From the IMG/VR virus record IMGVR_UViG_3300037067_022550: DNA of 64,000 nt; one strand, written 5' to 3'. The notes beneath the pieces are model-generated. The model was not told the origin of the DNA and searched no databases. It saw only the letters and a list, made by a program, of their open reading frames with translations. The translations under genes and the position numbers were made by a program. This document shows positions 1 to 64,000 of this stretch, piece after piece. Each line of letters opens with the position of its first letter. Within the stretch, counting starts at the first letter, position 1. This stretch comes from a virus.

Positions 1-434
1 GAGAAATACATATCAGCATATTTTTTTAGATAAGGTTCGGCATACTTCAAAATTGCACTATCTATTGCAGCCCGAACCATTTCATGAAAAACTCTCTCAG
101 TTTGGGCATTGACTTCCAATTTAATCTTTTCCAAGAATTTTTCATTGATTTTAATGGTTTTTTCAGTATCCCAATAACTATTTGACTTTGCCACTGCACC
201 AATTTCCTTCTCAACTTCTTTCTTAATGGCCAATAGACATGCTTCTTTAGCTTCATTGTGGGCTTTTTGTATTAGATTAATTTCTGCCCTGATGTCCTCA
301 AAATTAAGCATGGGACGAATACATTTCTTGGTAAAATTTTCAACAACCCCTTTTTTAATATCAATGACAAATTGCGGATCATCTCTCATTAGTTTTTCAA
401 TGGCATTGCTATCAAGTGATAATTTAATTGACAT
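1..434 (-). CDS. hypothetical protein, partial (C-terminus lies beyond the window start); begins MSIKLSLDSNAIEKLMRDDPQFVID
   Basis: Manual translation of minus strand from ATG (plus 432-434) to position 3 has no in-frame stop. AAGGAG-like RBS precedes start. The provided track misses it because it is edge-truncated. Confidence 0.5.
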   Translation of the reverse strand, partial: MSIKLSLDSNAIEKLMRDDPQFVIDIKKGVVENFTKKCIRPMLNFEDIRAEINLIQKAHNEAKEACLLAIKKEVEKEIGAVAKSNSYWDTEKTIKINEKFLEKIKLEVNAQTERVFHEMVRAAIDSAILKYAEPYLKKYADMYF

Positions 435-460
435 TTTATTTCTCCTTATTATTAATTTTA

Positions 461-688
461 TTAAGTATTACGCAAAAGTTCTTTGGGTAGTACCTGATTT
501 TTGGGTAAGTCGTGCTCTTCATAAATAAACAAAGTTTGAACAATATGCTCATTATCTACAAATTCGTGGCATACATACTTAATATCAATGACCTTACCCC
601 TTTGCTCAAAAGAGTCTAACCATTTTTGAATAATAGATTCACTATCCTGGGGTTTGTTACTAATAGTGTTGAATATTTTAATTTTCAT
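461..688 (-). CDS. hypothetical protein
   Basis: Non-overlapping minus-strand ORF in a co-directional block. Confidence 0.45.
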   Translation of the reverse strand: MKIKIFNTISNKPQDSESIIQKWLDSFEQRGKVIDIKYVCHEFVDNEHIVQTLFIYEEHDLPKNQVLPKELLRNT

Positions 689-756
689 AGTTTTTCCCTT
701 TTCATAAGAAATATATCAAAAAAACAAACAATGTCAAGAATAATTTTTGTTCGCCA

Positions 757-1617
757 TTATGTAATGAAAAAATTATAAGGTATTCCATCCCAATGAAACT
801 TAATTTCCAATAACGAATCAACAATATCTGATGTTATATTTTTACCATTGAGTTTTCTATATAAAAATTGTTTAGCTGTTTTTTTTGCATCTTGAAGTAA
901 AGTTACAAACGAATATGCTCTAATTGATCTTCTTCCAACTTTATGATGACAATGTAAAAACCAATCAACAAAAGATTCTAAGTCTTCTTTATAATATTCA
1001 TCTTTAGATTCTTGAAAATTTAATGCAGCTTTTTCTCCGTATAAATACAAAGCAATTTTATCATAAGCTTTTGCAGCATTTTTTTCGTTTGAAAAAACTT
1101 TTCTGTATCTTTGATTACTCATTGTCTTAAAACTTATTTCTGTGCTATAAGAGTCAGCATGTTTGCTTTTAAAAACTCCTACATATTTCTTGTTTTTATT
1201 CCTTCGTTCCCCTTGCCTAGTTCTAGAAGATCTTTCATAAATAATTTGTTTACTTTCTTTTGTTAAGTTTTTCATTCTTTTTATTTGTGATTTTGAAATT
1301 TTTTCTTTTGTTTCTTCATTAAATATTTTCATATGGTCATCCTGGGCAATCATATTATATCCAATACAAGGATTCATGCTGTCATATTTTTGAATATACT
1401 TATACTCTTTAATAATTAAATCATTTAGACTATTAGCTGTATCTATAACATCAAAAGAAAAATTTTCAAAGCCATATTTAAGAAGAGCACGATGAAAAGC
1501 ATAATTAGTGTATTTATAATTTCTTTTGTGACATTTTATTCGTTCTTGTAGTTCCTTAGTAGACATTCCTATGTATATCTTCCCGTTAGTATTATTAGTG
1601 GCCTTATAAATAATCAT
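757..1617 (-). CDS. GIY-YIG homing endonuclease
   Basis: N-terminal GKIYIGMS...R...H...YGFENF motif typical of the GIY-YIG catalytic domain. Confidence 0.85.
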   Translation of the reverse strand: MIIYKATNNTNGKIYIGMSTKELQERIKCHKRNYKYTNYAFHRALLKYGFENFSFDVIDTANSLNDLIIKEYKYIQKYDSMNPCIGYNMIAQDDHMKIFNEETKEKISKSQIKRMKNLTKESKQIIYERSSRTRQGERRNKNKKYVGVFKSKHADSYSTEISFKTMSNQRYRKVFSNEKNAAKAYDKIALYLYGEKAALNFQESKDEYYKEDLESFVDWFLHCHHKVGRRSIRAYSFVTLLQDAKKTAKQFLYRKLNGKNITSDIVDSLLEIKFHWDGIPYNFFIT

Positions 1618-1675
1618 ATCATTCTCCTTTTATACACCATATTTTACAAAGAATTAAGGAGAACAACCTTCATTT

Positions 1676-2794
1676 TTATTCATTATATTTGAGAGAAAAA
1701 TTAGGATTAATAACTTTAAAACTTACATTGGGATCATCTTTTAAACGTACAACAATCCCTTCTCTCCAAACATCAGGATTCAAAACGCTTTTACCAATAC
1801 TCATGTTTACCAATTCTTTTATAATATCAGGAGTACTGCAATTACAAAGATTAAATGTCCAATTTTTATTAATAACCGGCACCATTTTAAAACCATTTTG
1901 GATGCAAAATATTTCCATTTCTTCAAGGGCATATTTTCTACCGTTATCAATTACATTAAAAACAAGGAAGTCTTGTTCGCCTAATTGATATTTATTCTTT
2001 TGAATTTTTGGTCCAACGCACTCACCTTGTACAACAATGCCAGCTTCTTCTAAATCAAGCAATTTGGCAGCGATATTATATTTTTCAGCCATTGCCCAAT
2101 AACTACTATTGTTAGGTTTACCCAAACGAACATTGCGAGAACAAACCCCAAATATTAGTCTATTAATCCCCCAATGCCTTTTAGTCCCAACAAAGTAAGT
2201 CCCGCTTTGACCATCTACCTTTTCAGTAACATACCATTCGCTTTCAGGACGACTTGTTAGTATTTTAGCACAAGTCTGAATACGTTCTTCATCTGTTTTT
2301 GCAATCCAACTTGGCCATCCTTTGTCTTTTCTGTTCAAATTAAAATAAATAAAACGATACAAAGAAAAATTCATAAGGAATTTATTGATTTTAGATTTAG
2401 AATGAGATTGTTCATCCAATTCCTTTTCTTCTTGCAATTGAGGATCATGCTTCTTAACCCCAAGGATTTCTGTAACATCAGTCCCTTCAACATTCTTGGG
2501 GTTTATAGGAAAATCAGAAGGCAAAATATCCAATGGAAAAACTATTCCCTGAGATATTTGCTTTTTCAATTTGATTGTGCGGATTCTGAACTTACGCTCT
2601 CTAAGAAATTCAAATTCTTGTTTTTCAGGCATAATACTGTCAACTTCACAGTAAACCACAAAATCACCAACCTTAAATTCCCCCTTTTTAGTAACACATT
2701 CCCATCCAAGAACTTGACAAACTTCAATTTTATCCCCCCCTTCAATGGGACGAATACCAATAACCTTTTGGATGCTTGCTAACTTCCTACTCAT
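1676..2794 (-). CDS. ATP-dependent RNA ligase, OB-fold N-terminal domain plus nucleotidyltransferase (Rnl5/DraRnl-like)
   Basis: Motif I TEKVDGQS (KxDG), motif III FLVFNVID, motif IV EGIVVR, motif V SFKVINPNF. N-terminal about 100 aa OB-like domain (MSRKLASIQKV...GDKIEV...GWECVTKKGEFKVGD). Confidence 0.65.
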   Translation of the reverse strand: MSRKLASIQKVIGIRPIEGGDKIEVCQVLGWECVTKKGEFKVGDFVVYCEVDSIMPEKQEFEFLRERKFRIRTIKLKKQISQGIVFPLDILPSDFPINPKNVEGTDVTEILGVKKHDPQLQEEKELDEQSHSKSKINKFLMNFSLYRFIYFNLNRKDKGWPSWIAKTDEERIQTCAKILTSRPESEWYVTEKVDGQSGTYFVGTKRHWGINRLIFGVCSRNVRLGKPNNSSYWAMAEKYNIAAKLLDLEEAGIVVQGECVGPKIQKNKYQLGEQDFLVFNVIDNGRKYALEEMEIFCIQNGFKMVPVINKNWTFNLCNCSTPDIIKELVNMSIGKSVLNPDVWREGIVVRLKDDPNVSFKVINPNFSLKYNE

Positions 2795-2809
2795 TTAGTG
2801 TCTCCTCAT

Positions 2810-3553
2810 TTAAAATGTATATCCAACAGTTATCCCACCATATAACAAATTGTCCTTGAAATATATCTCATTAGCACTATCTCTAATTTGACTATCCCAA
2901 AGCCATGTATAACTTATCCGCAATGATGTATACCAATTGCTATTAATAATATATTTCAATACAGTATCAGCAGCACCGCTATTCAGTGCAGAGTTGTCAG
3001 ATCCAAAATAGTATTTATTAAATCTACTATTCCCATAACCCGTAGAAACAGATGGCGTCAAAATAAGGCTATCCAATAGTTGAATATCCCTATAAAGACT
3101 TGCAACAACATATGCCCCATTTACTTCATCAATATCATAATAAACACCACAAACAGGCGTTATAAAAAAATTAGGATATTTAATTTGCGTAAATACTTCT
3201 CGTGTTTCTTTTAGGGTACAATTAGGATATACATATTCAATTAGTCCAGCATTTATTTCCAAAACTTTTACTGGCAAAGTATATTGCACAGTAAAATCAA
3301 GCTCATTAAAATCCCTATCTTCAGTTATCCTATCAGTAAGATTATAGTTTCCCCAGGCATTTACTGAAAACCCATTTTTGGATATGTTCAGAAACGGTTG
3401 TGCAACAGGTTCATCATTAATCACTTGTCCACGAATAACACAAGCAGACATGAAAGAGACTTCGGTATTTGCTTGGACTTCTGTTGCTTGTAAGCTAAAA
3501 ATCCCCAAGAGAAAAATAAACATTAGAACTGTAAAACAAATTACTTTATTCAT
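2810..3553 (-). CDS. secreted outer-membrane beta-barrel-like protein
   Basis: N-terminal signal peptide (MNKVICFTVLMFIFLLGIFSLQA). Alternating hydrophobic pattern and C-terminal ...GYTF ending in Phe as in OMPs. Confidence 0.5.
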   Translation of the reverse strand: MNKVICFTVLMFIFLLGIFSLQATEVQANTEVSFMSACVIRGQVINDEPVAQPFLNISKNGFSVNAWGNYNLTDRITEDRDFNELDFTVQYTLPVKVLEINAGLIEYVYPNCTLKETREVFTQIKYPNFFITPVCGVYYDIDEVNGAYVVASLYRDIQLLDSLILTPSVSTGYGNSRFNKYYFGSDNSALNSGAADTVLKYIINSNWYTSLRISYTWLWDSQIRDSANEIYFKDNLLYGGITVGYTF

Positions 3554-3582
3554 TTTTTTAATTTTCTTTTTTATTGTTAATA

Positions 3583-4089
3583 TTACTTATCTTTTTCGAA
3601 AAAAGAAGGATCAACAGCTCTAGAAAAAGAATCAGCAACTTCTGGTACTTGTCCTTGAACTACTGGATTGGCCACTGCAGAGTTTTCTTCAATATTATCA
3701 GTTGATGGTTGTTCTGCAACAGGAGGAGTATACCATGTAATCCCTTCAAATTCTTTTTCAATTGCAGGATTATCAAAGACTGGTTTAACAACATCCTTTG
3801 AATCCACAGTTATTTGTGAATTTCTTTCCTTATAATTAGGAATGACCATGAAGTGAACAGTATTGGGACATCTAGCAATACATACAATGGCTATGGGCGT
3901 ACCATTAGCAGTTTTAGTCAAAACCCATTCAGGATTAATAGGCAAAGAATCCTTGCGTTCTTTCTTTTGAATTGGCGTAACTCCAACCATGGGTTTGTCA
4001 CCCACGTTTGTTGCAACAGTTGAAACAGGAACTACAGATGTCGCTACTTTAGGCTTATTTTTAGAACCTTTTGGACGTCCTCTGGGCAT
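3583..4089 (-). CDS. hypothetical protein with N-terminal RGRPKGSKNK AT-hook-like motif
   Basis: MPRGRPKGSKNKPKV N-terminus. Same motif recurs in the small ORF at 29657-29797. Confidence 0.5.
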   Translation of the reverse strand: MPRGRPKGSKNKPKVATSVVPVSTVATNVGDKPMVGVTPIQKKERKDSLPINPEWVLTKTANGTPIAIVCIARCPNTVHFMVIPNYKERNSQITVDSKDVVKPVFDNPAIEKEFEGITWYTPPVAEQPSTDNIEENSAVANPVVQGQVPEVADSFSRAVDPSFFEKDK

Positions 4090-4106
4090 AATAATTCTCC
4101 TTATTG

Positions 4107-4295
4107 TTAAACATTTTGAATCTCAAAACTACCTGGAGCATTACCTTCATCGTCACTTAGAAACCAAATAACCTTCTTACTTTTGTCAGGAAGAGATATT
4201 TGCAAACCAAAAAATCCTTCTCCTTCTTTATCTTGTACTGTACTTTCAATCTTACCGCCAACAATTTTATTTAATACATAGAAATTGTTTTTCAT
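4107..4295 (-). CDS. hypothetical protein
   Basis: Small minus-strand ORF in gene block. Confidence 0.4.
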   Translation of the reverse strand: MKNNFYVLNKIVGGKIESTVQDKEGEGFFGLQISLPDKSKKVIWFLSDDEGNAPGSFEIQNV

Positions 4296-4308
4296 TGTAT
4301 TGCCTTAG

Positions 4309-4599
4309 TCATTTAGATAATGCTTCTGTTCCACATTTACCTTCATGTTCTGGCCATCCACATTCTGAACAAGACTTGGTTTTTAAACTATCTATTTTTA
4401 TAGAACTACCCCCAAAACATTTGGCAACTATTTGTACAACATAAACAACATCATCAAATTGTTGAGGAATTACTTGAGCATCTTTAACTGCATCGTCATA
4501 ACTTGCATAGGATGTAGGAAGAAGAACTCTATCTTGCCCTCTAAAGGAACCATCAATCTTTTCGTAATTATGCTCTTTAATTAAAAAAAATGAGTTCAT
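4309..4599 (-). CDS. hypothetical protein with C-terminal Cys cluster
   Basis: CSECGW...EGKCG zinc-ribbon-like motif. Confidence 0.45.
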   Translation of the reverse strand: MNSFFLIKEHNYEKIDGSFRGQDRVLLPTSYASYDDAVKDAQVIPQQFDDVVYVVQIVAKCFGGSSIKIDSLKTKSCSECGWPEHEGKCGTEALSK

Positions 4600-4799
4600 A
4601 ATAGATCTCTAATAAAATCAGGATGTATTTCTCTAACATGTCCATCCAAAAAATGTAGTAATCCTCTTTCCTTCCCGCATTTACATTTTTGAATTTCAGC
4701 AATAACATTACAACTTCTATCAAAACTAAATAATCCTCCAGAATATGATGCCGTTGCCGGTCTTTTTGATATACTTTTCCAAGTATGCCATAAGTGCAT
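4596..4799 (-). CDS. hypothetical protein
   Basis: Overlapping stop/start with upstream gene. Confidence 0.4.
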   Translation of the reverse strand: MHLWHTWKSISKRPATASYSGGLFSFDRSCNVIAEIQKCKCGKERGLLHFLDGHVREIHPDFIRDLL

Positions 4800-4847
4800 T
4801 TTATTCCCCCTTTGATAAATAAAACTCTACCATAAATGATGTTAATG

Positions 4848-5417
4848 TCAAGATAAATTATTGGCTACAGATACATTTACTAATTGGCGTTCATAATATT
4901 TTGTTTTTCTACGCCATTTTATGTATGCTTTACTAGCAGCTTTAATTTTAAAATTCCATTTATTCATCATTTTTAGACACTTATCTCTTTTCTGCTGAAT
5001 AATTATATTTTTAGGAACTGCATTTATGGAATTCTTAGTTTCTATTTCAAGAGGAAGATCATTAGCCCATAGGTAATGTTGTTTCCAATCTATTTTGTGT
5101 TTATTTGCATAACGTCTATTATAAATTGCATTTTTCATTTGCTTATGCTTAAGACCTTGGGTGTGGCAAAGCTCATGAGCAATCACATAAGCTAATTCAA
5201 CTTTATCAATAGGAACATTCTTTGGGACCTTAATGGTAACTCGTGCAGGCAAACCGTAATATGCGTAACCACCAATATATGTCCCCCTAGAGCTTATACG
5301 TCTATAAATGATTGTGAAAATTCCATCTTTTAAATCAACCATCTCTTTTTTTGCAACTTCTCTAATGAAATTATTTAATTGATCTGATCTTAAATTAGTT
5401 TTATTAATTAATTTCAT
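4848..5417 (-). CDS. putative zinc metallopeptidase (HExxH, SprT-like)
   Basis: AHELCH motif (HExxH) in a 189-aa protein. Confidence 0.5.
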   Translation of the reverse strand: MKLINKTNLRSDQLNNFIREVAKKEMVDLKDGIFTIIYRRISSRGTYIGGYAYYGLPARVTIKVPKNVPIDKVELAYVIAHELCHTQGLKHKQMKNAIYNRRYANKHKIDWKQHYLWANDLPLEIETKNSINAVPKNIIIQQKRDKCLKMMNKWNFKIKAASKAYIKWRRKTKYYERQLVNVSVANNLS

Positions 5418-5438
5418 TTTTAAGATTAATCCAAAGTG

Positions 5439-5639
5439 TTATAAAGTGTTTTTTTCTTTTTCGTCTTGTCTACCGTATTTGTATCCCAACCGATAAGCAT
5501 CATAAATCGCGTCATGCAAAATTTTTCTTAATCCATTTGAATTATAAGGCAATGAAGATGTGTTTGTATGCCTATTTGCTTTATTCATATAAACTTCTTC
5601 AATTTCTTCAATTGTTTCAATTTTTTTAGAATTTTTCAT
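5439..5639 (-). CDS. hypothetical protein
   Basis: Small ORF. Confidence 0.4.
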   Translation of the reverse strand: MKNSKKIETIEEIEEVYMNKANRHTNTSSLPYNSNGLRKILHDAIYDAYRLGYKYGRQDEKEKNTL

Positions 5640-5848
5640 TGTGTTTTTCTCAATTTTTGCAGTGCTTCCGATAGAAACCCTTCCAATTCCCTATTTGTAA
5701 GTGGTCTGGGAATTCCATCAGTCATTATTGCTGGAACTAAACGAGCAACCTGATTGTAATAATCATACTCATCTGGATATAGAACAACATCATCTAAAGT
5801 TATTTTAGGAGAAGAATTAATCTTTGCTTTTTTTGCTTTTTTATTCAT
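5636..5848 (-). CDS. hypothetical protein
   Basis: Small ORF, overlapping start/stop with downstream gene. Confidence 0.4.
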   Translation of the reverse strand: MNKKAKKAKINSSPKITLDDVVLYPDEYDYYNQVARLVPAIMTDGIPRPLTNRELEGFLSEALQKLRKTQ

Positions 5849-5911
5849 TTGTGTTTCCTTATTGATTTAATGACAATATAGCATGTTCATATAAAAAGTC
5901 AACAAGAAAAA

Positions 5912-5993
5912 TGGTGCTCCTGACAGGAATCGAACCTGCATTTTCATTTCCATTATGCACTATCTGTTTAGGAAACAGTGCCAATACAGGAGC
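5912..5993 (-). tRNA. tRNA-like gene, atypical fold (possibly tRNA-Leu(UAA)-like or degenerate)
   Basis: Reverse complement gives a perfect 7-bp acceptor stem (GCTCCTG/CAGGAGC), discriminator A, encoded CCA, and a canonical T arm GCAGG-TTCGATT-CCTGT. The 45-nt middle does not fold into a standard D arm. The best hairpin is TGTTT-CCTAAAC-AGATA extended by GCAC/GTGC, loop triplet TAA. Confidence 0.5.
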
Positions 5994-5994
5994 A

Positions 5995-6216
5995 TTATGT
6001 TGAAGAAATTTCTATTAATTGTCTAATGTCCACAACTGAATTATCTTCTTCAAATGTATATGCTGGCATTCCTGTATTTGGATTTGTAGTTGCACTCTTA
6101 ACTGTGGCAATCCTTATTCCAGATTTAAATGGTTTGCCAGATTTCTTTTTAACTTTAACTATGGTCTTGTAGAAATCTCTATTATCTGTAGCTAAATTTG
6201 GTATTTCTTTTTGCAT
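5995..6216 (-). CDS. hypothetical protein
   Basis: Minus-strand ORF abutting the tRNA-like gene. Plus-strand alternative 5978-6172 looks compositionally worse. Confidence 0.35.
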   Translation of the reverse strand: MQKEIPNLATDNRDFYKTIVKVKKKSGKPFKSGIRIATVKSATTNPNTGMPAYTFEEDNSVVDIRQLIEISST

Positions 6217-6235
6217 TTTAGTTTTATCTTTTTTA

Positions 6236-6598
6236 TTAACAAGAAACTTTCTTTCGATATTTTTGAGGCTTTAATGACCATAAAGGAGGTTGCATACAAG
6301 TCAAAATATAAATAGTGTTATCATTTTTGTCGCAAACAAATAGTACAGAGTTTTTGTATATATAGAAGTATTTCCTTTTATAACCATAAGTATCATAAAA
6401 ATATTGAATTAAATCAGATTTATTTAAAAAACTAGAAGTTTCCTCTGATTCCTTAAAAAGATCCAAAATATTATGTTCTTGATTTTCTGTTGAATTATTG
6501 GCAAATCTTTCAGCAAATCTTTTATTGGCATGTTTTGTGATTACAACAATATATTTGTTAGTACTATTGCAAATATTTATTTTATAGTAACCATTCAT
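6236..6598 (-). CDS. hypothetical protein
   Basis: 120-aa ORF between the two tRNA genes. Confidence 0.5.
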   Translation of the reverse strand: MNGYYKINICNSTNKYIVVITKHANKRFAERFANNSTENQEHNILDLFKESEETSSFLNKSDLIQYFYDTYGYKRKYFYIYKNSVLFVCDKNDNTIYILTCMQPPLWSLKPQKYRKKVSC

Positions 6599-6618
6599 GT
6601 TTTTTACTCTTGTAAAAC

Positions 6619-6695
6619 TGGCGTCCCCGGCAGGATTCGAACCTGCGACCCTGGGATTAGAAATCCCATGCTCTATCCAGCTGAGCTACGGGGAC
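6619..6695 (-). tRNA. tRNA-Arg (anticodon TCT), CCA encoded
   Basis: RC = GTCCCCG TA GCTC AGCTGGATA GAGC A TGGGA TTTCTAA TCCCA GGGTC GCAGG TTCGAAT CCTGC CGGGGAC G CCA. Perfect cloverleaf, anticodon loop TT-TCT-AA. Confidence 0.9.
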
Positions 6696-6715
6696 ATTTA
6701 TCTTGAAATATTTTT

Positions 6716-7807
6716 TCAATAAACACAACCGCTAGAGCTTGGAATATCGGTAGTGTTAGACGTTGATTCAAGTTTTCCGCTATGTTTGATTAAAGGGTCA
6801 ATTAATTCTATCGCTGTTTCAACAGACATTGAGTTATTCTTTACTGATTTAATTATTTCCAATATTTTTTGTTTGTTATTTGTTTTATCCATTTTGGTCT
6901 CCTTAATGTTCATTTCTTGTTTTGTTTGCCACCCATTATAAATTTTACCATCATAATAAAGAACTTGTTTTTTATATTGTTTGGGATTTTCTGGTCTAGG
7001 TCTAAGTTTACTTTGCAATCCACACATTTGCCTAAAATTAACTGGCATACCCATTACAATAGCATCGTGATTACAACCATGTTTAAAGGGATCATCATTA
7101 AGTCCGTATTGATATTTTAGGATTTTTGCTAGATCAACAAATTTATCTTTGTCCATTTTTAATTCTGCAAATCTAACTTTATCTACCCCCAGATTTTTGG
7201 CAAAAAATATATAGTTATATATTTTAATTAAATTGTCAATTTCTCCATTAATACAATTACAATTTAAACGTGTTTTAACCCCCATTTCTTTTAAAAGTTT
7301 AATTGCTTTTGAAAGGGCAAAATAATCTATATTAATACCGGTTATTTCAGAGTTTCTATGCAGATTATAGTGGTGAATAGAGATATTCATTCCATATAGT
7401 GCACAATTTTCTTTAGTAATTTTGTTTTTTGAATTAGTTGCATTGATTGTGGGTGGTGATATTAAGAAAGTTTTTTTGATAAAATCTTCTGTTATAAGGC
7501 TTCCATTGGTTGTTATCCATACAAAACGGTTATGATGGGTCAAAAATAAACAAAGTTGACGTAGATCCTTATAAAGAGTTGGTTCACCTCCAAGCAAAAT
7601 TATATTTTTTTTATTTGTTTCCAAAATAGCTACTGCTATATCTTTCCAGTCAGCATGTTGAGATGGGTGGAATCCATCTTTTTCTATACACCACATACAT
7701 TTCCCATTACATGTATCAATAAGATTAACTTCCAACCAATCTTGAAAATTGCCTCCACAGAAGTTCAAAGGATTGGGAATATCTGCTGTTATATTTTTGC
7801 TAATCAT
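6716..7807 (-). CDS. radical SAM domain protein
   Basis: CNGKCMWC (Cx3Cx2C) near N-terminus followed by GGEPTLY motif. Confidence 0.7.
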   Translation of the reverse strand: MISKNITADIPNPLNFCGGNFQDWLEVNLIDTCNGKCMWCIEKDGFHPSQHADWKDIAVAILETNKKNIILLGGEPTLYKDLRQLCLFLTHHNRFVWITTNGSLITEDFIKKTFLISPPTINATNSKNKITKENCALYGMNISIHHYNLHRNSEITGINIDYFALSKAIKLLKEMGVKTRLNCNCINGEIDNLIKIYNYIFFAKNLGVDKVRFAELKMDKDKFVDLAKILKYQYGLNDDPFKHGCNHDAIVMGMPVNFRQMCGLQSKLRPRPENPKQYKKQVLYYDGKIYNGWQTKQEMNIKETKMDKTNNKQKILEIIKSVKNNSMSVETAIELIDPLIKHSGKLESTSNTTDIPSSSGCVY

Positions 7808-7875
7808 TATTTTAGTCTCATTTGATTCTTATTGTTCCTAAAAACAAAACTAATCTATCATAATATTAATTAAAG

Positions 7876-8517
7876 TCAATAAGTTTGTTTGAAATCTTCT
7901 TCTTTTTCAATAATTTCACCACTAACTCTTTTTTTTATATCTTCAAACAGTTTAATTTCTTTATCCTTTAAATTATATTGGGACAAATTTATCTCCCCAT
8001 TTTTTCTAATAATAGATTCAATGTCTCCAATGTCATAAGAACTTGCCCTACACAACTTTAAAGCCACTAATCCTTCTTTAGTTACTATGGGAACAATACT
8101 TCCACCAAAACCAAAGACATGAGCTGTTTCTATGGCTGCATGAACAATAGCAGGTTCAACCTTAACAAATTCTGGAGTAACAAGGTCTACTTCTACTCCT
8201 GTTTGTCTATGAGTTAAAGCATGGGCTCTGTTGCGCTTAAAAAAAACTTGAGTTAACTTAACAACAGTATCAATTGTATTATCGCTTTCCAAAATTATGT
8301 CTATGTCTTGAGTTCCCCTTGGATTGGAATAAGCTCCTACAGCAAGTCCCCCGCATAATGCCCATTTTATATTATTTTTAAGCAGGTTTGATAAATCTAC
8401 AAGAGTTTTATTAAGAGGTTGATTAGATGCAAATTTACTAAAACCGTGCATTTTTTGTGACAACATATAAACTTCATCTGCAACAGCAATAGTTTTGTCT
8501 ATTTTTAAAATTTTCAT
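7876..8517 (-). CDS. nucleotidyltransferase-fold protein (AbiEii/DUF1814-like or minimal NTase)
   Basis: CGGLAVGAYSNPRGTQDIDIIL resembles the GG..x(n)..R.T.DID NTase signature. Overlaps upstream gene by 4 nt. Confidence 0.4.
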   Translation of the reverse strand: MKILKIDKTIAVADEVYMLSQKMHGFSKFASNQPLNKTLVDLSNLLKNNIKWALCGGLAVGAYSNPRGTQDIDIILESDNTIDTVVKLTQVFFKRNRAHALTHRQTGVEVDLVTPEFVKVEPAIVHAAIETAHVFGFGGSIVPIVTKEGLVALKLCRASSYDIGDIESIIRKNGEINLSQYNLKDKEIKLFEDIKKRVSGEIIEKEEDFKQTY

Positions 8518-9041
8518 TTAAATTGGCTTTTTAACTCTGTTTTGTTTTTATTCACTATTTTATATAATAATCTCTCAGCAACATAACTTTCAGAAAGCCC
8601 CCTTGAACGGGTATCACCATTAATAAAAGAAGTTTCATCCAATAGTTCTTCATCTCCTATCTTAACCTTAACATTCAAAGGTTTATTTGTCCAGCTATAA
8701 TCTCCTGAGCAAACATGAGTTCCTTTACCAGCAGTCTTTGATGATACTATCTGAACAACACCATAAAATAAAGCATTTTCTCCTACGCTAAAACATCCTT
8801 TTAATTGTTCAAGTTGATGTAATATGTCTGCAGGATCAGCAATAAATGCCATCATATTATTATTGCGTATAACGGCTGCTTTATTTAATACTTCTTTCTT
8901 GCGTTTTTCTTCTGCCAATAGATAATCTTTATTGACTTTTACTTTGTCTTCTTCTGTTTTAGCAGCTTCAAAGATCTTTCTATATTGTTGTCTTAATTCA
9001 TTATATCCTTCATTATCAAAACAAGGCTTTTGTAAAATCAT
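8514..9041 (-). CDS. hypothetical protein (upstream partner of NTase-fold gene)
   Basis: 175-aa ORF; ATGA-type overlap with 7876-8517. Confidence 0.5.
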   Translation of the reverse strand: MILQKPCFDNEGYNELRQQYRKIFEAAKTEEDKVKVNKDYLLAEEKRKKEVLNKAAVIRNNNMMAFIADPADILHQLEQLKGCFSVGENALFYGVVQIVSSKTAGKGTHVCSGDYSWTNKPLNVKVKIGDEELLDETSFINGDTRSRGLSESYVAERLLYKIVNKNKTELKSQFK

Positions 9042-9042
9042 A

Positions 9043-9645
9043 TTACTTTACTCCCAACCATTTTTTTGCGGCAGAATAAGCACCTTGTTCCGTATTCCAT
9101 TTTTCTATGTCGTTAATCTTAATTGGTGTTCCATTAATAGTAATATAAAAATGTTTACCTCCTGGCCACCTTTCAACTTTAATCTCATCAAAACTGAATT
9201 GCGGGAACCTATCATTGTTCATGGATTCTAATTCTTCAAAGGTAGAACACCAGGTCATAAAACCACCGTTTATATTAACCAAAATCCTTCCATGTTCATT
9301 TAAATATTTAAGTTTACTTTGACTTACCATCCCTAATTTTTCAATAAAATAGTTTATCGGACTAAATTTCTGACCTTCAGGAAAAGACAAAACACATGCA
9401 TATAAAAATGGATATAATTTATTCCATGGGCTACAATGCTTATTTTCATTTTGTTTTATATTTAAAGAAAATATTTCTTTTACAATATTTGCATAATCTT
9501 TTGATTGTAAAAAATCATTTATGCAATTTGCATTTCTGCTACATTGCATTTCTTCAATTTCCATAAAATCTTCAATAGATCTTATGTCAGCCATCCAAGG
9601 ATATTCAATACCCGTCCTTTTGTCATGTATGCGTATGTATCTCAT
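9043..9645 (-). CDS. hypothetical protein
   Basis: 200-aa ORF. Confidence 0.5.
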   Translation of the reverse strand: MRYIRIHDKRTGIEYPWMADIRSIEDFMEIEEMQCSRNANCINDFLQSKDYANIVKEIFSLNIKQNENKHCSPWNKLYPFLYACVLSFPEGQKFSPINYFIEKLGMVSQSKLKYLNEHGRILVNINGGFMTWCSTFEELESMNNDRFPQFSFDEIKVERWPGGKHFYITINGTPIKINDIEKWNTEQGAYSAAKKWLGVK

Positions 9646-9653
9646 TCTATTCC

Positions 9654-9887
9654 TTATTTATCAAAACATTTTTTAAACTTCGGTTGAGAAAGATATTTTT
9701 CTTCATACCGAAGTTGACGTAGTATCTGAATATAAGAAGCATTTGAACCCAGAACTATACCCTCAAGATTTCGAGCATAAGAACGATCATTTGGATAAAG
9801 AATATTAGCTCTCTTAATAGCATCTTTAACTTCTGTAATACATTTCTCCATCTCCTCACAAACTGTTGTTATAGCAAGCTTTTTCAT
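9654..9887 (-). CDS. hypothetical protein
   Basis: 77-aa ORF. Confidence 0.45.
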   Translation of the reverse strand: MKKLAITTVCEEMEKCITEVKDAIKRANILYPNDRSYARNLEGIVLGSNASYIQILRQLRYEEKYLSQPKFKKCFDK

Positions 9888-9890
9888 GAT

Positions 9891-10382
9891 TTACCCCATA
9901 AAAGATTCAATCCTACTACTTCTTTGTTCCTTTACAAAATATAAAGCCCATTTTTTGAAGTCAGGATCTTTTAATTCTTCAGCCACACCATTAATAACCA
10001 ACCAGAGTAAATCATCACTAACAAACTGAAGAGCCAAATGCTTTAATATCAATTGGACTTCTTTGCTATAAGTTTTTATTTTTACATAATTATCAGGAGG
10101 AGGAATGTTTTTTCTGTCAGTATTCAAACCACAGCAACATCCTTCACCTATATATAAATCTGCTTTATATTTAGCACCAAGTTCTCCAGCAATCTGGCAA
10201 ACCTTACACCAATACCTATTTTTGCCTTCATCCCAAACCAATGCAGGACAAACATCCGCTTTGCCATAAATTTTTACTGATAATAGACACTGAGCTTTTT
10301 TACAGCAAAATCCGCAACCGACGCAAGGTTTGGGAGCAACATCTGAATTTATTACGCTTTTCATAAAACCAATGTAACACAT
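9891..10382 (-). CDS. cysteine-rich hypothetical protein (possible metal/Fe-S binding)
   Basis: CVGCGFCC...C...CPAL...C..C...GCCCG cysteine clusters. Confidence 0.5.
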   Translation of the reverse strand: MCYIGFMKSVINSDVAPKPCVGCGFCCKKAQCLLSVKIYGKADVCPALVWDEGKNRYWCKVCQIAGELGAKYKADLYIGEGCCCGLNTDRKNIPPPDNYVKIKTYSKEVQLILKHLALQFVSDDLLWLVINGVAEELKDPDFKKWALYFVKEQRSSRIESFMG

Positions 10383-10394
10383 ATAAATTAAATG

Positions 10395-10649
10395 TCAAGT
10401 AGTAAATTTCTCAATAAAAACAGGAGATCCTTCTCCTCTCCAAGATCCAATTTGGTTGTAATCCCAAAATTCTTCTGCTTCATCTCTGCTCATATCTTTC
10501 ATTAATATATCTATAACCTTTTCTCTATCATAGGCTACTACAGGATTACTTCCATATCTATAACACATACCAATAATTGCATCATCAAAACCATCCATTA
10601 ATAATGCTTCATCATTGTATTCTGCCACTGCTTTTTTAAAGTTCTTCAT
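10395..10649 (-). CDS. hypothetical protein
   Basis: 84-aa ORF. Confidence 0.45.
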   Translation of the reverse strand: MKNFKKAVAEYNDEALLMDGFDDAIIGMCYRYGSNPVVAYDREKVIDILMKDMSRDEAEEFWDYNQIGSWRGEGSPVFIEKFTT

Positions 10650-11071
10650 AAAATGCCTTTGTGCCTCTGATTCATACCTTCCCTATTCCCCTTGTTATCT
10701 TCTTCTTCATCAATTTCATCAACATAATCAGAAACATCTGCAGCCCTATCAGTCTTTTCAATTACATTTTTATTGGCAACATTATCTATTCTAGTACAAA
10801 ACTTTAACTGATGAAACTTTAAAGGATTCTTTATTTTGCCAATTTTAATAATTGCCTGATATTGTGGATTCCTTGGATGAATTTCTTCCACTAGACCAAA
10901 CTTGCCCATTAAATGACTTTTAGGATCTATAACTTGTACCATGTCACCTATATATATTAAAAGCTTCCTATGTTCTTTTAAAGGTTCACTGGTTCCTTCA
11001 ACAGGAGTGTAATTTATAGGACGACGTTCTATTTTTATAGGAGGACGAGACACATCTCTTGAATCATTCAT
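10646..11071 (-). CDS. hypothetical protein
   Basis: 141-aa ORF, overlapping stop/start. Confidence 0.5.
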   Translation of the reverse strand: MNDSRDVSRPPIKIERRPINYTPVEGTSEPLKEHRKLLIYIGDMVQVIDPKSHLMGKFGLVEEIHPRNPQYQAIIKIGKIKNPLKFHQLKFCTRIDNVANKNVIEKTDRAADVSDYVDEIDEEEDNKGNREGMNQRHKGIL

Positions 11072-11158
11072 AAGTTAATTTCCTTGTTGTTTAATAAATA
11101 ATTTTTAAATACCCAATAATAACTATAATATACAATAACAATTTTAAATAAACCTTTT

Positions 11159-12037
11159 ATGGATAAAATATATTACATACCCACTAATAAAAATATACTG
11201 AGCCTAACTTTTGATGATGGACCAAATAATCCAACAACATCTATTATATTAGATATTTTGAAGTTTTATAATATCAAAGCAACTTTTTTTGTCTTAATGG
11301 AAAATGTCATCAAAAATCCCGAAATATTAAAAAGAGTTATTAATGAAAAACACACAGTTGGATTACATGGCTACGGTCATAAATCATTTAGTAAACACCC
11401 TAAACTTACAATTTATCGTCATATTAAAAAAAGCATAGATATGTTAAAAGAATCTTTTGATGTAAACGTAGAATATTTTAGACCCCCTTATGGAACTCTT
11501 ACTAAAGATACAGAAACTGTAATTAAAGAATTTAATTTAATCCCAGTAGGATGGTCTGTTTTTGAAAAAGATTACCAATCAGGAAGAGTAGAGAAAAGAT
11601 CAGATAGTATCATGAGAAAGTGTTCCCCAGGTCAAATAATAGTTATGCATGATGGCTATAGACAACTTAAACATCAAGGAACTACTATAGAAAATCTAAA
11701 ACAAATTCTGCCCAAATTAATAAACCAAGGTTATTCCTTTGTTTCTATCCCAGAATTAGTTTCTTCCAAATTAACCCAACAATATAAACCTTTTAATAAT
11801 ATACCTTTGATAGGAAATAGAATCGTTAATTTTATAAACCAAAATATTTTATTCTTATATTGGGAAATAAATTTTATTACCAATGAATCATATTTTGAAA
11901 TAAAAATAAACAATAACATCTCTAAAATAAAATACCCTAACCCGAATGCAATGGAAGAATGGCCCCAGAAAATAATTGTTCCAGAATATAATAGTGAAAT
12001 ATTTATTAAAAATAATGGAATATTTTTAAAAATATAA
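11159..12037 (+). CDS. polysaccharide deacetylase (NodB homology domain)
   Basis: LTFDDGPN...ATFFV...HTVGLHGYGH motifs of carbohydrate esterase family 4. Confidence 0.8.
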   Translation: MDKIYYIPTNKNILSLTFDDGPNNPTTSIILDILKFYNIKATFFVLMENVIKNPEILKRVINEKHTVGLHGYGHKSFSKHPKLTIYRHIKKSIDMLKESFDVNVEYFRPPYGTLTKDTETVIKEFNLIPVGWSVFEKDYQSGRVEKRSDSIMRKCSPGQIIVMHDGYRQLKHQGTTIENLKQILPKLINQGYSFVSIPELVSSKLTQQYKPFNNIPLIGNRIVNFINQNILFLYWEINFITNESYFEIKINNNISKIKYPNPNAMEEWPQKIIVPEYNSEIFIKNNGIFLKI

Positions 12038-12095
12038 TTTTATGTTGTATAATGTAATCATCATTCAGTGTATGGAAATATAAAGGAGAAATAAT

Positions 12096-12548
12096 ATGGA
12101 AAATACTACAAACACAATTGCTCAAGAACAAACAACAGTAAATGCAGGAACTCCTTCTCTAGAAATTCTTACAACTGGGACAATAGAAACAATAGACCCT
12201 GCAGTTAAACCTGGTGTAGAAACATCTGAATTCTGGGTTACTTTAATTTCAGCAATAGTTCCTAATCTTGTAACAATATTAGCAATATTTAAAATTGTCC
12301 CTAATGAAGTAGCATCTACATTAAGCTCAGCAGCAGTTGCTCTTATAGGTGGTATTATAACTTTGTTTGTTACATTGAAATATATCAAATCAAGAACTGA
12401 AGTAAAAACAAAAGCCTTGGAAATTGAAGACTTAACTAAAGCTAGAAATATGAGTCAAAAAAATATTGATAGACAGTTTATGTTTAATCTTTTTGAAAAA
12501 GGGATGGTTAAAGAAGAACAGATTAAAAAAGAATTTAAACTAGAATAA
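12096..12548 (+). CDS. membrane protein (two hydrophobic segments; holin-like possibility)
   Basis: GGAG RBS. Hydrophobic stretches FWVTLISAIVPNLVTILAIF and AAVALIGGIITLFVTL. Confidence 0.55.
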   Translation: MENTTNTIAQEQTTVNAGTPSLEILTTGTIETIDPAVKPGVETSEFWVTLISAIVPNLVTILAIFKIVPNEVASTLSSAAVALIGGIITLFVTLKYIKSRTEVKTKALEIEDLTKARNMSQKNIDRQFMFNLFEKGMVKEEQIKKEFKLE

Positions 12549-12554
12549 TTCTTT

Positions 12555-12755
12555 TTATTGTTTTTCCCAAGCTTCTTGATCAACATATTCATCACATTGA
12601 TTGCATCTAAAAGATAATAAAATATCTCCACTAAAACATTCTATTTTTGTATCTGAAGATTCAATGTCTATTTCAATATTTTGATCACATACTGGACATA
12701 TTGCAAATATCTTGTTTATTATCATAACGATATTTTCTTCGCTATGATAATTCAT
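12555..12755 (-). CDS. zinc-ribbon protein
   Basis: CPVCDQ ... CNQCDE. Confidence 0.45.
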   Translation of the reverse strand: MNYHSEENIVMIINKIFAICPVCDQNIEIDIESSDTKIECFSGDILLSFRCNQCDEYVDQEAWEKQ

Positions 12756-12763
12756 TCCTGCAA

Positions 12764-13039
12764 CTAAATTAAATTATTTTGCATTAACCTAATAGTTGCA
12801 CCTATATACTCTAACCTGGAGTCTTTCAGAGATTCCCAATCTTCAGTAGACTTGTGTTCCTTCATCTCTTGTATAGCTTCATTCCTTTTAAGATAATCTT
12901 CTGCACTGGGATAATAACGAAATATCTTAGTCCAAATCTTTTCCTCATCAATAGATTCTCTCCCCAATCTTTGAGCCACTTCTGATATTGATGCTGACTT
13001 TTTAATAGCCCAAAATAATGCTTTCTTGTTAATTTTCAT
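12764..13039 (-). CDS. hypothetical protein
   Basis: 91-aa ORF. Confidence 0.45.
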   Translation of the reverse strand: MKINKKALFWAIKKSASISEVAQRLGRESIDEEKIWTKIFRYYPSAEDYLKRNEAIQEMKEHKSTEDWESLKDSRLEYIGATIRLMQNNLI

Positions 13040-13277
13040 ATTTATTTGGTGTGCTCCTATTTTTTTCTATTTCAAATAGTAATTGATCTATTTCCCTTGT
13101 ATCTACAGGAGTTTCCCCAAGACACATCTCCTCTGCTGGAATATTACTAAAATCATAATTCAGTGTGCCTTTGTTAATTGGGTTAATATTACTGTCTCCT
13201 TCTGAAATAGGATTATTTTTACCAAATAAGTTCTTTGGTTTAGGTTGCTCCCAATCACTAGGAAATATGCTAAACAT
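13029..13277 (-). CDS. hypothetical protein
   Basis: 82-aa ORF. Confidence 0.4.
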   Translation of the reverse strand: MFSIFPSDWEQPKPKNLFGKNNPISEGDSNINPINKGTLNYDFSNIPAEEMCLGETPVDTREIDQLLFEIEKNRSTPNKYEN

Positions 13278-13349
13278 AATTAATCCCCCTTAAACATGCA
13301 ATTCAGTGTCAGTAATATATCACACATAAATGAAATGTCAAGAATATTG

Positions 13350-14543
13350 TTAACCATCATCCAGAGCCCTGTCCACCCTTCCATGTATATCACACTCAAT
13401 TTTATAACATTCAGGTAAAACATTTCCATCAGGACGAACCCTTTTATGAATGTTTTCCCAGAGTTTGTCATATTGCTTCTTAAATAAATTAATTAACAAA
13501 GACATGTTTTCTTTATGATTTTTTTGGCACTCAATAGCAAATTCCTTAATTCCTATCCCCCCAGTATAATCATTGGAACAATTGTTTAATATTTGCTCAT
13601 GTTCTATTTCAACCTGATCATATAAGATGTTATGCATACGGTTTATTACCCCACTCATCTTATCTGTAAATTTCCTGAACTCCTCCGGAACTTGTTGCAA
13701 ATACATTGGTGGTATCTTTTTATCTTTAATGTCCCAAGCTTCCCAAAATGCCAAAGGAGTTAAATTAGAAATTATCTTGTGTATACGAAGATATTCATCT
13801 CCCTTGACCTTTACCTTTAAACCAGTAGCAGGAAAAGTAACAACAAATCCCTCCTTTTGAAAAGGTAATGTCTTGCAGTAAACAGACAACTCATCCAAAG
13901 ATTGAAAAGAATTAGATGCCGCACATTGTACACCCAATTCTTTTGAACATTTATTTAAACCATCCGGACCAAGCTCGCTTCCATCTTTATTGTTAATTAC
14001 CCCAGTTAAAACTAACTCTTTCATCTCCCCATAATCAACTACTATTTTGTTTTCAGGATAAATAATCTCAAATAAATAAGTTAAATTGTTGTCTATTTTA
14101 AGATCATTATTTTGTCCTTTAATGCGTTCTTGTATCCAATCAGTAGCCCAAAGAGCTTGTTCAGATGTAAAAGATCCCTTAGTAGATATACGATATTTAC
14201 CACCATACTTAAATAAAATTCCCATAGAACCATCTAATTTATCTAATACATAAAATAAATTATCATTCAGTGTGGAAATAATATTGGTATATCCAGGTAA
14301 AGAATATAAGTCAATCAACTCATTTAAATTGAAAAACTTCTTCCAAGGACGAGCCACTAGTTCACCAGTAACTTTATTAAAAATAATACCGCGGGCATTC
14401 AGTGTAACATTATCCCAAGCTCTATCATATACACATTCTTGCTTATAATGAAATAATACAAGATCATTCCATTCCACAGCCTTAACATATCTATGAGAAT
14501 AAAATTCAGATATGAAAGGAAGATTGGAAAAATTTTGGTTCAT
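13350..14543 (-). CDS. rnlA: RNA ligase 1 (T4 RnlA-like)
   Basis: RGIIFNKV...KFFNLNE, motif I DKLDGSMG, STKGSFTSEQALWA and EGFVV match T4 Rnl1 blocks (RGIMF..KFFNLNE, KEDGSL, KSKGSIKSEQALMA) recalled from memory. Confidence 0.8.
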   Translation of the reverse strand: MNQNFSNLPFISEFYSHRYVKAVEWNDLVLFHYKQECVYDRAWDNVTLNARGIIFNKVTGELVARPWKKFFNLNELIDLYSLPGYTNIISTLNDNLFYVLDKLDGSMGILFKYGGKYRISTKGSFTSEQALWATDWIQERIKGQNNDLKIDNNLTYLFEIIYPENKIVVDYGEMKELVLTGVINNKDGSELGPDGLNKCSKELGVQCAASNSFQSLDELSVYCKTLPFQKEGFVVTFPATGLKVKVKGDEYLRIHKIISNLTPLAFWEAWDIKDKKIPPMYLQQVPEEFRKFTDKMSGVINRMHNILYDQVEIEHEQILNNCSNDYTGGIGIKEFAIECQKNHKENMSLLINLFKKQYDKLWENIHKRVRPDGNVLPECYKIECDIHGRVDRALDDG

Positions 14544-14623
14544 TCAGTGCTTTCAAATATAAATTAATATATTTAAAATAATTAATTTTTATAATCATGC
14601 CAATTCAGTGAAGCATTATTAAT

Positions 14624-14785
14624 CTATCTGCTTTCATCTTGACTACATTCATAACATATATCTAAATTAGGTGGACATCCTTCCCCACAACAATCACATT
14701 TATTCCCAAAACCAGAGCATTCGCTACATTTACCATCACCAGTGATTAGACCATCTCCAGTTCCATGACAAGCTTCACATTTCAT
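14624..14785 (-). CDS. small (53 aa) DnaJ-type CxxCxGxG zinc-finger protein
   Basis: Manual translation MKCEACHGTGDGLITGDGKCSECSGFGNKCDCCGEGCPPNLDICYECSQDESR. Below the track length cutoff. Confidence 0.4.
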   Translation of the reverse strand: MKCEACHGTGDGLITGDGKCSECSGFGNKCDCCGEGCPPNLDICYECSQDESR

Positions 14786-14801
14786 AGATTATTTCCTTTT
14801 A

Positions 14802-15125
14802 TTATCCTACACCATTCTTGGATTGTTCTGCAATAAGTTGAGCTTCCCTTTCCTTCTCAGCCTTTTGACTATTCTTTATCCTTCTCTTTTCGGCCTTCTT
14901 CCCCTTGCGTGCCAATACTCTCTCATTCTTTGTCTTTAAAAGTTCCTCTTGCTGTTCTAAATGCTTCTTCATCCTAAGAGGCTTTTCTTCATCCTTATAC
15001 TTTTGTAAAGCTTCTTTATAAGCCCTAAAAGCTTCTGCCTTTATTCCTCTTGATTTTGGATTCCTTAAAGGATTACCAATAATAGCTGCTGCATATGCCT
15101 TGCCAAACGATGTCCCCTTACTCAT
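14802..15125 (-). CDS. basic lysine-rich protein (possible nucleic-acid binding)
   Basis: K/R/E-rich 107 aa. Confidence 0.5.
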   Translation of the reverse strand: MSKGTSFGKAYAAAIIGNPLRNPKSRGIKAEAFRAYKEALQKYKDEEKPLRMKKHLEQQEELLKTKNERVLARKGKKAEKRRIKNSQKAEKEREAQLIAEQSKNGVG

Positions 15126-15346
15126 TTCTCTTCTCCTTTATTTTCTTTTTTTGTATTTTCCCCTAACTTTAAACACATAAGATATACTTCTTTAGGACAT
15201 TCAACAAGTAGTTCGCTTAATCTATTGGCCTTCCATTTTAGCCCCCTACCATCTATCCCAAATACACTTCTCATTTCTTTTTCTAATTTATCTAAATTCA
15301 TGATTTTGAACCTTATAAAACTTTTAAAAATACAATAGGTTGACAA
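15122..15346 (-). CDS. hypothetical protein
   Basis: 74-aa ORF with overlapping stop/start. Confidence 0.45.
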   Translation of the reverse strand: MSTYCIFKSFIRFKIMNLDKLEKEMRSVFGIDGRGLKWKANRLSELLVECPKEVYLMCLKLGENTKKENKGEEK

Positions 15347-15396
15347 AATAAACTAATAATAGGGCAACATTAAGGTGCTCTAGAAAGGAGCAATTT

Positions 15397-15468
15397 ATGT
15401 CAATAGATCAATTTATATTAATTATAATGTTTATTTTAATTATAATATGTATTATAGTAGCATTATAA
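15397..15468 (+). CDS. 23-aa hydrophobic micropeptide (MSIDQFILIIMFILIIICIIVAL)
   Basis: Perfect AAAGGAG RBS 8 nt upstream of ATG, in an intergenic gap. Confidence 0.25.
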   Translation: MSIDQFILIIMFILIIICIIVAL

Positions 15469-15483
15469 TATAAAAAACGGAAA

Positions 15484-15521
15484 CAAAAGAGTTAAAATAG
15501 TATTATACATTAACTCTTTTG
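15484..15521 (-). terminator. hairpin (12-bp perfect stem CAAAAGAGTTAA/TTAACTCTTTTG, 14-nt loop) followed on the minus strand by a T6 run
   Basis: Seen directly. Overlaps the stop codon of 15503-16042. Confidence 0.4.
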
Positions 15522-16042
15522 TTCTCCCAACTACAAACATTCTTTTCTTTTACATACCTGGTAACTCTTTGCTTTACTATGCCCATCCTCTTGCGATGCT
15601 GAGTTACAGTAGCTTTATTAGGAACCCCAAGCATAAAAGCTACTTCCTTGTCAGTCTTTGTCCAATCAGCCTTGCCCCATTCATATTTACCACCTTTCCT
15701 GCCATCAATAAATATATAAGGTTTTTTATATTGATCAAGAATATTCCTAATATAAACCTTGGAACATCCCATTTTAACAGCAATTTCATCAAGATCCATA
15801 CTCTCAGTATTTAATTCCAATATTTTACTTAAAGTCAAGAAATTTCTTTTATGAAAATAAGGACTAGGATCTTTACCCAATTCCTTCCTCTTTTGATTAA
15901 CTCTTTGTTTGCTACATCCTAATTTCTTGGCAATAACTATATCCTGATCTAACCAATTAACTTCTTCCCAATTATGTCTTGCTTTCATAGTCTTTTCTCC
16001 TTTTTTTTGAAAGAAGAATAACATAAAAAAAATAAATGTCAA
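15503..16042 (-). CDS. putative DNA-binding protein (two HTH-like repeats)
   Basis: Repeated ...GCSKQRVNQ... / ...GCSKVYIRN... helix-turn-helix-like segments. Likely true start at internal Met (MKARHNW). Confidence 0.5.
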   Translation of the reverse strand: MTFIFFMLFFFQKKGEKTMKARHNWEEVNWLDQDIVIAKKLGCSKQRVNQKRKELGKDPSPYFHKRNFLTLSKILELNTESMDLDEIAVKMGCSKVYIRNILDQYKKPYIFIDGRKGGKYEWGKADWTKTDKEVAFMLGVPNKATVTQHRKRMGIVKQRVTRYVKEKNVCSWENKRVNV

Positions 16043-16050
16043 TAATAATA

Positions 16051-17553
16051 TTATCTATAAAATATAAAACGATATGTCAATGAATTAGTAGCATCCATAT
16101 AAAAAACTTCACGAGAAAGAGTAATACCATCTGTATCCCAACTCTTTAGACTCATAGCCACCTCACCTGCAGATTCTCCTGTCATAAATTGCCAATTGTT
16201 TGTGCTCCAGGTATTGTCCAAAATATAAATTCCATCCTTGTATGCTAGGATCTGATTTTGAGAAGTATCTGGATCAGTTGCCCCTGGCGTAAAAATACGA
16301 ACAGAATTAGGCGTAAAACCAACCCCAGTAACTACTAAATCATTAGTTTGATCAGAATCATTTGTTATAGTAATTAATTTTAAATAACTTCCTCCAAACC
16401 ACGCATTGCTATTTACAGGGTTAAACCATAAGGAGTCCCCATTTGAAACCGGATCATTCGTAATTGTATATATTTTACCACTAAAAGCAATAACCTGATT
16501 CGTAGCTCCTCCACTTCCACTTGTATTATAATCATTAACTGTTCCACCAGGATTAATTGTTAATGTACTACGGTTATACCAACCCCCATAAGTATTAAAT
16601 GTTCCATTGCTGTTTACCACTATATTCCCTCTAACTAAACCACCATAGTTGATAACTGTACCATCTATAGTAAGCGTATTGCCAGGAGCTACTACCCTTG
16701 AACCTGCCCTAAATTGAACTTCAGCATTAGTACCACAATAAATTGATGGTGTTTCAGTGGGAGATTCAAAAATTAAAGAAGGATATATACCAGCCATATA
16801 AGGTAAATTTGTATTATATGAACAAGAATAACTAGTTCCACCAGCTCCTAATGTAAACCCAATAGATACAACCCCACAATTAATAGCAGAAAAATCACCC
16901 CCAACTATAGCAGCTCTACCACTAAAATCTGCAGCAGCTACACAAGTTAAATAAATTCCAAGATAAAAATCACAATCTATAAAATAAGGTACAAAAGTCG
17001 TCATAGTAGAATTGCCTGTAATAACAACAGGTCCATAAACCATAAATCCCTTCATACTAAAAACATACAGATTGCTATTGTTGGTTGTACTTTGCAAAGC
17101 ATTGCCAGAAGGAGGATATAATAAAGATAGACCTTCTGATTTAATTGCCAAATATACAAGATTTGTATTCTCTAAAATTAAATTTTCATAATAAAACCCC
17201 CCCATAACATCAATGACATACTCTCTTTGATTTTCCCACGAATTATCACCATTTGCTATAACTTTATTAATGGCACCCATAATAGTCTTATAGGGATATG
17301 TTATAGAACCATTTTCATTATAACTATTAGTCCTATTTGAATCTACATATATTATGGTTGTAGTATTGGTTAACTCAATAGGCCAATTAGTCCTCATCTC
17401 ATTACCAATTGTAACATTCCCCCCTAAAGTAGTATTACTAGCAACAACTAAATCATTGGAAATAGTAATCTTTTCCTTCTCTACTCTTTCTGCCAATAAA
17501 TTGCTAACTAATAATAACCCAAATAATAATAAGATGTATTTAAAACTTTTCAT
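16051..17553 (-). CDS. secreted G/T/N-rich beta-helix-like protein (tail fiber/adhesin or depolymerase-like)
   Basis: Signal-peptide-like N-terminus MKSFKYILLLFGLLLVSNLLA. Repetitive GxxN/T-rich segments typical of beta-helix. Confidence 0.5.
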   Translation of the reverse strand: MKSFKYILLLFGLLLVSNLLAERVEKEKITISNDLVVASNTTLGGNVTIGNEMRTNWPIELTNTTTIIYVDSNRTNSYNENGSITYPYKTIMGAINKVIANGDNSWENQREYVIDVMGGFYYENLILENTNLVYLAIKSEGLSLLYPPSGNALQSTTNNSNLYVFSMKGFMVYGPVVITGNSTMTTFVPYFIDCDFYLGIYLTCVAAADFSGRAAIVGGDFSAINCGVVSIGFTLGAGGTSYSCSYNTNLPYMAGIYPSLIFESPTETPSIYCGTNAEVQFRAGSRVVAPGNTLTIDGTVINYGGLVRGNIVVNSNGTFNTYGGWYNRSTLTINPGGTVNDYNTSGSGGATNQVIAFSGKIYTITNDPVSNGDSLWFNPVNSNAWFGGSYLKLITITNDSDQTNDLVVTGVGFTPNSVRIFTPGATDPDTSQNQILAYKDGIYILDNTWSTNNWQFMTGESAGEVAMSLKSWDTDGITLSREVFYMDATNSLTYRFIFYR

Positions 17554-17609
17554 AATATCCCTTTCATTTTGTTTAATATATTTCTATTTTTATTGATATT
17601 TACCTTGTT

Positions 17610-18536
17610 TTAGTCTTGACGGTATTTAATCCATTCCCTCATCAAATCTCTTAATTCATTACTAATCCCAATAATCCCCATTTCTATACCAATTCTACGA
17701 ATATCTGTTTTTTTTAATAAACCCGTGTTCCAATGCGTAGCATAACTTACAGCAAATGGCAAAATTTGAGCTTTGGTTGGGGCTACAGATTCACCAATGC
17801 CCCGAAGCATGTTCCAGTAGACTAATGCTAATTTTGACCCATCACCAGCCATTTTAACATTAATTATCCTAGTAGAAGAGTGAATAGGCATATACCCAAA
17901 GAATAATGCCCCATAAAAAGGACTAATAAATATTCTATTATTTTTCACTCTATATAATATTTTATAATTATCTAATACAGTGATTATTTTCTTCAGTGTC
18001 ATTTCTTTTTTACAATAAACCATTAGCCACTGTTCTTTATTAGTATTTATTATACGACAACCAGCAAATAGTCCCCCCAAATATTCATTCCAATTATATG
18101 CCCCATTTTTGACCCCAAATTCCAAAAAAGGACACCCAGTTATATTAACAAATTGATTTCTATATATCTTTGACACCTTAATAGGAAATTTAATATTCTT
18201 AATATCTAATAAAAATTCATTGTGGGCATTTTTATTAAATTTAAAGCAGTGCATCCTAATTTCCTGAAATATACCAGAGTCCCTAATTCCACTGCAAAAA
18301 CTTGGCGTCCATATTCCCAAATCATTATTTATCGACAAATCTCCATTTATTATTTTATTATTTATTTCCTTATATATCCGCCATTCCCTTAATTGCCTAT
18401 TAGAAGGAACTATTCCCCCTTCCAAATAAGGCTTTAATAACCAACTCTTTTTATGTGCCTTTTTGTCATATAATAAATATTCCTTTGCACAACTTTCTAT
18501 TATTTTGTTTTTTATTATTTGGTCTTTTTCATTCAT
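17610..18536 (-). CDS. hypothetical protein
   Basis: 308-aa ORF. Confidence 0.5.
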   Translation of the reverse strand: MNEKDQIIKNKIIESCAKEYLLYDKKAHKKSWLLKPYLEGGIVPSNRQLREWRIYKEINNKIINGDLSINNDLGIWTPSFCSGIRDSGIFQEIRMHCFKFNKNAHNEFLLDIKNIKFPIKVSKIYRNQFVNITGCPFLEFGVKNGAYNWNEYLGGLFAGCRIINTNKEQWLMVYCKKEMTLKKIITVLDNYKILYRVKNNRIFISPFYGALFFGYMPIHSSTRIINVKMAGDGSKLALVYWNMLRGIGESVAPTKAQILPFAVSYATHWNTGLLKKTDIRRIGIEMGIIGISNELRDLMREWIKYRQD

Positions 18537-18853
18537 TATTTATATATTCCTCAATATTCAAATGTAATCCTATTTTGATTTGGTACAAAATAAAATGTCA
18601 CAAAATTATTGGGTCAAACCTTCTTGGGGCAAACTATTGTGTATAAGCTATTAGTGAATATTTATGAGTGTCTACTGGTGAATTTTGGAAATTAAAAAAT
18701 TAGTGAAAATTTGAAATTGCACATGTTCTGGCTTGACAATTTAGTATAAAAATATATTAATTCAGCCACGTATTGTCAATAATAAATTAATGGGGGCTTC
18801 TATCAATTTTCTGTTAATAGGCATGGTTCGTTCTTATTTCATAATTATACAAC

Positions 18854-19192
18854 TTATTTATTATTTTTATGTTTATTAATATGGTCTTTTTGCCAGAGAG
18901 GTTGAAGGTTTAAAAATCTGCAGCACATATATCTTTCTGATTCTTCCTGTAGGTTAAAGAATGATATTGGTATGATATGGTGAATATTCCAATTATTATT
19001 TTTATAACCGTAATTCTTCCAATTCATACCCCTTAGCCATTGTTTTTCTATGTGTAGTTTTAATTCTTTTTGGGAGCACATAAAGTATTTAATATATTGT
19101 TCTTTACATTGCCCTTTCAACATTCTGCCTACTGATTTGCTAAAAACTGTTGATAGTTTACAATTTATCATATGTTTTTTATGTTTGTCCAT
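18854..19192 (-). CDS. HNH homing endonuclease
   Basis: NWNIHHIIP...NLQPLW..N..K HNH signature. Confidence 0.7.
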   Translation of the reverse strand: MDKHKKHMINCKLSTVFSKSVGRMLKGQCKEQYIKYFMCSQKELKLHIEKQWLRGMNWKNYGYKNNNWNIHHIIPISFFNLQEESERYMCCRFLNLQPLWQKDHINKHKNNK

Positions 19193-19326
19193 TTTATTTA
19201 TATGTTTTTAAAAATTGTTTAATATTCCTATATTATAAAGTTTTCATTTTTTATTTATAATTTATTTATAATTTGTATAATCGTTTAACTAATTAGCAAG
19301 GTGATAGAAACAGACAATGGATTATA

Positions 19327-19857
19327 ATGGATTCTAATCGCAAATTTAATAGAGCAGATATTCCTTATTATCAGGAATGGATAAGGAAAGTTTCTGGCAG
19401 GAAGAGAATTAGCGTTTTGCCAACTTCAATTGATGATATGGTTGCTCTATTTCCTTTTTGCAGGGTATATGGGGATGGGGAAACGGATGAAGAAGCTAAA
19501 AAGAGGCATCTGGATTATTTCAAATTTGGAATTGGCTGGGCAGACACAATAGGTAAAAACATATTGCTTAATGTTGAGCGTATTGAAAGACTACAACATG
19601 GAAAAGCTTGCTATGTTAAGGCAATTCTTTTACATGAAGCTGGTCATATAATAAATCCGAGGGATAAACACGGCAAATCTGGTTGTGAATTTATTGCCGA
19701 ATTATATGCTCTAAAAAAAGCTTGTAGGCTTGGTTTGGAAGCTGAGCTTAAGGAAATTAGGTTAAATTCTAGTAGGTGGTATCTTGATTCAATTGGAGTT
19801 AATTCTAAAATGTATAAAATTGCTTTTAGAATGCTCAAGGGTGTTGGGGTTTATTAA
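19327..19857 (+). CDS. putative zinc metallopeptidase (HEAGH motif, ImmA/IrrE-like possibility)
   Basis: LLHEAGHII HExxH motif. -10-like TATAAT at 19276-19281 upstream. Confidence 0.45.
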   Translation: MDSNRKFNRADIPYYQEWIRKVSGRKRISVLPTSIDDMVALFPFCRVYGDGETDEEAKKRHLDYFKFGIGWADTIGKNILLNVERIERLQHGKACYVKAILLHEAGHIINPRDKHGKSGCEFIAELYALKKACRLGLEAELKEIRLNSSRWYLDSIGVNSKMYKIAFRMLKGVGVY

Positions 19858-20003
19858 GCAAATATTAAAACTCTACATCATCTATATCATCTACATCTTA
19901 ATATTGGTTATTTAAACAATTCTATTATTTTTCAAGTATTTGTATAATAAAAGCAAATTATTATATTTAAGATACAAATAATCAAGGATTTAAGGGGTTA
20001 AAA

Positions 20004-20723
20004 ATGAGTTTAATTAGGTTAAATGATTATAAAATAAGTGGTAGGCAAGACAAATATCAAGGGAAAGACTTTGTTGGAAAGCTTGAAGTTTCCAGAGAAT
20101 TACCTGATATAACTAAGGATATTTTTAGAAAGGCTCATTTTGGAATATCAGAAAGATCTTATGATGATCAAGCCATAACCTGTTTAGATGGAGAGGACAG
20201 ATTTTTAGATATAGATGGCATTAATTATTTTAGTGGAGAAAACTTTAAGATAGAATGCAAGGATTTTTCCAGGTTTGGTGCTCATGAAATGATAGGTGTT
20301 CCTAGGCGTTACATACAAGAGAAGGCCATATTTTTTAATTATATCATTTTTATATTTAGATACAATATAAAGGTACTTCAATCTTTTGTTAATTTTCATA
20401 AGTATAGGAATATAGATGATGCCATTCAAGACTCTTTAGATAAGGGTTTTTTGTCTATGAAAGATGGGAAGATATCTTACACTCTTTGGGGTAACAGGCT
20501 TGACATTTTATTAAGGCCGGAGAATAGAATGATAGACAAAGAGGATCAAAAGAATTATGTTTGTTCTGATTTGGGTAGATATAAGGGAGAAAAGCAATAT
20601 CTTTTCAAGATTAATTCTATGCTTTTAATAGATGATTTAATAGAGCAAGAAAAGCATAAGGAACGTTGGCCTAATATTTGGGAAAAGTATTTAATTAATG
20701 ATTATAAACTACCCAACCACTAA
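20004..20723 (+). CDS. hypothetical protein
   Basis: 239-aa ORF. Stop codon lies inside repeat copy A. Confidence 0.55.
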   Translation: MSLIRLNDYKISGRQDKYQGKDFVGKLEVSRELPDITKDIFRKAHFGISERSYDDQAITCLDGEDRFLDIDGINYFSGENFKIECKDFSRFGAHEMIGVPRRYIQEKAIFFNYIIFIFRYNIKVLQSFVNFHKYRNIDDAIQDSLDKGFLSMKDGKISYTLWGNRLDILLRPENRMIDKEDQKNYVCSDLGRYKGEKQYLFKINSMLLIDDLIEQEKHKERWPNIWEKYLINDYKLPNH

Positions 20724-20760
20724 AGATGTCGTGGTTTTACGCTCCCGTAATAAAAAGGGA
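20709..20760. repeat. site-family copy A (intact): ctacccaacc-ACTAAAGATG-tcgtggttt + TTACG/CGTAA hairpin
   Basis: Left half identical over 20 nt to the flank of the tnpB 3' end (37595-37614). Right half matches the flank beyond the tnpB 5' end (38841-38873) and copy B. Confidence 0.7.
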
Positions 20761-21090
20761 TGTCATATTTATCCTTGTGCATCTTTTTTAGTCTTGTCCA
20801 ACGGTGTAAGTGTAACAAGTTCCTTGCTAATAAATTTTGGCATCCAGCACCTACCCTTGAACCAGTGCGTCTCTGTTTCCTTGCAAAAGCTGGAAAACTC
20901 AAACCACCAATTCATATGGCTACGAGCTTGGTTTTCCGTCAACCCGGAGTCGATCAGACTTGCAATTGTGTCACTGACCGCCTTATCACAACAGTACCGT
21001 TTTGTTTTATTTTTTCTCATGTATATGCTTCCGTGCTTGTAAATTTTAGTTACATATTATTTGGAAGTGGCTTACTATTAGGTTATCCCA
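20730..21090. other. GC-elevated island without credible ORF (candidate structured RNA or foreign DNA)
   Basis: About 42-45% GC vs about 28% surroundings. Only atypical overlapping ORFs on both strands. Confidence 0.3.
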
Positions 21091-21735
21091 TTAATTTGTG
21101 GTGCTTTCGGGCAAGAAGGTATTTCTTATGGAATTATCAGGCATATAATAGATATTATAATCACCTGCATCAAGATTAAAGATATTAGGATATTTTTTTC
21201 TTATTTTATTATACATACCGTTATCGCTATAATTAATGAGTTCTTTTATAGTGAATTGGCAGTTAATTTTATTTTGAAATTCAAGATATTTATCTATAAG
21301 GTCAAAAGTAGTATTTGCTGTAACCAAATGAGTTATCCTTATTTTTGTTAGGGCGGACAAATATTTCAGGTATTCCATATCTTCTTGGATTTTATCGCTT
21401 GAGAATACACATTTATTAATTTTATTCCAAAATGAATCTTTTTTCAATTTTTCTCTAGTGTGAACATCTACTATCATGTTTAAGAAATTAGTAATAGTAA
21501 GAAATTTTTCCCACCAAGTATTATAGGTATCGAATTTATATAAACTATCTCCTCCTCCGGAAACAGATACTTTACCCTTATTTTTATTATTAGACAGGAA
21601 CTGTGTCAATTTAACCCAATCTGTGGGCTGATTGACATTTTCTAGTTCGTGACCTTTCCAAATGCAGTACCAGCAATTTGCCCTGCATCCGAAATTAGTA
21701 ATTACTGAAATATTTGGGCTAGCTGTCCGCAGCAT
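21091..21735 (-). CDS. small radical SAM / 4Fe-4S activating-enzyme-like protein
   Basis: FGCRANCWYC (Cx3Cx2C) near N-terminus; 214 aa. Overlaps upstream rSAM gene by 34 nt. Confidence 0.6.
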   Translation of the reverse strand: MLRTASPNISVITNFGCRANCWYCIWKGHELENVNQPTDWVKLTQFLSNNKNKGKVSVSGGGDSLYKFDTYNTWWEKFLTITNFLNMIVDVHTREKLKKDSFWNKINKCVFSSDKIQEDMEYLKYLSALTKIRITHLVTANTTFDLIDKYLEFQNKINCQFTIKELINYSDNGMYNKIRKKYPNIFNLDAGDYNIYYMPDNSIRNTFLPESTTN

Positions 21736-22682
21736 AATCCTGCCTCCTCACATTTAGCAATGGCGTCTACTACTACTGGAATTCCTTCTTTTTTGAATTC
21801 CCTTTCCATAACCAACAAATCTTCATAGTTATTATAATTAGCAAAAGTTTCTAGATTATTGTCTTTACTATTTAAGGTTTGATTAAGGGGTATCAATTTA
21901 ACCGTGAATTTTTCTCCATTGAGCCCCATTTTTTTAAGTTTGTTAACGGAGACTTCTATGCCTTTCATAACTATAAAGTTAAGAGTAACAGTTCTGTTGG
22001 TTATTTTTGTTTTATTAATTTGTTTGATAATGTCTTCAATAAGCATAACTTCTGAATTTCCAAAAAGTCTTTGTCTTTCCATTTCGTCTGTTGAATTACA
22101 GCTTATTTGAAGGTGCAATCTGCCAGTATAAGTCTTTTCTTTTACTTCTATCACTTTATTCAGGACTTCTTCTGGAGTTATATTGCCCATAATTTTTTTA
22201 GGAAGAATGGTATTAAAGCAAGGAAGCCAATTAAAATGTTTACCAAGGTTGAAAGAAATCATAGGCAAATTGATCATAGCTCCAAGAACATTGTCTAAAT
22301 TATGAGATGGTTCTCCCATTCTTGCAAAGCCTATTTTTACTTTATCAGATTGTAAGACATATGGAGTATTGATGATTAGAAGTTCTATTTGTTCTTCTAT
22401 TTGTCTTTGGCTCAAATTTCCCTTAAATGGCAATTGAGCAACATCACAGAAAAGGCAATCATGAACACATCCTAATTGGGTAGAGACAGTTAGCAACCAT
22501 TTCTTTTCATAAGGGACAAGGTGTTTCCATATTACATGAGGATCTTGGGATTGTCTAACTTCTGCGTGCAGTTTGCCATCCACAGCTACGTCTCTCATTT
22601 CTGTACATTCTATCATATATCCGTCTACTTCTACTAAAAAGATTCTTCCGCTTGGCAAATAGCAAACATTTTTAATTTTCAT
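21702..22682 (-). CDS. RlmN/Cfr-family radical SAM RNA methyltransferase
   Basis: LLTVSTQLGCVHDCLFCDVAQ...NL...ARMGEPSHNLDNVLGAM parallels RlmN CVSSQVGCALECKFCSTAQ...MGMGEPLLNLNNVVPAM. Confidence 0.7.
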   Translation of the reverse strand: MKIKNVCYLPSGRIFLVEVDGYMIECTEMRDVAVDGKLHAEVRQSQDPHVIWKHLVPYEKKWLLTVSTQLGCVHDCLFCDVAQLPFKGNLSQRQIEEQIELLIINTPYVLQSDKVKIGFARMGEPSHNLDNVLGAMINLPMISFNLGKHFNWLPCFNTILPKKIMGNITPEEVLNKVIEVKEKTYTGRLHLQISCNSTDEMERQRLFGNSEVMLIEDIIKQINKTKITNRTVTLNFIVMKGIEVSVNKLKKMGLNGEKFTVKLIPLNQTLNSKDNNLETFANYNNYEDLLVMEREFKKEGIPVVVDAIAKCEEAGLCCGQLAQIFQ

Positions 22683-22770
22683 ATAGTATCTCCTTTTTTG
22701 AAATGGACTATAACATCTTTGATTAAATTGTCAAGTATTATTTATTTTTCTTATATTATACAATTTTTAC

Positions 22771-23235
22771 TTGCAAATACTGTATAATTTAGATATGTTT
22801 TCAGAAGAAAGGAATAATATGATAGACAAATTTGATTTAGATTACAGATTTTTGAGCAATTTTTGGTTGTCTCCTGTGGTATTTGAAGGAGAAGTTTATC
22901 CTTCTTCTGAACATGCATTCCAAGCTGCTAAAAGTTTAGATAAATCTGTAAGAGAACAAATCAAGGGATGTAGTACCCCAGGTAAAGCTAAAAGAATGGG
23001 GGCAAGGGTTGAGTTGCGTTCTGATTGGGAAACTATTAAAGATGATGTTATGCTTGACGTATTAAGAGATAAGTTTAAGGACAATGATTTAAGAGAAAGA
23101 CTAATTGCAACTGGAACTAAAGAGCTAATTGAAGGCAATACTTGGGGAGACAAGTATTGGGGGATGGTTGCTGGCGAAGGAAAAAATATGTTAGGAAAGC
23201 TATTAATGCAAGTTAGAAGTGAAATTAACTCTTAA
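22771..23235 (+). CDS. NADAR (YbiA/DUF1768) domain protein
   Basis: YRFLSNFW...SSEHAFQAAK...GNTWGDKYWG hallmark residues. Confidence 0.75.
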   Translation: MQILYNLDMFSEERNNMIDKFDLDYRFLSNFWLSPVVFEGEVYPSSEHAFQAAKSLDKSVREQIKGCSTPGKAKRMGARVELRSDWETIKDDVMLDVLRDKFKDNDLRERLIATGTKELIEGNTWGDKYWGMVAGEGKNMLGKLLMQVRSEINS

Positions 23236-23246
23236 TCATAGTTTTT

Positions 23247-23480
23247 TTATTTGCATTTCTTACAAAAGCAATCTCCGTCAACAGTTTTAGAACATTTTTT
23301 GCAAACTCTTGATCCACAAGCCGTACAGGTATAATCTTCATTATCTGTCATTTTTTTCTTACAAATTTTACAGGAACTAGATGTATCTTTGCTATCAGAT
23401 GCTTGTTTTCTATCAGATTTAATCCAACCTGTTTTTTTACCTATTAATTCCCATTGTGATTTTGACATGGTAAATTTCAT
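23247..23480 (-). CDS. cysteine-rich zinc-binding protein
   Basis: CKICKK...CTACGSRVCKKC...CFCKKCK. Confidence 0.5.
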   Translation of the reverse strand: MKFTMSKSQWELIGKKTGWIKSDRKQASDSKDTSSSCKICKKKMTDNEDYTCTACGSRVCKKCSKTVDGDCFCKKCK

Positions 23481-23571
23481 ATTGTATCTCCTAATATTAT
23501 TTTACTAATATTTCAATAATATATCAAAAATACCTTTAAAAAACTGTATAATGTAAAAAAGGGGTAAAATT

Positions 23572-24123
23572 ATGAATACATTAGTGGTTAATTTATATGG
23601 TGGACCAGGTAGCGGTAAGAGTACAATTATGGCTGGTATATTTTCTGAGCTAAAGTGGATGGGAATTAATTGTGAAATGGGACCAGAATACGCTAAAGAA
23701 AAAGTTTGGGAAGAATCTCTTAAAATATTAAATAATCAAATATATGTTTTTGGTAAACAGCTTCACACTTTAATTAGAGTAGTTGATAAAGTTGATGTTG
23801 TTATAACAGATTCTCCTTTACTATTATCTTTAGTATATGGGGACAACGAATGTGAACATTTCAAGAAATTAGTATTAGATGTTTATGATCGTTTTAATAA
23901 TCTTGACATATTTTTAACTAGAGTAAAAAAATATAATCCTTCTGGTAGATTGCAGACAAAAGAAGAGGCTATTGAAATTGATGTTAAATTAAAGTCTTTA
24001 TTAGTTAAGAATGATATAAATTACACAGAATTTTGTGGATGTAAGGAATCAGTTAAGGATATATGTGATATTATAGTTAGAAAGATTGATAGTTATAAAA
24101 ATATCACAGTAGGTGAGCATTGA
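23572..24123 (+). CDS. P-loop kinase (polynucleotide/nucleoside kinase-like, AAA_28-like)
   Basis: Walker A GGPGSGKST at residues 10-18; 183 aa. Confidence 0.6.
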   Translation: MNTLVVNLYGGPGSGKSTIMAGIFSELKWMGINCEMGPEYAKEKVWEESLKILNNQIYVFGKQLHTLIRVVDKVDVVITDSPLLLSLVYGDNECEHFKKLVLDVYDRFNNLDIFLTRVKKYNPSGRLQTKEEAIEIDVKLKSLLVKNDINYTEFCGCKESVKDICDIIVRKIDSYKNITVGEH

Positions 24124-24185
24124 GCAGCAGAAAATATTTTTAACTAGAAAACAAGATTGGCATTTATTCTATTCCGAACAATTAG

Positions 24186-25124
24186 TTAGGAGACTTCAGG
24201 AATAGTTAATCTTTTTATATTAATTTCTTCCATTTTATTGTCATATATTGTGTTAATGGCTGCTGTTTTATTATAAATATCAGAAAGATATTTTTTAATT
24301 ATTTCATCTGTATATCCATTATCAAACACATCTTTAGAGTCTGCAGTTTCAAAAGAAGATTTGGTTGTTGTTAATGTTTTTTCAAAAAGTACTGGACCAA
24401 CTCCTTCTTTCCATTGCCATAGAGATACTTGTCCTTCATCATCAATTTTTGTAAAAGTATCTATTTGTCTTGCCCAAGTACCTGAATTATAGTGATAGTT
24501 ACCTATATTTCCTGGAGTGTGGGTATGACCGTAAATAACTACATCTATATTATTGTTTTGGCGGTATTTTTCTATAGCCTGTATATTATCACATAGTCTT
24601 GAATTAGATCCTATAGATTTAAGTTCGTCTTCTACTGACAAGTTACCTATAAAAGGTCCATTGGACAGATCTTCCAACATTCCTGCAATGATTGTGGCTA
24701 TTTCTCCTATACCTGGATTGTTTTTATTACAATATGGATCAAACTCGTGACCGTGTAAGAAAGCAAATTTGCGTCCTCCTATTGTTTGCACAAATGGTTT
24801 GCTCATTCTTTTAAAAAATGGGTGAGGCATTTCTATAATATTGTTATCTATATAAACAAAGTTCATTAAGGTATTATCGTGATTTCCCAAAACATAAGTT
24901 GACTGCATAGCGTCGAGTTTATCTAATAGACCATGATACTGATTAATTGAAGAACTGAAATTAACTTGCCACCAATCAAAAAGGTCTCCTAGTATATATA
25001 ATTTAGCTTGTTGTTGTTCTACCCATTTAAGGAAGTCATAGAAGCGTATTTCTCTACCTTTTACATTAAAATTATCACGTGTTCCGCGATCTGCAGCATG
25101 TACATCACTTATGCAATAAATCAT
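24186..25124 (-). CDS. calcineurin-like metallophosphoesterase
   Basis: DVHA...GDLFD...GNHD...GHTHTPG metallophosphatase motifs. Confidence 0.75.
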   Translation of the reverse strand: MIYCISDVHAADRGTRDNFNVKGREIRFYDFLKWVEQQQAKLYILGDLFDWWQVNFSSSINQYHGLLDKLDAMQSTYVLGNHDNTLMNFVYIDNNIIEMPHPFFKRMSKPFVQTIGGRKFAFLHGHEFDPYCNKNNPGIGEIATIIAGMLEDLSNGPFIGNLSVEDELKSIGSNSRLCDNIQAIEKYRQNNNIDVVIYGHTHTPGNIGNYHYNSGTWARQIDTFTKIDDEGQVSLWQWKEGVGPVLFEKTLTTTKSSFETADSKDVFDNGYTDEIIKKYLSDIYNKTAAINTIYDNKMEEINIKRLTIPEVS

Positions 25125-25156
25125 AACATATCCTTTTTTAAATCTTATGTTTTATA

Positions 25157-25360
25157 TTATTTATTATTTTTAATTATTCCTTTTGCCCATTTCTTTATTT
25201 TTGATGACAATAGCAATACTTTTTTCATTTGTTGTTTAGAAATTATTTCATCTGAGAAGTCTTTTAGGGCTGAGTTATCTAAAATTTTTGACATTTTTAT
25301 TATTTCTTTACAATCTTCTATAAGTTTCTGTTCTTGTGTTTTTATGAGTTTTCTTTTCAT
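25157..25360 (-). CDS. hypothetical protein
   Basis: 67-aa ORF. Confidence 0.4.
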   Translation of the reverse strand: MKRKLIKTQEQKLIEDCKEIIKMSKILDNSALKDFSDEIISKQQMKKVLLLSSKIKKWAKGIIKNNK

Positions 25361-25623
25361 TATAATACTATTCCTTCTAATTTTGGATATCTTTCAAGTT
25401 TGGATACAATTGGAGTTGCACATGGTTCTATTGATCCCATCAAGTGGTACATAATTTCGTGCAATGATTTTTTTTCAGGTGGTTCTTCGTTATATTCAGG
25501 AGTATCACAATCATGGTATGTATCTATGTGTTCCTGAATCATAGAAATGGCTTTCAGGATATCATTTACTAGTTCCATAGATGATGTTTGGTATATTTGA
25601 TCTGAGGTTTTTGTTGAAGACAT
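25360..25623 (-). CDS. hypothetical protein
   Basis: 87-aa ORF. Confidence 0.45.
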   Translation of the reverse strand: MSSTKTSDQIYQTSSMELVNDILKAISMIQEHIDTYHDCDTPEYNEEPPEKKSLHEIMYHLMGSIEPCATPIVSKLERYPKLEGIVL

Positions 25624-25644
25624 ATTATTTCCTTTTACTATAAG

Positions 25645-25944
25645 TTAATTGTCCCAAACGATATTATATTTAATAATCAATTCATCTGCTTTTTTAATTA
25701 GTTCTTTTAGATTGCGAAATTGAAATATAGACTGTTCAAATCTTGGAACCCATACACATCCACTTCCATCGGATTGCAACTTTATGTATGGATGTCCTGC
25801 CATATTGTATTCTTCCATAATTACTTCATGGAAAACGTGAATAGAGCTTAATAATTTTTTTATTTTCACATCACTTCGTCCAGAATATAACTTGCTTAAT
25901 TGTTTGCTCATTGTTTTTGTTATTTGATTTTTATTGGTTTTCAT
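25645..25944 (-). CDS. hypothetical protein
   Basis: 99-aa ORF. Confidence 0.45.
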   Translation of the reverse strand: MKTNKNQITKTMSKQLSKLYSGRSDVKIKKLLSSIHVFHEVIMEEYNMAGHPYIKLQSDGSGCVWVPRFEQSIFQFRNLKELIKKADELIIKYNIVWDN

Positions 25945-26812
25945 CCTTGTTCCTCAATATATTTTTTTGATTATTATTTTGAGTAATAGTAAATAATTTA
26001 CTTAATTTTTTTATTTCTTTTTTTCTATATGTTATTTTTTTATTAGATATTTTCTTGATATTTTTTTTAAGGTTATTTTCAAATAATTTTGATACATTAT
26101 ATTTTTCTGGCAATGATTTACCACATTGTCTTTCTATTATTCTTCTTTCTCCAAGTATGGCATTAAGTTCTTCATCTGCAATATCTGAAAAAATGCTTTC
26201 TTCTTTAGCCTTTTCATTTTGGGCAGTATAATATGCTGCATTCTTTATTGATCCATTTAATGACCAAGATATTTTATCTTGAACATATCTGAGTATTTTT
26301 TTAACAGCCAGCATTTTTTGATTATTGGGATCTTCTAATGGAATTTCTCTGGACATATCATTTAATATATTTGTTATTTTTTTATTTTTATAGACATATT
26401 TTGGATTTTTTTCTATTGTTGGGTTATTACCGATAGAAACTTGTATTTTTTTTGAAACAAAATTGTCTAATATTGTTTTTTTATCAAGTTCTTTAATAAT
26501 TAATTCTATGGCTTGGGTTATAATATCTTTAGAACCATTTAAATAATCATTTTTTATATTATTAATTTCTGTTAGTATTGGTCTTGGTTGTCTTTTTAGA
26601 AATTCTATATCTTTTAATCTTTGTTTTTGTAATTCATGGATGTTATATTGATGTGTTTTATTTTTATTTTTTTTATTTTTGCTGCATGGTTTTATTTCTT
26701 TTATTTTCATATTTCTCCTTTTATTATAAGAAATGGGTTTATCTAAATAAATTCTTGTTGGTCCATAACCTAATTTTTCTATTATCATAATTCTCCTTTT
26801 AGAGAACACCAA
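25931..26812 (-). CDS. hypothetical lysine-rich protein
   Basis: 293-aa ORF. Confidence 0.5.
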   Translation of the reverse strand: MVFSKRRIMIIEKLGYGPTRIYLDKPISYNKRRNMKIKEIKPCSKNKKNKNKTHQYNIHELQKQRLKDIEFLKRQPRPILTEINNIKNDYLNGSKDIITQAIELIIKELDKKTILDNFVSKKIQVSIGNNPTIEKNPKYVYKNKKITNILNDMSREIPLEDPNNQKMLAVKKILRYVQDKISWSLNGSIKNAAYYTAQNEKAKEESIFSDIADEELNAILGERRIIERQCGKSLPEKYNVSKLFENNLKKNIKKISNKKITYRKKEIKKLSKLFTITQNNNQKNILRNKDENQ

Positions 26813-27072
26813 GGGTATCCAAATTCACCATCTTTTGAAAGTCTATTAGGAATATTTTTCATGGTATTATAAAACCAAGGCTCTATTATCCATATTGCCA
26901 ATATCCTTTTAAGCAAGGGTAATGATTTAATATAATTTTTAAGTTTAAATAATTGTTCTACTGTTGTTCTTCTTTTAGAAAAAGAATCTCTTAGAGCTAA
27001 TTTAGCCTGTAAATTATTTTCCATTTCTATATGCTTATTTTCATAATTTTCATTTATATATTTTATTTGCAT
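26785..27072 (-). CDS. hypothetical protein
   Basis: 95-aa ORF. Confidence 0.45.
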   Translation of the reverse strand: MQIKYINENYENKHIEMENNLQAKLALRDSFSKRRTTVEQLFKLKNYIKSLPLLKRILAIWIIEPWFYNTMKNIPNRLSKDGEFGYPWCSLKGEL

Positions 27073-27212
27073 AATTATTTTCCTTATTTTACTTTAATTA
27101 TACATTTTTATTTTTTTTATCTATAATATATTTATAAATGAAAAAGTAGTGATGTGAAGATATATAACATGAAAGATAGATTTTTATTTAGATAGGTAGT
27201 TTTTTTAATTTT

Positions 27213-28100
27213 TTGAAATATAAAATTATGAGCATAGTAAACTTATTAATAGCAGAAATATTTGGAAACAAATCTGCAAAATTAAATGGAACAAATTTGT
27301 TTTCCAATGAATATTCCACTCTATCGCAGTACATGTCAATTATTAATCTTTTTGGAAAAGAAGGCAGACCTATTGTTAGAATTCCTGTTCAAGGGAATAC
27401 AATACAACCATTTTTACAGGCTTCAAGAATGGCAAATCAGTCTGGCATTGATGTAATTGCTTGTTTAGATAGTTATGAAAGTGACAGTTCTATGTTAAAC
27501 AGGCTTTCTGCCATAAGATCTTCTGCTAGTTTTATAAAGTATATAGAATTATTTAATGAGCTTCCTAAAATGGGAGATTCATATTTTGGTGAAAAAATAA
27601 CTAGTATAAAACAATTATTGGATATTACTAATAAATATTCTGATTGGGTACATGCAAATATTAATGGTGGGAAAGTAATAACCATGGCTACCTATAATTT
27701 ATTAGATGAGCGTAGTGACGGTTGGAATATTACAAATACAGAAATAACCAAGCAATTAATTCTTTATACTGTAGCAGATATTTGTGCTATTCATCTTTAT
27801 GGTGATTCTTTTGGGAAGAAGCTGCAATTATCAGACTTAGCAGACAATATAAGTAAATGGAATAAGGAAGCAAAATATAAGAAGCCGATTTGGGTTACTG
27901 AGTTAGGAGATGAAAGATGGGGTAATCAAGTTGCTTATTATAATGGCATGGTTAAATTAATAATGAATTTAATTAATCCTGAAAAAATGATTGTTTATAG
28001 ACAATGTGTAAGAAATCCTACTGATTTGGATAACGGATTTGCATTAGAGATTATAAATACTGGTCAAAAATCTCCATTGTATAGTGAATTGATTAGTTAA
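27213..28100 (+). CDS. putative clan GH-A glycoside hydrolase
   Basis: FNELP (acid/base NEP-like) about 105 residues before WVTELG (nucleophile TE(L/F)G-like). Confidence 0.4.
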   Translation: MKYKIMSIVNLLIAEIFGNKSAKLNGTNLFSNEYSTLSQYMSIINLFGKEGRPIVRIPVQGNTIQPFLQASRMANQSGIDVIACLDSYESDSSMLNRLSAIRSSASFIKYIELFNELPKMGDSYFGEKITSIKQLLDITNKYSDWVHANINGGKVITMATYNLLDERSDGWNITNTEITKQLILYTVADICAIHLYGDSFGKKLQLSDLADNISKWNKEAKYKKPIWVTELGDERWGNQVAYYNGMVKLIMNLINPEKMIVYRQCVRNPTDLDNGFALEIINTGQKSPLYSELIS

Positions 28101-28639
28101 TAAGAAAATAGTGTTGGTTCTTCTTTTTGGTATTCTTTGCTTTCAACTGTTACAATGGTATCATTTTTACTTCCCCCATGTGGAACAAGTAATATCTCTA
28201 TCATTTTGAATCCTCTATTAATTCCTATCCCGTTACTTGACCATCCACAAACAATGGCAATTCCGTTTACTTTTAATATTCTTGCAACTTCGTTTTTACA
28301 ATCTCCCCAGTATCCCATATTAGCTACAGATTTTTCTAGTTTATCTTCACCAAATTTATCGTAACACATTGCTGCTTGACTAATTGAATATGGAGGATCA
28401 TAGAGAATAAGATCGGCTGAATTACTTGACATTAATTTTAAAAAAGACAAGCCGTCCAAATGGTAATTAGTGTCAAATTTGGGATTTAAATCGTTTGTTA
28501 TTGTTCCGTATTTGCTTTGATTAGCAAAAGGATCTATAATTACTTGTGAATTTTTTGAATATTTTTCAATTATTCTTTTTATAGGCTTTATTTTAAAAGT
28601 AAATCTACTAGGCATTGCCCATGTTCTATTAATCTCCAT
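28097..28639 (-). CDS. DNA methyltransferase (N6-adenine/N4-cytosine, DPPY motif)
   Basis: IIDPFANQS (motif I-like) then LILYDPPYS (motif IV). Confidence 0.7.
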   Translation of the reverse strand: MEINRTWAMPSRFTFKIKPIKRIIEKYSKNSQVIIDPFANQSKYGTITNDLNPKFDTNYHLDGLSFLKLMSSNSADLILYDPPYSISQAAMCYDKFGEDKLEKSVANMGYWGDCKNEVARILKVNGIAIVCGWSSNGIGINRGFKMIEILLVPHGGSKNDTIVTVESKEYQKEEPTLFSY

Positions 28640-28656
28640 AGTCTGCCTTTAGGTGT

Positions 28657-29106
28657 TCATTTTCTCCATAACTTTCTAACATTTTCCCATTCTTTAATAT
28701 CACATGGTTTACCTAGTGGAGAGCAATGCCTAAGATTGGGTAAATTTTTACAACGGGAATAATCAGAAAAGGCATCATTAACATCATTTCTGATTTGTTT
28801 TTTTGTAATTTCATCAAACAGAAACCAATTATCAATAATATAACGGCATGTATCTGAAACAACAGATGCCGGTTTTTTAAAAGCATATCTAATAGCATTA
28901 ATCAATATCCATTCTGGCATTAATTTTATTCTTGACTCTGAATATATTGGAGTTTTACTAGCACATGAATAAATTAATTTAGATGATTCTCTTAAAACGC
29001 ATTCTATGTGATTTCTCCAATGAGTTTCTGGTTGTTGTCTAAGCCATTCAATATCTTCAGAGATTAATTCGTCATATTTTTCCCTATTTAATTGTATTTC
29101 TGACAT
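28657..29106 (-). CDS. hypothetical protein
   Basis: 149-aa ORF. Confidence 0.5.
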   Translation of the reverse strand: MSEIQLNREKYDELISEDIEWLRQQPETHWRNHIECVLRESSKLIYSCASKTPIYSESRIKLMPEWILINAIRYAFKKPASVVSDTCRYIIDNWFLFDEITKKQIRNDVNDAFSDYSRCKNLPNLRHCSPLGKPCDIKEWENVRKLWRK

Positions 29107-29116
29107 TATTTTATCC

Positions 29117-29320
29117 TTATTTAAATCCAGGGAATAGATTTTTAAAAAAATCTGGCATACTAGTTGAGCTTTTTTGTTTCTGTTCTATTTTTGCCATTTT
29201 ATCTAAAGTTTCATATCTTGATATACATTTATCACAAAGTATTTTTGAGTTTTTACGAATAGAACTCCCAGATTTTATTTCAGCAACGAATTTATTACAG
29301 CCATGACAATATAGTTTCAT
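29117..29320 (-). CDS. zinc-ribbon protein
   Basis: CHGCNK...CDKC. Confidence 0.45.
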   Translation of the reverse strand: MKLYCHGCNKFVAEIKSGSSIRKNSKILCDKCISRYETLDKMAKIEQKQKSSTSMPDFFKNLFPGFK

Positions 29321-29559
29321 TTTATTTCCATAGTTGGCTTTGGAGGTATTGCTATTGAAGGTTTTTTTTGTGGAGGGGATATTTCATGTTCTTCTTTAAA
29401 AGCTTTATTTCTAAGATTCCAATCTGGGCTTGTTATAAAACCTAATTTTTTACCATTTTGGTCTGTAATTCTGATACCTATATTTTCCTCTTTACAAGGA
29501 TATGCAAATGAATCTTCTGGAAATTTTTTTAATTCGTTTATAAGAGAGATAGATTTCAT
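29317..29559 (-). CDS. hypothetical protein
   Basis: 80-aa ORF. Confidence 0.45.
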   Translation of the reverse strand: MKSISLINELKKFPEDSFAYPCKEENIGIRITDQNGKKLGFITSPDWNLRNKAFKEEHEISPPQKKPSIAIPPKPTMEIK

Positions 29560-29598
29560 TTTAGTTCCCTGGATATTTATATATTTTTATAAACAAAT

Positions 29599-29637
29599 CA
29601 ACTAGTACCTAAATATTATATAAATAGGTACTAGTTG
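29599..29637. terminator. 12-bp perfect palindrome (CAACTAGTACCT / AGGTACTAGTTG) with 15-nt AT loop; putative terminator or protein-binding site
   Basis: Seen directly. Lies just downstream (minus strand) of the small ORF 29657-29797. Confidence 0.4.
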
Positions 29638-29656
29638 TTAGATTTAATTGCTGTCC

Positions 29657-29797
29657 TTAAGCTTGTGCAGAATGATCTACAACAGGGGCAGTTTGGGACA
29701 CTACTTTAACTTTATTTTTAGACCCTTTAGGGCGACCTCTACCACGCTTAACTTCTTTGGGGGCTTCTGTTACTACTGTGTTTGTCTGTTCGTTCAT
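29657..29797 (-). CDS. 46-aa AT-hook-like DNA-binding protein (…KRGRGRPKGSKNKVKV…)
   Basis: AAAGGAG RBS. RGRPKGSKNK shared with N-terminus of 3583-4089. Confidence 0.45.
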   Translation of the reverse strand: MNEQTNTVVTEAPKEVKRGRGRPKGSKNKVKVVSQTAPVVDHSAQA

Positions 29798-29865
29798 TAT
29801 TTTTTCTCCTTTGTTTTGTTGACTACTTTCCAACATTATACATTATTTTAATAAAATTTAATTAT

Positions 29866-30123
29866 TTATTTTCTACCTTTGAAAATTACTATATTTAAAA
29901 AAACATCAGTTGTTTTTTTAATTTTATCTATATTTTTCTCAATAAAATTTAAAACAGAGAAATATAAAGTAATTGGCCATATCGTTAAAAATACTATATA
30001 AAGAAAAATTAATCCAATAGTGATGTCTTTTTTACATAAATGACGAATAATCAAAGACATTATTGAAATTATTATTCCTATTATAAAATATAACCAAATA
30101 TAAAGTTGGAAGTTAATATCCAT
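29866..30123 (-). CDS. small membrane protein
   Basis: Three hydrophobic segments in 85 aa. Confidence 0.5.
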   Translation of the reverse strand: MDINFQLYIWLYFIIGIIISIMSLIIRHLCKKDITIGLIFLYIVFLTIWPITLYFSVLNFIEKNIDKIKKTTDVFLNIVIFKGRK

Positions 30124-30142
30124 AGGTATTTTATATATTTTC

Positions 30143-30469
30143 TTATTTTTCTTTTGTTGTTTTCCAATCGCGTTGATTCCAAATTCTTATTCCTCTAGCT
30201 TTTCTTTCTGCATGGGCTAATTTCCAAGCTTCATCTGAAAGTTTGCACCAATGTGTGCTAACACTATATTTTGCATCAAGACCAGTTATATATTTACTTG
30301 CAATTCTTCCAAACTCTATAAATCCTTCTTTATTCCATTTTTCAGCTATTTTATTATCTTCTTCATTCATATGCTTGACATCAATTTTACCCCATTTATC
30401 TACAGAGCAATTTTCAAAAAATAGCAACAAACTTCTTTCGTTTTTTGTCATTGTTTCTAGTGTTTTCAC
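30143..30469 (-). CDS. hypothetical protein
   Basis: 108-aa ORF. Confidence 0.5.
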   Translation of the reverse strand: MKTLETMTKNERSLLLFFENCSVDKWGKIDVKHMNEEDNKIAEKWNKEGFIEFGRIASKYITGLDAKYSVSTHWCKLSDEAWKLAHAERKARGIRIWNQRDWKTTKEK

Positions 30470-30480
30470 AGTTTTATTCC

Positions 30481-30690
30481 TTATTTTAAGACTTGTTTAG
30501 CTTCTTTTTCTGTGCATATTTCATAATCAAATTTTTTCCAAAATTCTGGCTCTGAATTGCCTCCATTCCATTGTTTCCCGTTTTTAGAAAACCAAATAGG
30601 ATAATGATTTTTTTCAAAACAAGCTACTATGCCTATTTCATTATCTTTCAACCATGGGTGTTCTTTTTTAACTTTTATCCATGTTTTCAT
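30481..30690 (-). CDS. hypothetical protein
   Basis: 69-aa ORF. Confidence 0.45.
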   Translation of the reverse strand: MKTWIKVKKEHPWLKDNEIGIVACFEKNHYPIWFSKNGKQWNGGNSEPEFWKKFDYEICTEKEAKQVLK

Positions 30691-30705
30691 AATTTAAAAT
30701 TATAA

Positions 30706-30924
30706 TCACCAAATTACAAATACATCAATAACTTTATTTGATTTCTTATTTTTATTTCCTTCACCATAATATTCCCACATTTCTTTTGTTCTGGGGTCAA
30801 TTTCAGCAGGTTCTTTAGATACACTTTGGACTTTGTTATATGAATGATCTGAACCTGTAGTTACGATTGCTACATTATCTGGAACCCCTTCAAGTTCTTT
30901 TTTAAGTTGTCCGACAGTTATCAT
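30706..30924 (-). CDS. hypothetical protein
   Basis: 72-aa ORF. Confidence 0.45.
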   Translation of the reverse strand: MITVGQLKKELEGVPDNVAIVTTGSDHSYNKVQSVSKEPAEIDPRTKEMWEYYGEGNKNKKSNKVIDVFVIW

Positions 30925-31205
30925 GTCTTTACTCCTTTATGAATTCTTTTCCTCTCTGCCTTCCATGATTTCCAAGCCCTCTTATTTGTATTTCCTGTGA
31001 ATTTACTTTTACAACAACATGACTGCCAATCTCCCACTACTCCACATTCAATATTAGAACAAACAACTCTAGATTTATCTCCCATACATCCTATTTGTTG
31101 TTTTGATTCTATTGTCATAGGGGATTTACAACGGGGGCATAATAGCCTATCATTTATTTGTAAATGATTAGTAAAATTAATTATCTTTTCTTTTTTAGTT
31201 TCCAT
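30921..31205 (-). CDS. cysteine-rich zinc-binding protein
   Basis: CPRCKS...CMGD...CSNIEC...CCCKS. Confidence 0.5.
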   Translation of the reverse strand: METKKEKIINFTNHLQINDRLLCPRCKSPMTIESKQQIGCMGDKSRVVCSNIECGVVGDWQSCCCKSKFTGNTNKRAWKSWKAERKRIHKGVKT

Positions 31206-31209
31206 AAAA

Positions 31210-32322
31210 TTAGCAAGCTTCCCGTAATATATTTAAGTATTCCAATACCTTTTCATAGCTCCAAGCATGAATGTAATTGTCGCCTTGCGTTACATTTTCT
31301 TTTGAAAAATCTGGATTTAAAATGGTTTTTAAATTGCTCCAATCAATATTTACAACTCTTTTTCTCCATCCGATTTTTATTGTTCCAAATTGAGTTATAA
31401 ATTTATACCAAGGAGAACATTCTATACATTCACAATATTCGTTTTTTACAGGCAAAACACTTTTAATTATGAAATCTGCTTTGTGGAATATTTCGTTGAA
31501 TTTCTCTAAAATTTCATGTTCGTTTTTTAATTTATAGCAATTCTTATGAAAATATTGACTTGTGTGAAACAATAGTTTATCTCCTTCTTCCATTGGATCA
31601 GCCAAAGAACATTTAACCCATCCATGTTCATTGGATGGCTGTTTTCTCATTATTTCATCTTTTTCCCAAGCAGGATCTGGCTTCAAATCAATATATTTTT
31701 TGTTTTGTAAACTATAATCTGCTAAAAGATAAAATGATTTAAAACTATAGGTTTTACCATCAACAACAATACCATCACAAATACTGTTTCTTTTTGCAGC
31801 ATTAACAAATACTGATCTTGGTTTTCCTATAAAATCTTGAGATGGTGTAAGTTTTTCATAATCATTTTTGCATATAATATCGTGACAATTTTTAATATTC
31901 CATCCAGACTTGCAAAAAGGACATAAAAATTTTGATTTTGGTAGCCAACATGGAGAATAACTAATTGTAGTTTGCCCCACTATTTTTGCGGAAATATTGT
32001 TTTGTATTTCTTTGATTGTTAATGCATTTTGTTCCATTTTTTCATCATAATCTTTAATATATTCCCATAATTTTGACATAGAAATTACGGCAGGAAGATC
32101 TGGTATTTTTTCTATAGGTATAAATGGTTCATTAAATTTCATCAAATTACCGCAAGTGTCTAAAACAAATCTACCCAAAACGCAATACTCAGACAAGCTT
32201 TCTCTACGGTCATATCCAGCTTTGTGACGCTCATCCATCAACATAACGAAACTATCCAAATCTTTAAGATTTGCCAGTATTCTATCAATATCATCGTACC
32301 AAACAGGATTAATAATTTTCAT
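31210..32322 (-). CDS. hypothetical protein
   Basis: 370-aa ORF with several CxxC pairs. Confidence 0.55.
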   Translation of the reverse strand: MKIINPVWYDDIDRILANLKDLDSFVMLMDERHKAGYDRRESLSEYCVLGRFVLDTCGNLMKFNEPFIPIEKIPDLPAVISMSKLWEYIKDYDEKMEQNALTIKEIQNNISAKIVGQTTISYSPCWLPKSKFLCPFCKSGWNIKNCHDIICKNDYEKLTPSQDFIGKPRSVFVNAAKRNSICDGIVVDGKTYSFKSFYLLADYSLQNKKYIDLKPDPAWEKDEIMRKQPSNEHGWVKCSLADPMEEGDKLLFHTSQYFHKNCYKLKNEHEILEKFNEIFHKADFIIKSVLPVKNEYCECIECSPWYKFITQFGTIKIGWRKRVVNIDWSNLKTILNPDFSKENVTQGDNYIHAWSYEKVLEYLNILREAC

Positions 32323-32398
32323 ATTTATACTCTGTAGTCAATAAAATCCTAACATTTTTAGTGGCTGGTTAATTTAGTAACTTTACCAATTGATTCAA

Positions 32399-32626
32399 CT
32401 ATAATTGTTTTTCCAAAAATTCTATGTAACAATCTTTGCAAATGGAGTCGCCAATGTTGTAACGATGCCCAAAATTATGAAAAAAATCAACAAAATTTTT
32501 GTCCATACCGTACGTAAGAGACTTTCTCCCCTTATTGTCTTCTACTTCGCTCTGCATAATGCTTGCTTTGCCTTTATAAACTTTGCAAACAACACATTTT
32601 TTCTTTGCTGAATTTTTCATAATCAT
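32399..32626 (-). CDS. zinc-ribbon protein
   Basis: CVVCKV...CKDC. Confidence 0.45.
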   Translation of the reverse strand: MIMKNSAKKKCVVCKVYKGKASIMQSEVEDNKGRKSLTYGMDKNFVDFFHNFGHRYNIGDSICKDCYIEFLEKQL

Positions 32627-32656
32627 CCTAGCATCTTTAGTAGCTGAATAGTTTAT

Positions 32657-33490
32657 TTAAATAAAAACAGCATTTTTTTCTTTGTGAATAACTAAATCTT
32701 CTGTAAGCATATTGTGCCATTCTTTTGCTGTAACTTTAAAGGAAGCAAAAGTTGTTGCGTTATTTTCTGCCCAAGAACATAATCCTTCCAATGAAGAAAA
32801 TACTGGAGATATTGGAGATCCTTCGCTGGTATTTTCCCAAAGCTGGAAACCCTTGCCTTTTGGAGGTTCTTCCCTTTGCCATTTTTCGTGAAGTTTTCTT
32901 ATTTCTTCTGATTGCCAAATTTCTCCCTCACCTTTACAATACTTACATTTACCATAAACTCCCAGCCTTTTAGCCCTAGTTTCAATGCATATCCAGGAAT
33001 TAATAGAATCGTGTCCCATTCCACCAGATATACTCCATTTATTAACTTCTTCTGCTGTGGGGTGATACGGGGGATTTTTTTCTTGCCAACCTTTTGTCTT
33101 ATCCCAAATATGTGTAAAATCAATTAACCTATTATTTTTTACTAAAGCATCTACTTCGTCTTGGGTAAGATGATGACTCCAAGCCTTGTTATTATATCTA
33201 TATTTTGGACTCACCTGTATCCATTCTACTTCATCATTAGAAAAACCGTACCAATTATCAGACAATTTTTTGGTAGCTGGGTTTAGACCAGTATTGCCAC
33301 ATGATTTGCATTCTTGGGAGTTATAAGGGTTTATATAACCCTTCCATACTTGATTTAAAGGCCAATCAAAATTCATAGGAACTCTTTTTAATTGTCTACC
33401 CATATTATTTTTTATCCTTAATAAGATATTTTGTGCATAATTTTTCTTTTCAATAAAACAAACAATGGCATAAAAAATATATAAAGTCAA
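32657..33490 (-). CDS. hypothetical protein
   Basis: 277-aa ORF with CKSCGN / CKYCKG pairs. Last gene of the minus-strand block. Confidence 0.55.
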   Translation of the reverse strand: MTLYIFYAIVCFIEKKNYAQNILLRIKNNMGRQLKRVPMNFDWPLNQVWKGYINPYNSQECKSCGNTGLNPATKKLSDNWYGFSNDEVEWIQVSPKYRYNNKAWSHHLTQDEVDALVKNNRLIDFTHIWDKTKGWQEKNPPYHPTAEEVNKWSISGGMGHDSINSWICIETRAKRLGVYGKCKYCKGEGEIWQSEEIRKLHEKWQREEPPKGKGFQLWENTSEGSPISPVFSSLEGLCSWAENNATTFASFKVTAKEWHNMLTEDLVIHKEKNAVFI

Positions 33491-33534
33491 GTATTATTTT
33501 GTTTTAAATTATCAACTTTTTAACGGAATGTCTC

Positions 33535-33562
33535 TTGAAACGAAAGTAATCTACAATAAAAT
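33535..33562 (+). promoter_or_regulatory. sigma70-like promoter (TTGAAA-16nt-TAAAAT) in divergent intergenic region
   Basis: Seen directly upstream of the plus-strand paralog array. Confidence 0.35.
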
Positions 33563-33630
33563 TATTGATTAGTCAAATAAATAATTATTTATTTTGAAGT
33601 ATTTTTTTCATTTTAACAGAATAATAATAG

Positions 33631-34959
33631 ATGCAAATAATAAGAATATCTTCCAATTTAATGAATCCAATATTAATGACTAGTAAACTTTTTAGAGACA
33701 TTTTTAAAAAGCTTGGTACGAAGCAACCCTATAATGAAGAACTTTACAATTCTAAGATCCAGAAATTTTTGGATAAAAATAATTTTGTAATAAACACAAT
33801 TCGTGCTAATTGGCTATATATTCTATCCTTTAGTCCTTTTGCTTATCAATATATTTATCCAAAATACTTAAAAAAAGAAGAAGAAACAATTAATGAAACC
33901 AAAAAGCAAACAATTGCAGCTTATGTCTCTGGAAACATAAATATTATTTCAAGAGTTTATAATGACAAAGAGATCATGGAGTTGTTTGCTAATGATAAGC
34001 AAAAGACAACTGAATTATATAATGCATTTATTTATTCTATACATTTTCTTAAAAATATATTAAATAATTATTCTACTTATTGCCCTTCAGTGATTAAAAA
34101 TACAGAAAATTTATTAAAGTTCAAAGATATAGCAAGGGAAGAAGTAGTAAAAATGGTTAGTTTCTTTACTATTAATGTTCCTGATATTTCTAGTTTTGGT
34201 TCTGTTATTTCTACTTTTGAAAATTTACCTGAGGAACTTAAAACTCCAAAAGCTGAAAAGATTTTAATAGAAAGGATATGTTCTGCTCTTGAATCAGATC
34301 CTACCTATTATTCAAAAAAACTAATAGATGAAGATAAATTTAAGAAGTTTAGATTTTTGCCTCAAATAATTGAAGCTACAAAAGTTGGTTGGATAAAACT
34401 GCTTGAAAATCTTATGAGCAAACCAACGGATATAGGAGACAATGGTTCTACAATAATTACAATATTCCCTGGTTTTTTAGAATATACTTGTATTCCTCCA
34501 GAATTTAAAACAGACCCAAGGATTATGGCTATTAGAGAAAGGGTTAAAAAACAGATGGTGACTTTTCTTAATAATAATTTTAAAAATGTATTTAATACAA
34601 CTTTTGGTGATTCCGCAATTCTTACTCCACAACAAAAACAAGAATTAGAAATTTTAATAAATGAATTTAGAGATGAAGATTTTATGGTATCTCTTTATTG
34701 GAAAGAAAAAGAAAAATTAAAAGAATATCTTCCGCTAAAAGAAAAAATGAGTGGTAATGTAACAATTAAATTTATTCAAGATTATTCTGCTATAATTACT
34801 GGGCAGGACGGCCAAATAAAAGAACCTAAAAATTTTGCTGCCGGAGATATAGAGAGCGTTTATGTTCTTAAAGATATGATGAATTATATACGTGTTGAAC
34901 TTAAAGACGGTTCTATAATTGATTTATTAGACAAGAGTTCTTTTGAGATATTACCATGA
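33631..34959 (+). CDS. paralog-family protein 1 (DEDFMVS / IPPEFKT motifs)
   Basis: Shares LINEFRDEDFMVSLYWKEK and IPPEFKTD with the next gene. Confidence 0.6.
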   Translation: MQIIRISSNLMNPILMTSKLFRDIFKKLGTKQPYNEELYNSKIQKFLDKNNFVINTIRANWLYILSFSPFAYQYIYPKYLKKEEETINETKKQTIAAYVSGNINIISRVYNDKEIMELFANDKQKTTELYNAFIYSIHFLKNILNNYSTYCPSVIKNTENLLKFKDIAREEVVKMVSFFTINVPDISSFGSVISTFENLPEELKTPKAEKILIERICSALESDPTYYSKKLIDEDKFKKFRFLPQIIEATKVGWIKLLENLMSKPTDIGDNGSTIITIFPGFLEYTCIPPEFKTDPRIMAIRERVKKQMVTFLNNNFKNVFNTTFGDSAILTPQQKQELEILINEFRDEDFMVSLYWKEKEKLKEYLPLKEKMSGNVTIKFIQDYSAIITGQDGQIKEPKNFAAGDIESVYVLKDMMNYIRVELKDGSIIDLLDKSSFEILP

Positions 34960-35936
34960 AAATAATTAAAATAGCACAAATAAGCCAACAAGATGATGAA
35001 ATGTCCCTAAGAAATGTCTTTGAAGAAATAAAAGGGCAAGTTTCTCATTATAATGATGTATCTTTAAATAATGATTTTTATGTCAGTATTTTAAAATTAA
35101 GAGAAATATGTAAAAGAAGACCAGATTTAATTTTATTTCCAATAAAGAAATTATGGTTAGATTTAATAAGAGATAATAAGTCATATTTATACAAATTTAT
35201 AATCCCTGAAAGTCTTAAAAATGAGCAAGATATAAAGAATCTAGTAAGAAATGAAATTTTAGAAGAGTATGAAAATTATCTACAAACTGCCATAGAACTA
35301 ATGATTAGATATGATGAAACCGAAAAAATATTTATAGAAAATGATTTACATTTAACGGGGGCTTTTTCAGAATATATTATAAAATATCCGGAAAACTATA
35401 AAAAGCACAGACCAAAGGCTTTAACTGCCCATTATTTGGACAACACTTTTTTTTGGGAAGCTCTGTCTAATTTTACCAAAAAATTTAATTTATCTAATTA
35501 TCCAGATGCACTACTTGCACTACTGACTTATAAAACCATCCCACCAGAATTTAAAACAGAACATGTTATAAAACACATAGAAAAATTCTTGATAAGTCTG
35601 TTTTTAAGAGAGCCGTATCTTTATGAAAAAGAGTGTCCTCTTGATTTTAAAAAAAATGGAGAAATATTAAAAAGTAGAAAAACAGGTTGGATAAATCTTT
35701 TAGATCAAAAAAGCCCCCTTTTATATGGTAGTTTGCCAAAAGATTTAAAACAAGATGAAGACTTTTTTAGGTACAGAGAACCAGCTAAAAAGGCTTTAAT
35801 GGGGAAATTATTACATCCCAAAGAAGAAAAAGATCCTTCTATTCAAGTCTATGTTGATTTATTATTAGAAGAATTTAAGGACGAAGATTTTATGGTTTCT
35901 GCATTTTGGAAAAACAAACATAATGAAAATAATTAA
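34956..35936 (+). CDS. paralog-family protein 2
   Basis: MKIIKIAQ N-terminus, IPPEFKTE, EFKDEDFMVSAFWKNK; ATGA overlap with gene 1. Confidence 0.6.
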   Translation: MKIIKIAQISQQDDEMSLRNVFEEIKGQVSHYNDVSLNNDFYVSILKLREICKRRPDLILFPIKKLWLDLIRDNKSYLYKFIIPESLKNEQDIKNLVRNEILEEYENYLQTAIELMIRYDETEKIFIENDLHLTGAFSEYIIKYPENYKKHRPKALTAHYLDNTFFWEALSNFTKKFNLSNYPDALLALLTYKTIPPEFKTEHVIKHIEKFLISLFLREPYLYEKECPLDFKKNGEILKSRKTGWINLLDQKSPLLYGSLPKDLKQDEDFFRYREPAKKALMGKLLHPKEEKDPSIQVYVDLLLEEFKDEDFMVSAFWKNKHNENN

Positions 35937-36612
35937 AATTACACAAAAAAATAATTCTAATGATTGGATAAAGCAAGGATTTGTTGTTGCCAAAACTATA
36001 GAAGCAATAAATGAAATTTTCAAGCCATTTTTTAGTGGAACCGGCGTATCAAATATTCAAAGTTTTAGAATAATTGTAGATAAAATAAAACATATTCCAT
36101 TAGAAGAATTACAAAACAAAACAGTTCTTGGGGTATTAAAAGAATATTATTTAGAGGTAATTAAAAAATACACTTTAATATATCTAGATTATTTATTTTA
36201 TGACGAAATTTATCCTGAATCTCTCAAAAAAGATCCCTATATTTTAAAAGAAATTAAAAAAGTTGTTTTAAAATCTTATAATGAATATGCTTATAAGAGT
36301 TATGAACTCAACAATAAGATATTTAAAATGCTTAAACGTTTTAAAAATGATGATTTTATTATGAGTATTTTGTATAAAAAAATGTATAATAAAATGGGGC
36401 AAGAAAATAAAGATTTGATGAAAATAATTGAAGAAATAAAAATAGAAAAAGAAAGATCTAAAAAAATACACAGAATATTAGAGTTCTATTCTCTTACTCA
36501 CGAAAACCCTTCGGCCTATGAGATGGATATAATAACTAAAGATTTAGGGCAAAAGAATAATGGAGAAATAAATAACTACATAGATAAATATGTAGTTAAG
36601 TGGGGAAAATAA
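35923..36612 (+). CDS. paralog-family protein 3
   Basis: MKIIKITQ N-terminus, RFKNDDFIMSILYKK; 14-nt overlap with gene 2. Confidence 0.6.
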   Translation: MKIIKITQKNNSNDWIKQGFVVAKTIEAINEIFKPFFSGTGVSNIQSFRIIVDKIKHIPLEELQNKTVLGVLKEYYLEVIKKYTLIYLDYLFYDEIYPESLKKDPYILKEIKKVVLKSYNEYAYKSYELNNKIFKMLKRFKNDDFIMSILYKKMYNKMGQENKDLMKIIEEIKIEKERSKKIHRILEFYSLTHENPSAYEMDIITKDLGQKNNGEINNYIDKYVVKWGK

Positions 36613-36657
36613 AATATCCAATGACTAAAGATGTTGTGGTTTCCTTAACTACGGAAA
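36612..36657. repeat. site-family copy B: aaatatccaatg-ACTAAAGATG-ttgtggtttcc + TTTCC/GGAAA hairpin
   Basis: Right half aligns with copy D (ACTAAAGATGTYGKRGTTTCCTT..CTACGGA). Left half differs from A/C. Confidence 0.65.
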
Positions 36658-36867
36658 ATGAAAATTAAAAAAATAGCAGGAAAAATTATTAATAAAGATG
36701 ATGCCATTATGTATATTTTTAATGGTTGTAATGGTGAAGTTTTATTAAAGCTAATACCAGCAGAATATGAAGTCTTATTAAATAAATATAATGAAATAAT
36801 GATGGAAAGAAATAAACCCAAAGACTTGCCCGGACAATTAACTTTTTTTGATGATATTAAAACTTAA
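36658..36867 (+). CDS. hypothetical protein
   Basis: 69-aa ORF starting immediately after copy B. Confidence 0.45.
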   Translation: MKIKKIAGKIINKDDAIMYIFNGCNGEVLLKLIPAEYEVLLNKYNEIMMERNKPKDLPGQLTFFDDIKT

Positions 36868-37531
36868 TTTCTTTTGAAAAAACACTTATATGCACTGCTG
36901 TTCTGTTTCTGGAATAAGAATAAATATTATGGGTAGAAGAAAATCTATCTTGAGCCCATTTAACGGTGTTTTCTACATCAAATATACCGTATAATCTATT
37001 GTGAACTTCCATGCTTGTCCCCAGTGATTTTCTTATTATATCTTCAGAAGGATTGTGATTAAAAATGAAACGCTCTGCTCCTTCGGTATCAATTTTTATA
37101 AATAGCCCATTACAATCTATTTTGTATTTTTCAATTATGTTATTTAGCAAAAGAGATTGGCATTTTTCATTTTCGCTTTCATTTCCGTTTGAATCTGGAG
37201 AAAATTTATGGGTTACTGAAAATTTACCTTTGTTTTTAACAACTTCTTTACCGTTGCCTAGTGCCAAATTGTAGACTTCTACATCCAAATTTTCAGTGTT
37301 TTTTTTGAGCATATCAAAATTAGATTTGTCTGGTTCAATAGCTATTATCCTAGCATTAGGCTGAAAGAATCTGAAAGGGACTGAATAAAAACCTATGTTG
37401 GCTCCCAAATCTAATATTGTCTTAATACTATTTAGCGGGAACAATCTCATGCCATACATATCTGTATAGGGGGTTCCTTTTGTTCTTAATTCTTTAAGCA
37501 ATATGCGTCTTGAATCTCTATTAATTTCCAT
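36857..37531 (-). CDS. FkbM-family methyltransferase
   Basis: ILDLGANIGFYS motif (D[IV]GAN[IV]G) of FkbM/Methyltransf_21. Confidence 0.7.
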   Translation of the reverse strand: MEINRDSRRILLKELRTKGTPYTDMYGMRLFPLNSIKTILDLGANIGFYSVPFRFFQPNARIIAIEPDKSNFDMLKKNTENLDVEVYNLALGNGKEVVKNKGKFSVTHKFSPDSNGNESENEKCQSLLLNNIIEKYKIDCNGLFIKIDTEGAERFIFNHNPSEDIIRKSLGTSMEVHNRLYGIFDVENTVKWAQDRFSSTHNIYSYSRNRTAVHISVFSKEIKF

Positions 37532-37579
37532 TACTATGAATCTCCACTAATTTTATAATAAATATTTCAATAAAAATAA

Positions 37580-37760
37580 TTAAAAACCTGTCAACTACCC
37601 AACCACTAAAGATGGTTAGGCTTGCTCAACCAACGAACTGGGAGCAATAGGTGGATTGACTGCCGCCCGACTTGGATGGCCTGTAGCGTCCAAGTAGTTT
37701 TTAAGTATGTTGCGAGAAGCATTAAGATCAGCATGGATGCAAAGTCCACAGTGACCACAA
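37580..37760 (-). ncRNA. putative TnpB omega-RNA/reRNA region (3' end of tnpB through the right end)
   Basis: Inference from IS200/IS605 biology. GC-richer 3' segment of tnpB with hairpin CTTGGA/TCCAAG at 37671-37694. Confidence 0.3.
37595..37614. repeat. site-family half C: ctacccaacc-ACTAAAGATG abutting the tnpB stop codon
   Basis: 20/20 identity to 20709-20728. Confidence 0.7.
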
Positions 37761-38850
37761 ACATAGACAGATTGAGACTTGCGGTTGGACTTGAGAACTA
37801 CTCCGCACTTGCTACACTTTTGGGAAGTGTAACGAGCTGGAACATACTCAACCCCTATTCCCTTTGCTTTGGCTTTGTAGGAAAGAAACTGTTCAAACTG
37901 GAAGAAGTTCCATTTGTTCAAGTCCTTCCTTTGAGCCTTTCTCAATCTGGAGTTTCTGATTCCTGTGAGTTTCTCCAGTATGACCGTGCTTCCTGCTTCA
38001 AGCGAATTGACTATCTTCTTGGCAATGCAGTGGTTAACATCTCGTCTAAACCGTCTCTCTTTAGAACTTACTTTTCTAAAGTGTCTTTTGCCGGAATGTT
38101 TTTTCGCCTGAAGACTACTTCTGAGTTTTTCATACCTTTTGCTAACCTGCTTAATCCTCCTTCCGTTAAAGAACTTGTTTTCGGACGTTACTGCAAGATT
38201 GTTGATTCCCCTGTCTATTCCGACGTACTTGCTGGAATGAGGAATATCGTTTATTTCTTTCTCAAACACAACATGCAAAAAAACCTTGCCTTTCTTGACA
38301 AACAAATCAGCCGAAGCGTGTTTCCAGTCCAAATACCTTTCAAAGTATTTCGGAATAATAAGGTTGAACTTCTTTCTTCCTTCCGTAGTTTTGATGGAGA
38401 CGGTTCTGGACTCAAGGAAGAGAGTGTAAGAGTTGACATCATAACGAATAGATGTTTGCTTGGATTGCGGAAGAGAACCTTTCTTGCCTTTGTTCGTAAT
38501 TTCTTTAACAGATTTCAGGGTTTCAGTAGCCTTCATTCTAGCAGAAATAGCAAGTTGGGATGGTAGAGTAGTTCGGCAAGTGTTGTATGTTTTGTGATGG
38601 AGAGAGACACCGTTGGTATCTTTAGACTCAAATCCTACTTTACAGATGTAGTTGAAAGCATCCGTATAAGCTTTAATGGTTGGAAGAAACTCCTTGTCGG
38701 AGCAGTCAACAACCAGTTTTGCTGTTTGAGTCAGTTTCATATATTTAATTCATTCTGCAATTATTTTTCATTCCCTTCTTTTATTTTCAACTATTTTTCA
38801 ACAATGCAAACAGAAAGTGGAACGGCAATTCATCCCCGACACTAAAGATG
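37605..38850 (-). mobile_element. TnpB-only IS200/IS605-family (IS1341-like) element inserted into a site-family copy; ACTAAAGATG present at both junctions
   Basis: tnpB ORF plus about 100 nt of 5' leader, bounded by direct 10-mers at 37605-37614 and 38841-38850. No tnpA. Confidence 0.6.
37616..38740 (-). CDS. tnpB: TnpB (OrfB) RNA-guided nuclease, IS200/IS605 family
   Basis: RuvC-I GIDRGINN, RuvC-II ...ILEKLTGI, zinc finger CSKCG...CGHCG, RuvC-III IHADLNASRNI. Confidence 0.9.
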   Translation of the reverse strand: MKLTQTAKLVVDCSDKEFLPTIKAYTDAFNYICKVGFESKDTNGVSLHHKTYNTCRTTLPSQLAISARMKATETLKSVKEITNKGKKGSLPQSKQTSIRYDVNSYTLFLESRTVSIKTTEGRKKFNLIIPKYFERYLDWKHASADLFVKKGKVFLHVVFEKEINDIPHSSKYVGIDRGINNLAVTSENKFFNGRRIKQVSKRYEKLRSSLQAKKHSGKRHFRKVSSKERRFRRDVNHCIAKKIVNSLEAGSTVILEKLTGIRNSRLRKAQRKDLNKWNFFQFEQFLSYKAKAKGIGVEYVPARYTSQKCSKCGVVLKSNRKSQSVYVCGHCGLCIHADLNASRNILKNYLDATGHPSRAAVNPPIAPSSLVEQA

Positions 38851-38873
38851 TCGGAGTTTCCTTGCCTACGGAT
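38841..38873. repeat. site-family half D: ACTAAAGATG-tcggagtttccttgcctacgga
   Basis: Aligns with right halves of copies A and B. Confidence 0.65.
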
Positions 38874-38894
38874 ATATGAAATGCTAATGATTGC

Positions 38895-39212
38895 CTATTT
38901 ATATTTTGGCTCTTTCCAAGATTTTTTATTGTGTTTATTTTTAAAAACATTATACCATTTAACTTTTAATTTTTGTTGTATAAGATCTTCTTGTTTTTTC
39001 TTATCGTCTTGTTGTCTTAATATTTCTTGTTCTCTTAAATGCAATTTTATTTCTTCAATTTCAGATTTTGTTTTAGCAGTTTTAACATCTTCTCCAACAA
39101 TAATAAATTTTACAGAAGTATTAGGATTCATAACTATTTTTTGGGTGGGTTTGAAAAGGGGTAATGTTGAATCTCTATTGTAAAAATTAGCGATCATGCT
39201 TTTTTCTTTCAA
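38895..39212 (-). CDS. hypothetical K/E-rich protein
   Basis: Minus-strand ORF preferred over the antisense 38848-39183 ORF on composition. Confidence 0.5.
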   Translation of the reverse strand: MKEKSMIANFYNRDSTLPLFKPTQKIVMNPNTSVKFIIVGEDVKTAKTKSEIEEIKLHLREQEILRQQDDKKKQEDLIQQKLKVKWYNVFKNKHNKKSWKEPKYK

Positions 39213-39582
39213 TCATTTTATAAACATCTGATGGTTGCAAACCCCCTTTTTCAGCACCTTTTAAATTAGACATTCCTATTACTCGCAACACAAATTGAAC
39301 ATTATTAGTTCCACTAATAATTTCTTCTTCTATTTTTTCTGGGAATATTTTTGTTTCAAGAAATACCGCTTTTTCAAGTTGTAATTGAACAAGTTTAAAA
39401 CACGCCTTCATTTTTCGATAACAGTAGCCACAACCATCTATGATTTCATATATTTTATTATCATACATAATTCCGCAGTGGTTGTATTTTCCAACTATCA
39501 TCTCTCCTTTCCTTTTTGGAAGGAAGAATATGGTGGCAATAGTTGATTTGTCAGATTCTTGGTCTTTTTTATATTTATTCAT
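39187..39582 (-). CDS. hypothetical protein
   Basis: 131-aa ORF. Confidence 0.5.
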   Translation of the reverse strand: MNKYKKDQESDKSTIATIFFLPKRKGEMIVGKYNHCGIMYDNKIYEIIDGCGYCYRKMKACFKLVQLQLEKAVFLETKIFPEKIEEEIISGTNNVQFVLRVIGMSNLKGAEKGGLQPSDVYKMIERKKHDR

Positions 39583-40259
39583 TATTGGTTTTTAATTTTG
39601 TGAGAATCTATAACCATGTTGAAATATTTACATAGATTTGCCATAAGATTGTTAAAAAAATTTATTGGAAGTAATGGAGTAATTTGAACATGGCTGTTCC
39701 AATAAACTATAGATTTTGCCATATTATTAATATACTCAATTAATTCATCCTTATTTTTATCTTCTAGTTTGGGATCTGTTCCGCCAACTAGCTTAAGAAT
39801 ATTTCTAGCTTCTGTTTCTGGTGGCATGGGTGATTCAGTTTCGTCAGGAAAAGCATTGATGGATATTATTTCCCAAGGAAGATCTGTACTTTGTTCATTG
39901 TTTTCTTGGAGAACTTCGTGAGAATAGAGAACAACTTCTACAAACTTTGCTCTAACTTTATTGCCTGCATATATACTTTGGATATATGGTTGTTCTCCTT
40001 CTCGTCTTGGTTTATAAACAGAAATGAATTTGTCGTTTTCTTGCAATTTAACAATGGAAGAAAAGAATCTTTCAGGAGGAACTTTTACCAAAACAACTCC
40101 TTTTCGATAACCTTTTCGCACTGTAGTTGTCCAGGCTGTTTCTACTATTGATGCTAATTCATCCCAAGTTCCTTCAAAATGGCCATATTTAGAATTTGCC
40201 GTTTGACGTTTAACAAATTTGTTAATGCCTATTTGATTACTTTTAATAAATTTATCCAT
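39582..40259 (-). CDS. hypothetical protein
   Basis: 225-aa ORF. Confidence 0.55.
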   Translation of the reverse strand: MDKFIKSNQIGINKFVKRQTANSKYGHFEGTWDELASIVETAWTTTVRKGYRKGVVLVKVPPERFFSSIVKLQENDKFISVYKPRREGEQPYIQSIYAGNKVRAKFVEVVLYSHEVLQENNEQSTDLPWEIISINAFPDETESPMPPETEARNILKLVGGTDPKLEDKNKDELIEYINNMAKSIVYWNSHVQITPLLPINFFNNLMANLCKYFNMVIDSHKIKNQ

Positions 40260-40346
40260 TTTAACCTTTTCATTGTTTTTTTTAAATTACGATAGGAAAC
40301 ATACAAATTTATAATTAAAATGTCAAGAAGAAAATGTATCAACGCT

Positions 40347-40380
40347 AAAATAGCCTCTTTTTGGGAGAGGCTATTTTTAT
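40347..40380. terminator. rho-independent terminator-like hairpin (AAAATAGCCTCT...AGAGGCTATTTT) followed by T run
   Basis: Up to 12-bp stem, 7-nt loop, TTTTTAT on plus strand; downstream of 40404-40700 (minus). Confidence 0.5.
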
Positions 40381-40403
40381 AGTAATTAATATAAAACTAT
40401 TGA

Positions 40404-40700
40404 TTATTCTGCTGGTGGAGTATAATCAAAAATGCCGTCATTATCTTCCATTTCTTGTTTTAGAACCTTTAGAATGGAAGCAGCAAGCAAGACATACATT
40501 TGAGGATCTTTATTTCCAGATTTAAGTTTTTCTATCAATGACATAAGTTCTTCGTCTTTGTATAGTTCAATTACAACATGCACCGTATCTTTGATTTTGC
40601 CATAATTATCCATAACTGCATTAACCTTATCAATTATAGATGCAAGTGTATCCTTAATTGACTTTTCTTCTGCCAAAGCTGCTCTTGATTTTCTTCCCAT
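40404..40700 (-). CDS. hypothetical protein
   Basis: 98-aa ORF. Confidence 0.5.
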   Translation of the reverse strand: MGRKSRAALAEEKSIKDTLASIIDKVNAVMDNYGKIKDTVHVVIELYKDEELMSLIEKLKSGNKDPQMYVLLAASILKVLKQEMEDNDGIFDYTPPAE

Positions 40701-40776
40701 AATTTTGCTCCTTTAATATAATTGTTTATATTACCTATTATACAATAAAAAAATATTTATTTAAAATTATTTTTTA

Positions 40777-40804
40777 TTGACATTTATTAATAATTTGATA
40801 TAAA
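40777..40804 (+). promoter_or_regulatory. sigma70-like promoter (TTGACA-16nt-TATAAA)
   Basis: Consensus -35 with good -10, followed by AAAAGGAG RBS for 40829. Confidence 0.45.
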
Positions 40805-40828
40805 GGAAGAAAAGGAGAAAATAAACAA

Positions 40829-41563
40829 ATGGATAAACAAGATGTATTAAAGCAATGTAAGATTGATGGAATGATAGTGCGACTTCCAAATATACAATTG
40901 GACAGAGATTTGTATATGCAAGTGGCAAAAGATTTAAACCTTATTGGTGGTAAATGGGAAAGAAAGTCAAAAGGTTTTGTTTTCTTAGAAGATCCAAAAG
41001 AACTGCTATCTCAAATAGTAAGCGGTGAAAAGAGAAATTTAAAAAAAGAGTTCCAATTTTTTGCGACTCCTAGCGTAGTAGCAGACCGTCTAGTAGAACT
41101 TGCTGACATACATGATGATAATACCATTTTAGAGCCTTCAGCAGGACAAGGGGCTATTATAAACGCCATTAACAATAAACATCCAGACAAAATAGTTGAT
41201 TGTTTTGAATTAATGCCAGTCAATAGAACCATATTAGAAAAGATGGCAACGGCTAACATTATCGGTTCTGATTTTCTTTTAGAAACTTGCCCCAATAAAT
41301 ATGATAGAATAATTGCCAATCCTCCATTTGCCAAAAATGCAGATATAAATCATATTCTTAAAATGTGGGAATGTTTAAATAATAGTGGAAAGATAGTAAC
41401 TATTGCATCAAAGCATTGGAAACATTGCAATAATAAAAAAGAGACGGCCTTTAGAGAATGGCTGGCAGGCAAATGCGTACATGAGCATGAAATTAAAGAT
41501 GGGGCATTTAAGGAAAGTGGCACAATGATAAGTGCTGTTATTTTAGTTATTTGTAAAAATTAG
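40829..41563 (+). CDS. DNA N6-adenine methyltransferase (gamma-like order)
   Basis: Motif I EPSAGQGAI and motif IV NPPF. Confidence 0.75.
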   Translation: MDKQDVLKQCKIDGMIVRLPNIQLDRDLYMQVAKDLNLIGGKWERKSKGFVFLEDPKELLSQIVSGEKRNLKKEFQFFATPSVVADRLVELADIHDDNTILEPSAGQGAIINAINNKHPDKIVDCFELMPVNRTILEKMATANIIGSDFLLETCPNKYDRIIANPPFAKNADINHILKMWECLNNSGKIVTIASKHWKHCNNKKETAFREWLAGKCVHEHEIKDGAFKESGTMISAVILVICKN

Positions 41564-41602
41564 CATTCATTAACAATAAGTAGTATTATAAATGTTTTTT
41601 AA

Positions 41603-41782
41603 ATGAATACTGATAAATATAGACCTGAATATGGTAAAATTTGTCAATCCTGTTATAGAAGAACTGAATCAAGAATATATTATAGACCCACAATAGGAAT
41701 GCGAGGTAAAAGATCGCACTTAACTTTATGGAGAAGACTATGTATAAATTGTTGGAAAATGGCAGAGGAAAAGAAGATATAA
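41603..41782 (+). CDS. 59-aa zinc-ribbon protein
   Basis: Manual ORF below track cutoff: CQSCY...CINCW. Confidence 0.4.
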   Translation: MNTDKYRPEYGKICQSCYRRTESRIYYRPTIGMRGKRSHLTLWRRLCINCWKMAEEKKI

Positions 41783-41783
41783 A

Positions 41784-42335
41784 ATGATTAAAGAAATTTT
41801 AGTTTTAAGCAGATTAGAAGCTGAACTCTTGTGCTATGGAGTTGGAAAAACCCCTAAAAAAAATAAATGGCTATTAATTTCTATTTGTTCTCCACAGGAT
41901 GAAATGATCAGGAGCGATTATGTTAAGGGGCAACTATCTAATTGGGGATGCAAGAACTGGGTTTCTTTAATTTTTGATGATATTACAAAGAAAGTTTATG
42001 AAAACATTAAAAAGATATATCCCCATAGCAATAAAATGAACAAAATTAAATTGTTTTCTAATAAAAATGCTCAAACAATAATTAACTTTATTGATAAATA
42101 TAAAAATGATAAAGAAGATTTTATTTTAATAATTCACTGCAAAGCTGGAGTTAGTAGATCTGGAGCTGTCGGGTGGTTTACTTGTAAGTATTTAGGATTG
42201 GATCAAAATAAGTTTTTGGAAAATAATAAAAATATTTATCCAAATAAATATGTCCTTATGTTACTTGAATCTTTAGCAAAAATGGATATTACTACAGAAG
42301 AAGAACATAAGAACATGTTTCTTCTTGACTTTTAA
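41784..42335 (+). CDS. dual-specificity/tyrosine protein phosphatase (CX5R)
   Basis: IIHCKAGVSRSG P-loop. Confidence 0.7.
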   Translation: MIKEILVLSRLEAELLCYGVGKTPKKNKWLLISICSPQDEMIRSDYVKGQLSNWGCKNWVSLIFDDITKKVYENIKKIYPHSNKMNKIKLFSNKNAQTIINFIDKYKNDKEDFILIIHCKAGVSRSGAVGWFTCKYLGLDQNKFLENNKNIYPNKYVLMLLESLAKMDITTEEEHKNMFLLDF

Positions 42336-42384
42336 ATTCAATATGTTATGCTTTTTTTAAAAAAGAAAAAATAGGAGATATAAA

Positions 42385-42678
42385 ATGAAAATAAAAGTTC
42401 CAAGTAAAACAATTGAAGTTTGCGATTTTTGTAAAAGGGACGGTCACGGTTGTCTAACTAGATGTGTAATTTGCGGTAAAGATTATTGTCACAGTTGCGA
42501 AGCTATGATTTGCGGATGTATTCATCAACCAGAAATATGTAAGTCTTGTGGAGAAAATGAAGGTGTTAAAGATGTTATACTAATCTTTGCTGGTAAATTA
42601 AAAAAACTGTTGCATAAAAGAGATTACGCTATGAGATTGAAATTTTTGAAGAGTGAGATAAATAATGAAAACAAATGA
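42385..42678 (+). CDS. cysteine-rich zinc-finger protein
   Basis: Multiple CxxC pairs. Confidence 0.5.
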   Translation: MKIKVPSKTIEVCDFCKRDGHGCLTRCVICGKDYCHSCEAMICGCIHQPEICKSCGENEGVKDVILIFAGKLKKLLHKRDYAMRLKFLKSEINNENK

Positions 42679-42880
42679 AAAATGGCTTAGTGAAACTCCT
42701 CCATGTTGTGAAATTTGTGGGAAACTATTTAATTCTACTGATAATTTTTTCTACGATTTTAAAACATGGAACGGTTCTTGGGGAATTGGATGTGAAACAT
42801 GCTTTAAAGAAAATGAAGGCCAACTCGGGAGCGGTTGTGGTCAAAAATATGATTTAAAAACATTGGAGAAAATATTATGA
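42665..42880 (+). CDS. cysteine-rich zinc-finger protein
   Basis: CCEICGK...CETCF...GCGQ. Confidence 0.45.
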   Translation: MKTNEKWLSETPPCCEICGKLFNSTDNFFYDFKTWNGSWGIGCETCFKENEGQLGSGCGQKYDLKTLEKIL

Positions 42881-43653
42881 AAAATATGATTGATAGAATA
42901 TCTTTATGGATTGCAGAAAAGGTTATTAGTTCTAAATGTAAGGGTGTTTTATACGGACTTAGCGGCGGAATTGACTCTGCAGTAGTGGCTGCTCTTTGTA
43001 GCAAAAGTTTAAGAAGGAACCAACATTTAGGAGTTATAATGCCATGCGGTTCTCAAAAAGAAGACCAGGAAGATGCCATTTTAGTTGCAAGTCATTTAAA
43101 TATTCAAACAGATGTTTTTGATCTTGGAAATACTTACGAAAGTTTATCTCCCAAAAGCTTGTTAAAGTATAACAATCAATTAGCAAATGCCAACCTGAAA
43201 GCAAGATTAAGAATGGCAACCCTATATTATTTTGCCAATACTCTTTCTTATATGGTTGTTGGAACTGGCAACAAATCAGAAATAATGGTGGGTTATGGCA
43301 CTAAATATGGTGATGAAGGTGTTGATATTCAACCTATTGGCGATCTTTACAAAACTCAAGTTTTTGAAATGGCAAAAGTTCTTAATCTTCCAGACAAGAT
43401 TATTAACAAAATTCCATCAGCTGGTCTTTGGCCAGGTCAGAGCGATGAAGAAGAAATGGGAATAACCTATAAAGAACTAGACAGAATTCTGATGGCAATT
43501 GAAAAAAATCACGGATGGGCAATAAATGACAATGAGGCTTCATTTTGTATAGATGAAAAAATATCATTAGAAGATTACCGCAAAGTTAGGAAAATGGTTG
43601 ATAATTCAGATCACAAGAGAAAAATGCCACCAATCTATCATATATGGTCATAA
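42877..43653 (+). CDS. nadE: NH3-dependent NAD+ synthetase
   Basis: SGGIDS PP-loop; GYGTKYGDEGVDIQPIGDLYKTQV and PSAGLWPGQSDEEEMGITYKELD parallel E. coli NadE blocks. Confidence 0.85.
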   Translation: MKNMIDRISLWIAEKVISSKCKGVLYGLSGGIDSAVVAALCSKSLRRNQHLGVIMPCGSQKEDQEDAILVASHLNIQTDVFDLGNTYESLSPKSLLKYNNQLANANLKARLRMATLYYFANTLSYMVVGTGNKSEIMVGYGTKYGDEGVDIQPIGDLYKTQVFEMAKVLNLPDKIINKIPSAGLWPGQSDEEEMGITYKELDRILMAIEKNHGWAINDNEASFCIDEKISLEDYRKVRKMVDNSDHKRKMPPIYHIWS

Positions 43654-43984
43654 AATGAAAAAAATTAAAATATTAGCACAGGAAAATGATAGAGGAGAAT
43701 TAATTGTTGATTCAGACAAAAGAATTAGTGTTTGGCTAGTTTGGTCACTTGCAGAATATCAAAACGGTATGCCGATGCTTGATTTAAGGGCTATTGCAAC
43801 ATCTTTAAAACAAGCAGAAAAGTATAAAGATTTATTGGAAAAAGATTTCTTGAAAGACAAAGATATGCTGCGTTCTTATAAACTTAAAGAAGACATAAAA
43901 ATAAATATAGAAGAAAGAATAACTAATCATTGTTATAGTTTATCTATGTCCTTGTTAGATCATATTTTATATCCCGAAAGGTAA
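43598..43984 (+). CDS. hypothetical protein (probable true start at 43655, MKKIKILAQ)
   Basis: Track ORF overlaps nadE 3' end; internal ATG right after nadE stop. Confidence 0.45.
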   Translation: MIIQITREKCHQSIIYGHKMKKIKILAQENDRGELIVDSDKRISVWLVWSLAEYQNGMPMLDLRAIATSLKQAEKYKDLLEKDFLKDKDMLRSYKLKEDIKINIEERITNHCYSLSMSLLDHILYPER

Positions 43985-43985
43985 A

Positions 43986-44255
43986 ATGAAGTATCCCGAA
44001 CATTGTAAAAGATCAAAGGAAAAGTTTGGAAAGAATTGGGAAGTTGTGCATAGATGGCTTGATAAGTTTGCTAGACAAGATTTGACCAATCATCGTAGAG
44101 CTAGACATCACAAGGAAGGCGTAGAAGAAGTAAGAAAAAAATGGGGAGAAGAAGCAGCTTTGGTTGCCGAACAGCACATAATGGACGATATGGGGGGATT
44201 TGTCCCTGACGCCGATTGGTATAACAAGAATTGGATAGAACATAAGAACTATTAA
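43986..44255 (+). CDS. hypothetical protein
   Basis: 89-aa ORF. Confidence 0.5.
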   Translation: MKYPEHCKRSKEKFGKNWEVVHRWLDKFARQDLTNHRRARHHKEGVEEVRKKWGEEAALVAEQHIMDDMGGFVPDADWYNKNWIEHKNY

Positions 44256-44263
44256 GGATAATC

Positions 44264-44893
44264 ATGAAAAAAATATGCATAACTGGTGGAATTGCTTGTG
44301 GTAAAAGTGAAGTTGGAAAAATGATAGAAAGTTACGGATTTCCTGTTTTAGACACAGATGTTGTTGCTCATAGAATATTGGAATCTGATTTAATGTTGAC
44401 CAGAGTTTTGTTTTCTGAATTTGGGAAGAGAATAATAGATCAAAAAAACGGTTCTATAAACAGAAAAGAACTTAGTAAGATTGTATTTGAGAATAAGAAA
44501 TCTTTGGATTTATTAAACGGTTTAATTCATCCAAAAATACTTTGTTATACCCATCTATGGACTAACTTAATGGAAAAAATTTATCCCAAACAGCTTTTTT
44601 GTTTTTGTATAATTCCGTTAGTGTTTGAAACCAAAGATCAAGATAAATGGGATAGAATAATTTGTGTTTATTCAAATAAATCAATTCAAAAAAGTAGAAT
44701 TAAAATGAGAGGTTTAAACGATGAAGAAATAGCACAAAGGATAAATTCCCAAATAGATATTGAAGAAAAAGTAAAAAACTCTCACTTAATTATAGAAAAT
44801 AATAATGGGACAATTGAAGATTTAGACAAAAAAGTTATTGATGTAATTAATATATTAAAACAATGGCATGACTGTAATTATATGGATTATTAA
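44264..44893 (+). CDS. coaE: dephospho-CoA kinase
   Basis: MKKICITGGIACGKSEVGK...VLDTD matches CoaE N-terminus (GxxGSGKS + D-x-D). Confidence 0.8.
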   Translation: MKKICITGGIACGKSEVGKMIESYGFPVLDTDVVAHRILESDLMLTRVLFSEFGKRIIDQKNGSINRKELSKIVFENKKSLDLLNGLIHPKILCYTHLWTNLMEKIYPKQLFCFCIIPLVFETKDQDKWDRIICVYSNKSIQKSRIKMRGLNDEEIAQRINSQIDIEEKVKNSHLIIENNNGTIEDLDKKVIDVINILKQWHDCNYMDY

Positions 44894-44901
44894 AAATTAA
44901 A

Positions 44902-45399
44902 ATGAAAACAAATATTCAAAAAGCAATTGATTTTTTGTGGAAAAATAGAGAAGAATATAGAGACAAAATTCGTAATGGAGAAGAAATAATATTCGTTTCT
45001 CCAAAATATGCTAACTTGCCAGAAGAAATATTAAGAAATTTAACAGAAGAAGAAATTGATGCAATTCGCGGTTTGTGGGCAGAATTTCTTGGATGGGATG
45101 TTGAAACGGGTTGTGCTGTCATTAATTTTGAAAACAAAAAGACATATTATTCGTCTATTAAAAAATATATTAAAAGATCAAGAAAGGAAGAAGTTATTCT
45201 TGGTGATTTTCTTGCATGGGCATTAAAAAACAAATGGTGGATACGTGGTTTTCAATCTATAATTAGAACCAAAAATGGATACGGTCAAGACGGATGGAGT
45301 TTTGTTTGGACTACTCAATGCGGTTTTGTAACTGATGATGATATCAGAAAAGTAATACCCAATAAAACAACTAAACAATGGGAATGTTGGGGAAGATAA
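44902..45399 (+). CDS. hypothetical protein
   Basis: 165-aa ORF. Confidence 0.5.
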   Translation: MKTNIQKAIDFLWKNREEYRDKIRNGEEIIFVSPKYANLPEEILRNLTEEEIDAIRGLWAEFLGWDVETGCAVINFENKKTYYSSIKKYIKRSRKEEVILGDFLAWALKNKWWIRGFQSIIRTKNGYGQDGWSFVWTTQCGFVTDDDIRKVIPNKTTKQWECWGR

Positions 45400-45474
45400 T
45401 TCTTTAAAAATAACTTGACTTTTTAATTTATTTTGATAGTCTAAAGGAAATAAATCAAAAGAAAGATACTACAA

Positions 45475-45678
45475 ATGGGAAATAAAGAACAAAAAGACTC
45501 TAAAACTCCTATAGAGTTGAATGTTAAATTAATGTCTGATGATGAATTATTTGAGCAGTTAAAATGTCTTGTTAATCAATCCAGATTTAATGGTTTTTAT
45601 AACAAGAAACTTGCTGTAGCTGTGGGAAAAGAATGTAACGCAAGAAAATGGTTTTTAAATAAAAGGAAACAAATGTGA
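45475..45678 (+). CDS. hypothetical protein
   Basis: 67-aa ORF. Confidence 0.45.
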   Translation: MGNKEQKDSKTPIELNVKLMSDDELFEQLKCLVNQSRFNGFYNKKLAVAVGKECNARKWFLNKRKQM

Positions 45679-46712
45679 CTATTTCTGTAAACAATTTAAT
45701 AAATCATATAAATATGTCCACCTACAACGTTTCTTTTGCCTTTGATGATAAGATTGGCAACGGAATTGATCTAATTAAAGCACGGGAAATATTAGCACAT
45801 GGAATGATTAGCTTAATTCAAAATTATGAACAAACAGAATTATCAAATATAATTTCGCATATAGAACATGATAAAGATTTCGATATAAATTTTTCTATGG
45901 AAAAAAGTTCTAAAAAAATATATCTTATTCCTTCCTTTAATTCCACATCTATCTCTGCCCTTAAATCAGAATTTACTTGTTTAATTGCCAACATCAGTGG
46001 AAAATTTCATCCTCACGGAATAGTTATAATAACAGATAAAGCTAGAAGATCAGCCTTAATTGGAGTGAGGATAGAAAAAGAAAAAGAAAAAGTGCCTGGA
46101 AAGATAATAAGAGATGTTGATGATGTTGAATCTGTTGCTTATTTTTCAGGAATAATAGCTGCCAACGGAAAAATAAAATTCTATCCTAGGGAATATACAA
46201 GGAGAGGAGAAAAAATGGTTTCTAAAAGAGGAAAGGGGGAATCTTTTAAAACAACAACCACATTTGAATTGGTTGATGAAGTTGTTTTAGACAAGAAGGA
46301 AATAAGAAATAAGTTTCTTCCTTATTTTACTCCTCAAGCATCTGAAGATAAACAAATTATGTCATGCAAGTCTAATTTTTTGTTATCTTGGAAATCTGAA
46401 TGTGCTTCTTTATCTAACAGCATTGGTTTGGGAGAAGATTTTCAAAAACTACTGGACAGGACAGAAGCATATGAAAGGGCACAAGAAGCTTTGCCTCCAG
46501 AAAAACGAAACCAATCCAGTTCTATATTTGTCATGGAAATGAAAGAATTTAAGGATAAAATAAAAGAAAAAATCATAATGTCTCCTGAACTTAATCAAAT
46601 AATAAAAGATGAATATTCTATAAAATTTAACACTAATCTGACCAGAAATGAATCAGAAAGTATTTTACAAGAGTATTTTCAAAAAGGACTAAAAGGGGAA
46701 AAAATAACCTAA
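45675..46712 (+). CDS. hypothetical protein
   Basis: 345-aa ORF. Confidence 0.55.
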   Translation: MTISVNNLINHINMSTYNVSFAFDDKIGNGIDLIKAREILAHGMISLIQNYEQTELSNIISHIEHDKDFDINFSMEKSSKKIYLIPSFNSTSISALKSEFTCLIANISGKFHPHGIVIITDKARRSALIGVRIEKEKEKVPGKIIRDVDDVESVAYFSGIIAANGKIKFYPREYTRRGEKMVSKRGKGESFKTTTTFELVDEVVLDKKEIRNKFLPYFTPQASEDKQIMSCKSNFLLSWKSECASLSNSIGLGEDFQKLLDRTEAYERAQEALPPEKRNQSSSIFVMEMKEFKDKIKEKIIMSPELNQIIKDEYSIKFNTNLTRNESESILQEYFQKGLKGEKIT

Positions 46713-46714
46713 AA

Positions 46715-46906
46715 TTGGAATATTATATGTTAATTAAAACTAAAAATGTATTGGAATTGAATTTTAAGATTTCAGAACTAGAAGAAAGAATTTCTTATTT
46801 GGAAGATGAAAACAAAAAATTTCACAATCAATTAAAAAAAATTATAAAATTAAAACAATCCCAATACAAACATAAACCTTATTGTCAGTTGAAAGATAGG
46901 AAATAA
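46715..46906 (+). CDS. hypothetical coiled-coil protein
   Basis: 63-aa ORF. Confidence 0.4.
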   Translation: MEYYMLIKTKNVLELNFKISELEERISYLEDENKKFHNQLKKIIKLKQSQYKHKPYCQLKDRK

Positions 46907-46924
46907 TAATTATAAGGAGAAAAA

Positions 46925-47137
46925 ATGGTAATTTGTGTAAAATGTAAAATTGAAATGAAACCAGATAAAAATGGGGTTGGAGCAGATTATGGCAATGGTC
47001 ATGTCTATGTTGGGGATAGATATAAATGTTCTATTTGTGGCAATATGGTTTTACAAACAAATTCTGCACCAATTTATGATGCAAATTATGATTCCCAGCA
47101 AGAATATTTAAAAATGAGCGTTTTTACCAGAATTTGA
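46925..47137 (+). CDS. zinc-ribbon protein
   Basis: AAGGAG RBS; CVKCK...CSICG. Confidence 0.5.
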   Translation: MVICVKCKIEMKPDKNGVGADYGNGHVYVGDRYKCSICGNMVLQTNSAPIYDANYDSQQEYLKMSVFTRI

Positions 47138-47198
47138 TTGAGAATATAAAAAACGTTAAAATAGATCTTAATAAAACTTAGAAAGGATATAAATAGTA

Positions 47199-47537
47199 AT
47201 GATTAAAAAGTTTACGGTAACAAAAGATCATTTAAAATTACTGAGAAGAATGTATGTGGATTGGGATTATTGTGAGTTTGGAGCACCAGCTATTGATCCC
47301 AAAAGACCTTATGGTAATAGTTCTGTTTTAAATGATATACATGAAATTATTACTGGTGAAGAGATAGGAATGGTAGATAGTAAACGCGACGAGTTAACAG
47401 AATGTGAAGAAGAAAGATATTTAAAATTGCATAAGGAAACAAAAACAGCTTTGCAAATTGTTCTTGCGGTTGGAAAATTTGAAATTGGTGATTACGAAGC
47501 AGACAACTATGATATAAAGTGGAAAAAATGTAAATAA
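47199..47537 (+). CDS. hypothetical protein
   Basis: 112-aa ORF. Confidence 0.5.
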   Translation: MIKKFTVTKDHLKLLRRMYVDWDYCEFGAPAIDPKRPYGNSSVLNDIHEIITGEEIGMVDSKRDELTECEEERYLKLHKETKTALQIVLAVGKFEIGDYEADNYDIKWKKCK

Positions 47538-47549
47538 GGATGTAAAATT

Positions 47550-47783
47550 ATGTCTATAGAAGTAACATGTTTTTTTTGCAAAACAGATATGGATAAAACG
47601 GGAGCAGTGTTATGGTCTCCCCCTTTCGATCCACCCATATTTACTCCTTATAAGTCTGGGGAAACGCCCATTACTTGTGATAAATTTCATATTTGTAGAA
47701 AATGTTTCAAAGAAATAATGAAAAAAAATGTAAGAAAAATAATAGAAAGAGGAGTAAAAAATTATGTCATTAAAAAAAGTTAA
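47550..47783 (+). CDS. zinc-ribbon protein
   Basis: CFFCK...CRKCF. Confidence 0.45.
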   Translation: MSIEVTCFFCKTDMDKTGAVLWSPPFDPPIFTPYKSGETPITCDKFHICRKCFKEIMKKNVRKIIERGVKNYVIKKS

Positions 47784-48495
47784 GGTTGGCAGTAATATGT
47801 ACCAGGATTGGATAACGCACGTTCACACCCATCTCGGTGGAGAATGTAGCCACAAATGTATATATTGCTATGTTAAGGGTCCATCCATGAAGAAAAAGCC
47901 TTGCATTGCAGAAAGATATTCTGGAAAATTAAGACTTATTGAAAAAGAGTTTGATGTCAACTATGGCAGGGGAAAGACCATCTTTATGGAACATTGTAAC
48001 GATTTATTTGCAAAAGATGTTCCTGACGAGTTTATATGCAGAATTATTAATCATTGCTCTATGTTTCCCGAAAACACTTATGTATTTCAAACAAAGAACC
48101 CAGCAAGATTTTATGGGTTCTTGCATCTGATGCCCAGAAATACTACCAATGCAATTCTTGGAGCTACCATAGAAACCAATAGAGATATGTCTGAAGTTAG
48201 TAAGGCTCCTCCTGCTCAAAAAAGATATGAAGCAATGAAAAATTTATCTTGCAGAAAATTCATTACGGTGGAACCAATATTGCGATTCGATCTAAAAATT
48301 CTAGCAAAATGGATTGGGGAAATAAAACCAGAATTCGTAAACATCGGAGCTGATTCTAAAGGTCATAATCTTATTGAGCCAACCTATGGAGAAATAGTTG
48401 CTTTAGCAGAAGAATTAAGAAATAAATACGGCATTAAAATAATAGAAAAGCACAACATGCAAAGATTAATTGATAAGGAAAAAATCAATGGATAA
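47764..48495 (+). CDS. phage Gp37/Gp68-like radical-SAM-type protein
   Basis: GGECSHKCIYCYV (C-S-H-x-C-x-Y-C-Y) signature. Confidence 0.55.
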   Translation: MSLKKVKVGSNMYQDWITHVHTHLGGECSHKCIYCYVKGPSMKKKPCIAERYSGKLRLIEKEFDVNYGRGKTIFMEHCNDLFAKDVPDEFICRIINHCSMFPENTYVFQTKNPARFYGFLHLMPRNTTNAILGATIETNRDMSEVSKAPPAQKRYEAMKNLSCRKFITVEPILRFDLKILAKWIGEIKPEFVNIGADSKGHNLIEPTYGEIVALAEELRNKYGIKIIEKHNMQRLIDKEKING

Positions 48496-48784
48496 AATTA
48501 CAAAAAAAAATTTAGAAGAAATGGGATTTTTACAATTAGGTAGTAGCTTTAATCCCACGTATTTTATAAATGATGAAATAAAAAAATTATTTGGTTTTAT
48601 GGTTGGGCAAACAAAATACAAGAAATGGTTTATTTATAAATGTTATAATGGAGATTGTGCCAACAAACTAAAAGAAGTAACTTGCATTAGGGAAGTTGTT
48701 CAAGAATTAATTTGGACATCAATTAATTATGGTAAGAACATAAGATCTAATGAAATAAAAAAACTTCTTTTGTCCAATGATTAG
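48470..48784 (+). CDS. hypothetical protein
   Basis: 104-aa ORF. Confidence 0.45.
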   Translation: MIRKKSMDKITKKNLEEMGFLQLGSSFNPTYFINDEIKKLFGFMVGQTKYKKWFIYKCYNGDCANKLKEVTCIREVVQELIWTSINYGKNIRSNEIKKLLLSND

Positions 48785-48977
48785 CAACAAGGAGAAAAAC
48801 ATGAAAATGAAAATGAAAATATCTGAAATTAAACACGATTTTCAAGAATGGGCATCGTTTGCAATTGGAGTGTCTCCTTTGTTGGGTTCACTAGTGTCCT
48901 ATACCAAAGAAAGCCCAAGTCTGATTTCGGTTATAATGGCGCTGGAAAAAACTGGATATGAAATAGAATATGCTTAA
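48777..48977 (+). CDS. hypothetical protein
   Basis: 66-aa ORF. Confidence 0.4.
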   Translation: MISNKEKNMKMKMKISEIKHDFQEWASFAIGVSPLLGSLVSYTKESPSLISVIMALEKTGYEIEYA

Positions 48978-49000
48978 ACTTATAAAAATTAGGGGAAATA

Positions 49001-49210
49001 ATGCCAATTCAACATAATAAAAATTTTGGAGTTTATCATTGGGACACCTTTGACAATGAAACATTACTTGTAGGTGAAGCAAATACACTTAATGAAGCAG
49101 AAGAAATAGTCCAAAAAAAATATAAGGGGCGTATAAGTGGACAAGGAGCAGACCAAGTTGATATTGTGGACAAAAAGGGGAGCATTGTTGCGAAGTTTCA
49201 TGTGATGTAA
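49001..49210 (+). CDS. hypothetical protein
   Basis: 69-aa ORF. Confidence 0.45.
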   Translation: MPIQHNKNFGVYHWDTFDNETLLVGEANTLNEAEEIVQKKYKGRISGQGADQVDIVDKKGSIVAKFHVM

Positions 49211-49211
49211 T

Positions 49212-49421
49212 ATGAAAACAAAAATTAAAACCGGAATGAAAGACGATAATGGCGATGCTATTTATATTGGCAATGTTCTTCAAAGCATAAACGGATATAA
49301 AGTTGTTGTTCAGATTGGAGATGATGGCAAGTTTGAAGGAAAATTAGTGTGCAAAAAATCACACCCATGCGCCAATATTCCTTATCACCTAAATAACGGA
49401 AAAGACCACATTATTGCTTAA
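49212..49421 (+). CDS. hypothetical protein
   Basis: 69-aa ORF. Confidence 0.45.
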   Translation: MKTKIKTGMKDDNGDAIYIGNVLQSINGYKVVVQIGDDGKFEGKLVCKKSHPCANIPYHLNNGKDHIIA

Positions 49422-49431
49422 AGGAGAATGA

Positions 49432-49701
49432 ATGCACAAATCATATTTAACAAAATTAATTAAAGACATTCCGGATAATGCAGATATAGTAATTAGTAAG
49501 TGCTTTGTACTTGATGAAAAAAAAGAGATAACAGGCATTCTGGATATTCCGATTGTTGGAACTGCTTTTAATAAAGATAATAATGAATTTCGTTTCATGT
49601 TACTTTTGAAAGATGTTGATGGTAGCTTCCCGCCAAAAGATTTAAAGTTTTTTAAGAAAAGTAAAAAAAGAAGTGAAAACAAAAAGAAGAAAACTATGTA
49701 A
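49432..49701 (+). CDS. hypothetical protein
   Basis: AAGGAG RBS; 89 aa. Confidence 0.45.
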   Translation: MHKSYLTKLIKDIPDNADIVISKCFVLDEKKEITGILDIPIVGTAFNKDNNEFRFMLLLKDVDGSFPPKDLKFFKKSKKRSENKKKKTM

Positions 49702-49919
49702 AGCTGTTTGCAGAAGTGCTGCAATTGCTCCATGCTCACTGAATAAGGGACACCACGGGGACCATGTTTCTTGGATTTATTCATGGAGAAGAAGGAAAGA
49801 AATAAAGCCTAATGGCATAAAACTGGCAAAGAAAAGAAAAAAATAATTAAAATAATAGTTGCCCACCTTACGGACGACTTGCGTAGAAAGCCAAATAATT
49901 AAAAAGCAAGGAGTAAGAC

Positions 49920-50243
49920 ATGAGTTTAACCCTTAATAGACCAAAAACCAATCCATCTGTTACTGTTTCTTTTCATGGGTATTTTGCTAAAGACGTTGTT
50001 CATGTTTATGCCCATAAAACAGCAGATTTAGATATTGACCTTCAAGATTGGTTGGATGCCACGCTTTATATATTAGCTAATACTAATCTTGAACCTAATG
50101 ATTCTCGTCTTGAATTTATCCGTAAAGTAAAATCAATGAAGAAAATAAACGGATGGAATGGTAACAAAGACGGTTCTCAACGATTAAAAGTAAATAGGAA
50201 ATCCCTAAAAAAAGACAAACTCGGAGTGGGATTTGTTTTTTAA
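49920..50243 (+). CDS. hypothetical protein
   Basis: AAGGAG RBS; 107 aa. Confidence 0.5.
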   Translation: MSLTLNRPKTNPSVTVSFHGYFAKDVVHVYAHKTADLDIDLQDWLDATLYILANTNLEPNDSRLEFIRKVKSMKKINGWNGNKDGSQRLKVNRKSLKKDKLGVGFVF

Positions 50244-50257
50244 AAAAGGTAGATTAT

Positions 50258-50527
50258 ATGAAAAATCACCCCATGCAACCGTTAGAAAAAGATGAAGATG
50301 GAACAATACGATTTAAAAGAAATAAAATTGTAAGTTTTTTAAAAGATACCAGCAAGTACAATCTAAATGAACTTTCTCTTATGCCGTTCGATAAAGAAGA
50401 CTGGGAACAATTTGCTCAACTTATAGGCTATTCTTTGGACGGTTTTGGTGAATTGAGTTATGTAAATGAAAAAACTTATAAAAAAGCTTATGAAAAATAT
50501 TTTAATAAAAAATTAAAGGAGGAATAA
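50258..50527 (+). CDS. hypothetical protein
   Basis: 89-aa ORF. Confidence 0.5.
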   Translation: MKNHPMQPLEKDEDGTIRFKRNKIVSFLKDTSKYNLNELSLMPFDKEDWEQFAQLIGYSLDGFGELSYVNEKTYKKAYEKYFNKKLKEE

Positions 50528-50528
50528 A

Positions 50529-50996
50529 ATGGGATTAGACACTTCTCACGATTGTTGGCATGGGGCATATAGTGCATTTATGAGATGGAGAGAAAAAATT
50601 GCCGATGCTGCAGGACTGCCCCCTTTGCAGTTAATGGAGGGATTTTATGAGCCATTATTTCATTCTAATATTAAAAACACGGAATTTCCAACTCTATTTC
50701 ACGGAATACATGATGGAAAAGATGAATATCTAAAGAAAATTGATTCTCAGCTTCCAATAAAATGGGAATGTCTCAAGCCTTCCCCTTTATTTTTTTTACT
50801 TCATCATTCTGATTGTGATGGCAATATACCCTGGAGCAAATGTAGAAAAATAGCTAATGAGCTTGAAAAGCTAATATCAAAATTGCCTGATGAAGATGAT
50901 GGTGGTCACATAGGAAACTGGAGAGAAAAAACTCAAAAATTTGTGAATGGTCTTCGTTTAGCATATAGCAAAAAGGAAAATGTTAGATTTTTCTAG
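50529..50996 (+). CDS. hypothetical protein
   Basis: AAGGAGG RBS; 155 aa. Confidence 0.5.
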   Translation: MGLDTSHDCWHGAYSAFMRWREKIADAAGLPPLQLMEGFYEPLFHSNIKNTEFPTLFHGIHDGKDEYLKKIDSQLPIKWECLKPSPLFFLLHHSDCDGNIPWSKCRKIANELEKLISKLPDEDDGGHIGNWREKTQKFVNGLRLAYSKKENVRFF

Positions 50997-51007
50997 TTGA
51001 GGACGCC

Positions 51008-51292
51008 ATGCAAATGAAAGAAGAAGAACTTAAAGAATGGTTTAAATAATCAAAGCATGTTTGTATCACTAGCGGTGAATATGATGAGAACGGCAACTAT
51101 TGGTCAGAGTCTATCTATGAACATAATGATAAACTTTATTCCATTGTTTTTTGTAACGGAAAACCCCTTGAAAAATCTGTAGAAAAAGGTTATGTTCGTG
51201 GAGTTTATGAGCCTCGAGAAGTTATTAGAAAAATAGAAATATTTGAAAGAGTGTATTACGAACCCAAGGAACCCAACAGTGAAAAAATCTAG
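51008..51292 (+). pseudogene. ORF interrupted by a single in-frame TAA (51047-51049): MQMKEEELKEWFK*SKHVCITSGEYDENGNYW...EPNSEKI
   Basis: Manual translation. Downstream 81 codons have no Met in frame, so the track does not list it. Confidence 0.3.
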
Positions 51293-51575
51293 AAAAGTAC
51301 GCATAATGGGTCAAGATATGAGATTTTTTATTGACAATAACGCTCCTGACTATCAAGATGGAGGAACATTTACTAAAGTTATTCTTTATGGGGAAAATAC
51401 AGAAAGATGGCATTGGAATGTTGACCATAATTACCAAAGATTAGATAAAAAACCAAGAATAATTCATAACACTATGCCTCAATGCAAAAGTAAAAAAACA
51501 AAATTCAATAAATTAATTTCTGCAAGTGATGTTAAAAAAGCATTTATGGAAAGAAAATTTAGAAAAGCACAATAA
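51243..51575 (+). CDS. hypothetical protein (start uncertain; possible start at 51306 MGQDMRFF)
   Basis: 110-aa ORF overlapping the interrupted ORF. Confidence 0.4.
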   Translation: MKECITNPRNPTVKKSRKVRIMGQDMRFFIDNNAPDYQDGGTFTKVILYGENTERWHWNVDHNYQRLDKKPRIIHNTMPQCKSKKTKFNKLISASDVKKAFMERKFRKAQ

Positions 51576-52335
51576 AAGGAGAAATCAGATGTATAAGAAA
51601 GAAGAATATATTTTGAAAAAAAGCATTGGTGAAGAAATTTTTGATCTTTTCTGTAAATATAATTGTTTAATTGCTGGTGGAGCTATCACTAGTATTTTTA
51701 GTGGTAATATTATTAAGGATTATGATGTTTATTTTCACGATAAAGAGTCTTTAGAAAAACTTAAAAAACATATGATAAGTTTGTCAGAAAACCAGATGAA
51801 CCCTAAAATAGGTAAAGTTATTATATCAATAACAACTCCTAACTCCTTTAATTTTTCAGTTGGTAATAAAATTTTTCAACTAATTCTCTTGGATGATTTA
51901 ATACAAACAGATACAAAAAAAATTATTGAACAATTTGATTTTACTGTTTGTATGGGGGCATATGATTTTCAAACTAATTCTTTTGTTTTTGATAAAGATT
52001 TTTTCAATCATCTTTCTCAAAGATCTTTAGTTTATAATATCAATTCACAATATCCATTTGCATCACTATATAGAGTGATTAAATATATTAAAAAGGGTTT
52101 TAAAATATCTGGAATTGAGATGATTAAATTGGGTTTAAAATGCAATAATATTAAAATAAATAATTATCAAGAATTAAGGAAACAATTATTGGGAATTGAT
52201 ACTTTGTTTTTAAAAGATTTAACAGACAAATTTAATTCTTCTGAAATGGCAGAAAAAGAATATGATTTTAATTATTTTTTAGGTTTAATGGATGATTACC
52301 TGTCAAAAATTAGTGAATTTAATATGAATGAATAA
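51526..52335 (+). CDS. nucleotidyltransferase-fold protein (probable start 51589, MYKKEEYIL after AAAGGAG)
   Basis: AGGAITSIFSGNIIKDYDVYF fits hG[GS]-x(9-13)-DhDh pol-beta NTase signature. Confidence 0.45.
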   Translation: MMLKKHLWKENLEKHNKRRNQMYKKEEYILKKSIGEEIFDLFCKYNCLIAGGAITSIFSGNIIKDYDVYFHDKESLEKLKKHMISLSENQMNPKIGKVIISITTPNSFNFSVGNKIFQLILLDDLIQTDTKKIIEQFDFTVCMGAYDFQTNSFVFDKDFFNHLSQRSLVYNINSQYPFASLYRVIKYIKKGFKISGIEMIKLGLKCNNIKINNYQELRKQLLGIDTLFLKDLTDKFNSSEMAEKEYDFNYFLGLMDDYLSKISEFNMNE

Positions 52336-52400
52336 TAAAGCTTGACAATTAAAAACTTTTTATATATTTTATAAATAGCAAATATATTAAGGTAAAAATA

Positions 52401-52643
52401 ATGAATGATGATTATAAAAAAGCAAAAGAGTTAAATACAATTAAAAAAGATAGATGGGAAAATGGAATAAAACATCATCCCATGTCTTTAAGATTAATGG
52501 AATTTTTAGAAGAACATGACTTCAATGACTATGATGATTACTTTTGTTGGAAAATGGGTGGAGATGGTGATAACGGCGAACAACTAATGTTTGAAATGGA
52601 TCCATTTTTTGAAATGCTAGATTTATTAAATAAATCTAAATAA
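52401..52643 (+). CDS. hypothetical acidic protein
   Basis: 80-aa ORF. Confidence 0.45.
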   Translation: MNDDYKKAKELNTIKKDRWENGIKHHPMSLRLMEFLEEHDFNDYDDYFCWKMGGDGDNGEQLMFEMDPFFEMLDLLNKSK

Positions 52644-52650
52644 CATAGAT

Positions 52651-52929
52651 ATGAAAACAATATACAAATATGAATTAGAAATAACAGACAAACAAGAAAT
52701 TACAATACAAAAGGGATACAAAAACCTACATGTTGGCTATGATGGTAGAAATAAATTATGCCTGTGGTCTATGGTTGATAATCAAGCTCCTAAAACAAAA
52801 TGTACCATATATATTGTAGGAACTGGAAATAAAATGCCTGATTGCAAAGTAGAATACATAGGAAGTGTTAATGATAATGTGACAAATATGAATTTAACTT
52901 TTATTTGGCATATTTTTGCTGAAAAATAA
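52651..52929 (+). CDS. hypothetical protein
   Basis: 92-aa ORF. Confidence 0.45.
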   Translation: MKTIYKYELEITDKQEITIQKGYKNLHVGYDGRNKLCLWSMVDNQAPKTKCTIYIVGTGNKMPDCKVEYIGSVNDNVTNMNLTFIWHIFAEK

Positions 52930-52946
52930 TTAGGTCGCGATAAACA

Positions 52947-53675
52947 ATGAAACCTATAAAAATAAACAATCCATTAATAGTTGGATATAAAGGCGAAATA
53001 GGCTCTTTTATACTTAACGGCCTTTTAAAAATAATGCCTAAAGCATTAAACATATGGTGCGTTGATGTTAATGAGACTGAACCAGAAATAATAGAAAGGA
53101 TACAAAAATCAGATACTATTTTTCTTTGCGTCCCCATGAAAAATACTGTAGAATGGATGATAAATTATCACTTGCTTCTTAAAAACAAAATAATTATTGA
53201 ACAAACATCCCTGAAAGGATGGCTCACTGACAAAAAGTGGTTATCAGATAAAAGATTAAGAGAATTGGACGTTAGGTCTATGCATATATTGTTTAGGCCG
53301 TCTCAAACTCCAAATATTTGCGACAGAAAGGTTGCCTTAATAACCGGACAAACAAATTGTACAAATGTTGCCGAAATTGAAGCTATAACTCAATCAAGCA
53401 TAGTATGGTTTAATAGTATAGAAGAACACGATAAGGAAATGGCAATTCAGCAAGCATTGGTTCACAGAACTTTGCTTGTTCTTGGCAAAGCGTTAGAAAA
53501 TTGTCATAGTTCAACATATGTTTCTCAAAAAGTTTTAGATCTTTGTGAAAGAATTAAAAAGGGAAATTTGGATTTATATAAGGTAATCCAAGAAAACAAA
53601 AATTTGGATGCTCCATTAAATAAGTTCATTGATGATTTTGAAAACTTTAAAATAGAATATTTCTGGAAAAAATAA
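52947..53675 (+). CDS. NAD(P)-binding Rossmann-fold protein (dehydrogenase/reductase-like)
   Basis: N-terminal VGYKGEIGSFIL GxxGxxG-type dinucleotide-binding motif. Confidence 0.45.
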   Translation: MKPIKINNPLIVGYKGEIGSFILNGLLKIMPKALNIWCVDVNETEPEIIERIQKSDTIFLCVPMKNTVEWMINYHLLLKNKIIIEQTSLKGWLTDKKWLSDKRLRELDVRSMHILFRPSQTPNICDRKVALITGQTNCTNVAEIEAITQSSIVWFNSIEEHDKEMAIQQALVHRTLLVLGKALENCHSSTYVSQKVLDLCERIKKGNLDLYKVIQENKNLDAPLNKFIDDFENFKIEYFWKK

Positions 53676-53689
53676 GGAAAAAATTATAA

Positions 53690-54127
53690 ATGAAAAAGAT
53701 AAAATACTTTTATGTTGCGTTCTCTGGATTGGAAGGATTAGATCATAATTGTGTAGGTGTTTTTACAGAAAAGAAAGATGCTATAGAAGCTTCTAAATTA
53801 AACGGTAATAATAATGCAGATGTTAAGAGAATAACTATTAACCCTAAACTTCCTAAACATCCCAAAGGAAAATATTTATTTAAGGTTTATGTTAATTTTA
53901 ACGACATGGCGATGGCATTACGATGCAATCCAAAATTTTACAAAAAAATACAGCAAAAAATAGTTATTAATAACTATGTGTATCTTTGGGCTAAAAGTCA
54001 TAATGAAGCTGAAAAAATTGCCAGAAATATTGCAAAAGAATATTTTAGTAATAAATCGCTTTTACCAGATCCAGAATCGTCTTCATCAGGAGACACTTCT
54101 GATTCCACAAATGATGGCCTGGATTAA
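53690..54127 (+). CDS. hypothetical protein
   Basis: 145-aa ORF. Confidence 0.5.
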   Translation: MKKIKYFYVAFSGLEGLDHNCVGVFTEKKDAIEASKLNGNNNADVKRITINPKLPKHPKGKYLFKVYVNFNDMAMALRCNPKFYKKIQQKIVINNYVYLWAKSHNEAEKIARNIAKEYFSNKSLLPDPESSSSGDTSDSTNDGLD

Positions 54128-54231
54128 TATTGACTTTTACAAATTCATTGTTGGATTAATTGAAAACAGGCAGATAATAAAACGAAATTCACTAAAATAG
54201 TAAAAGTTCCAACTACAGAAATTGGTAAATA

Positions 54232-54513
54232 ATGAAGAATATTAATAAAAAACAATATATTGAATATGTAGTTTTTGTAGATGGAATGGATGGAGATATA
54301 TATTATGGATTAGATGAGATGAACCATGCAGTTTCAAAAGCTTTTACAAACCATGCCAGAGAAGTTATTATTAAATTTTATTCTCCCAAATTAGAAACTC
54401 CAAGTTCAGTTAGAAAAAAACTATTGCCAAAAGTAAATTGTGTCAAAACAAAAATAATAATTGATAAGCAGGTAGAAGGTTGGATTAAAGTTATTAGAAT
54501 TCTAAAAAAATAG
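54232..54513 (+). CDS. hypothetical protein
   Basis: 93-aa ORF. Confidence 0.45.
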   Translation: MKNINKKQYIEYVVFVDGMDGDIYYGLDEMNHAVSKAFTNHAREVIIKFYSPKLETPSSVRKKLLPKVNCVKTKIIIDKQVEGWIKVIRILKK

Positions 54514-54541
54514 AGTAAACATTTTATAAGGGAACAAGTTT

Positions 54542-54862
54542 ATGAGCAAAATAAAGTATTTAGGAGAAATGGTTTTCCCACAAGAAAGCACTCCTTACTG
54601 CAGGTATGATAAAATTGGTTTGGCTACATATTACGCTTTCAGATATGGTCAAATTGATGGATCACATCACAAACAATGGGTTATTGATCAAATGGTCAGA
54701 ATACTTCTTGGAACCCCCGTTATTTTTTCTCTAGCTAAATGGGATGACGGTCAATCAGAATGGAGACTAAAAACAGATAAGCCATCTCAAGAATACTTGG
54801 ATTTTGTTAAAGATTATAAAAATGATGGTAATTATAACTATGATAAAGGAATTGCTCCTTAA
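54542..54862 (+). CDS. hypothetical protein
   Basis: 106-aa ORF. Confidence 0.5.
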   Translation: MSKIKYLGEMVFPQESTPYCRYDKIGLATYYAFRYGQIDGSHHKQWVIDQMVRILLGTPVIFSLAKWDDGQSEWRLKTDKPSQEYLDFVKDYKNDGNYNYDKGIAP

Positions 54863-54867
54863 AAAAA

Positions 54868-55008
54868 ATGAATATTATTTTTATTTTTATTGGTTTTTTT
54901 GTTGGCTATATAGGTGCTGATTTGTTCCCTAAAAGTTTTAAATGTTGGCAATGGTGGGCTTTTGTTATTGTTATAGGCTTGTTTTTTTATTTTTTTATTG
55001 ACATTTAA
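54868..55008 (+). CDS. 46-aa hydrophobic membrane micropeptide
   Basis: Manual ORF MNIIFIFIGFFVGYIGADLFPKSFKCWQWWAFVIVIGLFFYFFIDI. Confidence 0.3.
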   Translation: MNIIFIFIGFFVGYIGADLFPKSFKCWQWWAFVIVIGLFFYFFIDI

Positions 55009-55025
55009 TATTTTTATGCTATATT
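54998..55025 (+). promoter_or_regulatory. sigma70-like promoter (TTGACA-16nt-TATATT)
   Basis: Seen directly; followed by AAGGGGG RBS of 55050. Confidence 0.35.
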
Positions 55026-55049
55026 TCTTATAAACAAGGGGGATAAAAA

Positions 55050-55286
55050 ATGAGTAAATGCCACGAAATTGATTTTGATTTTAGAGAAGATAAAACATTG
55101 CCCTGTAGAATTGCAGAAGGCTGGGATAAAGCCGGAAGAACTGGACAATATTTTGGAAATATTATGGTTAATGATACGTGCTGGGCTATAGTTTTGTGGG
55201 ATGGAGAAGAAGACCCAGACATGCACAAAATTACAGGAATTGAAATAAACAAACCGCATTGGGTAAAAGCAGAAAATATTGATTAA
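55050..55286 (+). CDS. hypothetical protein
   Basis: 78-aa ORF. Confidence 0.5.
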   Translation: MSKCHEIDFDFREDKTLPCRIAEGWDKAGRTGQYFGNIMVNDTCWAIVLWDGEEDPDMHKITGIEINKPHWVKAENID

Positions 55287-55463
55287 ATGAAAAGATTAAT
55301 AAATATTATTTTAGCTTATATATCACCAAAAAAAGAAAGAAAATGTGAATGGTGCAAAAAAACTAGTTATTTTAGAAGAAAACATATCTGGTGCGAAGTA
55401 GATCGTATTGGTAAAATATATTCTGTATGTGATGATTGTATAAAAACATGTAAAAAAAGTTAA
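55287..55463 (+). CDS. 58-aa zinc-ribbon protein
   Basis: Manual ORF: CEWCKK...CDDCIKTC. Confidence 0.4.
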   Translation: MKRLINIILAYISPKKERKCEWCKKTSYFRRKHIWCEVDRIGKIYSVCDDCIKTCKKS

Positions 55464-55475
55464 GGAAAGAATATT

Positions 55476-56738
55476 ATGCAAGTAATTCAATCAAATAAAC
55501 CAAACAAAGTAATCTACTCTTGGTGCCCAAATATTGATCAAAATGCTCTTGACCAAGCCAAGCTACTTGTTGAACAACTCTTTGTTTTTAGGCACATGTC
55601 TCTTATGCCAGATACACATAAGGGGACAGTAATGCCAATTGGAGGGGTATTAGCCACTAAAGATGTTATTCTTCCTTTTTGCGTCGGTTCAGATGGAGGC
55701 TGTGGAATGTGTGCTGTAAAAACTTCTTTGAAGATTGAAGACTTCAGAGAAGGACAGAAGGAAGAACTTTTGCATAGTATGGAAAGAAGCGTTCCTGTAG
55801 GTTTTCAGCATAATGACGAAAAAAGAATGGGGGAAATAAGGCAAAAATATATTCAAAAAATTGAGTATTTGCTTAAAAAAAACGAAGCAGTGTTAAGAGC
55901 TTCAACACGAATATTTCAAAACGTGCCAAAAACTATTGAAGAACAGGTTGGAACCCTTGGTGGAGGCAACCATTTCTGTGAGATACAATATGATCAAGAT
56001 GAAAACATTTGGATAATGATTCACTCAGGATCTAGAAATATAGGAACTAAAATTTGCGATACTTTCAATGATATCGCAATTGATTTAAATAAGAAATATT
56101 ATTCTCAAGTTCCAGAATCAATCCCATTTCTTCCTACCAACACAATGGAAGCAAAAGAATATCTTGCTTATATGAATTTTGCGTTAGACTTTGCTTTTCT
56201 TAACAGGCAAATTATGATGGATTATATTAAAAAGGATATTTCTTTTTCATTCAAACATATGCAAGTTGATTTTGAAAAAATGATTAATATTCACCACAAT
56301 TATGCTTCTCTTGAAAACCATTTCGGAGAAAACGTATGGATTCATCGTAAGGGGGCAACACTAGCCACTAAAGGAACCATTGGGATCATACCTGGGGCAG
56401 CTGATAAAAATTCAGCTTCATATATAGTTCGGGGGAAGGGTAATCCTGACTCTTATAATTCTTGTTCTCATGGTGCTGGCAGAGTAATGGGTAGAAAAGC
56501 GTTTAACCAAATATATAATACTCCAGAAAAAATGAGGGAAATTGTATCTTCCCTAGACGGAATTACTCATAGCAAGTTTAAGAAAGAACAATCTTACAAG
56601 AAAAATAAAGAAACGGGATTGCTTGATGTTTCTGAAGCTGGTGCTGCATATAAAAATGTTTTCTCAGTTATGAAGAACCAGGAAGATTTAGTTGAAATTG
56701 TTACAACCCTTAAAACCTATATTAATATGAAGGGTTAA
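55476..56738 (+). CDS. rtcB: RtcB RNA ligase (3'-phosphate/5'-OH)
   Basis: MPDTHKGTVMPIGGVLATKDVILPFCVGSDGGCGM and downstream His-rich blocks typical of RtcB. Confidence 0.9.
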   Translation: MQVIQSNKPNKVIYSWCPNIDQNALDQAKLLVEQLFVFRHMSLMPDTHKGTVMPIGGVLATKDVILPFCVGSDGGCGMCAVKTSLKIEDFREGQKEELLHSMERSVPVGFQHNDEKRMGEIRQKYIQKIEYLLKKNEAVLRASTRIFQNVPKTIEEQVGTLGGGNHFCEIQYDQDENIWIMIHSGSRNIGTKICDTFNDIAIDLNKKYYSQVPESIPFLPTNTMEAKEYLAYMNFALDFAFLNRQIMMDYIKKDISFSFKHMQVDFEKMINIHHNYASLENHFGENVWIHRKGATLATKGTIGIIPGAADKNSASYIVRGKGNPDSYNSCSHGAGRVMGRKAFNQIYNTPEKMREIVSSLDGITHSKFKKEQSYKKNKETGLLDVSEAGAAYKNVFSVMKNQEDLVEIVTTLKTYINMKG

Positions 56739-56744
56739 CTATCT

Positions 56745-57224
56745 ATGATTTCTGACGCCGTAATAAACGCTTTTATGAAAAAGCTTAAAAGAGGATGGGA
56801 TCAATGGTCTAGAATGTATTGGGCCATTGACCTCCACGACGTTATCATTCCGGGTACATACACATTAAACAACGATGGTAAATATCCGTTTCCATATGCT
56901 GTAGAAGTTTTACAGTGGCTTACAAATCGCAAAGACATGGCCATTATTCTTTTTACTTCAGGGCATTTTGATCCAACTCTTAATATAAGAAAGTGGCTGT
57001 CAGAAGAATATGGAATTAGTTTTGACTTCGTTAATGAAAATCCAGAATGCCCAGACAATGAGCTTTGTTGTTTTGAAAGTAAATTTTATTTTGACGTTAT
57101 GCTTGAAGATAAGGCTGGCTTTAATGGTATGTCAGATTGGAAAAAAATTAAGGATTCTTTGATTGAATTAGGAGAATGGAATAAAAAGATTTCTCACGAA
57201 CAACAAATAATAAGTAAGGGATAA
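56745..57224 (+). CDS. hypothetical protein
   Basis: 159-aa ORF directly after rtcB. Confidence 0.5.
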   Translation: MISDAVINAFMKKLKRGWDQWSRMYWAIDLHDVIIPGTYTLNNDGKYPFPYAVEVLQWLTNRKDMAIILFTSGHFDPTLNIRKWLSEEYGISFDFVNENPECPDNELCCFESKFYFDVMLEDKAGFNGMSDWKKIKDSLIELGEWNKKISHEQQIISKG

Positions 57225-57228
57225 TATT

Positions 57229-57585
57229 ATGAAAATATATAATTATGGAAAATTTCCAAAAGATTGCACTTATAAATATGGAAATATTGCCTCACTTGAA
57301 GACTCTGAAATTGAAATATTAAAGAATATGGGAATTTCTAATATTTATTATTGGTATGCTTCTGGAAATTTTGAGGGATCTGGTAAAATGTTGTGCAAAA
57401 AAGATAATTTATGGCATATTCATGATATGTCGCATTGTTCTTGTTATGACTGTATAGAAAATATAAACTTATCTCCTTATGGTGGCTATTCTTCATTAAA
57501 AGAATTAAAATTAAAATGCACAGATGAATTGTTTAAAGAAATAGAACCATTATTTAATAAAGCTAAAAAGGATAAACACAAATAA
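57229..57585 (+). CDS. hypothetical protein
   Basis: 118-aa ORF. Confidence 0.5.
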   Translation: MKIYNYGKFPKDCTYKYGNIASLEDSEIEILKNMGISNIYYWYASGNFEGSGKMLCKKDNLWHIHDMSHCSCYDCIENINLSPYGGYSSLKELKLKCTDELFKEIEPLFNKAKKDKHK

Positions 57586-57606
57586 AAGAAGATGATAGGG
57601 AATTGA

Positions 57607-58008
57607 TTGTTTTTATTACTCAACATAAAAATTTTGGACAAAGGGGATAAAATGAAAAAAAAGACAAACTTAACAAATAGCAAGTCTCCATCTTGTTTGG
57701 GGGATTGCCTTATAATATTACAAAAAACACTATCTCCAGAAATAATTAATGATTTTAAAAACATAACAGAAGAAATGGTTATAAAATATCATCATGGGTT
57801 GGGAACTTCCATAAGAAATGGTTTTGGTTTGTGGGGAAGAAAAACAGAAATTGCCAAGTGGTTCTCCAAAAAAGGAGTCTTGCATCCGGATGACATGTCT
57901 GGAATTGTTTTGCATTCTCTTTGGAGGAAGTTGCACAAAAAACCAATTAATTTTAAAGAACAGGTTAAATATTACCAAGATTATTGGAAAACAAATGGTT
58001 TTTTGTAA
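57607..58008 (+). CDS. hypothetical protein (probable start 57652 after GGGG RBS)
   Basis: 133-aa track ORF; internal MKKKTNL start has RBS. Confidence 0.5.
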   Translation: MFLLLNIKILDKGDKMKKKTNLTNSKSPSCLGDCLIILQKTLSPEIINDFKNITEEMVIKYHHGLGTSIRNGFGLWGRKTEIAKWFSKKGVLHPDDMSGIVLHSLWRKLHKKPINFKEQVKYYQDYWKTNGFL

Positions 58009-58076
58009 TATCATTAGGACAGAATGTAAAGTAATCTGTTTAATGCCCGTTAAAACTATTAAAAAAGGATATAATT

Positions 58077-58250
58077 ATGCTTGCTTGTATATGCTGTGGA
58101 ATAGTTGAAACAGGAGTGGTTTTGATTATTATTTCATTATTTAGACCAATTTATCGTTTTATTAATTGGATTTGTATTCGTTTGGGATGTAAATGCAAAT
58201 GTCATCACGAAAAAACAGAAGAAAAAGAGCAACAAAAGGAACAAAAATGA
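58077..58250 (+). CDS. 57-aa membrane/Cys-rich micropeptide
   Basis: Manual ORF MLACICCGIVETGVVLIIISLFRPIYRFINWICIRLGCKCKCHH... Confidence 0.3.
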   Translation: MLACICCGIVETGVVLIIISLFRPIYRFINWICIRLGCKCKCHHEKTEEKEQQKEQK

Positions 58251-58558
58251 TTATTGTTAATAGGTGTCCAGAAGATAGTATGCCTATCAGCACTTTAACT
58301 GACAAACATGTTTATGATTTAGTCAACAAGGGATTAACTCTTGAAAAAATAGCGACAGAAGTAACAAAAGATAATGCAAATCTTCATACTTTTAATCCAT
58401 TACTTCTTAACTTTTTTGAAGACGAATATGCAATAAATAATTTTGTTATTTTTAAAAATGGAAAGTTTTTAAAATTATTTGAAAATGATAAAATCAAATA
58501 TAAATTAAAATCAATGGGTCCAGGAGAAGTTGTTGCAGATACAGAAGGAGTTTTATAA
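58193..58558 (+). CDS. hypothetical protein (start uncertain, possibly 58247 MIIVNRCPE)
   Basis: 121-aa track ORF overlapping the micropeptide ORF. Confidence 0.45.
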   Translation: MQMSSRKNRRKRATKGTKMIIVNRCPEDSMPISTLTDKHVYDLVNKGLTLEKIATEVTKDNANLHTFNPLLLNFFEDEYAINNFVIFKNGKFLKLFENDKIKYKLKSMGPGEVVADTEGVL

Positions 58559-58585
58559 AACATTAATTTTAAGGTGTAAAAATAT

Positions 58586-59008
58586 ATGTTTGACACAATT
58601 GTAAATCATCAAAAAGAATATGTTCCATATACAAAAAAAGTGGAAATTACTGAAAAAAAAGCTCCCACTGATCAAAGTATTGAAATTCTTAAAGAAATGG
58701 AAGAAAAAATATTAAGTAGAATAGTTAAAAATATTATAACGGACAATAACATTCTTTCTGTATCAGTAACTTTTATACAAGATCATATTGGCTACAATGC
58801 TCAAATAATTTCTAAAATTAAACTCAATAATATAGATTATGTTTTTACATATAATTATGTATTTTTTAAAAATATTGATGAAAATATGAAATGTTTTATT
58901 GAAGAACTGTCTGTGTTTATTGCACAAAAAATATTCAATAAAATGTTTCAACAAGAAAATCAAGATTTTATTAATGCAATGAAAATTTTGAGCCGTAAAC
59001 AAAATTAA
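58586..59008 (+). CDS. hypothetical protein
   Basis: 140-aa ORF. Confidence 0.5.
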   Translation: MFDTIVNHQKEYVPYTKKVEITEKKAPTDQSIEILKEMEEKILSRIVKNIITDNNILSVSVTFIQDHIGYNAQIISKIKLNNIDYVFTYNYVFFKNIDENMKCFIEELSVFIAQKIFNKMFQQENQDFINAMKILSRKQN

Positions 59009-59031
59009 TTGCATTAAACAAGGCAATTATT

Positions 59032-59907
59032 ATGAGTTACATGCATATAAATCAACTTTATAAAAGCAGAGAAATAATGCTATTTAAAGAGTGCTATGCT
59101 CTTGAAAAAATACATGGAACTAGTAGCCACACATCTTACAAGAATGGTAAAATTTCATATTTTTCTGGTGGTGAAAGTTATGAAAATTTTATTAAAATTT
59201 TCGATGAAAAGATTTTGTTGCCAGCTTTTTGGAAAATAGGAATAAATGATATAACTGTTTACGGCGAAGCTTATGGTGGATCTCAACAGGGTATGTCGCA
59301 TACATATGGAAAAGAAACAAGATTTATAGTTTTTGACATAAAAATTTATGAACATTTTATTTCTGTTCCGGAAGCAGAAGCAATAGCTAAAGAATTGGGG
59401 CTTGAATTTGTTCACTACAGAAAGATTCCAACAACTATAGAAGCACTTGATGCAGAGATGTATTTACCATCAGTTCAAGCAGAAAGAAACGGCTGTGGAA
59501 TTGATAAAAAAAGAGAGGGAATCGTTCTTCGTCCATTAGTAGAAATGATTAAAAGTACTGGGGAAAGAATTATTTCTAAACACAAAAGACCAGATTTTAA
59601 AGAAACTAAAAATGAAAGAAAATTAAATGTTGATCCTGAAAAGTTAAAGATTTTGGAAGACGCAGAAGCAATAGCTGTTGAATGGGTCACTCCCATGCGT
59701 TTGGAACATATCTTACAAAAATTTCCAGACAAAAAAATAGAACAATGTGGAGAAATTGCAAAAGCTATGATTGAAGATGTTATTAGAGAAGGAAAAGGAG
59801 AAATAGTTGATTCAAAAGAAGCAAGAAAAGCCATCAGTAAAAAAGCCATTGAACTTTTCAAAGAGAAGATAAATAATCCATTGAAACAAAAGGAAATTGT
59901 CAGATGA
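59032..59907 (+). CDS. RNA ligase 2 family (T4 Rnl2-like adenylyltransferase domain)
   Basis: Motif I LEKIHGTSS (T4 Rnl2 REKIHGTN), motif IV EGIVLRP (EGYVLKP), motif V RIISKHKR. Confidence 0.85.
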   Translation: MSYMHINQLYKSREIMLFKECYALEKIHGTSSHTSYKNGKISYFSGGESYENFIKIFDEKILLPAFWKIGINDITVYGEAYGGSQQGMSHTYGKETRFIVFDIKIYEHFISVPEAEAIAKELGLEFVHYRKIPTTIEALDAEMYLPSVQAERNGCGIDKKREGIVLRPLVEMIKSTGERIISKHKRPDFKETKNERKLNVDPEKLKILEDAEAIAVEWVTPMRLEHILQKFPDKKIEQCGEIAKAMIEDVIREGKGEIVDSKEARKAISKKAIELFKEKINNPLKQKEIVR

Positions 59908-60104
59908 TTAAAAAAATGGTGATGTTTAGGATTTCCCCTGAATTGAATGACGGAGATCACTATGGAGTATGCAAAACTAAAGAACAGCTTATTGAAGCAG
60001 TTTCTAATTGGGCAGATAATGCCGTTGATGGGCATCCAGATGAATGTTCAATTGAAACAATAGAAATGACAGAAGAAGAGTTTAACGCAATTCCAGAATC
60101 ATAG
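59904..60104 (+). CDS. hypothetical protein
   Basis: 66-aa ORF overlapping rnl2 stop. Confidence 0.45.
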   Translation: MIKKMVMFRISPELNDGDHYGVCKTKEQLIEAVSNWADNAVDGHPDECSIETIEMTEEEFNAIPES

Positions 60105-60367
60105 TCTCAACCATAAAAAAAGAATGGCAAAATAGCACAAATTTTTATGTTTTTGCAGTTGTCATCTTTACGGATAGTTGGTTAAAGCAACATCCGGACA
60201 AAATGTCCGTATAATTGTCCAGATATTGCTTTTTTGACAATAATATTAAAATTTGCACAGTACAAGCTTGTATTGTATTGTGAAAATTTTTTGATTAAAT
60301 AACCATATGTTTCTTGTAAGCTTTGTGGTGGATATGGAGAAGTTCCAAAAGGATCTATAACTAAAAA

Positions 60368-60919
60368 ATGAAAAAAATTAAAGTAAAAGATGCTCATAAT
60401 TTTTATCATCCCCCTCTTCTACCAATGCCTGATATCCCCTGTTGTCTACATCACGGTTCGTTTTTTTCTAAAAGAAAATTTGATGTTCATACTGGAGTTG
60501 ATCTTTATGCAAAAGTTGGATCAAAAGTATATGCTATAGAAGAAGGAGAAGTAGTTAAGGTAAGATATTTTACTGGCAAAGAAATTGGATGCCCTCATTG
60601 GAATACTACTTGGGCTGTTGATATAGAAAGCTATAGTGGTATTTTTTGTTATGGAGAAATACTACCAATTAAAGGATTGGAAACTGGAAATAAAGTTATG
60701 GCCGGAGAAGTTATTGGTACTGTAATGGAAGTCCTTAAAGAAAACAAAGGAAAACCGACCAGCATGTTGCACTTTGCAATCCATACTCATGGTTGGAAAT
60801 ATCTGGTTGGAGATCAGGAAGATTCAACTCAAGAAAGTTTCTATGACCTACAAATAGATCCTACTATGTTATTAATACAATTAAAAAATAAATCTGACGC
60901 AATAATTAATAATTTTTAA
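60368..60919 (+). CDS. M23 family metallopeptidase (LytM-like; candidate lysin)
   Basis: HTGVDL (HxxxD) and HFAIH (HxH) motifs. Confidence 0.7.
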   Translation: MKKIKVKDAHNFYHPPLLPMPDIPCCLHHGSFFSKRKFDVHTGVDLYAKVGSKVYAIEEGEVVKVRYFTGKEIGCPHWNTTWAVDIESYSGIFCYGEILPIKGLETGNKVMAGEVIGTVMEVLKENKGKPTSMLHFAIHTHGWKYLVGDQEDSTQESFYDLQIDPTMLLIQLKNKSDAIINNF

Positions 60920-61070
60920 ACTTGACTTATATAAAACTAATTGCTACCTTCTTTTTATTGAAAGGAAAAATATATTAATAAATGAAACCTATAATCCAAA
61001 GCCTATTAGATAATGACACATATAAATAATGACAATAACATAAATAGATAAAGGTATTTTTTATTTTCTT

Positions 61071-61787
61071 TTGAATGATAATCAAAGGAGAATAAAAATG
61101 GGGTGTATATACGGATTTGTAGATAAAGATGATAAGATTTTTTATGTTGGACAAGCAAAAAATATTAAAACAAGAATGTATGGACATGTGTTTGAAGTAA
61201 GGCACGGCAACAAGTTATATCTATACAATAAACTTAGGAAAATTATTTCTGAAAACGAATGTTCTGTTTCTTCTCTTGCAATAGTAATTGAAGATAATAT
61301 AGACGAAGAAAAAATGGATGAAAGAGAAATATTTCATATAAAGCGATTAAGGGTAGATGGGTGTAAACTAACAAATATTTTAGACGGAGGAAGAAGATGG
61401 CTAAATGGTCCATCAGAAGAACAAAGAAATAAAATTAGAATAGCTCATTTAGGAAAAAAAAGAAGTTTAGAAACAAGAAGGCGAATGAGTGAATCACAAA
61501 CTGGTAGAAAATTTTCTCAAGAACATAAAAAAAAGTTAAGTATTGCTAGACGAAAAAGAGTAACAACAGACGAAACCAGAAGAAAGTTGAGTTTATCAAG
61601 GAAGGGTAAAGTTAATATTAAGAAATATATTTTAATAGACCCTAATGGCATAGAGTATGTTACTACTGAAGGAATGACGAAGTTTTGTGAAGACCATGGT
61701 TTATCTACTCCAAACATACATAAGGTTTTAACTGGAGAAAGAAAAAACCATAAAGGCTGGAAAATTAGAGAATACTGCCAAAGTTAA
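61071..61787 (+). CDS. GIY-YIG homing endonuclease with NUMOD3-like repeats (I-TevI-like)
   Basis: GCIYGFVDKDDKIFYVGQAKN...R...H; repeated ...IARRKRVTT.ETRRKLSLSRKGK DNA-binding modules. Confidence 0.85.
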   Translation: MNDNQRRIKMGCIYGFVDKDDKIFYVGQAKNIKTRMYGHVFEVRHGNKLYLYNKLRKIISENECSVSSLAIVIEDNIDEEKMDEREIFHIKRLRVDGCKLTNILDGGRRWLNGPSEEQRNKIRIAHLGKKRSLETRRRMSESQTGRKFSQEHKKKLSIARRKRVTTDETRRKLSLSRKGKVNIKKYILIDPNGIEYVTTEGMTKFCEDHGLSTPNIHKVLTGERKNHKGWKIREYCQS

Positions 61788-61802
61788 TATCTAAGGAAAA
61801 CA

Positions 61803-62972
61803 ATGAATCAAATACCTCAAAGTTTATTAGACACAGACCTTTACACCTTTAGTGTTCAAAATGCCATTCTTGACCATTTCTATGATGCCAGGGCTGAATA
61901 TAGATTTGTCAATAGAGGTTATCATAAAATAACCCCCCAACTTATAGAAGCCCTTAAGTTTCAAGTATATAATGTTTTTCCGTCAATTTATTTAACAGAT
62001 TACGAATACCACTGGCTAAAATCCACCTGCAAACATCTTAAACCATGGTACTTTGAATATTTAAAAAACTATAGGTTTAATCCAGAAGAGGTAAAAATAG
62101 AACAAGATGGAAATGAAACAAAAATAAGTGTTATTGGTCCTTGGCACTCCACTATTATGTGGGAGGTCCCTTTGCTTTATACCATCTCGCAATTATATCA
62201 TGAAATCGTTGATAATAATTGGTCAATGGAAGGTCAAGTTGAAAAAATAAATTTAAAGGGGAAAAAACTTTCTAATAATGATTGTTTTACAGCAGATATG
62301 TCTACTCGCAGACGCAGAAATTTTAATTCTCAAAAGATAGTAGTAGAAGAATTAAAAAAATACCCTTGTTTTAATGGAACATCAAATACTTATCTTGCTA
62401 TGTTAAACAGCGTAAAACCAATTGGGACAATGAGTCACCAGTGGATATCTGCTATGCAAGCTCTTAGAAGTATCCGTTATTGCAATCATTATGCCATGGA
62501 CTATTGGGTTAAGACTTTTGGAACATCTTTAGGGATTATGCTGACTGATACAGTAACTAGTGATTGCTTCTTAAAAAGTTTCAGTCCCTATTTTGCTAAT
62601 CTTTTTAGTGGCACAAGATGTGATTCTGGAATAGAACTTGAATATGTTGATAAAATGATAAAACATTATAAATCTCTTAATATAAACCCCAATCACAAAT
62701 GTATAATTTTTAGCAACTCCTTAAATGTAGATAAGGCAATAAAAATTAGGAAATATTGCGAAGGAAAAATAGGATGTTCTTTTGGCATTGGCAATCACTT
62801 GGGAAATGATTTTGAAAACAGTCCTGCCCCAAACATGGTAATTAAGTTGTGGTCTATTAATGGAATTCCAGTTGTTAAATTATCTGACGACCTTGGTAAA
62901 TTAATTGGGGATAAAGATGCTGTCAAAGTTACAAAATGGGAGTGTTGTGGGACTACTATAGAAGTAGATTAG
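61803..62972 (+). CDS. pncB: nicotinate phosphoribosyltransferase
   Basis: N-terminal SLLDTDLYTFSVQNAILDHFYD matches E. coli PncB [21 protein letters not shown]. Confidence 0.8.
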   Translation: MNQIPQSLLDTDLYTFSVQNAILDHFYDARAEYRFVNRGYHKITPQLIEALKFQVYNVFPSIYLTDYEYHWLKSTCKHLKPWYFEYLKNYRFNPEEVKIEQDGNETKISVIGPWHSTIMWEVPLLYTISQLYHEIVDNNWSMEGQVEKINLKGKKLSNNDCFTADMSTRRRRNFNSQKIVVEELKKYPCFNGTSNTYLAMLNSVKPIGTMSHQWISAMQALRSIRYCNHYAMDYWVKTFGTSLGIMLTDTVTSDCFLKSFSPYFANLFSGTRCDSGIELEYVDKMIKHYKSLNINPNHKCIIFSNSLNVDKAIKIRKYCEGKIGCSFGIGNHLGNDFENSPAPNMVIKLWSINGIPVVKLSDDLGKLIGDKDAVKVTKWECCGTTIEVD

Positions 62973-62984
62973 GGAACTAAAACA

Positions 62985-63206
62985 ATGAAAAAATTAAACG
63001 ATAAAATATATAAACTTTTAAAAGTCAAATATAATAAAAAAGACAAATTAGATATTGAAGAATTAGAATCAATAAGTAAAGATGCAACTGAAGGTCTTAG
63101 AACTATTAACGGAGATACTGCAACAGTAGAAATTTCTGTTCGTCAATTTATACTTTTGTTACAAGAATGGTACAAATGCAACATAAATAATATTAAGGAG
63201 AAATAA
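62985..63206 (+). CDS. hypothetical protein
   Basis: 73-aa ORF between pncB and pncA. Confidence 0.45.
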   Translation: MKKLNDKIYKLLKVKYNKKDKLDIEELESISKDATEGLRTINGDTATVEISVRQFILLLQEWYKCNINNIKEK

Positions 63207-63207
63207 A

Positions 63208-63777
63208 ATGAGTAAGGCATTGATTATAGTAGATATGCAAAAAGATTTTGTTGACGGTTCACTTCCAGTACCAAAGGCAATAGAAATAATACCAGTTATT
63301 TATTGGATTGTTGGTAATGTAAAGTATGATTGTATAATAGAAACGCTTGATTGGCATCCTGAAAATCATATTAGTTTTAAACAGTGGGGAGTACACTGTT
63401 TGCAAAATTTTTCGGGGGCAAAATCTGTTTTAAATTTCAAATTTGAAGATTGTTCTTCCTATTATTCTACTTATAGAGGGGTTATTCGCAAGGGAACTAA
63501 CGTTGATGTAGATTCTTATTCTGGATTTTTTGATAACCTTTATATTTCAGGAACTGGTTTAGAAGAAAAATTGAGAATGGCAGATGAAGGAAGAATAAAT
63601 GAAATTGATATAGTTGGTTTAGCAACAGATTATTGTGTTAAATTTACGGCAATAGATGCAGCCAAATTAGGATACAAAACCAATGTAATTTCTTTTGCTT
63701 GCAGAGGAGTAGATTTAACAACTACAGCTAAAGCAATTGAAGAAATGAAAAATAAATACAACATTAATGTTATATAA
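63208..63777 (+). CDS. pncA: nicotinamidase/isochorismatase-family hydrolase
   Basis: ALIIVDMQKDFVDGSLPV N-terminal block and catalytic-Cys block GLATDYCVKFTAIDA. Confidence 0.8.
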   Translation: MSKALIIVDMQKDFVDGSLPVPKAIEIIPVIYWIVGNVKYDCIIETLDWHPENHISFKQWGVHCLQNFSGAKSVLNFKFEDCSSYYSTYRGVIRKGTNVDVDSYSGFFDNLYISGTGLEEKLRMADEGRINEIDIVGLATDYCVKFTAIDAAKLGYKTNVISFACRGVDLTTTAKAIEEMKNKYNINVI

Positions 63778-63825
63778 TTATAAAATGGTGAAAATGTGTT
63801 CGACAAAATAAATTTAAAAGTCTTG

Positions 63826-64000
63826 ATGAAAAAAAAATATTTTGTCGTATTTTGTATTGGAATTGCAATAGCTTTGGTTATTTATTGTGTTTTTTTTTCT
63901 TGGTTCTTTGGTTCTCCCAATGCCCCTTCGTGGACATCAGTAATAGTAACTTTTTTGGCGGTTATTGTAGCTCTTTTTAATGAGACAATTAAAAATCTTA
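63826..64000 (+). CDS. membrane protein, partial (continues beyond window end)
   Basis: MKKKYFVVFCIGIAIALVIYCVFFSWFFGS... has no stop through position 64000. Confidence 0.4.
   Translation, partial: MKKKYFVVFCIGIAIALVIYCVFFSWFFGSPNAPSWTSVIVTFLAVIVALFNETIKNL

Follow-up and report, generated by a model that had tools for sequence, protein, structure and literature searches.

An uncultured jumbo phage encodes apparently intact RNA ligases of four families

The analyzed stretch of DNA (64,000 nt; the window) belongs to a metagenomic contig of 263,965 bp with a GC content of 30%, which stems from an uncultured, AT-rich jumbo phage and carries all four ligase genes described here. No cultured close relative was found, and none of the INPHARED records showed similarity at the DNA level. 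The initial annotation had proposed four RNA ligase genes, a tRNA-Arg(TCT) and a second tRNA-like gene. The four ligase open reading frames were found exactly where it had placed them, and both tRNA features were located as well:

1676-2794, minus strand: Rnl5-type (NgrRnl/DraRnl-like) ATP-dependent RNA ligase, 372 aa
5915-5993, minus strand: aberrant tRNA-like element lacking the D-arm, anticodon CCU (Rfam tRNA, 32.1 bits versus a gathering score of 29)
6619-6695, minus strand: tRNA-Arg(UCU), canonical cloverleaf (ARAGORN; Rfam tRNA, 71.7 bits)
13350-14543, minus strand: Rnl1-type (T4 RnlA/gp63-like) RNA ligase, 397 aa
55476-56738, plus strand: RtcB 3'-phosphate/5'-hydroxyl RNA ligase, 420 aa
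59032-59907, plus strand: Rnl2-type RNA ligase, 291 aa

The families were assigned by searches of Pfam (curated cut-offs), PHROGs and NCBIfam and by comparisons with PDB structures. The HMM searches suggested earlier as a check gave Pfam matches above the curated cut-offs for all four proteins, with E-values far beyond chance. PHROGs and NCBIfam (TIGR02306 DraRnl, TIGR02308 T4 RnlA, the RtcB models and TIGR02307 Rnl2) agreed on the same four families, and the solved structures are in congruence with the proposed assignments to Rnl1, Rnl2-type, Rnl5/DraRnl-like and RtcB. Every NCBIfam match was below the equivalog cut-off, and the proteins are therefore divergent. All four ligases retain intact catalytic motifs.

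In the Rnl5-type ligase, an N-terminal OB domain precedes a C-terminal nucleotidyltransferase domain (PHA02142 OB-fold PF21189, E = 2.7e-32; RNA_ligase PF09414, 9.2e-22; phrog_968, 4e-69; TIGR02306, 1.5e-39). The alignment with the Naegleria gruberi RNA ligase (5COT, E = 1.3e-37) spanned both domains and matched the motif residues. The predicted adenylylation site is Lys192 (EK192VDG), further motif residues are Glu258, Glu345 and Lys360, and the residues matching K170, E227, E312 and K326 of NgrRnl are kept. As in NgrRnl (5COT) and DraRnl (TIGR02306), the OB domain stands before the nucleotidyltransferase domain and there is no C-terminal appendage, the protein terminating shortly past motif V. 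Between the two domains, the linker exceeds that of NgrRnl by about 28 residues (38 unaligned residues within 121-160 versus 10 within 128-139 of NgrRnl). Unlike these two enzymes, the ligase is found in a phage setting. INPHARED contains 309 records with homologues, the majority from phages of Pseudomonas and Aeromonas; the nearest homologues (37-39%) are those of Microcystis phage Mic1 and of an uncultured phage of 735 kb.

The Rnl1-type ligase matched RNA_lig_T4_1 (PF09511, 1.7e-19), phrog_562 (4e-59 across residues 3-369), TIGR02308 (6e-19 across residues 14-360) and T4 Rnl1 (2C5U, phmmer E = 5.4e-13). Its catalytic residues Lys102 (DK102LDG), Glu159, Glu231, Lys245 and Lys247 aligned with K99, E159, E227, K240 and K242 of T4 Rnl1. 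The nearest homologues (33%) occur in Streptomyces phages.

RtcB was covered almost completely by its Pfam domain (PF01139, 4.9e-94, positions 8-426 of 426; phrog_1075, 7e-97), and its motifs aligned with the RtcB structures of T. thermophilus (1e-27) and P. horikoshii (1.6e-25). As in these proteins and the RtcB of the E. coli RtcBA operon, the domain is full-length and all metal- and GTP-binding residues are kept (Asp73, Cys76, Asn165-His166, His183, His273/274 and His332), with His332 (CSH332GAGR) as the predicted guanylylation site. The nearest homologues, at 46%, are on assorted IMG/VR contigs.

The Rnl2-type ligase is the weakest assignment. A nucleotidyltransferase domain with Lys26 (EK26IHG), Glu79, Glu162, Lys183 and Lys185 is followed by an all-helical C-terminal domain (PF09414, 1.4e-11; phrog_548, 6.5e-27; TIGR02307, 3.9e-9). 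T4 RNA ligase 2 (gp24.1; 2HVQ/2HVR/1S68), with which it has the helical C-terminal domain and motifs I (EKIHGT), III, IV and V in common, was the top match both by sequence profile and by fold. The profile of an 18-sequence family matched 2HVQ (E = 3.7e-8) across C-domain residues 203-309 as well as motifs IV and V, and the AlphaFold model (pLDDT 86) best matched full-length T4 Rnl2 (2HVR/2HVQ, E = 3e-12). Unlike the T4 enzyme, the phage protein has 291 instead of 334 aa, and the identity in the structural alignment is about 16-18%. Its clade is large (>3,400 proteins, 55-60% identity), environmental and tightly conserved, with hardly any members from cultured phages (18 INPHARED records); the nearest homologue is in the phage LR745208.1 (GC 55%; 54% identity).

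Motifs I-V are common to all covalent nucleotidyltransferases, which, together with the NCBIfam scores under the equivalog cut-offs, would be in agreement with at least one KxDG protein being a DNA ligase or an mRNA capping enzyme. Such a reassignment, which the initial annotation had named as the result that would overturn it, is highly improbable. At E<=0.01, Pfam gave no match to a DNA-ligase or capping-enzyme family, and the top PDB matches of each KxDG protein were RNA ligases. Even for the Rnl2-type protein, DNA ligases scored about seven orders of magnitude worse in the fold search than T4 Rnl2 (E about 1e-5 versus 3e-12). The architectures are also diagnostic of RNA ligases, i.e. the OB domain N-terminal to the nucleotidyltransferase domain in Rnl5, the helical C-domain in Rnl2 and the C-terminal region of Rnl1. 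The RNA ligase identity thus stands. In summary, judged from its sequence, the phage encodes four apparently intact ligases of the RtcB, Rnl1, Rnl2 and Rnl5 families and so would, as proposed, combine a 3'-P/5'-OH ligase with 3'-OH/5'-P ligases.

The tRNA-Arg(UCU) was called by both ARAGORN and Rfam. The second element combines an acceptor stem of 7 bp with a perfect T-arm, a CCU anticodon stem-loop and an encoded ACCA 3' end, but about 4 nt replace the D-arm and the variable region has roughly 20 nt. ARAGORN missed it with default settings and called a tRNA-Arg(CCT) only with relaxed thresholds, and a pattern search of IMG/VR yielded no further copies. AGA makes up 57% of the Arg codons in the window, and AGA and AGG together account for 78%; because these are the codons decoded, RNA repair is not needed to explain the tRNA genes.

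Additional genes of the window were also analyzed:

21702-22682, minus strand: RlmN/Cfr-like radical-SAM RNA methyltransferase (TIGR00048, 1.3e-18; phrog_24834, 3.8e-32)
23572-24123, plus strand: P-loop AAA_28 kinase-like protein (PF13521, 3e-10)
24186-25124, minus strand: calcineurin-type metallophosphoesterase (PF00149, 7.6e-13)
56745-57224, plus strand: HAD-fold protein, starting 7 nt downstream of RtcB

Neither Pnkp, 2H/LigT, KptA, RtcA, archease, RlaP, Hen1 nor a CCA-adding enzyme was found in the window and 10 kb downstream (74 kb), so that the three ATP-dependent ligases have no demonstrated healing partner in this region. What is left are generic phosphoesterase candidates and the atypical HAD-like gene. 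In contrast to bacterial RtcB, the phage gene has no RtcA, RtcR or archease nearby, but is followed by this gene. Its family carries an invariant D29-x-H31 where DxD is canonical (NCBIfam BT0820 HAD family, 1e-4; family profile versus 2OBB, 1.9e-7). The top PDB fold match of the model (pLDDT 89.5) was the phosphatase module of Pnkp1 in the Pnkp1/Rnl/Hen1 complex, only at E = 8.5e-3. The adjacency to RtcB is present in a close relative (L044) and absent in more distant homologues, and the protein is a candidate accessory phosphatase. The PDB yielded only weak, LpxH-like matches to the metallophosphoesterase, which as a generic candidate might remove 2',3'-phosphates. In another phage (L038), a Metallophos gene adjoins that of an Rnl2-like ligase; BLAST showed no homology between this Metallophos gene and the one in the window. 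The AAA_28 protein had no polynucleotide kinase match in the PDB, an identical protein is labelled 'nicotinamide riboside kinase' by JGI, and this function is more likely than a polynucleotide kinase; one homologue (P0195) carries a DUF6794 fusion. The methyltransferase is a candidate RNA-modifying enzyme, and a homologue adjoins RtcB in one viral contig (L012).

The lack of healing enzymes for nuclease-type ends in the window would also fit roles outside of defence. T4 Rnl1 has a second, non-ligase role in tail-fibre attachment, which counts against an RNA-repair explanation, and phrog_562 is annotated as 'RNA ligase and tail fiber protein attachment catalyst'. The Rnl1 of the window might likewise be a tail-fibre attachment factor, RtcB might act in phage or host RNA processing, and Rnl2 or Rnl5 might seal RNA-containing nicks in the nucleic-acid metabolism of the phage. 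Rnl5-family enzymes (NgrRnl/DraRnl) seal duplex nicks with an RNA 3'-OH strand, and the aberrant tRNA-like gene might require processing. We regard such housekeeping roles as improbable. The catalytic lysines and the histidine are conserved, although they are dispensable for T4 tail-fibre attachment, and no tRNA intron was detected (allowing for introns did not change the single ARAGORN call in the tRNA-like region, and Rfam yielded no intron family). Moreover, the ligase genes do not sit in a structural or replication module. The window represents an accessory, non-structural part of the jumbo phage genome that is rich in functions of counter-defence type, including NadE, PncB, PncA and an NRK-like kinase (NAD+ salvage), NADAR and a Gad2-like nucleotidyltransferase.

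The analogy with T4, which repairs PrrC-cleaved tRNA-Lys with Pnkp and Rnl1, requires Pnkp and holds in part. An Rnl1 homologue with aligned catalytic Lys and Glu residues is present, and the phage encodes a tRNA-Arg(UCU), as does T4. In contrast to T4, no Pnkp or other recognised end-healing enzyme was found in the 74 kb, the Rnl1 match is distant (phmmer E about 5e-13), and there are three further ligases, including RtcB, for which end healing is unnecessary.

[quoted passage not shown] What stands is one additional family: the window extends the known jumbo-phage RNA-repair pattern from three ligases to four. As in the window phage, RtcB (75008-76234), a PF09414-type ligase (Rnl5-type, 86745-87863) and Rnl1 (230122-231273) are dispersed in the BcepSaruman genome, together with tRNAs and NAD+ salvage (NAPRTase, 63497-64963). 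RtcB and the Rnl5-type gene, which shares 29% identity over the full length with that of the window, are about 10.5 kb apart, and the NAPRTase lies about 10 kb beyond RtcB. An Rnl2-type ligase was not found with the family HMM in 250 of the 263.7 kb of BcepSaruman, whereas the window has a true one with the Rnl2 C-terminal domain. The genomes are unrelated, that of the window phage having a GC content of 30%. The BcepSaruman Rnl1 gene adjoins a nucleotidyltransferase gene; RlaP was undetected in the 74 kb of the window phage.

Instead of forming one operon, the ligase genes of the window are scattered across 58 kb (at 1.7, 13, 55 and 59 kb) and belong to two divergently transcribed arms, which counts against coordinated repair; the RtcB to Rnl2 block is syntenic in the related phage (L044). 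Promoter-like sites were not more frequent than in shuffled sequence. The nearest homologues of each ligase occur in different, unrelated phage groups, and there is no synteny with any phage holding them. This would be expected if the ligases were independently acquired, largely overlapping backups instead of a coordinated set in which every enzyme answers to another host nuclease. In jumbo phages, multiple RNA ligases, tRNAs and NAD+ genes co-occur, and the ligases have been argued to be non-redundant, but the same authors also invoke 'robustness via functional backups' (PMC7824862). We consider redundant accumulation unlikely, albeit less so than housekeeping roles. The GC and GC3 values of the four genes differ by no more than about 1 SD from those of the remaining genes in the window, in contrast to the outlier TnpB (GC3 0.44 versus a mean of 0.22). 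The ligases are thus resident genes with long-term retention, not transient cargo. In addition, full redundancy is unlikely because characterised family members differ in end chemistry or structural preference.

We therefore favor, with a probability of roughly 60%, the reading that the four ligases with their complementary chemistries form a multi-pronged RNA-repair set against RNA damage by host defences. The genes, their families, the catalytic residues, the native base composition and the genomic setting are observed; the activities, substrates and anti-defence role are inferred. RtcB, dependent on GTP and Mn and guanylylated at His332, would link 5'-OH ends directly to ends with a 3'-phosphate or 2',3'-cyclic phosphate. 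Such termini arise from cleavage by toxin RNases and metal-independent anticodon nucleases. Rnl1, via Lys102-AMP, would seal 3'-OH/5'-P breaks in single-stranded loops, e.g. tRNA anticodon loops, and Rnl2 (Lys26-AMP, C-terminal domain) and the Rnl5-type enzyme (Lys192-AMP, N-terminal OB domain) would seal 3'-OH/5'-P nicks in duplex RNA. It is plausible that several distinct, putative host nucleases are the targets. Taken together, the combined set could rejoin broken tRNA, rRNA and mRNA regardless of end chemistry or structural context, and would represent a multi-pronged form of the T4 anti-PrrC strategy that fits the RNA-repair complements of other jumbo phages.

The initial annotation had assigned four open reading frames to four different RNA ligase families, and all four were present exactly where it had placed them:

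1676-2794, minus strand: Rnl5-type OB+NTase ligase, 372 aa (PHA02142 OB-fold, E=2.7e-32; RNA_ligase PF09414, 9.2e-22)
13350-14543, minus strand: Rnl1-type ligase, 397 aa (RNA_lig_T4_1 PF09511, 1.7e-19)
55476-56738, plus strand: RtcB, 420 aa (PF01139, 4.9e-94, full length)
59032-59907, plus strand: Rnl2-type ligase, 291 aa (RNA_ligase PF09414, 1.4e-11)

Profile searches confirmed the claimed Pfam families, as each ORF exceeded the curated threshold for its family, and PHROGs and NCBIfam independently yielded the same four families (TIGR02306 DraRnl, TIGR02308 T4 RnlA, RtcB models, and TIGR02307 Rnl2). The NCBIfam scores were below the equivalog cut-offs in all four cases, and therefore the proteins are regarded as divergent family members. 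A reassignment to DNA ligases or capping enzymes, which the initial annotation had named as a result that would overturn it, was looked for, and no such Pfam family matched any of the four ORFs at E≤0.01. A misassignment of this kind is essentially excluded. All four family assignments stand.

The strongest match was obtained for RtcB, which scored 316 bits (cut-off 27) and covered model positions 8-426 of 426. The alignment with the RtcB proteins of T. thermophilus and P. horikoshii (2EPG and 1UC2) revealed that Asp73, Cys76, Asn165, His166, His183, His273/274, and His332 are retained; the metal/GTP residues and the guanylylated histidine of the P. horikoshii enzyme are D95, C98, N202, H203, H234, H329, and H404. 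For the Rnl1-type ligase, PF09511 scored 71 bits (cut-off 28.3), and the alignment with T4 Rnl1 (2C5U, E=5.4e-13) placed Lys102, Glu159, Glu231, Lys245, and Lys247 in register with K99, E159, E227, K240, and K242 of the T4 enzyme. The C-terminal domain of T4 Rnl1 confers tRNA specificity. In the 397 aa protein of the window, the phrog_562 alignment extends to residue 369 and that of TIGR02308 to residue 360, and the PDB alignment reaches only residue 261.

In the Rnl5-type ligase, PF21189 (residues 5-88) precedes PF09414 (residues 186-362), so that the OB-fold lies N-terminal to the NTase domain; DNA ligases have the opposite order. The RNA ligase of Naegleria gruberi (5COT) was matched over both domains with E=1.3e-37, and Lys192 in the EKVDG motif I as well as Glu258, Glu345, and Lys360 in motifs III-V are conserved. 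The protein ends at residue 372, just past motif V, and lacks a C-terminal appendage. This architecture is that of Rnl5 (DraRnl/NgrRnl).

The Rnl2-type ligase was at first the least certain of the four assignments. The PF09414 score was 45 bits (cut-off 27), and a PDB search with the single sequence gave no match. A profile of 18 family members, however, matched T4 Rnl2 (2HVQ, E=3.7e-8) at motifs IV and V and at the Rnl2-specific C-terminal domain, an all-helical domain that was covered at T4 Rnl2 residues 203-309. Invariant in the 18 members are E25-K26-I27-H28-G29 (a KxHG motif I), E79, E162-G163, K183, and K185. The AlphaFold model (pLDDT 86) contains helices at 202-289, and its top PDB fold matches were full-length T4 Rnl2 2HVR and 2HVQ (E=3e-12), followed by NgrRnl, archaeal ligases, REL1, and Rnl1, with DNA ligases ranking far below. 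The TIGR02307 equivalog threshold was clearly missed (36.5 bits versus 197). By these comparisons, the protein is a member of a divergent clade, which belongs to Rnl2 in the broad sense only. The clade comprises more than 3,400 proteins of about 285 aa that are 55-60% identical; it is environmental and nearly missing from cultured phages (18 of 50,697 INPHARED records). Because it is very large and highly conserved, yet nearly missing from cultured phages, it represents a supply of nick-sealing enzymes that biotechnology has yet to exploit. On a small contig of an unrelated phage (L038, 8001-13828), a ligase of this clade, 57% identical, is encoded at most 5 kb from the genes of a metallophosphoesterase and a P-loop kinase (AAA_33), and this trio may be a split heal-and-seal module of the clade.

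A single JGI/IMG contig (263,965 bp) carries all four ligase genes; a 74.8-kb ENA contig also contains part of the window. The window has a GC content of 30%, is 91% coding, and is divided into two arms, the first (about 0.7-33.5 kb) on the minus strand and the second (33.6-64 kb) on the plus strand. A nucleotide search against 50,697 phage records gave no DNA similarity except at the tRNA. A phage origin is indicated by two GIY-YIG homing endonucleases (757-1617, minus strand; 61071-61787, plus strand), PHROG-only families, DUF5131, a Gad2-like NTase, and tRNA genes, and the best homologues of the window proteins fall in IMG/VR contigs. Structural or replication hallmark genes were not found in the window and the 10 kb downstream of it. 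In summary, the evidence speaks well for a jumbo phage as the source but does not prove it. The 485-kb phage genome LR745208.1 was rejected as a relative (GC content 55%, matches to only 10 of 119 window proteins); its ligases are RtcB and an Rnl2-like enzyme only. A MipA-like outer-membrane protein (2810-3553, minus strand) with a signal peptide suggests a diderm host. Two further loci remained without a family match, namely a secreted protein of 500 aa whose low-complexity repeats are beta-helix-like (16051-17553, minus strand) and three consecutive, paralogous-looking ORFs of 442, 326, and 229 aa (33631-36612, plus strand), which have the C-terminal motif (E/D)DF(M/I)(V/M)S..(Y/F)(W/K)K in common and match neither Pfam nor PHROGs.

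GC and GC3 of the ligase genes are within about one standard deviation of the other window genes, whereas a TnpB gene (OrfB_IS605 plus a Cas12f1-like TNB domain; 37616-38740, minus strand) clearly deviates, with GC 42% and GC3 44% compared to window means of 31% and 22%. By this compositional criterion, the ligases are resident genes and not recent cargo, and the TnpB values point to a recent IS200/IS605-type insertion. An intein-containing UDP-glucose dehydrogenase is encoded just downstream of the window (19990-20570 of L023, a sequence reaching just past the window end), and the load of selfish elements in this genome is heavy. On the contig of a related phage the gene order is kept, from the Gad2-like gene to RtcB, the HAD-like gene, variable small ORFs, a 140-aa ORF, Rnl2, and an M23 peptidase. 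The numbers of promoters and terminators in the RtcB-Rnl2 block did not exceed the shuffled expectation; one strong -35/-10 match (54998-55025) and one terminator-like hairpin (60256-60282) were found, neither of which is conclusive.

Homologues of the other three ligases occur in 631 (RtcB), 309 (Rnl5-type), and 1,361 (Rnl1) of the INPHARED records. Single-protein scans of IMG/VR retrieved 17 loci with RtcB, two with an Rnl2-like ligase, one with the Rnl5 type, and none with Rnl1; no further ligase was encoded within 10 kb at any of these loci, and synteny was almost nil. Each of the four ligases has its closest homologues in a different, unrelated phage group, which points to independent acquisition long ago.

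Jumbo-phage RNA-repair systems have been described that combine ligases with end-processing enzymes, i.e., PNK, HAD, 2H, cRec, KptA, RlaP, or CCA-adding NTases (Iyer et al. 2021; PMC7824862). None of the listed end-processing enzymes was recognised in the window with Pfam or PHROGs, and only generic candidates were present. The Burkholderia jumbo phage BcepSaruman encodes RtcB (75008-76234), Rnl1 (230122-231273), and a full-length Rnl5-type ligase (86745-87863) that is 29% identical to that of the window. The HMM of the Rnl2 clade had no match in 250 of its 263.7 kb. The published "Rnl2" of BcepSaruman is thus of the OB+NTase type, and the phage of the window has one ligase family more. The arsenal had been called unusually broad; it is at or slightly past the highest ligase diversity documented for one phage, but conceptually it was anticipated by published work. 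It agrees with what has been reported on RNA repair in jumbo phages and leaves that concept unchanged.

The search for end-healing partners included all window ORFs of at least 55 aa, which were compared with Pfam and in most cases also with PHROGs. Neither in the window nor in the 10 kb downstream of it was a Pnkp, an AAA_33/PNK3P kinase-phosphatase, 2H/LigT, KptA, RtcA, archease, Hen1, RlaP, PGDYG, or a CCA-adding enzyme detected, and the T4-type pairing of Rnl1 with Pnkp that had been invoked therefore lacks its second partner in this region. The generic end-processing candidates are the Gad2-like NTase and the products of the following genes, listed together with a P-loop protein:

23572-24123: AAA_28 P-loop protein, named nicotinamide riboside kinase by JGI
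24186-25124: calcineurin-type phosphoesterase, adjoining the P-loop gene and convergent to it
41784-42335: DSP-like phosphatase
56745-57224, plus strand: atypical HAD-fold gene, 7 nt downstream of RtcB

The AAA_28 protein and the adjacent metallophosphoesterase were considered as a split Pnkp, by analogy with the pair on L038. This reading was not supported, because the two are not homologous to that pair, PNK was not matched in the PDB, JGI named the former a nicotinamide riboside kinase, and the genes are convergent. A role as nicotinamide riboside kinase fits the NAD+ salvage genes of the window better than one as polynucleotide kinase. These genes encode NadE (NAD synthase, 42877-43653), PncB (nicotinate phosphoribosyltransferase, 61803-62972), PncA (nicotinamidase of the isochorismatase fold, 63208-63777), the AAA_28 protein itself, and a NADAR protein (22771-23235). 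NadD/NMNAT was not seen in the window; the salvage/repair set is near-complete and consistent with a phage countermeasure to NAD+-depleting defences. Coenzyme A genes are also present, i.e., CoaE (dephospho-CoA kinase, 44264-44893) and, about 2-4 kb past the window end, CoaBC (DFP + Flavoprotein; L023 12216-13543).

In the family of the HAD-fold protein, an invariant Asp29-x-His31 replaces the canonical DxD with its nucleophile and acid pair. The family profile matched the uncharacterised BT0820 structure 2OBB (1.9e-7), and in the fold search the model came closest to the Pnkp1/Rnl/Hen1 repair complex of bacteria, at its phosphatase module (E=8.5e-3), with no match reaching 1e-3. An identification as a Pnkp-type phosphatase was rejected, because this fold similarity is weak, the second Asp is an invariant His, and the adjacency to RtcB is lost in distant homologues. 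The gene as a repair partner is a lead, not a finding. The JGI name of one family member is 5'(3')-deoxyribonucleotidase, and one distant homologue has an RlaP + PGDYG pair 2 kb away. With low probability, some genes without annotation may encode undescribed healing enzymes; the first candidate would be this conserved DxH protein, taken as co-transcribed with RtcB, and others would be small ORFs that lie between RtcB and Rnl2. One of these encodes DUF6794 (57607-58008, plus strand). In another genome, this domain forms one protein with a P-loop kinase of the AAA_28 family, which hints at a functional link with the family member at 23572-24123.

Further genes were also noted. The Gad2-like protein is a Pol-beta-type nucleotidyltransferase (51526-52335, plus strand) that is listed as PF26128 (Gad2, anti-Gabija) in a precomputed table for the identical contig; it strongly matches several PHROGs of unknown function and is kept in the related phage. 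An RlmN/Cfr-like RNA methyltransferase (21702-22682, minus strand) overlaps a second radical-SAM-like ORF (21091-21735; CxxxCxxC by eye), and an RlmN-like homologue adjoins RtcB on another viral contig. The DUF5131 protein (47764-48495, plus strand) is also of the radical-SAM type.

A tRNA gene and a tRNA-like gene had been named along with the ligases:

6619-6695: tRNA-Arg(UCU), canonical
5915-5993, minus strand: tRNA-like element, Rfam 32.1 bits versus a gathering score of 29

The presence of tRNA-Arg was verified, and a MoaA/QueE-like enzyme is encoded directly upstream of it (6716-7807, minus strand). The second element, about 630 nt away, just exceeds the Rfam gathering score; its acceptor stem has 7 bp, the T-arm is perfect, the anticodon loop carries CCU, the CCA end is encoded, and the variable region is long, but a D-arm is lacking. 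ARAGORN did not call it at default settings, and a pattern search in IMG/VR found no copies. The element may be a tRNA in decay or else a functional mimic, in which case anticodon nucleases or the ligases may encounter it as a decoy or as a dedicated substrate. AGA and AGG dominate the Arg codons of the window (57% and 21%), and thus codon supply in this AT-rich phage suffices to explain both tRNA genes without a link to repair.

The four genes are intact, and their characterised relatives have complementary chemistries. RtcB ligates 2',3'>P or 3'-P ends with 5'-OH ends via His-GMP in a GTP/Mn-dependent reaction that requires no healing step. Breaks with 3'-OH/5'-P ends are sealed by Rnl1 when they lie in the anticodon loop of a tRNA, and by both Rnl2 and Rnl5 when they are nicks in duplex RNA. 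We hypothesize that the phage would use RtcB against metal-independent tRNases and toxins, and that the ATP-dependent ligases would act on ends produced by metal-dependent nucleases or, alternatively, on ends healed first by further enzymes. That the four ligases are largely redundant backups seems possible but doubtful, and mainly non-defence roles are improbable. Counter-defence RNA repair is our favoured reading, with a probability of roughly 0.6. That the phage lacks a canonical Pnkp and has undescribed end-healing enzymes, or that the D-arm-less tRNA-like RNA is functional, or both, is a long shot.

Taken together, the genes and families of the initial annotation were confirmed, and its interpretation was supported only in part. 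If all four ligases are active, this would be the widest RNA-joining repertoire documentable here in a single virus, and the phage would be a natural system well suited to asking whether the RNA ligases of phages are each directed at different RNases of the host or are simply redundant.

Follow-up and report, generated by a model that had tools for sequence, protein, structure and literature searches.

Repeated hairpins at gene boundaries of a phage genome as the very probable ends and collapsed remnants of an IS200/IS605-family TnpB element

Members of the IS200/IS605 family integrate on the 3' side of a defined sequence of four or five nucleotides and do not duplicate the target (PMC5027513). 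The IS605 group, which includes IS608, ISDra2 and ISGst1-5, consists of 'peel and paste' elements that combine a Y1 transposase, TnpA, with TnpB, and for the ISGst elements the TEM (TTCAC) and the TAM (TTTAT and TTCAT) have been determined experimentally (PMC10055086). The guide of the omega RNA is taken from the flank 3' of the RE (Meers et al. 2023). The literature counts copies that carry only TnpB, and that are mobilised in trans, among the family. Smaller derivatives have also been described, such as the palindrome-associated transposable elements (PATEs), which are gene-less and keep the element ends (PMC10055086). Similarly, REP/BIME repeats and their RAYT enzymes (TnpA-REP) are related to IS200-type HUH enzymes (PMC8266576).

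The locus compared here lies in a 64,000-nt stretch of viral DNA, hereafter the window. An initial annotation had described a family of repeated sites built around the 10-mer ACTAAAGATG and had proposed a genome-wide frequency check. Run over both strands of the whole window, this check found 6 occurrences against 0.28 expected, a number reached in none of 100 shuffles, and the family is real, with its sequences in place. The motif is very probably ordinary mobile DNA, that is, a conserved hairpin at both ends of a TnpB element together with collapsed remnants of about 50 bases.

The resident TnpB element and its empty sites

As the initial annotation had proposed, the site family is tied to a TnpB mobile element, and its copies C and D are the two halves that flank it. 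The features of the element are as follows.

37590-38875, minus strand: non-autonomous IS200/IS605-family element of 1,286 bp (LE, tnpB, RE, without tnpA); this exact segment is missing from three sister-phage contigs
37616-38740, minus strand: tnpB, 374 aa, a TnpB/Cas12f-type RNA-guided nuclease by homology (Pfam and PDB matches)
37598-37620, minus strand: copy C, the RE subterminal hairpin (covariance model (CM) score, DNA and RNA folds, family alignment, covariation)
37590-37597, minus strand: RE terminus, top strand GTAGTTGAC; the sister empty site resumes at 37589
37570-37589, minus strand: flank directly 3' of the RE, top strand AGGTTTTTAATTATTTTTAT (placed relative to the RE boundary)
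38824-38866, minus strand: copy D, the LE subterminal hairpin (CM score, DNA fold, family architecture)
38876-38880, minus strand: TAM, just outside the LE on its 5' side, reading TTCAT (top strand) or ATGAA (plus strand) (sister comparison)

Like members of the IS605 group, the element carries a subterminal hairpin at each end, both on one strand, and lacks terminal inverted repeats as well as a target duplication. As in ISGst, insertion is exactly 3' of a pentanucleotide, and the TAM (TTTAT/TTCAT) and TEM (TTCAC-like) are identical to those reported. The accessory tnpB gene, whose product combines a RuvC-like nuclease with a zinc ribbon, reads toward the RE, as it does in the IS605 group, and its stop codon falls inside the RE hairpin stem. 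The protein matches the Pfam families OrfB_IS605 (5e-14) and Cas12f1-like_TNB (5e-22), and TnpB/Cas12f chains in the PDB match it with the catalytic and zinc motifs aligned (GIDxG, CxxC...CxxC, ADxNAxRNI); its identity to any TnpB compared is 23-37%. Unlike the autonomous members of the IS605 group, the window copy lacks its own Y1 TnpA: tblastn with the TnpA of a relative found no tnpA in the 64-kb window (best E=1.0), and the resident element is therefore non-autonomous and would require an unseen helper for its mobility. Family membership follows from the ends, since autonomous relatives have a Y1 TnpA between these same ends, with tnpA beside the LE as in the IS605 group.

The insertion is polymorphic, and its exact boundaries can be read from three sister-phage contigs with flanks 82-98% identical, which were found only via protein searches. 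Candidate sources of further relatives of the phage are samples 3300014204, 3300014205, 3300035208, ERZ27247350/58 and SRR8542065; neither region matched a GenBank phage by megablast, and the methyltransferase had no relatives in IMG/VR. Missing from the three contigs are precisely the segment 37590-38875 and the 49 nt of copy B. BLAST homology to the sisters ends at window position 38875 and picks up again at 37589, in agreement with the boundaries that the TAM/TEM rule had given before any sister phage turned up. The sole IMG/VR match to the predicted empty-site 20-mer, in L296, was a chance match in a contig with no homology to the window.

In the sisters the uninterrupted target of the element reads ...GCATCTTAT|AGGATTTTT..., with CTTAT at the position of the TAM leading straight into the RE-side flank. 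The junctions of both the element and B lie 3' of a TTCAT/CTTAT pentamer in the sisters, neither empty site has a target duplication, and the insertions end in TTGAC or TTTAT. The TEM of the element, TTGAC (GTCAA on the plus strand, 37590-37594), is a variant form of the consensus GTAGTTCAC of the family. Across the family, RE ends read GTAGTTCAC/T, conservation begins exactly at GTGAACTAC in at least 11 independent Bacteroides/Prevotella insertions, and ATAAA or ATGAA occurs within 2-9 nt after 36 of 36 LE ends, compared with 8% of random windows.

The conserved hairpin and its distribution

The composite motif of the initial annotation does contain a shared core, but what is conserved is ACTAAAGAT, the 9-nt loop of a hairpin with a 7-bp covarying stem, and not the 10-mer plus tYgKRgTTT. 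The loop is invariant across 40 distinct LE/RE sequences, in which 89.6% of stem cells pair, compared with 60% in shuffles and about 30% with slid partners, and in which 69 double (compensatory) stem changes occur against 20.5 expected. Mismatches of the A.C type on the plus strand, equivalent to G.T on the tnpB-sense strand, outnumber the reverse mismatch by 34 to 12. Both end hairpins fold as DNA on the tnpB-sense strand, which is the minus strand of the window and on which the loop reads ATCTTTAGT.

Copies A, B, C and D show extended mutual similarity beyond ACTAAAGATG. The left segment said to be shared by A and C is a 22-nt exact match (AACTACCCAACCACTAAAGATG, at 20707-20728 and 37593-37614), and the right-side similarity of B and D is likewise real, with agreement at 27 of 32 nt beyond the loop on that side. 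By contrast with this core, the 5-bp hairpins TTACG/CGTAA (A) and TTTCC/GGAAA (B), which had been counted as part of the motif, are missing in related copies of other contigs and are therefore incidental.

On the plus strand copy C reads CCCAACC-ACTAAAGAT-GGTTAGG, with a G.T wobble on the tnpB-sense strand, and scores 38.8 bits against the CM, of whose training set it is a part. Copy D has an inner stem, CCCCGAC/GTCGGAG, around the loop ACTAAAGAT (38834-38856) and an outer stem, GGCAA/TTGCC, an architecture common to 24 other LE hairpins; it scores 45.7 bits, and its DNA fold has -9.6 kcal/mol (z=-2.5). As the RE hairpin lies within the last 30 nt of the element, copy C is probably the 3'-terminal stem-loop of the TnpB omega RNA. 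The last 240 nt of the element fold into this terminal hairpin plus an adjacent hairpin (z=-2.1), and Rfam searches at the gathering threshold and at permissive E-values returned no omega-RNA or other family at the RE. The guide of such an omega RNA would be the DNA flanking the RE, and by the family rule the segment 37570-37589 (AGGTTTTTAATTATTTTTAT) may be carried in this role, which gives AGGTTTTTAATTATTT as the predicted guide for the 374-aa TnpB.

The ACTAAAGAT hairpin marks the LE and RE of a very widespread IS200/IS605-family transposon. The motif was found in more than 170 viral stretches and in at least 120 bacterial and archaeal genome stretches, with at least 6 of 7 stem pairs in 57 of 119. 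Dozens of viral contigs have an RE-type hairpin followed, on the opposite strand, by an ORF for a TnpB of about 390-420 aa, and these TnpBs are only 23-29% identical to that of the window. TnpA was found in L112, where it (Pfam Y1_Tnp, 7e-34) stops some 25 nt short of an LE hairpin whose loop is ACTAAAGAT, and in L076, which is alike; it is also present in L154 and in L150, L159 and L141, the last three with the order RE hairpin, TnpB, TnpA, LE. The loop is not universal at the LE, since in some TnpA-bearing relatives the LE hairpin loops differ. Deletion intermediates occur in L030 and, as 300-400-nt forms that keep both hairpins, in L005, L008 and L090. A limited literature search found no report that the 9-nt loop is strictly conserved among phages, bacteria and archaea, and a full-text search with the loop sequence returned unrelated primer matches only.

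Among described phages, the TnpB element annotated as 'transposase' in Lactobacillus phage iLp1308 (GenBank KR905070) has the same end architecture, with an RE of CTCGGTA-CTTTAG-TGCCGAG followed by TAGTTGAC and the same hairpin upstream of tnpB. It differs from the window in its stem, in the loop variant ACTTTAGT instead of ATCTTTAGT, and in its TnpB, which is 37% identical over 62% of the query. Geobacillus virus E3 TnpB was considered as an ISGst-like reference and rejected, as it has an IS608-like hairpin (CCCCTGAC-TTTA-GTCATGGGG) and not the ATCTTTAGT loop.

By the rule of the family, a Y1 (HUH) transposase TnpA would bind the LE and RE hairpins on single-stranded DNA and would cut just 3' of the pentanucleotide beside the left end (TAM: TTCAT or TTTAT) and just 3' of the similar pentanucleotide that ends the RE (TEM: TTCAC, TTGAC or TTTAT). 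The top strand would leave as a circle and join a new TAM site without target duplication. Cleavage in the loops, as with Rep-type HUH enzymes, was ruled out because the empty sites put the boundaries outside the hairpins. Copies C and D are the RE and LE of one intact TnpB-only element, for which TnpA would be supplied in trans, and A and B would be what is left, namely RE-outer half, loop and LE-outer half, after loss of the interior. In an AT-rich phage such elements would be expected to land directly upstream of Met-Lys/Asn start codons or at gene ends.

Solo units A and B and candidate further copies

Copies A and B are 'solo' units in which all that lies between two loops has been lost, like a solo LTR.

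20704-20749, minus strand: copy A, 46-nt solo hybrid unit (CM match, near-identical hybrids elsewhere, missing in sisters)
20750-20754, minus strand: TAM of copy A, TTTAT on the top strand; aligns with TTCAT of the sister empty site
20755-21040, minus strand: GC-richer block with orphan ORF 20769-21020 (83 aa), missing in sisters together with A
36609-36657, minus strand: copy B, 49-nt solo hybrid unit (missing in three sister contigs; CM match)
36658-36662, minus strand: TAM of copy B, TTCAT on the top strand, equal to the ATGAA start of ORF 36658 (sister comparison)

In copy A the loop stands between an RE outer half (ATAAACTAC-CCCAACC) and an LE outer half (GTCGTGG-TTTTACGCTCC...), and the stem halves are complementary in register at only 3 of 7 positions; with four stem positions unpaired the copy still scores 20.7 bits against the CM (E=0.009). 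It provides the final codons and the stop codon of ORF 20004-20723. Near-identical hybrids with unrelated flanks occur in L001 and L081 (89-92% over 53 nt), and L108 is a parent-type element. The sisters differ from the window here by an indel at 20706-21040, so that a 335-nt block containing A is missing from them, and TTCAT stands at the empty site. This block ends precisely at the RE terminus of A. Its 5' junction (TTTAC|AAGC) departs from the exact 5-mer TAM rule and the block carries an unrelated orphan ORF, so that the history of copy A is explained only in part. The GC-rich region beside A was ruled out as a TnpB or TnpA fragment, since tblastn finds nothing there.

Copy B combines a degenerate RE outer half, in which the near-invariant GTAG is lost, with the loop and a D-type LE outer half; its stem is about 4/7 paired and it scores 21.8 bits (E=0.0045). 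It lies between the stop of ORF 35923-36612 and the ATG of ORF 36658-36867, and taking it out restores an ATGA stop/start overlap as found elsewhere in the gene array. The sisters read ...ATTTTCAT|TTTCCCCAG... at this locus, B being inserted exactly 3' of TTCAT and ending in TTTAT.

Across phages and bacteria, 15 distinct solos all keep the TEM-side end and the TAM, with a mean of 5.0 of 7 stem pairs; none of the 15 has a perfect hairpin, compared with 74 of 110 RE and 12 of 25 LE hairpins. They probably arose by loop-to-loop collapse. The solo LTR, a relic left after two directly repeated ends collapse and the interior is deleted, is an analogy only, as the repeat here is a hairpin of 9 to 23 nt and slippage or recombination between loops would be the route. 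The 300-400-nt forms of the relatives are like PATEs in having both hairpins. Unlike PATEs, which have both LE and RE palindromes and no ORF, A and B keep one hybrid hairpin with a non-complementary stem (3-4/7 pairs) and no omega-RNA scaffold, and they are relics beyond the PATE definition. They are like REP/BIME sequences in being short, dispersed, single hairpin-type repeats in intergenic DNA. Unlike REP/RAYT systems, which pair a RAYT gene with many conserved REP hairpins, the window has no RAYT/TnpA gene and only 2-4 degraded solo copies, and these carry IS605 LE/RE outer sequences with TAM and TEM. Of all the points raised here, the single-hairpin relics alone are mildly novel.

Two degenerate sites and one isolated 10-mer were also recorded.

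32331-32374, plus strand (motif reads on the minus strand): copy F, a possible degenerate solo unit of low confidence with loop ACTAAAAAT (partial matches)
32621-32656, plus strand: copy E, a possible truncated relic of low confidence (RE-outer-like half plus the exact 10-mer, minus strand)
55656-55665, plus strand: 10-mer, a chance match inside the RtcB coding sequence with no flanking signature

Copy F adjoins the ATG of ORF 31210-32322 and matches the RE-outer half plus loop at 18/22 and the loop plus LE-outer half at 23/32 (shuffles 0.25-0.35), with a CM score of only 11.3 bits (E=2.8). Copy E (motif at 32632-32654, minus strand) has 4 mismatches in 22 and adjoins the ATGAA of ORF 32399-32626; the CM search misses it and no hairpin forms on folding. 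Both may be further degenerate copies, unsupported by the covariance model. A metagenome scan with the ORF beside E and F returned only a 39% relative and no sister locus for either copy. Copying of B, E and F along with paralogous genes was ruled out, as the downstream proteins are unrelated.

Alternative readings and significance

The initial annotation had viewed the motif as a docking or attachment site, a pre-existing composite that the TnpB element split at its ACTAAAGATG core and that is unoccupied at A and B. Copy A does resemble the left part of C joined to the right part of D, and a copy of the 10-mer stands immediately beside the element at either end. However, the true empty site in the three sister contigs contains neither ACTAAAGATG nor a hairpin, whereas an integrase attachment site would have its core in the target beforehand. 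The proposed check of occupancy in related phages gave the same picture, with sister sites that are empty and free of motif copies. Moreover, A and B are insertions in their own right, the element ends 8-26 nt beyond the loops and not within them, and the stems at both ends of occupied elements are fully complementary while those of the solos are not, the opposite of what a split site predicts. This makes a docking site extremely unlikely.

Only slightly more credit can be given to the proposal of a phage regulatory cassette (a promoter, terminator, RNase-processing site or translational operator at gene boundaries), which is very unlikely. As annotated, the copies are all intergenic or at gene ends, B adjoins the ATG of ORF 36658, E and F likewise adjoin start codons, and A gives a stop codon. 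The TAM accounts for this placement: TTCAT read on the other strand is ATGAA, and this is also why B stands at a start codon. The sister phages have no copies at the same loci, the same hairpin stands beside TnpB or TnpA across bacteria and archaea, as the LE or RE of transposons in hundreds of unrelated contigs, viral ones included, and stem pairing is lost in the solo copies. As for the hairpins acting as terminators, sequence prediction found no intrinsic terminator (GC-rich stem then T run) at A or B; the match at D is the LE hairpin, with a weak tail, and promoter-like matches are at shuffle level. Secondary exaptation may have occurred, for instance of the GGA of B as a weak ribosome-binding site.

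A decayed coding fragment, from a gene for a peptide such as NYPTTKDVVV, is close to negligible as an explanation. A short open frame does run across the copies on the plus strand, and in relatives the RE hairpin encodes, on the opposite strand, the TnpB C-terminal tail (in L108, ...ETQRSLVVG*). Against this, variation at the loop flanks is compensatory at the level of base pairs, not of conservative amino-acid changes, and the peptide changes with it; an identical loop lies, in the LE copy, in non-coding DNA upstream of tnpB, and tblastn found no TnpB fragment near A or B.

The reading of the motif as transposon ends and remnants leaves the question of whether the solos move. It is unlikely that A and B are 46-49-nt single-hairpin mini-transposons moved in trans by TnpA, though B, set against the sisters, is a cleanly inserted 49-nt unit with TAM and TEM as its bounds, hybrids of the A type share the same non-complementary halves in three unrelated contigs, and all 15 solos retain TAM and TEM-side end. 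Their stems are degraded, B has lost its GTAG, and the RE-internal guide segment with which family members locate the TEM is absent from them. The same observations follow from repeated loop-to-loop collapse of a shared parent, L108 for example, and the deletion intermediates exist. At similarly low probability, A and B could represent, along with 13 further solos, the smallest IS200/IS605 derivatives that can be mobilised, with a hybrid hairpin that holds the LE-side guide plus the TEM, and could also carry 5'-flanking DNA; if so, this would explain how A arrived with the orphan 83-aa gene as one 335-nt block.

To summarize, an apparent 'phage regulatory motif' becomes a set of transposon ends, which is mostly a matter of clean annotation, and it yields exact boundaries, a TAM and a predicted guide for an uncharacterised, compact (374-aa) phage-borne TnpB. 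The 9-nt loop, invariant across TnpBs that are about 25% identical, offers a cheap search key for element ends. For the phage, the comparison amounts to three IS605-type insertion events since the split from its sister phages, and a TTCAT TAM in AT-rich phages places insertions between the ribosome-binding site and the start codon, or at stop/start overlaps.

A covarying hairpin

The site family around the 10-mer ACTAAAGATG described in the initial annotation was borne out by a pattern search of the window, which holds six occurrences against 0.28 expected, a count reached by none of 100 shuffles. The four copies described there (A to D) were found in place, with 22 identical bases common to A and C on the left side and 27 of 32 common to B and D to the right of the core. 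Exact-pattern scans of IMG/VR found ACTAAAGATGTNGNNGTTT in at least 120 stretches and the 20-mer CTACCCAACCACTAAAGATG in 54, and a megablast search of GenBank phages with both regions gave no match. A copy at 55656 was rejected as a chance match inside one gene:

55476-56738: RtcB RNA ligase (Pfam 5e-94)

The bases flanking ACTAAAGAT vary jointly across the listed contexts (ctacgac/gtcgtag, ccactac/gtagtgg, cccaacc/ggttggg), so the motif is a hairpin with an invariant 9-nt loop. In an alignment of 40 distinct copies, 89.6% of the cells of the 7-bp stem are paired, compared to 60% when shuffled and about 30% with partners slid, and compensatory double changes occupy 69 cells where 20.5 are expected. 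Stem mismatches on the window plus strand are more often A.C (34) than G.T (12), a bias that places the hairpin on the other strand, which is tnpB-sense. The two 5-bp hairpins (TTACG/CGTAA and TTTCC/GGAAA) previously thought to accompany the motif are missing at the matching positions of related copies and contribute little in folds, while the supposedly conserved plus-strand peptide varies along with the stem covariation.

The resident TnpB element and its target rule

The hairpin recurs in two types, right end (RE) and left end (LE), and the window holds one of each around a TnpB gene; no tnpA was found within the 64 kb.

37616-38740, minus strand: TnpB ORF with Pfam and PDB matches
37598-37620, folds on the minus strand: copy C, the RE hairpin, with the tnpB stop codon inside the stem
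38834-38856, folds on the minus strand: copy D, the LE hairpin, outer stem GGCAA/TTGCC

RE-type hairpins carry (A/G)TGAACTAC on the outer side; next come another small hairpin and, beyond it on the opposite strand, the 3' end of a TnpB-matching ORF of about 390-420 aa. LE-type hairpins have ...ATTCATC on the inner side and TTTTCTTTGACGG, TTTTACGCTCC or TTTCCTTGCC on the outer side, with TATAAA next. The tnpB ORF of relatives runs through the entire RE hairpin to a stop in GGGTAGTTCA, and the hairpin, read on the strand opposite plus, codes for the C-terminal TnpB tail (for example, ...ETQRSLVVG and stop in contig L108). In the RE stem of the window (37614-37620), a C-to-T change makes the ORF end sooner, at a TAA, and gives the stem a G.T wobble; TnpB is thus 8 residues shorter, and the hairpin is preserved on the sense strand.

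After each of the 36 distinct LE ends, ATAAA (32) or ATGAA (4) comes next within 2-9 nt, compared to a presence in only 8% of random windows; on the top (tnpB-sense) strand this pentanucleotide adjoining LE, the TAM, reads TTTAT or TTCAT. RE ends read GTAGTTCAC/T, and conservation starts exactly at this sequence in at least 11 independent Bacteroides/Prevotella insertions. These motifs are the same as those of Geobacillus ISGst elements, for which a TEM (the pentanucleotide closing the right end) of TTCAC and a TAM of TTTAT (TnpB2) or TTCAT (IscB) were experimentally determined (PMC10055086). PMC5027513 gives the general rule: insertion of the left end is always 3' to a specific tetra- or pentanucleotide. 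From the target rule, the element was predicted to span 37590-38875 and copy B 36609-36657.

Empty sites and solo units

Sister phage contigs were collected by protein searches with neighbouring genes and have flanks 82-98% identical to the window. In three of them homology ends at window position 38875 and restarts at 37589: ...TTAGCATCTTAT is joined directly to AGGATTTTTAC..., where the window has ...TTAGCATTTCAT, the element (ATATCCGTAGG ... GGGTAGTTGAC) and AGGTTTTTAAT.... This empty site lacks any duplication, ACTAAAGATG or hairpin. The same three contigs are also missing precisely the 49 nt of copy B and read ...ATTTTCAT joined to TTTCCCCAG...; in the window ...ATTTTCAT is followed by the 49 nt, ending TTTAT, and then by TTTCCCCAC.... 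Without B, the upstream ORF ends TGG GGA AAA TGA in an ATGA overlap with the next ATG, the arrangement found between other genes of the same tandem array. This array (33631-36867) comprises four co-oriented ORFs (442, 326, 229 and 69 aa) with similar 5' ends (ATGAAAATAATTAAAAT...), the first two showing weak homology (22% identity, E ~4e-11); its genes are linked by stop/start overlaps and the last junction is broken by B.

Copy A is missing from three further sister contigs together with an orphan ORF.

20706-21040: 335-nt block of A and the orphan ORF (20769-21020, minus strand, 83 aa)

The sister top strand reads AAAATTCAT joined to AGTCATT, again a TTCAT site, and the window flank restarts directly after the RE terminus of A, which is exactly one end of the block; the 5' junction (TTTAC joined to AAGC) differs from a canonical TAM. 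The ORF has a GC content of about 40% against 30%, and in a search of 5.8 billion proteins it had no homolog but itself. One-step capture of flanking DNA is a possible origin of this block, as are two independent events at the same pentamer. At the same spot, the intergenic spacer of sister contig L297 (5503-5560) has a tandem duplication (ACATAAAAGTGGCAACT / ACATATGAAAGTGGCAACTT) absent from the window. Adjacent overlapping minus-strand ORFs at 21091-21735 and 21702-22682 each have a weak radical-SAM Pfam match; they may be two genes or a single one that is split or frameshifted. A NADAR-domain protein (1e-26) is encoded at 22771-23235.

The sister comparisons refute both the docking site and the conserved regulatory cassette proposed in the initial annotation, and the copies lie at gene boundaries because TTCAT is the reverse complement of ATGAA. 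The suggested terminator activity finds no terminator-like site at A or B, where promoter-like matches also stay at shuffle level. Elsewhere, a repeated ~40-nt motif with TTGACATTT...TAT(G/A)(C/T)TAT and sigma-70-like spacing lies upstream of genes, and its copies look like conserved phage promoters of one family.

Copies of the ~40-nt motif (repeat families D2, D17, I1, I3, I6, I19)
696-747, minus sense
5875-5910, minus sense
10358-10407, minus sense
13311-13351, minus sense
16003-16074, minus sense
54966-55039, plus

Two minus-strand tRNA matches lie at 5915-5993 and 6619-6695: a tRNA-Arg(TCT) called by both tools, and a second, weak tRNA-like match (32 bits, just over the gathering score) with no ARAGORN call.

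In A and B alike, the loop joins an RE outer half to an LE outer half, with stem halves unpaired in register. The covariance model scores A at 20.7 bits (E ~0.009), with four stem positions unpaired, and B at 21.8 bits (E ~0.005). In full elements such as L108, RE (CCCAACG) and LE (GTCGTGG-TTTTACGCTCC) match the two halves of A, and the LE half of B matches the D type. Phage and bacterial contigs hold 15 distinct solo units of this kind, all with the TEM-side end and a TAM. Their simplest reading is collapse between two directly repeated hairpins, where slippage or recombination would leave a solo relic; deletion intermediates occur in L030 and, as 300-400-nt forms with two hairpins, in L005, L008 and L090. 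That solos are mobile as such would accord with A-type hybrids at 89-92% identity in three unrelated contigs and with B being a clean insertion bounded by TAM and TEM, but their stems are degraded (mean 5.0 of 7 pairs, none of 15 perfect, against 74 of 110 RE and 12 of 25 LE), and such mobility seems improbable. Bacterial genome contigs L208, L253 and L285 include copies of another kind of solo unit, perfectly palindromic over a long stretch (GTGAACTAC-stem-ACTAAAGAT-stem-GTAGTTCAC), in which RE outer sequence flanks the hairpin on either side.

On the minus strand, the sites 32632-32654 and 32331-32374 look similar to an RE outer half with its loop (4 mismatches in 22, where shuffles give 0.35), and both adjoin ATGAA start codons. 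The covariance model gives them no support, a search for sister loci found none, and they are kept as low-confidence relics. Spread of these sites and B by gene duplication was ruled out, since the proteins downstream are unrelated.

Family membership and constraint on the loop

Apart from the lack of tnpA in the window copy, all features tested agree with the IS200/IS605 family, in which TnpB-only copies and gene-less PATEs are already described. The annotated TnpB element of Lactobacillus phage iLp1308 has the same end design. As such, the element is a further IS200/IS605-type member and the single-hairpin relics, for which a limited literature search found no description, are a minor variation.

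Scanning prokaryotes with one genome for each species gave at least 120 stretches that bear the RE signature, and these belong to Saccharibacteria, Bacteroidota, Firmicutes, cyanobacteria, Proteobacteria and methanogenic archaea; of the 119 that were scored, 57 keep 6 or 7 of the 7 stem pairs. A Y1 transposase in contig L112 (2941-3345; Pfam Y1_Tnp, 7e-34) stops about 25 nt away from an LE-type hairpin. This IS200-type TnpA forms an unbroken ORF only under genetic code 25, where TGA stands for glycine, which suggests a phage of Gracilibacteria/Absconditabacteria with the same element family. TnpA genes are also present in L076, L150, L159, L141 and L154, all with the RE hairpin. The hairpin-adjoining TnpBs of relatives are only 23-29% identical to that of the window, so the loop is under strong constraint. 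Recognition by TnpA is the likely cause, because the loop is common to LE and RE.

Follow-up and report, generated by a model that had tools for sequence, protein, structure and literature searches.

The GC-rich island of the window (the whole 64,000-nucleotide stretch of DNA analyzed here, IMG/VR virus record IMGVR_UViG_3300037067_022550) is very probably a minus-strand gene for a small protein, with a composition foreign to the AT-rich phage that carries it. The predicted product is 83 amino acids long, and the rise in GC content coincides with this open reading frame and reflects its codon composition, with a GC content at third codon positions (GC3) of 0.48, rather than RNA structure. A preliminary description of the same DNA had raised the possibility that the island is a novel RNA or the orphaned scaffold of a guide RNA. 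The correction matters as a conventional small gene leaves no RNA candidate at this locus and enlarges by one member a phage protein family that is very small and unannotated. The features of the window on which the argument draws are collected in Table 1.

Table 1. Positions of the 83-aa gene, its neighbors and the TnpB-related features in the window
Feature	Position	Strand	Basis or content
83-aa protein-coding gene (MRKNKTKRYCCDKAVSDTIASLIDSGLTENQARSHMNWWFEFSSFCKETETHWFKGRCWMPKFISKELVTLTPLDKTKKDAQG)	20769..21020	-	homology, codon-position pattern, open frame; accounts for the GC island
Gap from the stop of the radical-SAM 214-aa gene to the start of the 83-aa gene	21021..21090	-	70 nt, read from sequence
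Two overlapping radical-SAM genes, upstream of and co-directional with the 83-aa gene	21091..22682	-	Pfam, PHROG, TIGR00048
Site A, solo copy of the TnpB-element end, ~56 nt	20704..20759	-	left part of LE + loop CATCTTTAGTG + 3' arm of RE hairpin
Site B, second gene-less copy	about 36612-36668		left part of LE, loop CATCTTTAGTG, RE 3' arm
tnpB-only IS200/IS605-type element	37590..38885	-	tnpB 37616-38740; omega-RNA scaffold/RE 37590-37692; LE about 38741-38885

The rise in GC content that the preliminary description placed at 20730-21090 is real, with 40.2% GC over that interval compared with a window mean of 30.2% (sd 4.3%, 300-bp windows), and the value reaches 42.3% at 20740-21040. Measured in 200-bp windows the GC fraction is 0.40 at 20700-20899, 0.46 at 20800-20999 and 0.38 at 20900-21099, with 0.26-0.32 on both sides. 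Only 0.44% of 300-bp windows have a GC content as high as that of 20740-21040, and essentially all of these lie at the island, at the tnpB gene or near position 55500. Divided by part, the 83-aa ORF has 42.1% GC, the 45-nt gap at 20724-20768 has 40% and the 70-nt gap on the other side of the ORF has 33%. The four overlapping ORFs listed for the island in the preliminary description are present where it placed them, and the minus-strand ORF that it singled out as the tidier candidate is the true feature of the island; the others are shadows opened by the high GC. Both antisense (plus-strand) frames are stop-free by chance in the window copy and are open only in this GC-rich copy, which accounts for the pile of overlapping ORFs seen there. 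Across the four loci that carry the gene the sense frame alone is open in every one, with 2-5 stops in the antisense frames of the three homologous loci. The gene begins with an ATG at 21020 and ends with a TAA at 20769-20771, and a closed ATG-initiated ORF of at least 83 aa arises in only 1.6% of shuffles of the island.

Searched exhaustively with HMMER, 1.84 billion cluster representatives contain one credible match to the 83-aa protein, the 78-aa protein P0002, with 54% identity over query residues 1-76 (E=5.4e-19). The other HMMER matches, P0003 and P0004, are long tandem-repeat proteins and are regarded as spurious. A second homologue, P0005, is 82% identical to P0002, and a further variant (L017) is the sole addition from a scan of the JGI metagenomes. 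The family comprises three 90%-identity clusters among 5.8 billion. A word-indexed protein search with the ORF returned nothing besides the ORF itself, a profile search with the 3-sequence alignment of the family added no more members, and neither the protein nor the alignment, used as a search pattern, matched anything in IMG/VR or the GTDB genomes. The INPHARED phages likewise contain no useful match, searched by blastn with 20000-22700 and by tblastn with the 83-aa ORF. An identical ORF is present on a second assembly, L003. The P0002/P0005 homologues are located on more than 20 short AT-rich phage-like metagenome contigs (at most 4.4 kb); P0002 is among the called genes of 20 contigs, where it always occupies a co-directional array of small genes separated by gaps of at most 18 nt, and in every array it is abutted by a gene for a 144-aa protein. 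One contig carrying a 78-aa homologue, L004, has six tRNA genes at 3542-4156 (Pro, His, Ile, Arg, Pro, Glu), an array that explains the GC-rich stretch of its own.

The substitution pattern between the window ORF and its homologues is that of a protein-coding gene. Nucleotide identity at codon positions 1, 2 and 3 is 0.61, 0.79 and 0.32, respectively, with pN of 0.31 and pS of 0.92, the latter saturated, and dN/dS among the homologues is 0.14-0.17 (L004 compared with L014/L017). Family members retain the start methionine and a near-identical length, and with the L004 protein as tblastn query the ORF is found in the window at 7e-25. The 83-aa protein and its homologues make up a tiny family of small, phage-like proteins, which is under purifying selection and is named in no library. 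The earlier statement that the island holds no credible ORF is overturned by the significant homologue and by this substitution pattern. That description had named a confident protein homology with good codon adaptation as evidence against its own reading; the homology is found in P0002, whereas the codon adaptation is absent.

The composition of the gene differs from that of the phage, with GC fractions at positions 1, 2 and 3 of 0.36/0.43/0.48 compared with 0.39/0.31/0.22 for the resident genes. Of the 84 codons, 40 end in G or C, compared with a phage GC3 of 0.219 (p=1.7e-7), and among the other real genes only tnpB has a similar GC3. Scored on phage codon usage, the 83-aa gene gives -0.01 and tnpB -0.02, the lowest resident 84-codon window being at 0.11. 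We read the unadapted codon usage of the 83-aa gene as a mark of foreign origin, because tnpB, a bona fide imported gene, scores essentially the same. The GC of the homologues is 33% and their GC3 is 0.26-0.30, values that do not depart from their own backgrounds. Searches of the window with L004 (tblastn/tblastx) give a match confined to 20787-21020 with zero neighbors in common, and L001 and L002, two IMG/VR contigs that keep the adjacent radical-SAM pair at 66% amino acid identity, do not have the 83-aa gene. A higher-GC donor of the gene was sought in GTDB genomes, IMG/VR and the JGI metagenomes, and none was found.

The suggestion in the preliminary description that GC-rich islands of this kind may be recent acquisitions fits the composition, and the 83-aa gene, judged from composition alone, was probably acquired recently. 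Its origin would be a single-gene cassette of a relative with higher GC, an accessory gene of the "moron" type; we infer the single-gene cassette because the homology begins and ends at the ORF, the neighbors differ and the codons have not drifted to phage usage. A bolder proposal, which we consider improbable, is that the solo TnpB-end remnants at sites A and B serve as portable recombination anchors between co-infecting phages, that homologous exchange anchored at an IS end of this kind brought in the 83-aa gene, and that its protein possibly represents a new class of small nucleic acid-binding accessory factor. If this were true, IS-end scars would be a vehicle that shuffles single-gene cassettes in phages.

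The two radical-SAM genes directly upstream are the immediate neighbors of the gene in the window. The product of the gene at 21702-22682 (minus strand), 326 aa long, is distantly RlmN/Cfr-like, has ...CCGQLAQ as a C-terminal motif and matches the RlmN model TIGR00048 at E=1.3e-18, which is below the cutoff; that of the gene at 21091-21735 (minus strand) is 214 aa long and contains a CxxxCxxC motif. The pair has weak Pfam Radical_SAM matches and PHROG matches to phrog_24834 and phrog_17662. On L002 the pair is bracketed by 167-nt direct repeats (198-364 and 1948-2114; 94.6% identical), an arrangement that suggests a cassette duplication or a recombination module. Each of these repeats holds a 45-aa ORF with 7 Cys (MAVYYCIKKDCFFHDKFKTTGCSSCMVKECLASDCEDFFEPKEGG), and a counterpart of this Cys-rich ORF was sought in the window and is absent there.

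The arrangement on the minus strand makes co-transcription of the 83-aa gene with the radical-SAM genes plausible, since the gap between them is 70 nt long and has no terminator-like site; no promoter-like site was seen in the gap either. The gene would then be transcribed as the last of the radical-SAM unit and translated from a weak Shine-Dalgarno-like GGAAG at 21028-21032, which is placed 7 nt ahead of the ATG. Both the unadapted codons and the weak ribosome-binding site count against the predicted expression of the gene.

The sequence beside the island is a copy of end sequence of the element that contains tnpB. The tnpB product has Pfam matches to Cas12f1-like_TNB and OrfB_IS605 and an NCBIfam guided_TnpB match of 171.6 bits (cutoff 100), and no TnpA was found among the subset of window ORFs scanned. 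The 3' region of the element was aligned with those of five related IMG/VR TnpB elements, which defines the RE boundary and from which a covariance model of the omega-RNA scaffold of this TnpB family, R1, was built; the consensus structure of the RE alignment has compensatory changes in 11 of 36 pairs. The right end is formed by a terminal hairpin, CCTAACCA-TCTTTAG-TGGTTGGG, the stem of which shows compensatory changes among relatives, and then continues as ...TAGTTGAC to position 37590. Because the right end stops there and the TnpB guide lies outside the transposon boundary (PMC10055086), the true guide would start at 37589 and read AGGTTTTTAATTATTTTTAT (37589 to 37570, minus strand). This candidate guide has no second match in the window.

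Comparison of the window with itself by blastn shows an exact identity of 22 nt between 20707-20728 and 37593-37614. These 22 nt constitute the loop and the 3' arm of the RE terminal hairpin and are placed inside the transposon and its omega-RNA scaffold, not in the flanking guide. The "predicted TnpB target site" of the preliminary description is accordingly a misreading: the 22-nt identity is real, but the sequence lies inside the RE hairpin and the two copies are not a guide/target pair; this revised reading matters for any finding on TnpB homing in the window. The motif ACTAAAGATGTYGKRGTTT occurs in three exact copies (20719, 36624 and 38841), and when up to 3 mismatches are allowed there are 5 matches compared with 0.13 expected by chance. 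Alignment of the LE and RE of the resident element with sites A and B shows that the resident LE and RE hairpins are each self-complementary, whereas sites A and B have a single hybrid hairpin. The simplest reading of the alignment, resting on the self-complementarity of the two resident hairpins, is that A and B would be solo-end remnants (left, for example, where LE and RE recombined through the 11-nt loop repeat) or miniature derivatives and not empty target sites.

Site A starts 9 nt past the stop of the 83-aa gene and is not part of it. On the other side the convergent 239-aa gene at 20004-20723 (plus strand) takes its stop and its six final codons (…YKLPNH) from the site A repeat, and the transposon-end remnant has therefore reshaped the C terminus of the 239-aa protein. 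The idea of a mobile-element remnant at this locus survives to the extent that a remnant abuts the island, at about 20704-20759, and does not extend to the GC-rich part. A 10-mer within the ORF, GCAAGGAAAC (20875-20884, minus strand), matches the start of the TnpB left end; the match is rejected as chance because it encodes conserved K-E-T residues and because AAGGAAACA is also found in the homologue L004.

The high GC of the island within an AT-rich genome, and its position against a sequence with 22-nt identity to that lying just 3' of the stop codon of tnpB, are what could commend a structured non-coding RNA, either an orphan omega-RNA-like scaffold or a regulatory RNA, but this reading is largely refuted and we give it almost no credence. 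The Rfam/Infernal scan and the folding with covariation that the preliminary description proposed as checks return no RNA signal. Rfam 15 at gathering thresholds reports tRNAs alone in the whole window, and at E<=10 only chance-level matches over 20500-21300; the minimum free energy of the island is no better than that of dinucleotide shuffles on either strand (z of +0.37 for plus and -0.97 for minus). We attribute to chance a single CRISPR-DR61 match at 21043-21081, which at 22.3 bits (E=0.44) falls short of the gathering score of 38. At the real scaffold (37590-37692, minus strand) the R1 model reaches 96.6 bits (E=2e-28), its sole match in the window. When 20000-22000 is searched without filters, its best score touching the island is 5.0 bits (E 0.17), the same as unrelated matches in that 2 kb, and in this noise-level match only the site A hairpin aligns. 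The 22-nt identity, the only match of 20600-21200 to the window by blastn, lies outside the GC-rich core, and the island contains neither tnpB nor a fragment of it, with Pfam empty for every island ORF. The RNAalifold consensus for the four homologues is weak, at -12.9 kcal/mol over 255 columns compared with -40.6 over 127 columns for the real omega scaffold, in a covariation comparison of low power (4 sequences, 2 of them nearly identical), and the concentration of divergence at third codon positions fits constraint on a protein and not on an RNA. The proposal of a structured or regulatory RNA is left unsupported.

Two further explanations accept the ORF and differ on what it does. The ORF could be a recent non-functional or decaying passenger that is intact only for lack of time and has no role in the phage, as its unadapted codons and weak ribosome-binding site would allow and as would the Trp, Cys or Phe residues that the window copy has at several positions conserved among the homologues; the signal of purifying selection, moreover, sums the whole history of the family and not the recent past. 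Against this, synonymous divergence is saturated and yet the frame runs its full length, keeps the start of its homologues and is almost exactly as long as theirs, and the same ORF is found unaltered on the second assembly, so that we hold a passenger to be improbable. Less probable still, and in our view very unlikely, is that the product is a RiPP precursor peptide, with its modifying enzymes encoded by the two radical-SAM genes that lie immediately upstream on this strand. A small Cys- and Trp-containing ORF located co-directionally 70 nt downstream of two radical-SAM genes has the appearance of such a precursor, and in L001 and L002 the pair is flanked by the 45-aa ORF with 7 Cys. The association is not conserved, however, which makes the role unlikely: the homologue loci, on contigs of at most 4.4 kb, have no radical-SAM gene, and the relatives that keep the pair are without the 83-aa gene. 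The larger enzyme is of the RlmN/Cfr-like RNA methyltransferase type with no SPASM/twitch or RRE domain detected, and the conservation of the 83-aa protein extends over nearly its whole length and does not follow a leader/core pattern. Of its four cysteines only Cys10 is invariant; Cys11 recurs in one homologue, and Cys46 and Cys58 occur in the window copy alone.

With a protein-coding gene as the preferred reading of the island, the nature of the product can be approached from the protein itself. Searches of Pfam, PHROGs, NCBIfam, PADLOC and the PDB sequences for a function gave no match. The AlphaFold2 model, calculated from 3 sequences, has a mean pLDDT of 56.8 with residues 48-83 below 50, and its moderately confident part is limited to residues 8-45, composed of a short strand and two helices at 11-24 and 29-43 (helix pLDDT 74-83). 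Foldseek finds nothing in the PDB at E<=0.001 with this model. The N-terminal tail is Lys-rich, and the pattern IAxLIxxGLTExQAR (A-x3-G-L-T-x2-Q-A) extends across the two helices. From this pattern, recognized by eye, a small helix-turn-helix-like nucleic acid-binding regulator or accessory protein is suggested tentatively, as a best guess that we hold only weakly and consider less likely than not.

Elsewhere in the window, a tRNA-like sequence with a long variable-region insert is located at 5915-5993 (minus strand); it scores 32.1 bits against an Rfam gathering score of 29 and is not called by ARAGORN, and a normal tRNA-Arg(TCT) is placed near it at 6619-6695. Genes at 1676-2794 (minus), 13350-14543 (minus), 22771-23235 (plus) and 24186-25124 (minus) comprise two RNA ligase-type genes, a NADAR-domain protein and a metallophosphoesterase, the ligases being a PHA02142 OB-fold + RNA_ligase protein and a T4 Rnl1-like protein. 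It is possible that these four genes form an RNA-repair toolkit of the phage.

Compared with the omega-RNA (reRNA) scaffold of TnpB elements in the IS200/IS605 family (PMC10055086), the island is alike only in its position beside tnpB 3'-end sequence and in its GC content. The real scaffold of this window lies inside the tnpB 3' end, and the island matches it in neither sequence nor structure and is protein-coding. PATE-like elements, which have no coding genes, are mentioned in the same paper (PMC10055086), and sites A and B resemble such minimal IS200/IS605 derivatives or solo ends in being gene-less LE/RE copies of the resident element. They differ in having no separate LE and RE hairpins and in being, at ~56 nt, too short for an omega-RNA (R1 5 bits). 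Site A is termed a solo-end remnant and not a PATE because it consists of a single ~56-nt hybrid hairpin and is not bracketed by LE and RE hairpins.

The likeness of the 83-aa protein to small helix-turn-helix DNA-binding proteins consists of the two consecutive helices, the IAxLIxxGLTExQAR pattern and the basic N-terminal tail; the resemblance is one seen by eye, and unlike established families of this kind the protein has no profile match (Pfam, PHROG, NCBIfam) and no Foldseek match at E<=0.001. A parallel in genome organization is provided by phage morons, a concept of Hendrix and colleagues, and by ORFan early genes. The 83-aa gene is like these in its short length, its deviant composition, the limitation of homology to the ORF and the different neighbors in each lineage. 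Classic morons have their own promoter and terminator, whereas neither is detected at the 83-aa gene, which looks instead to have been appended to the radical-SAM unit.
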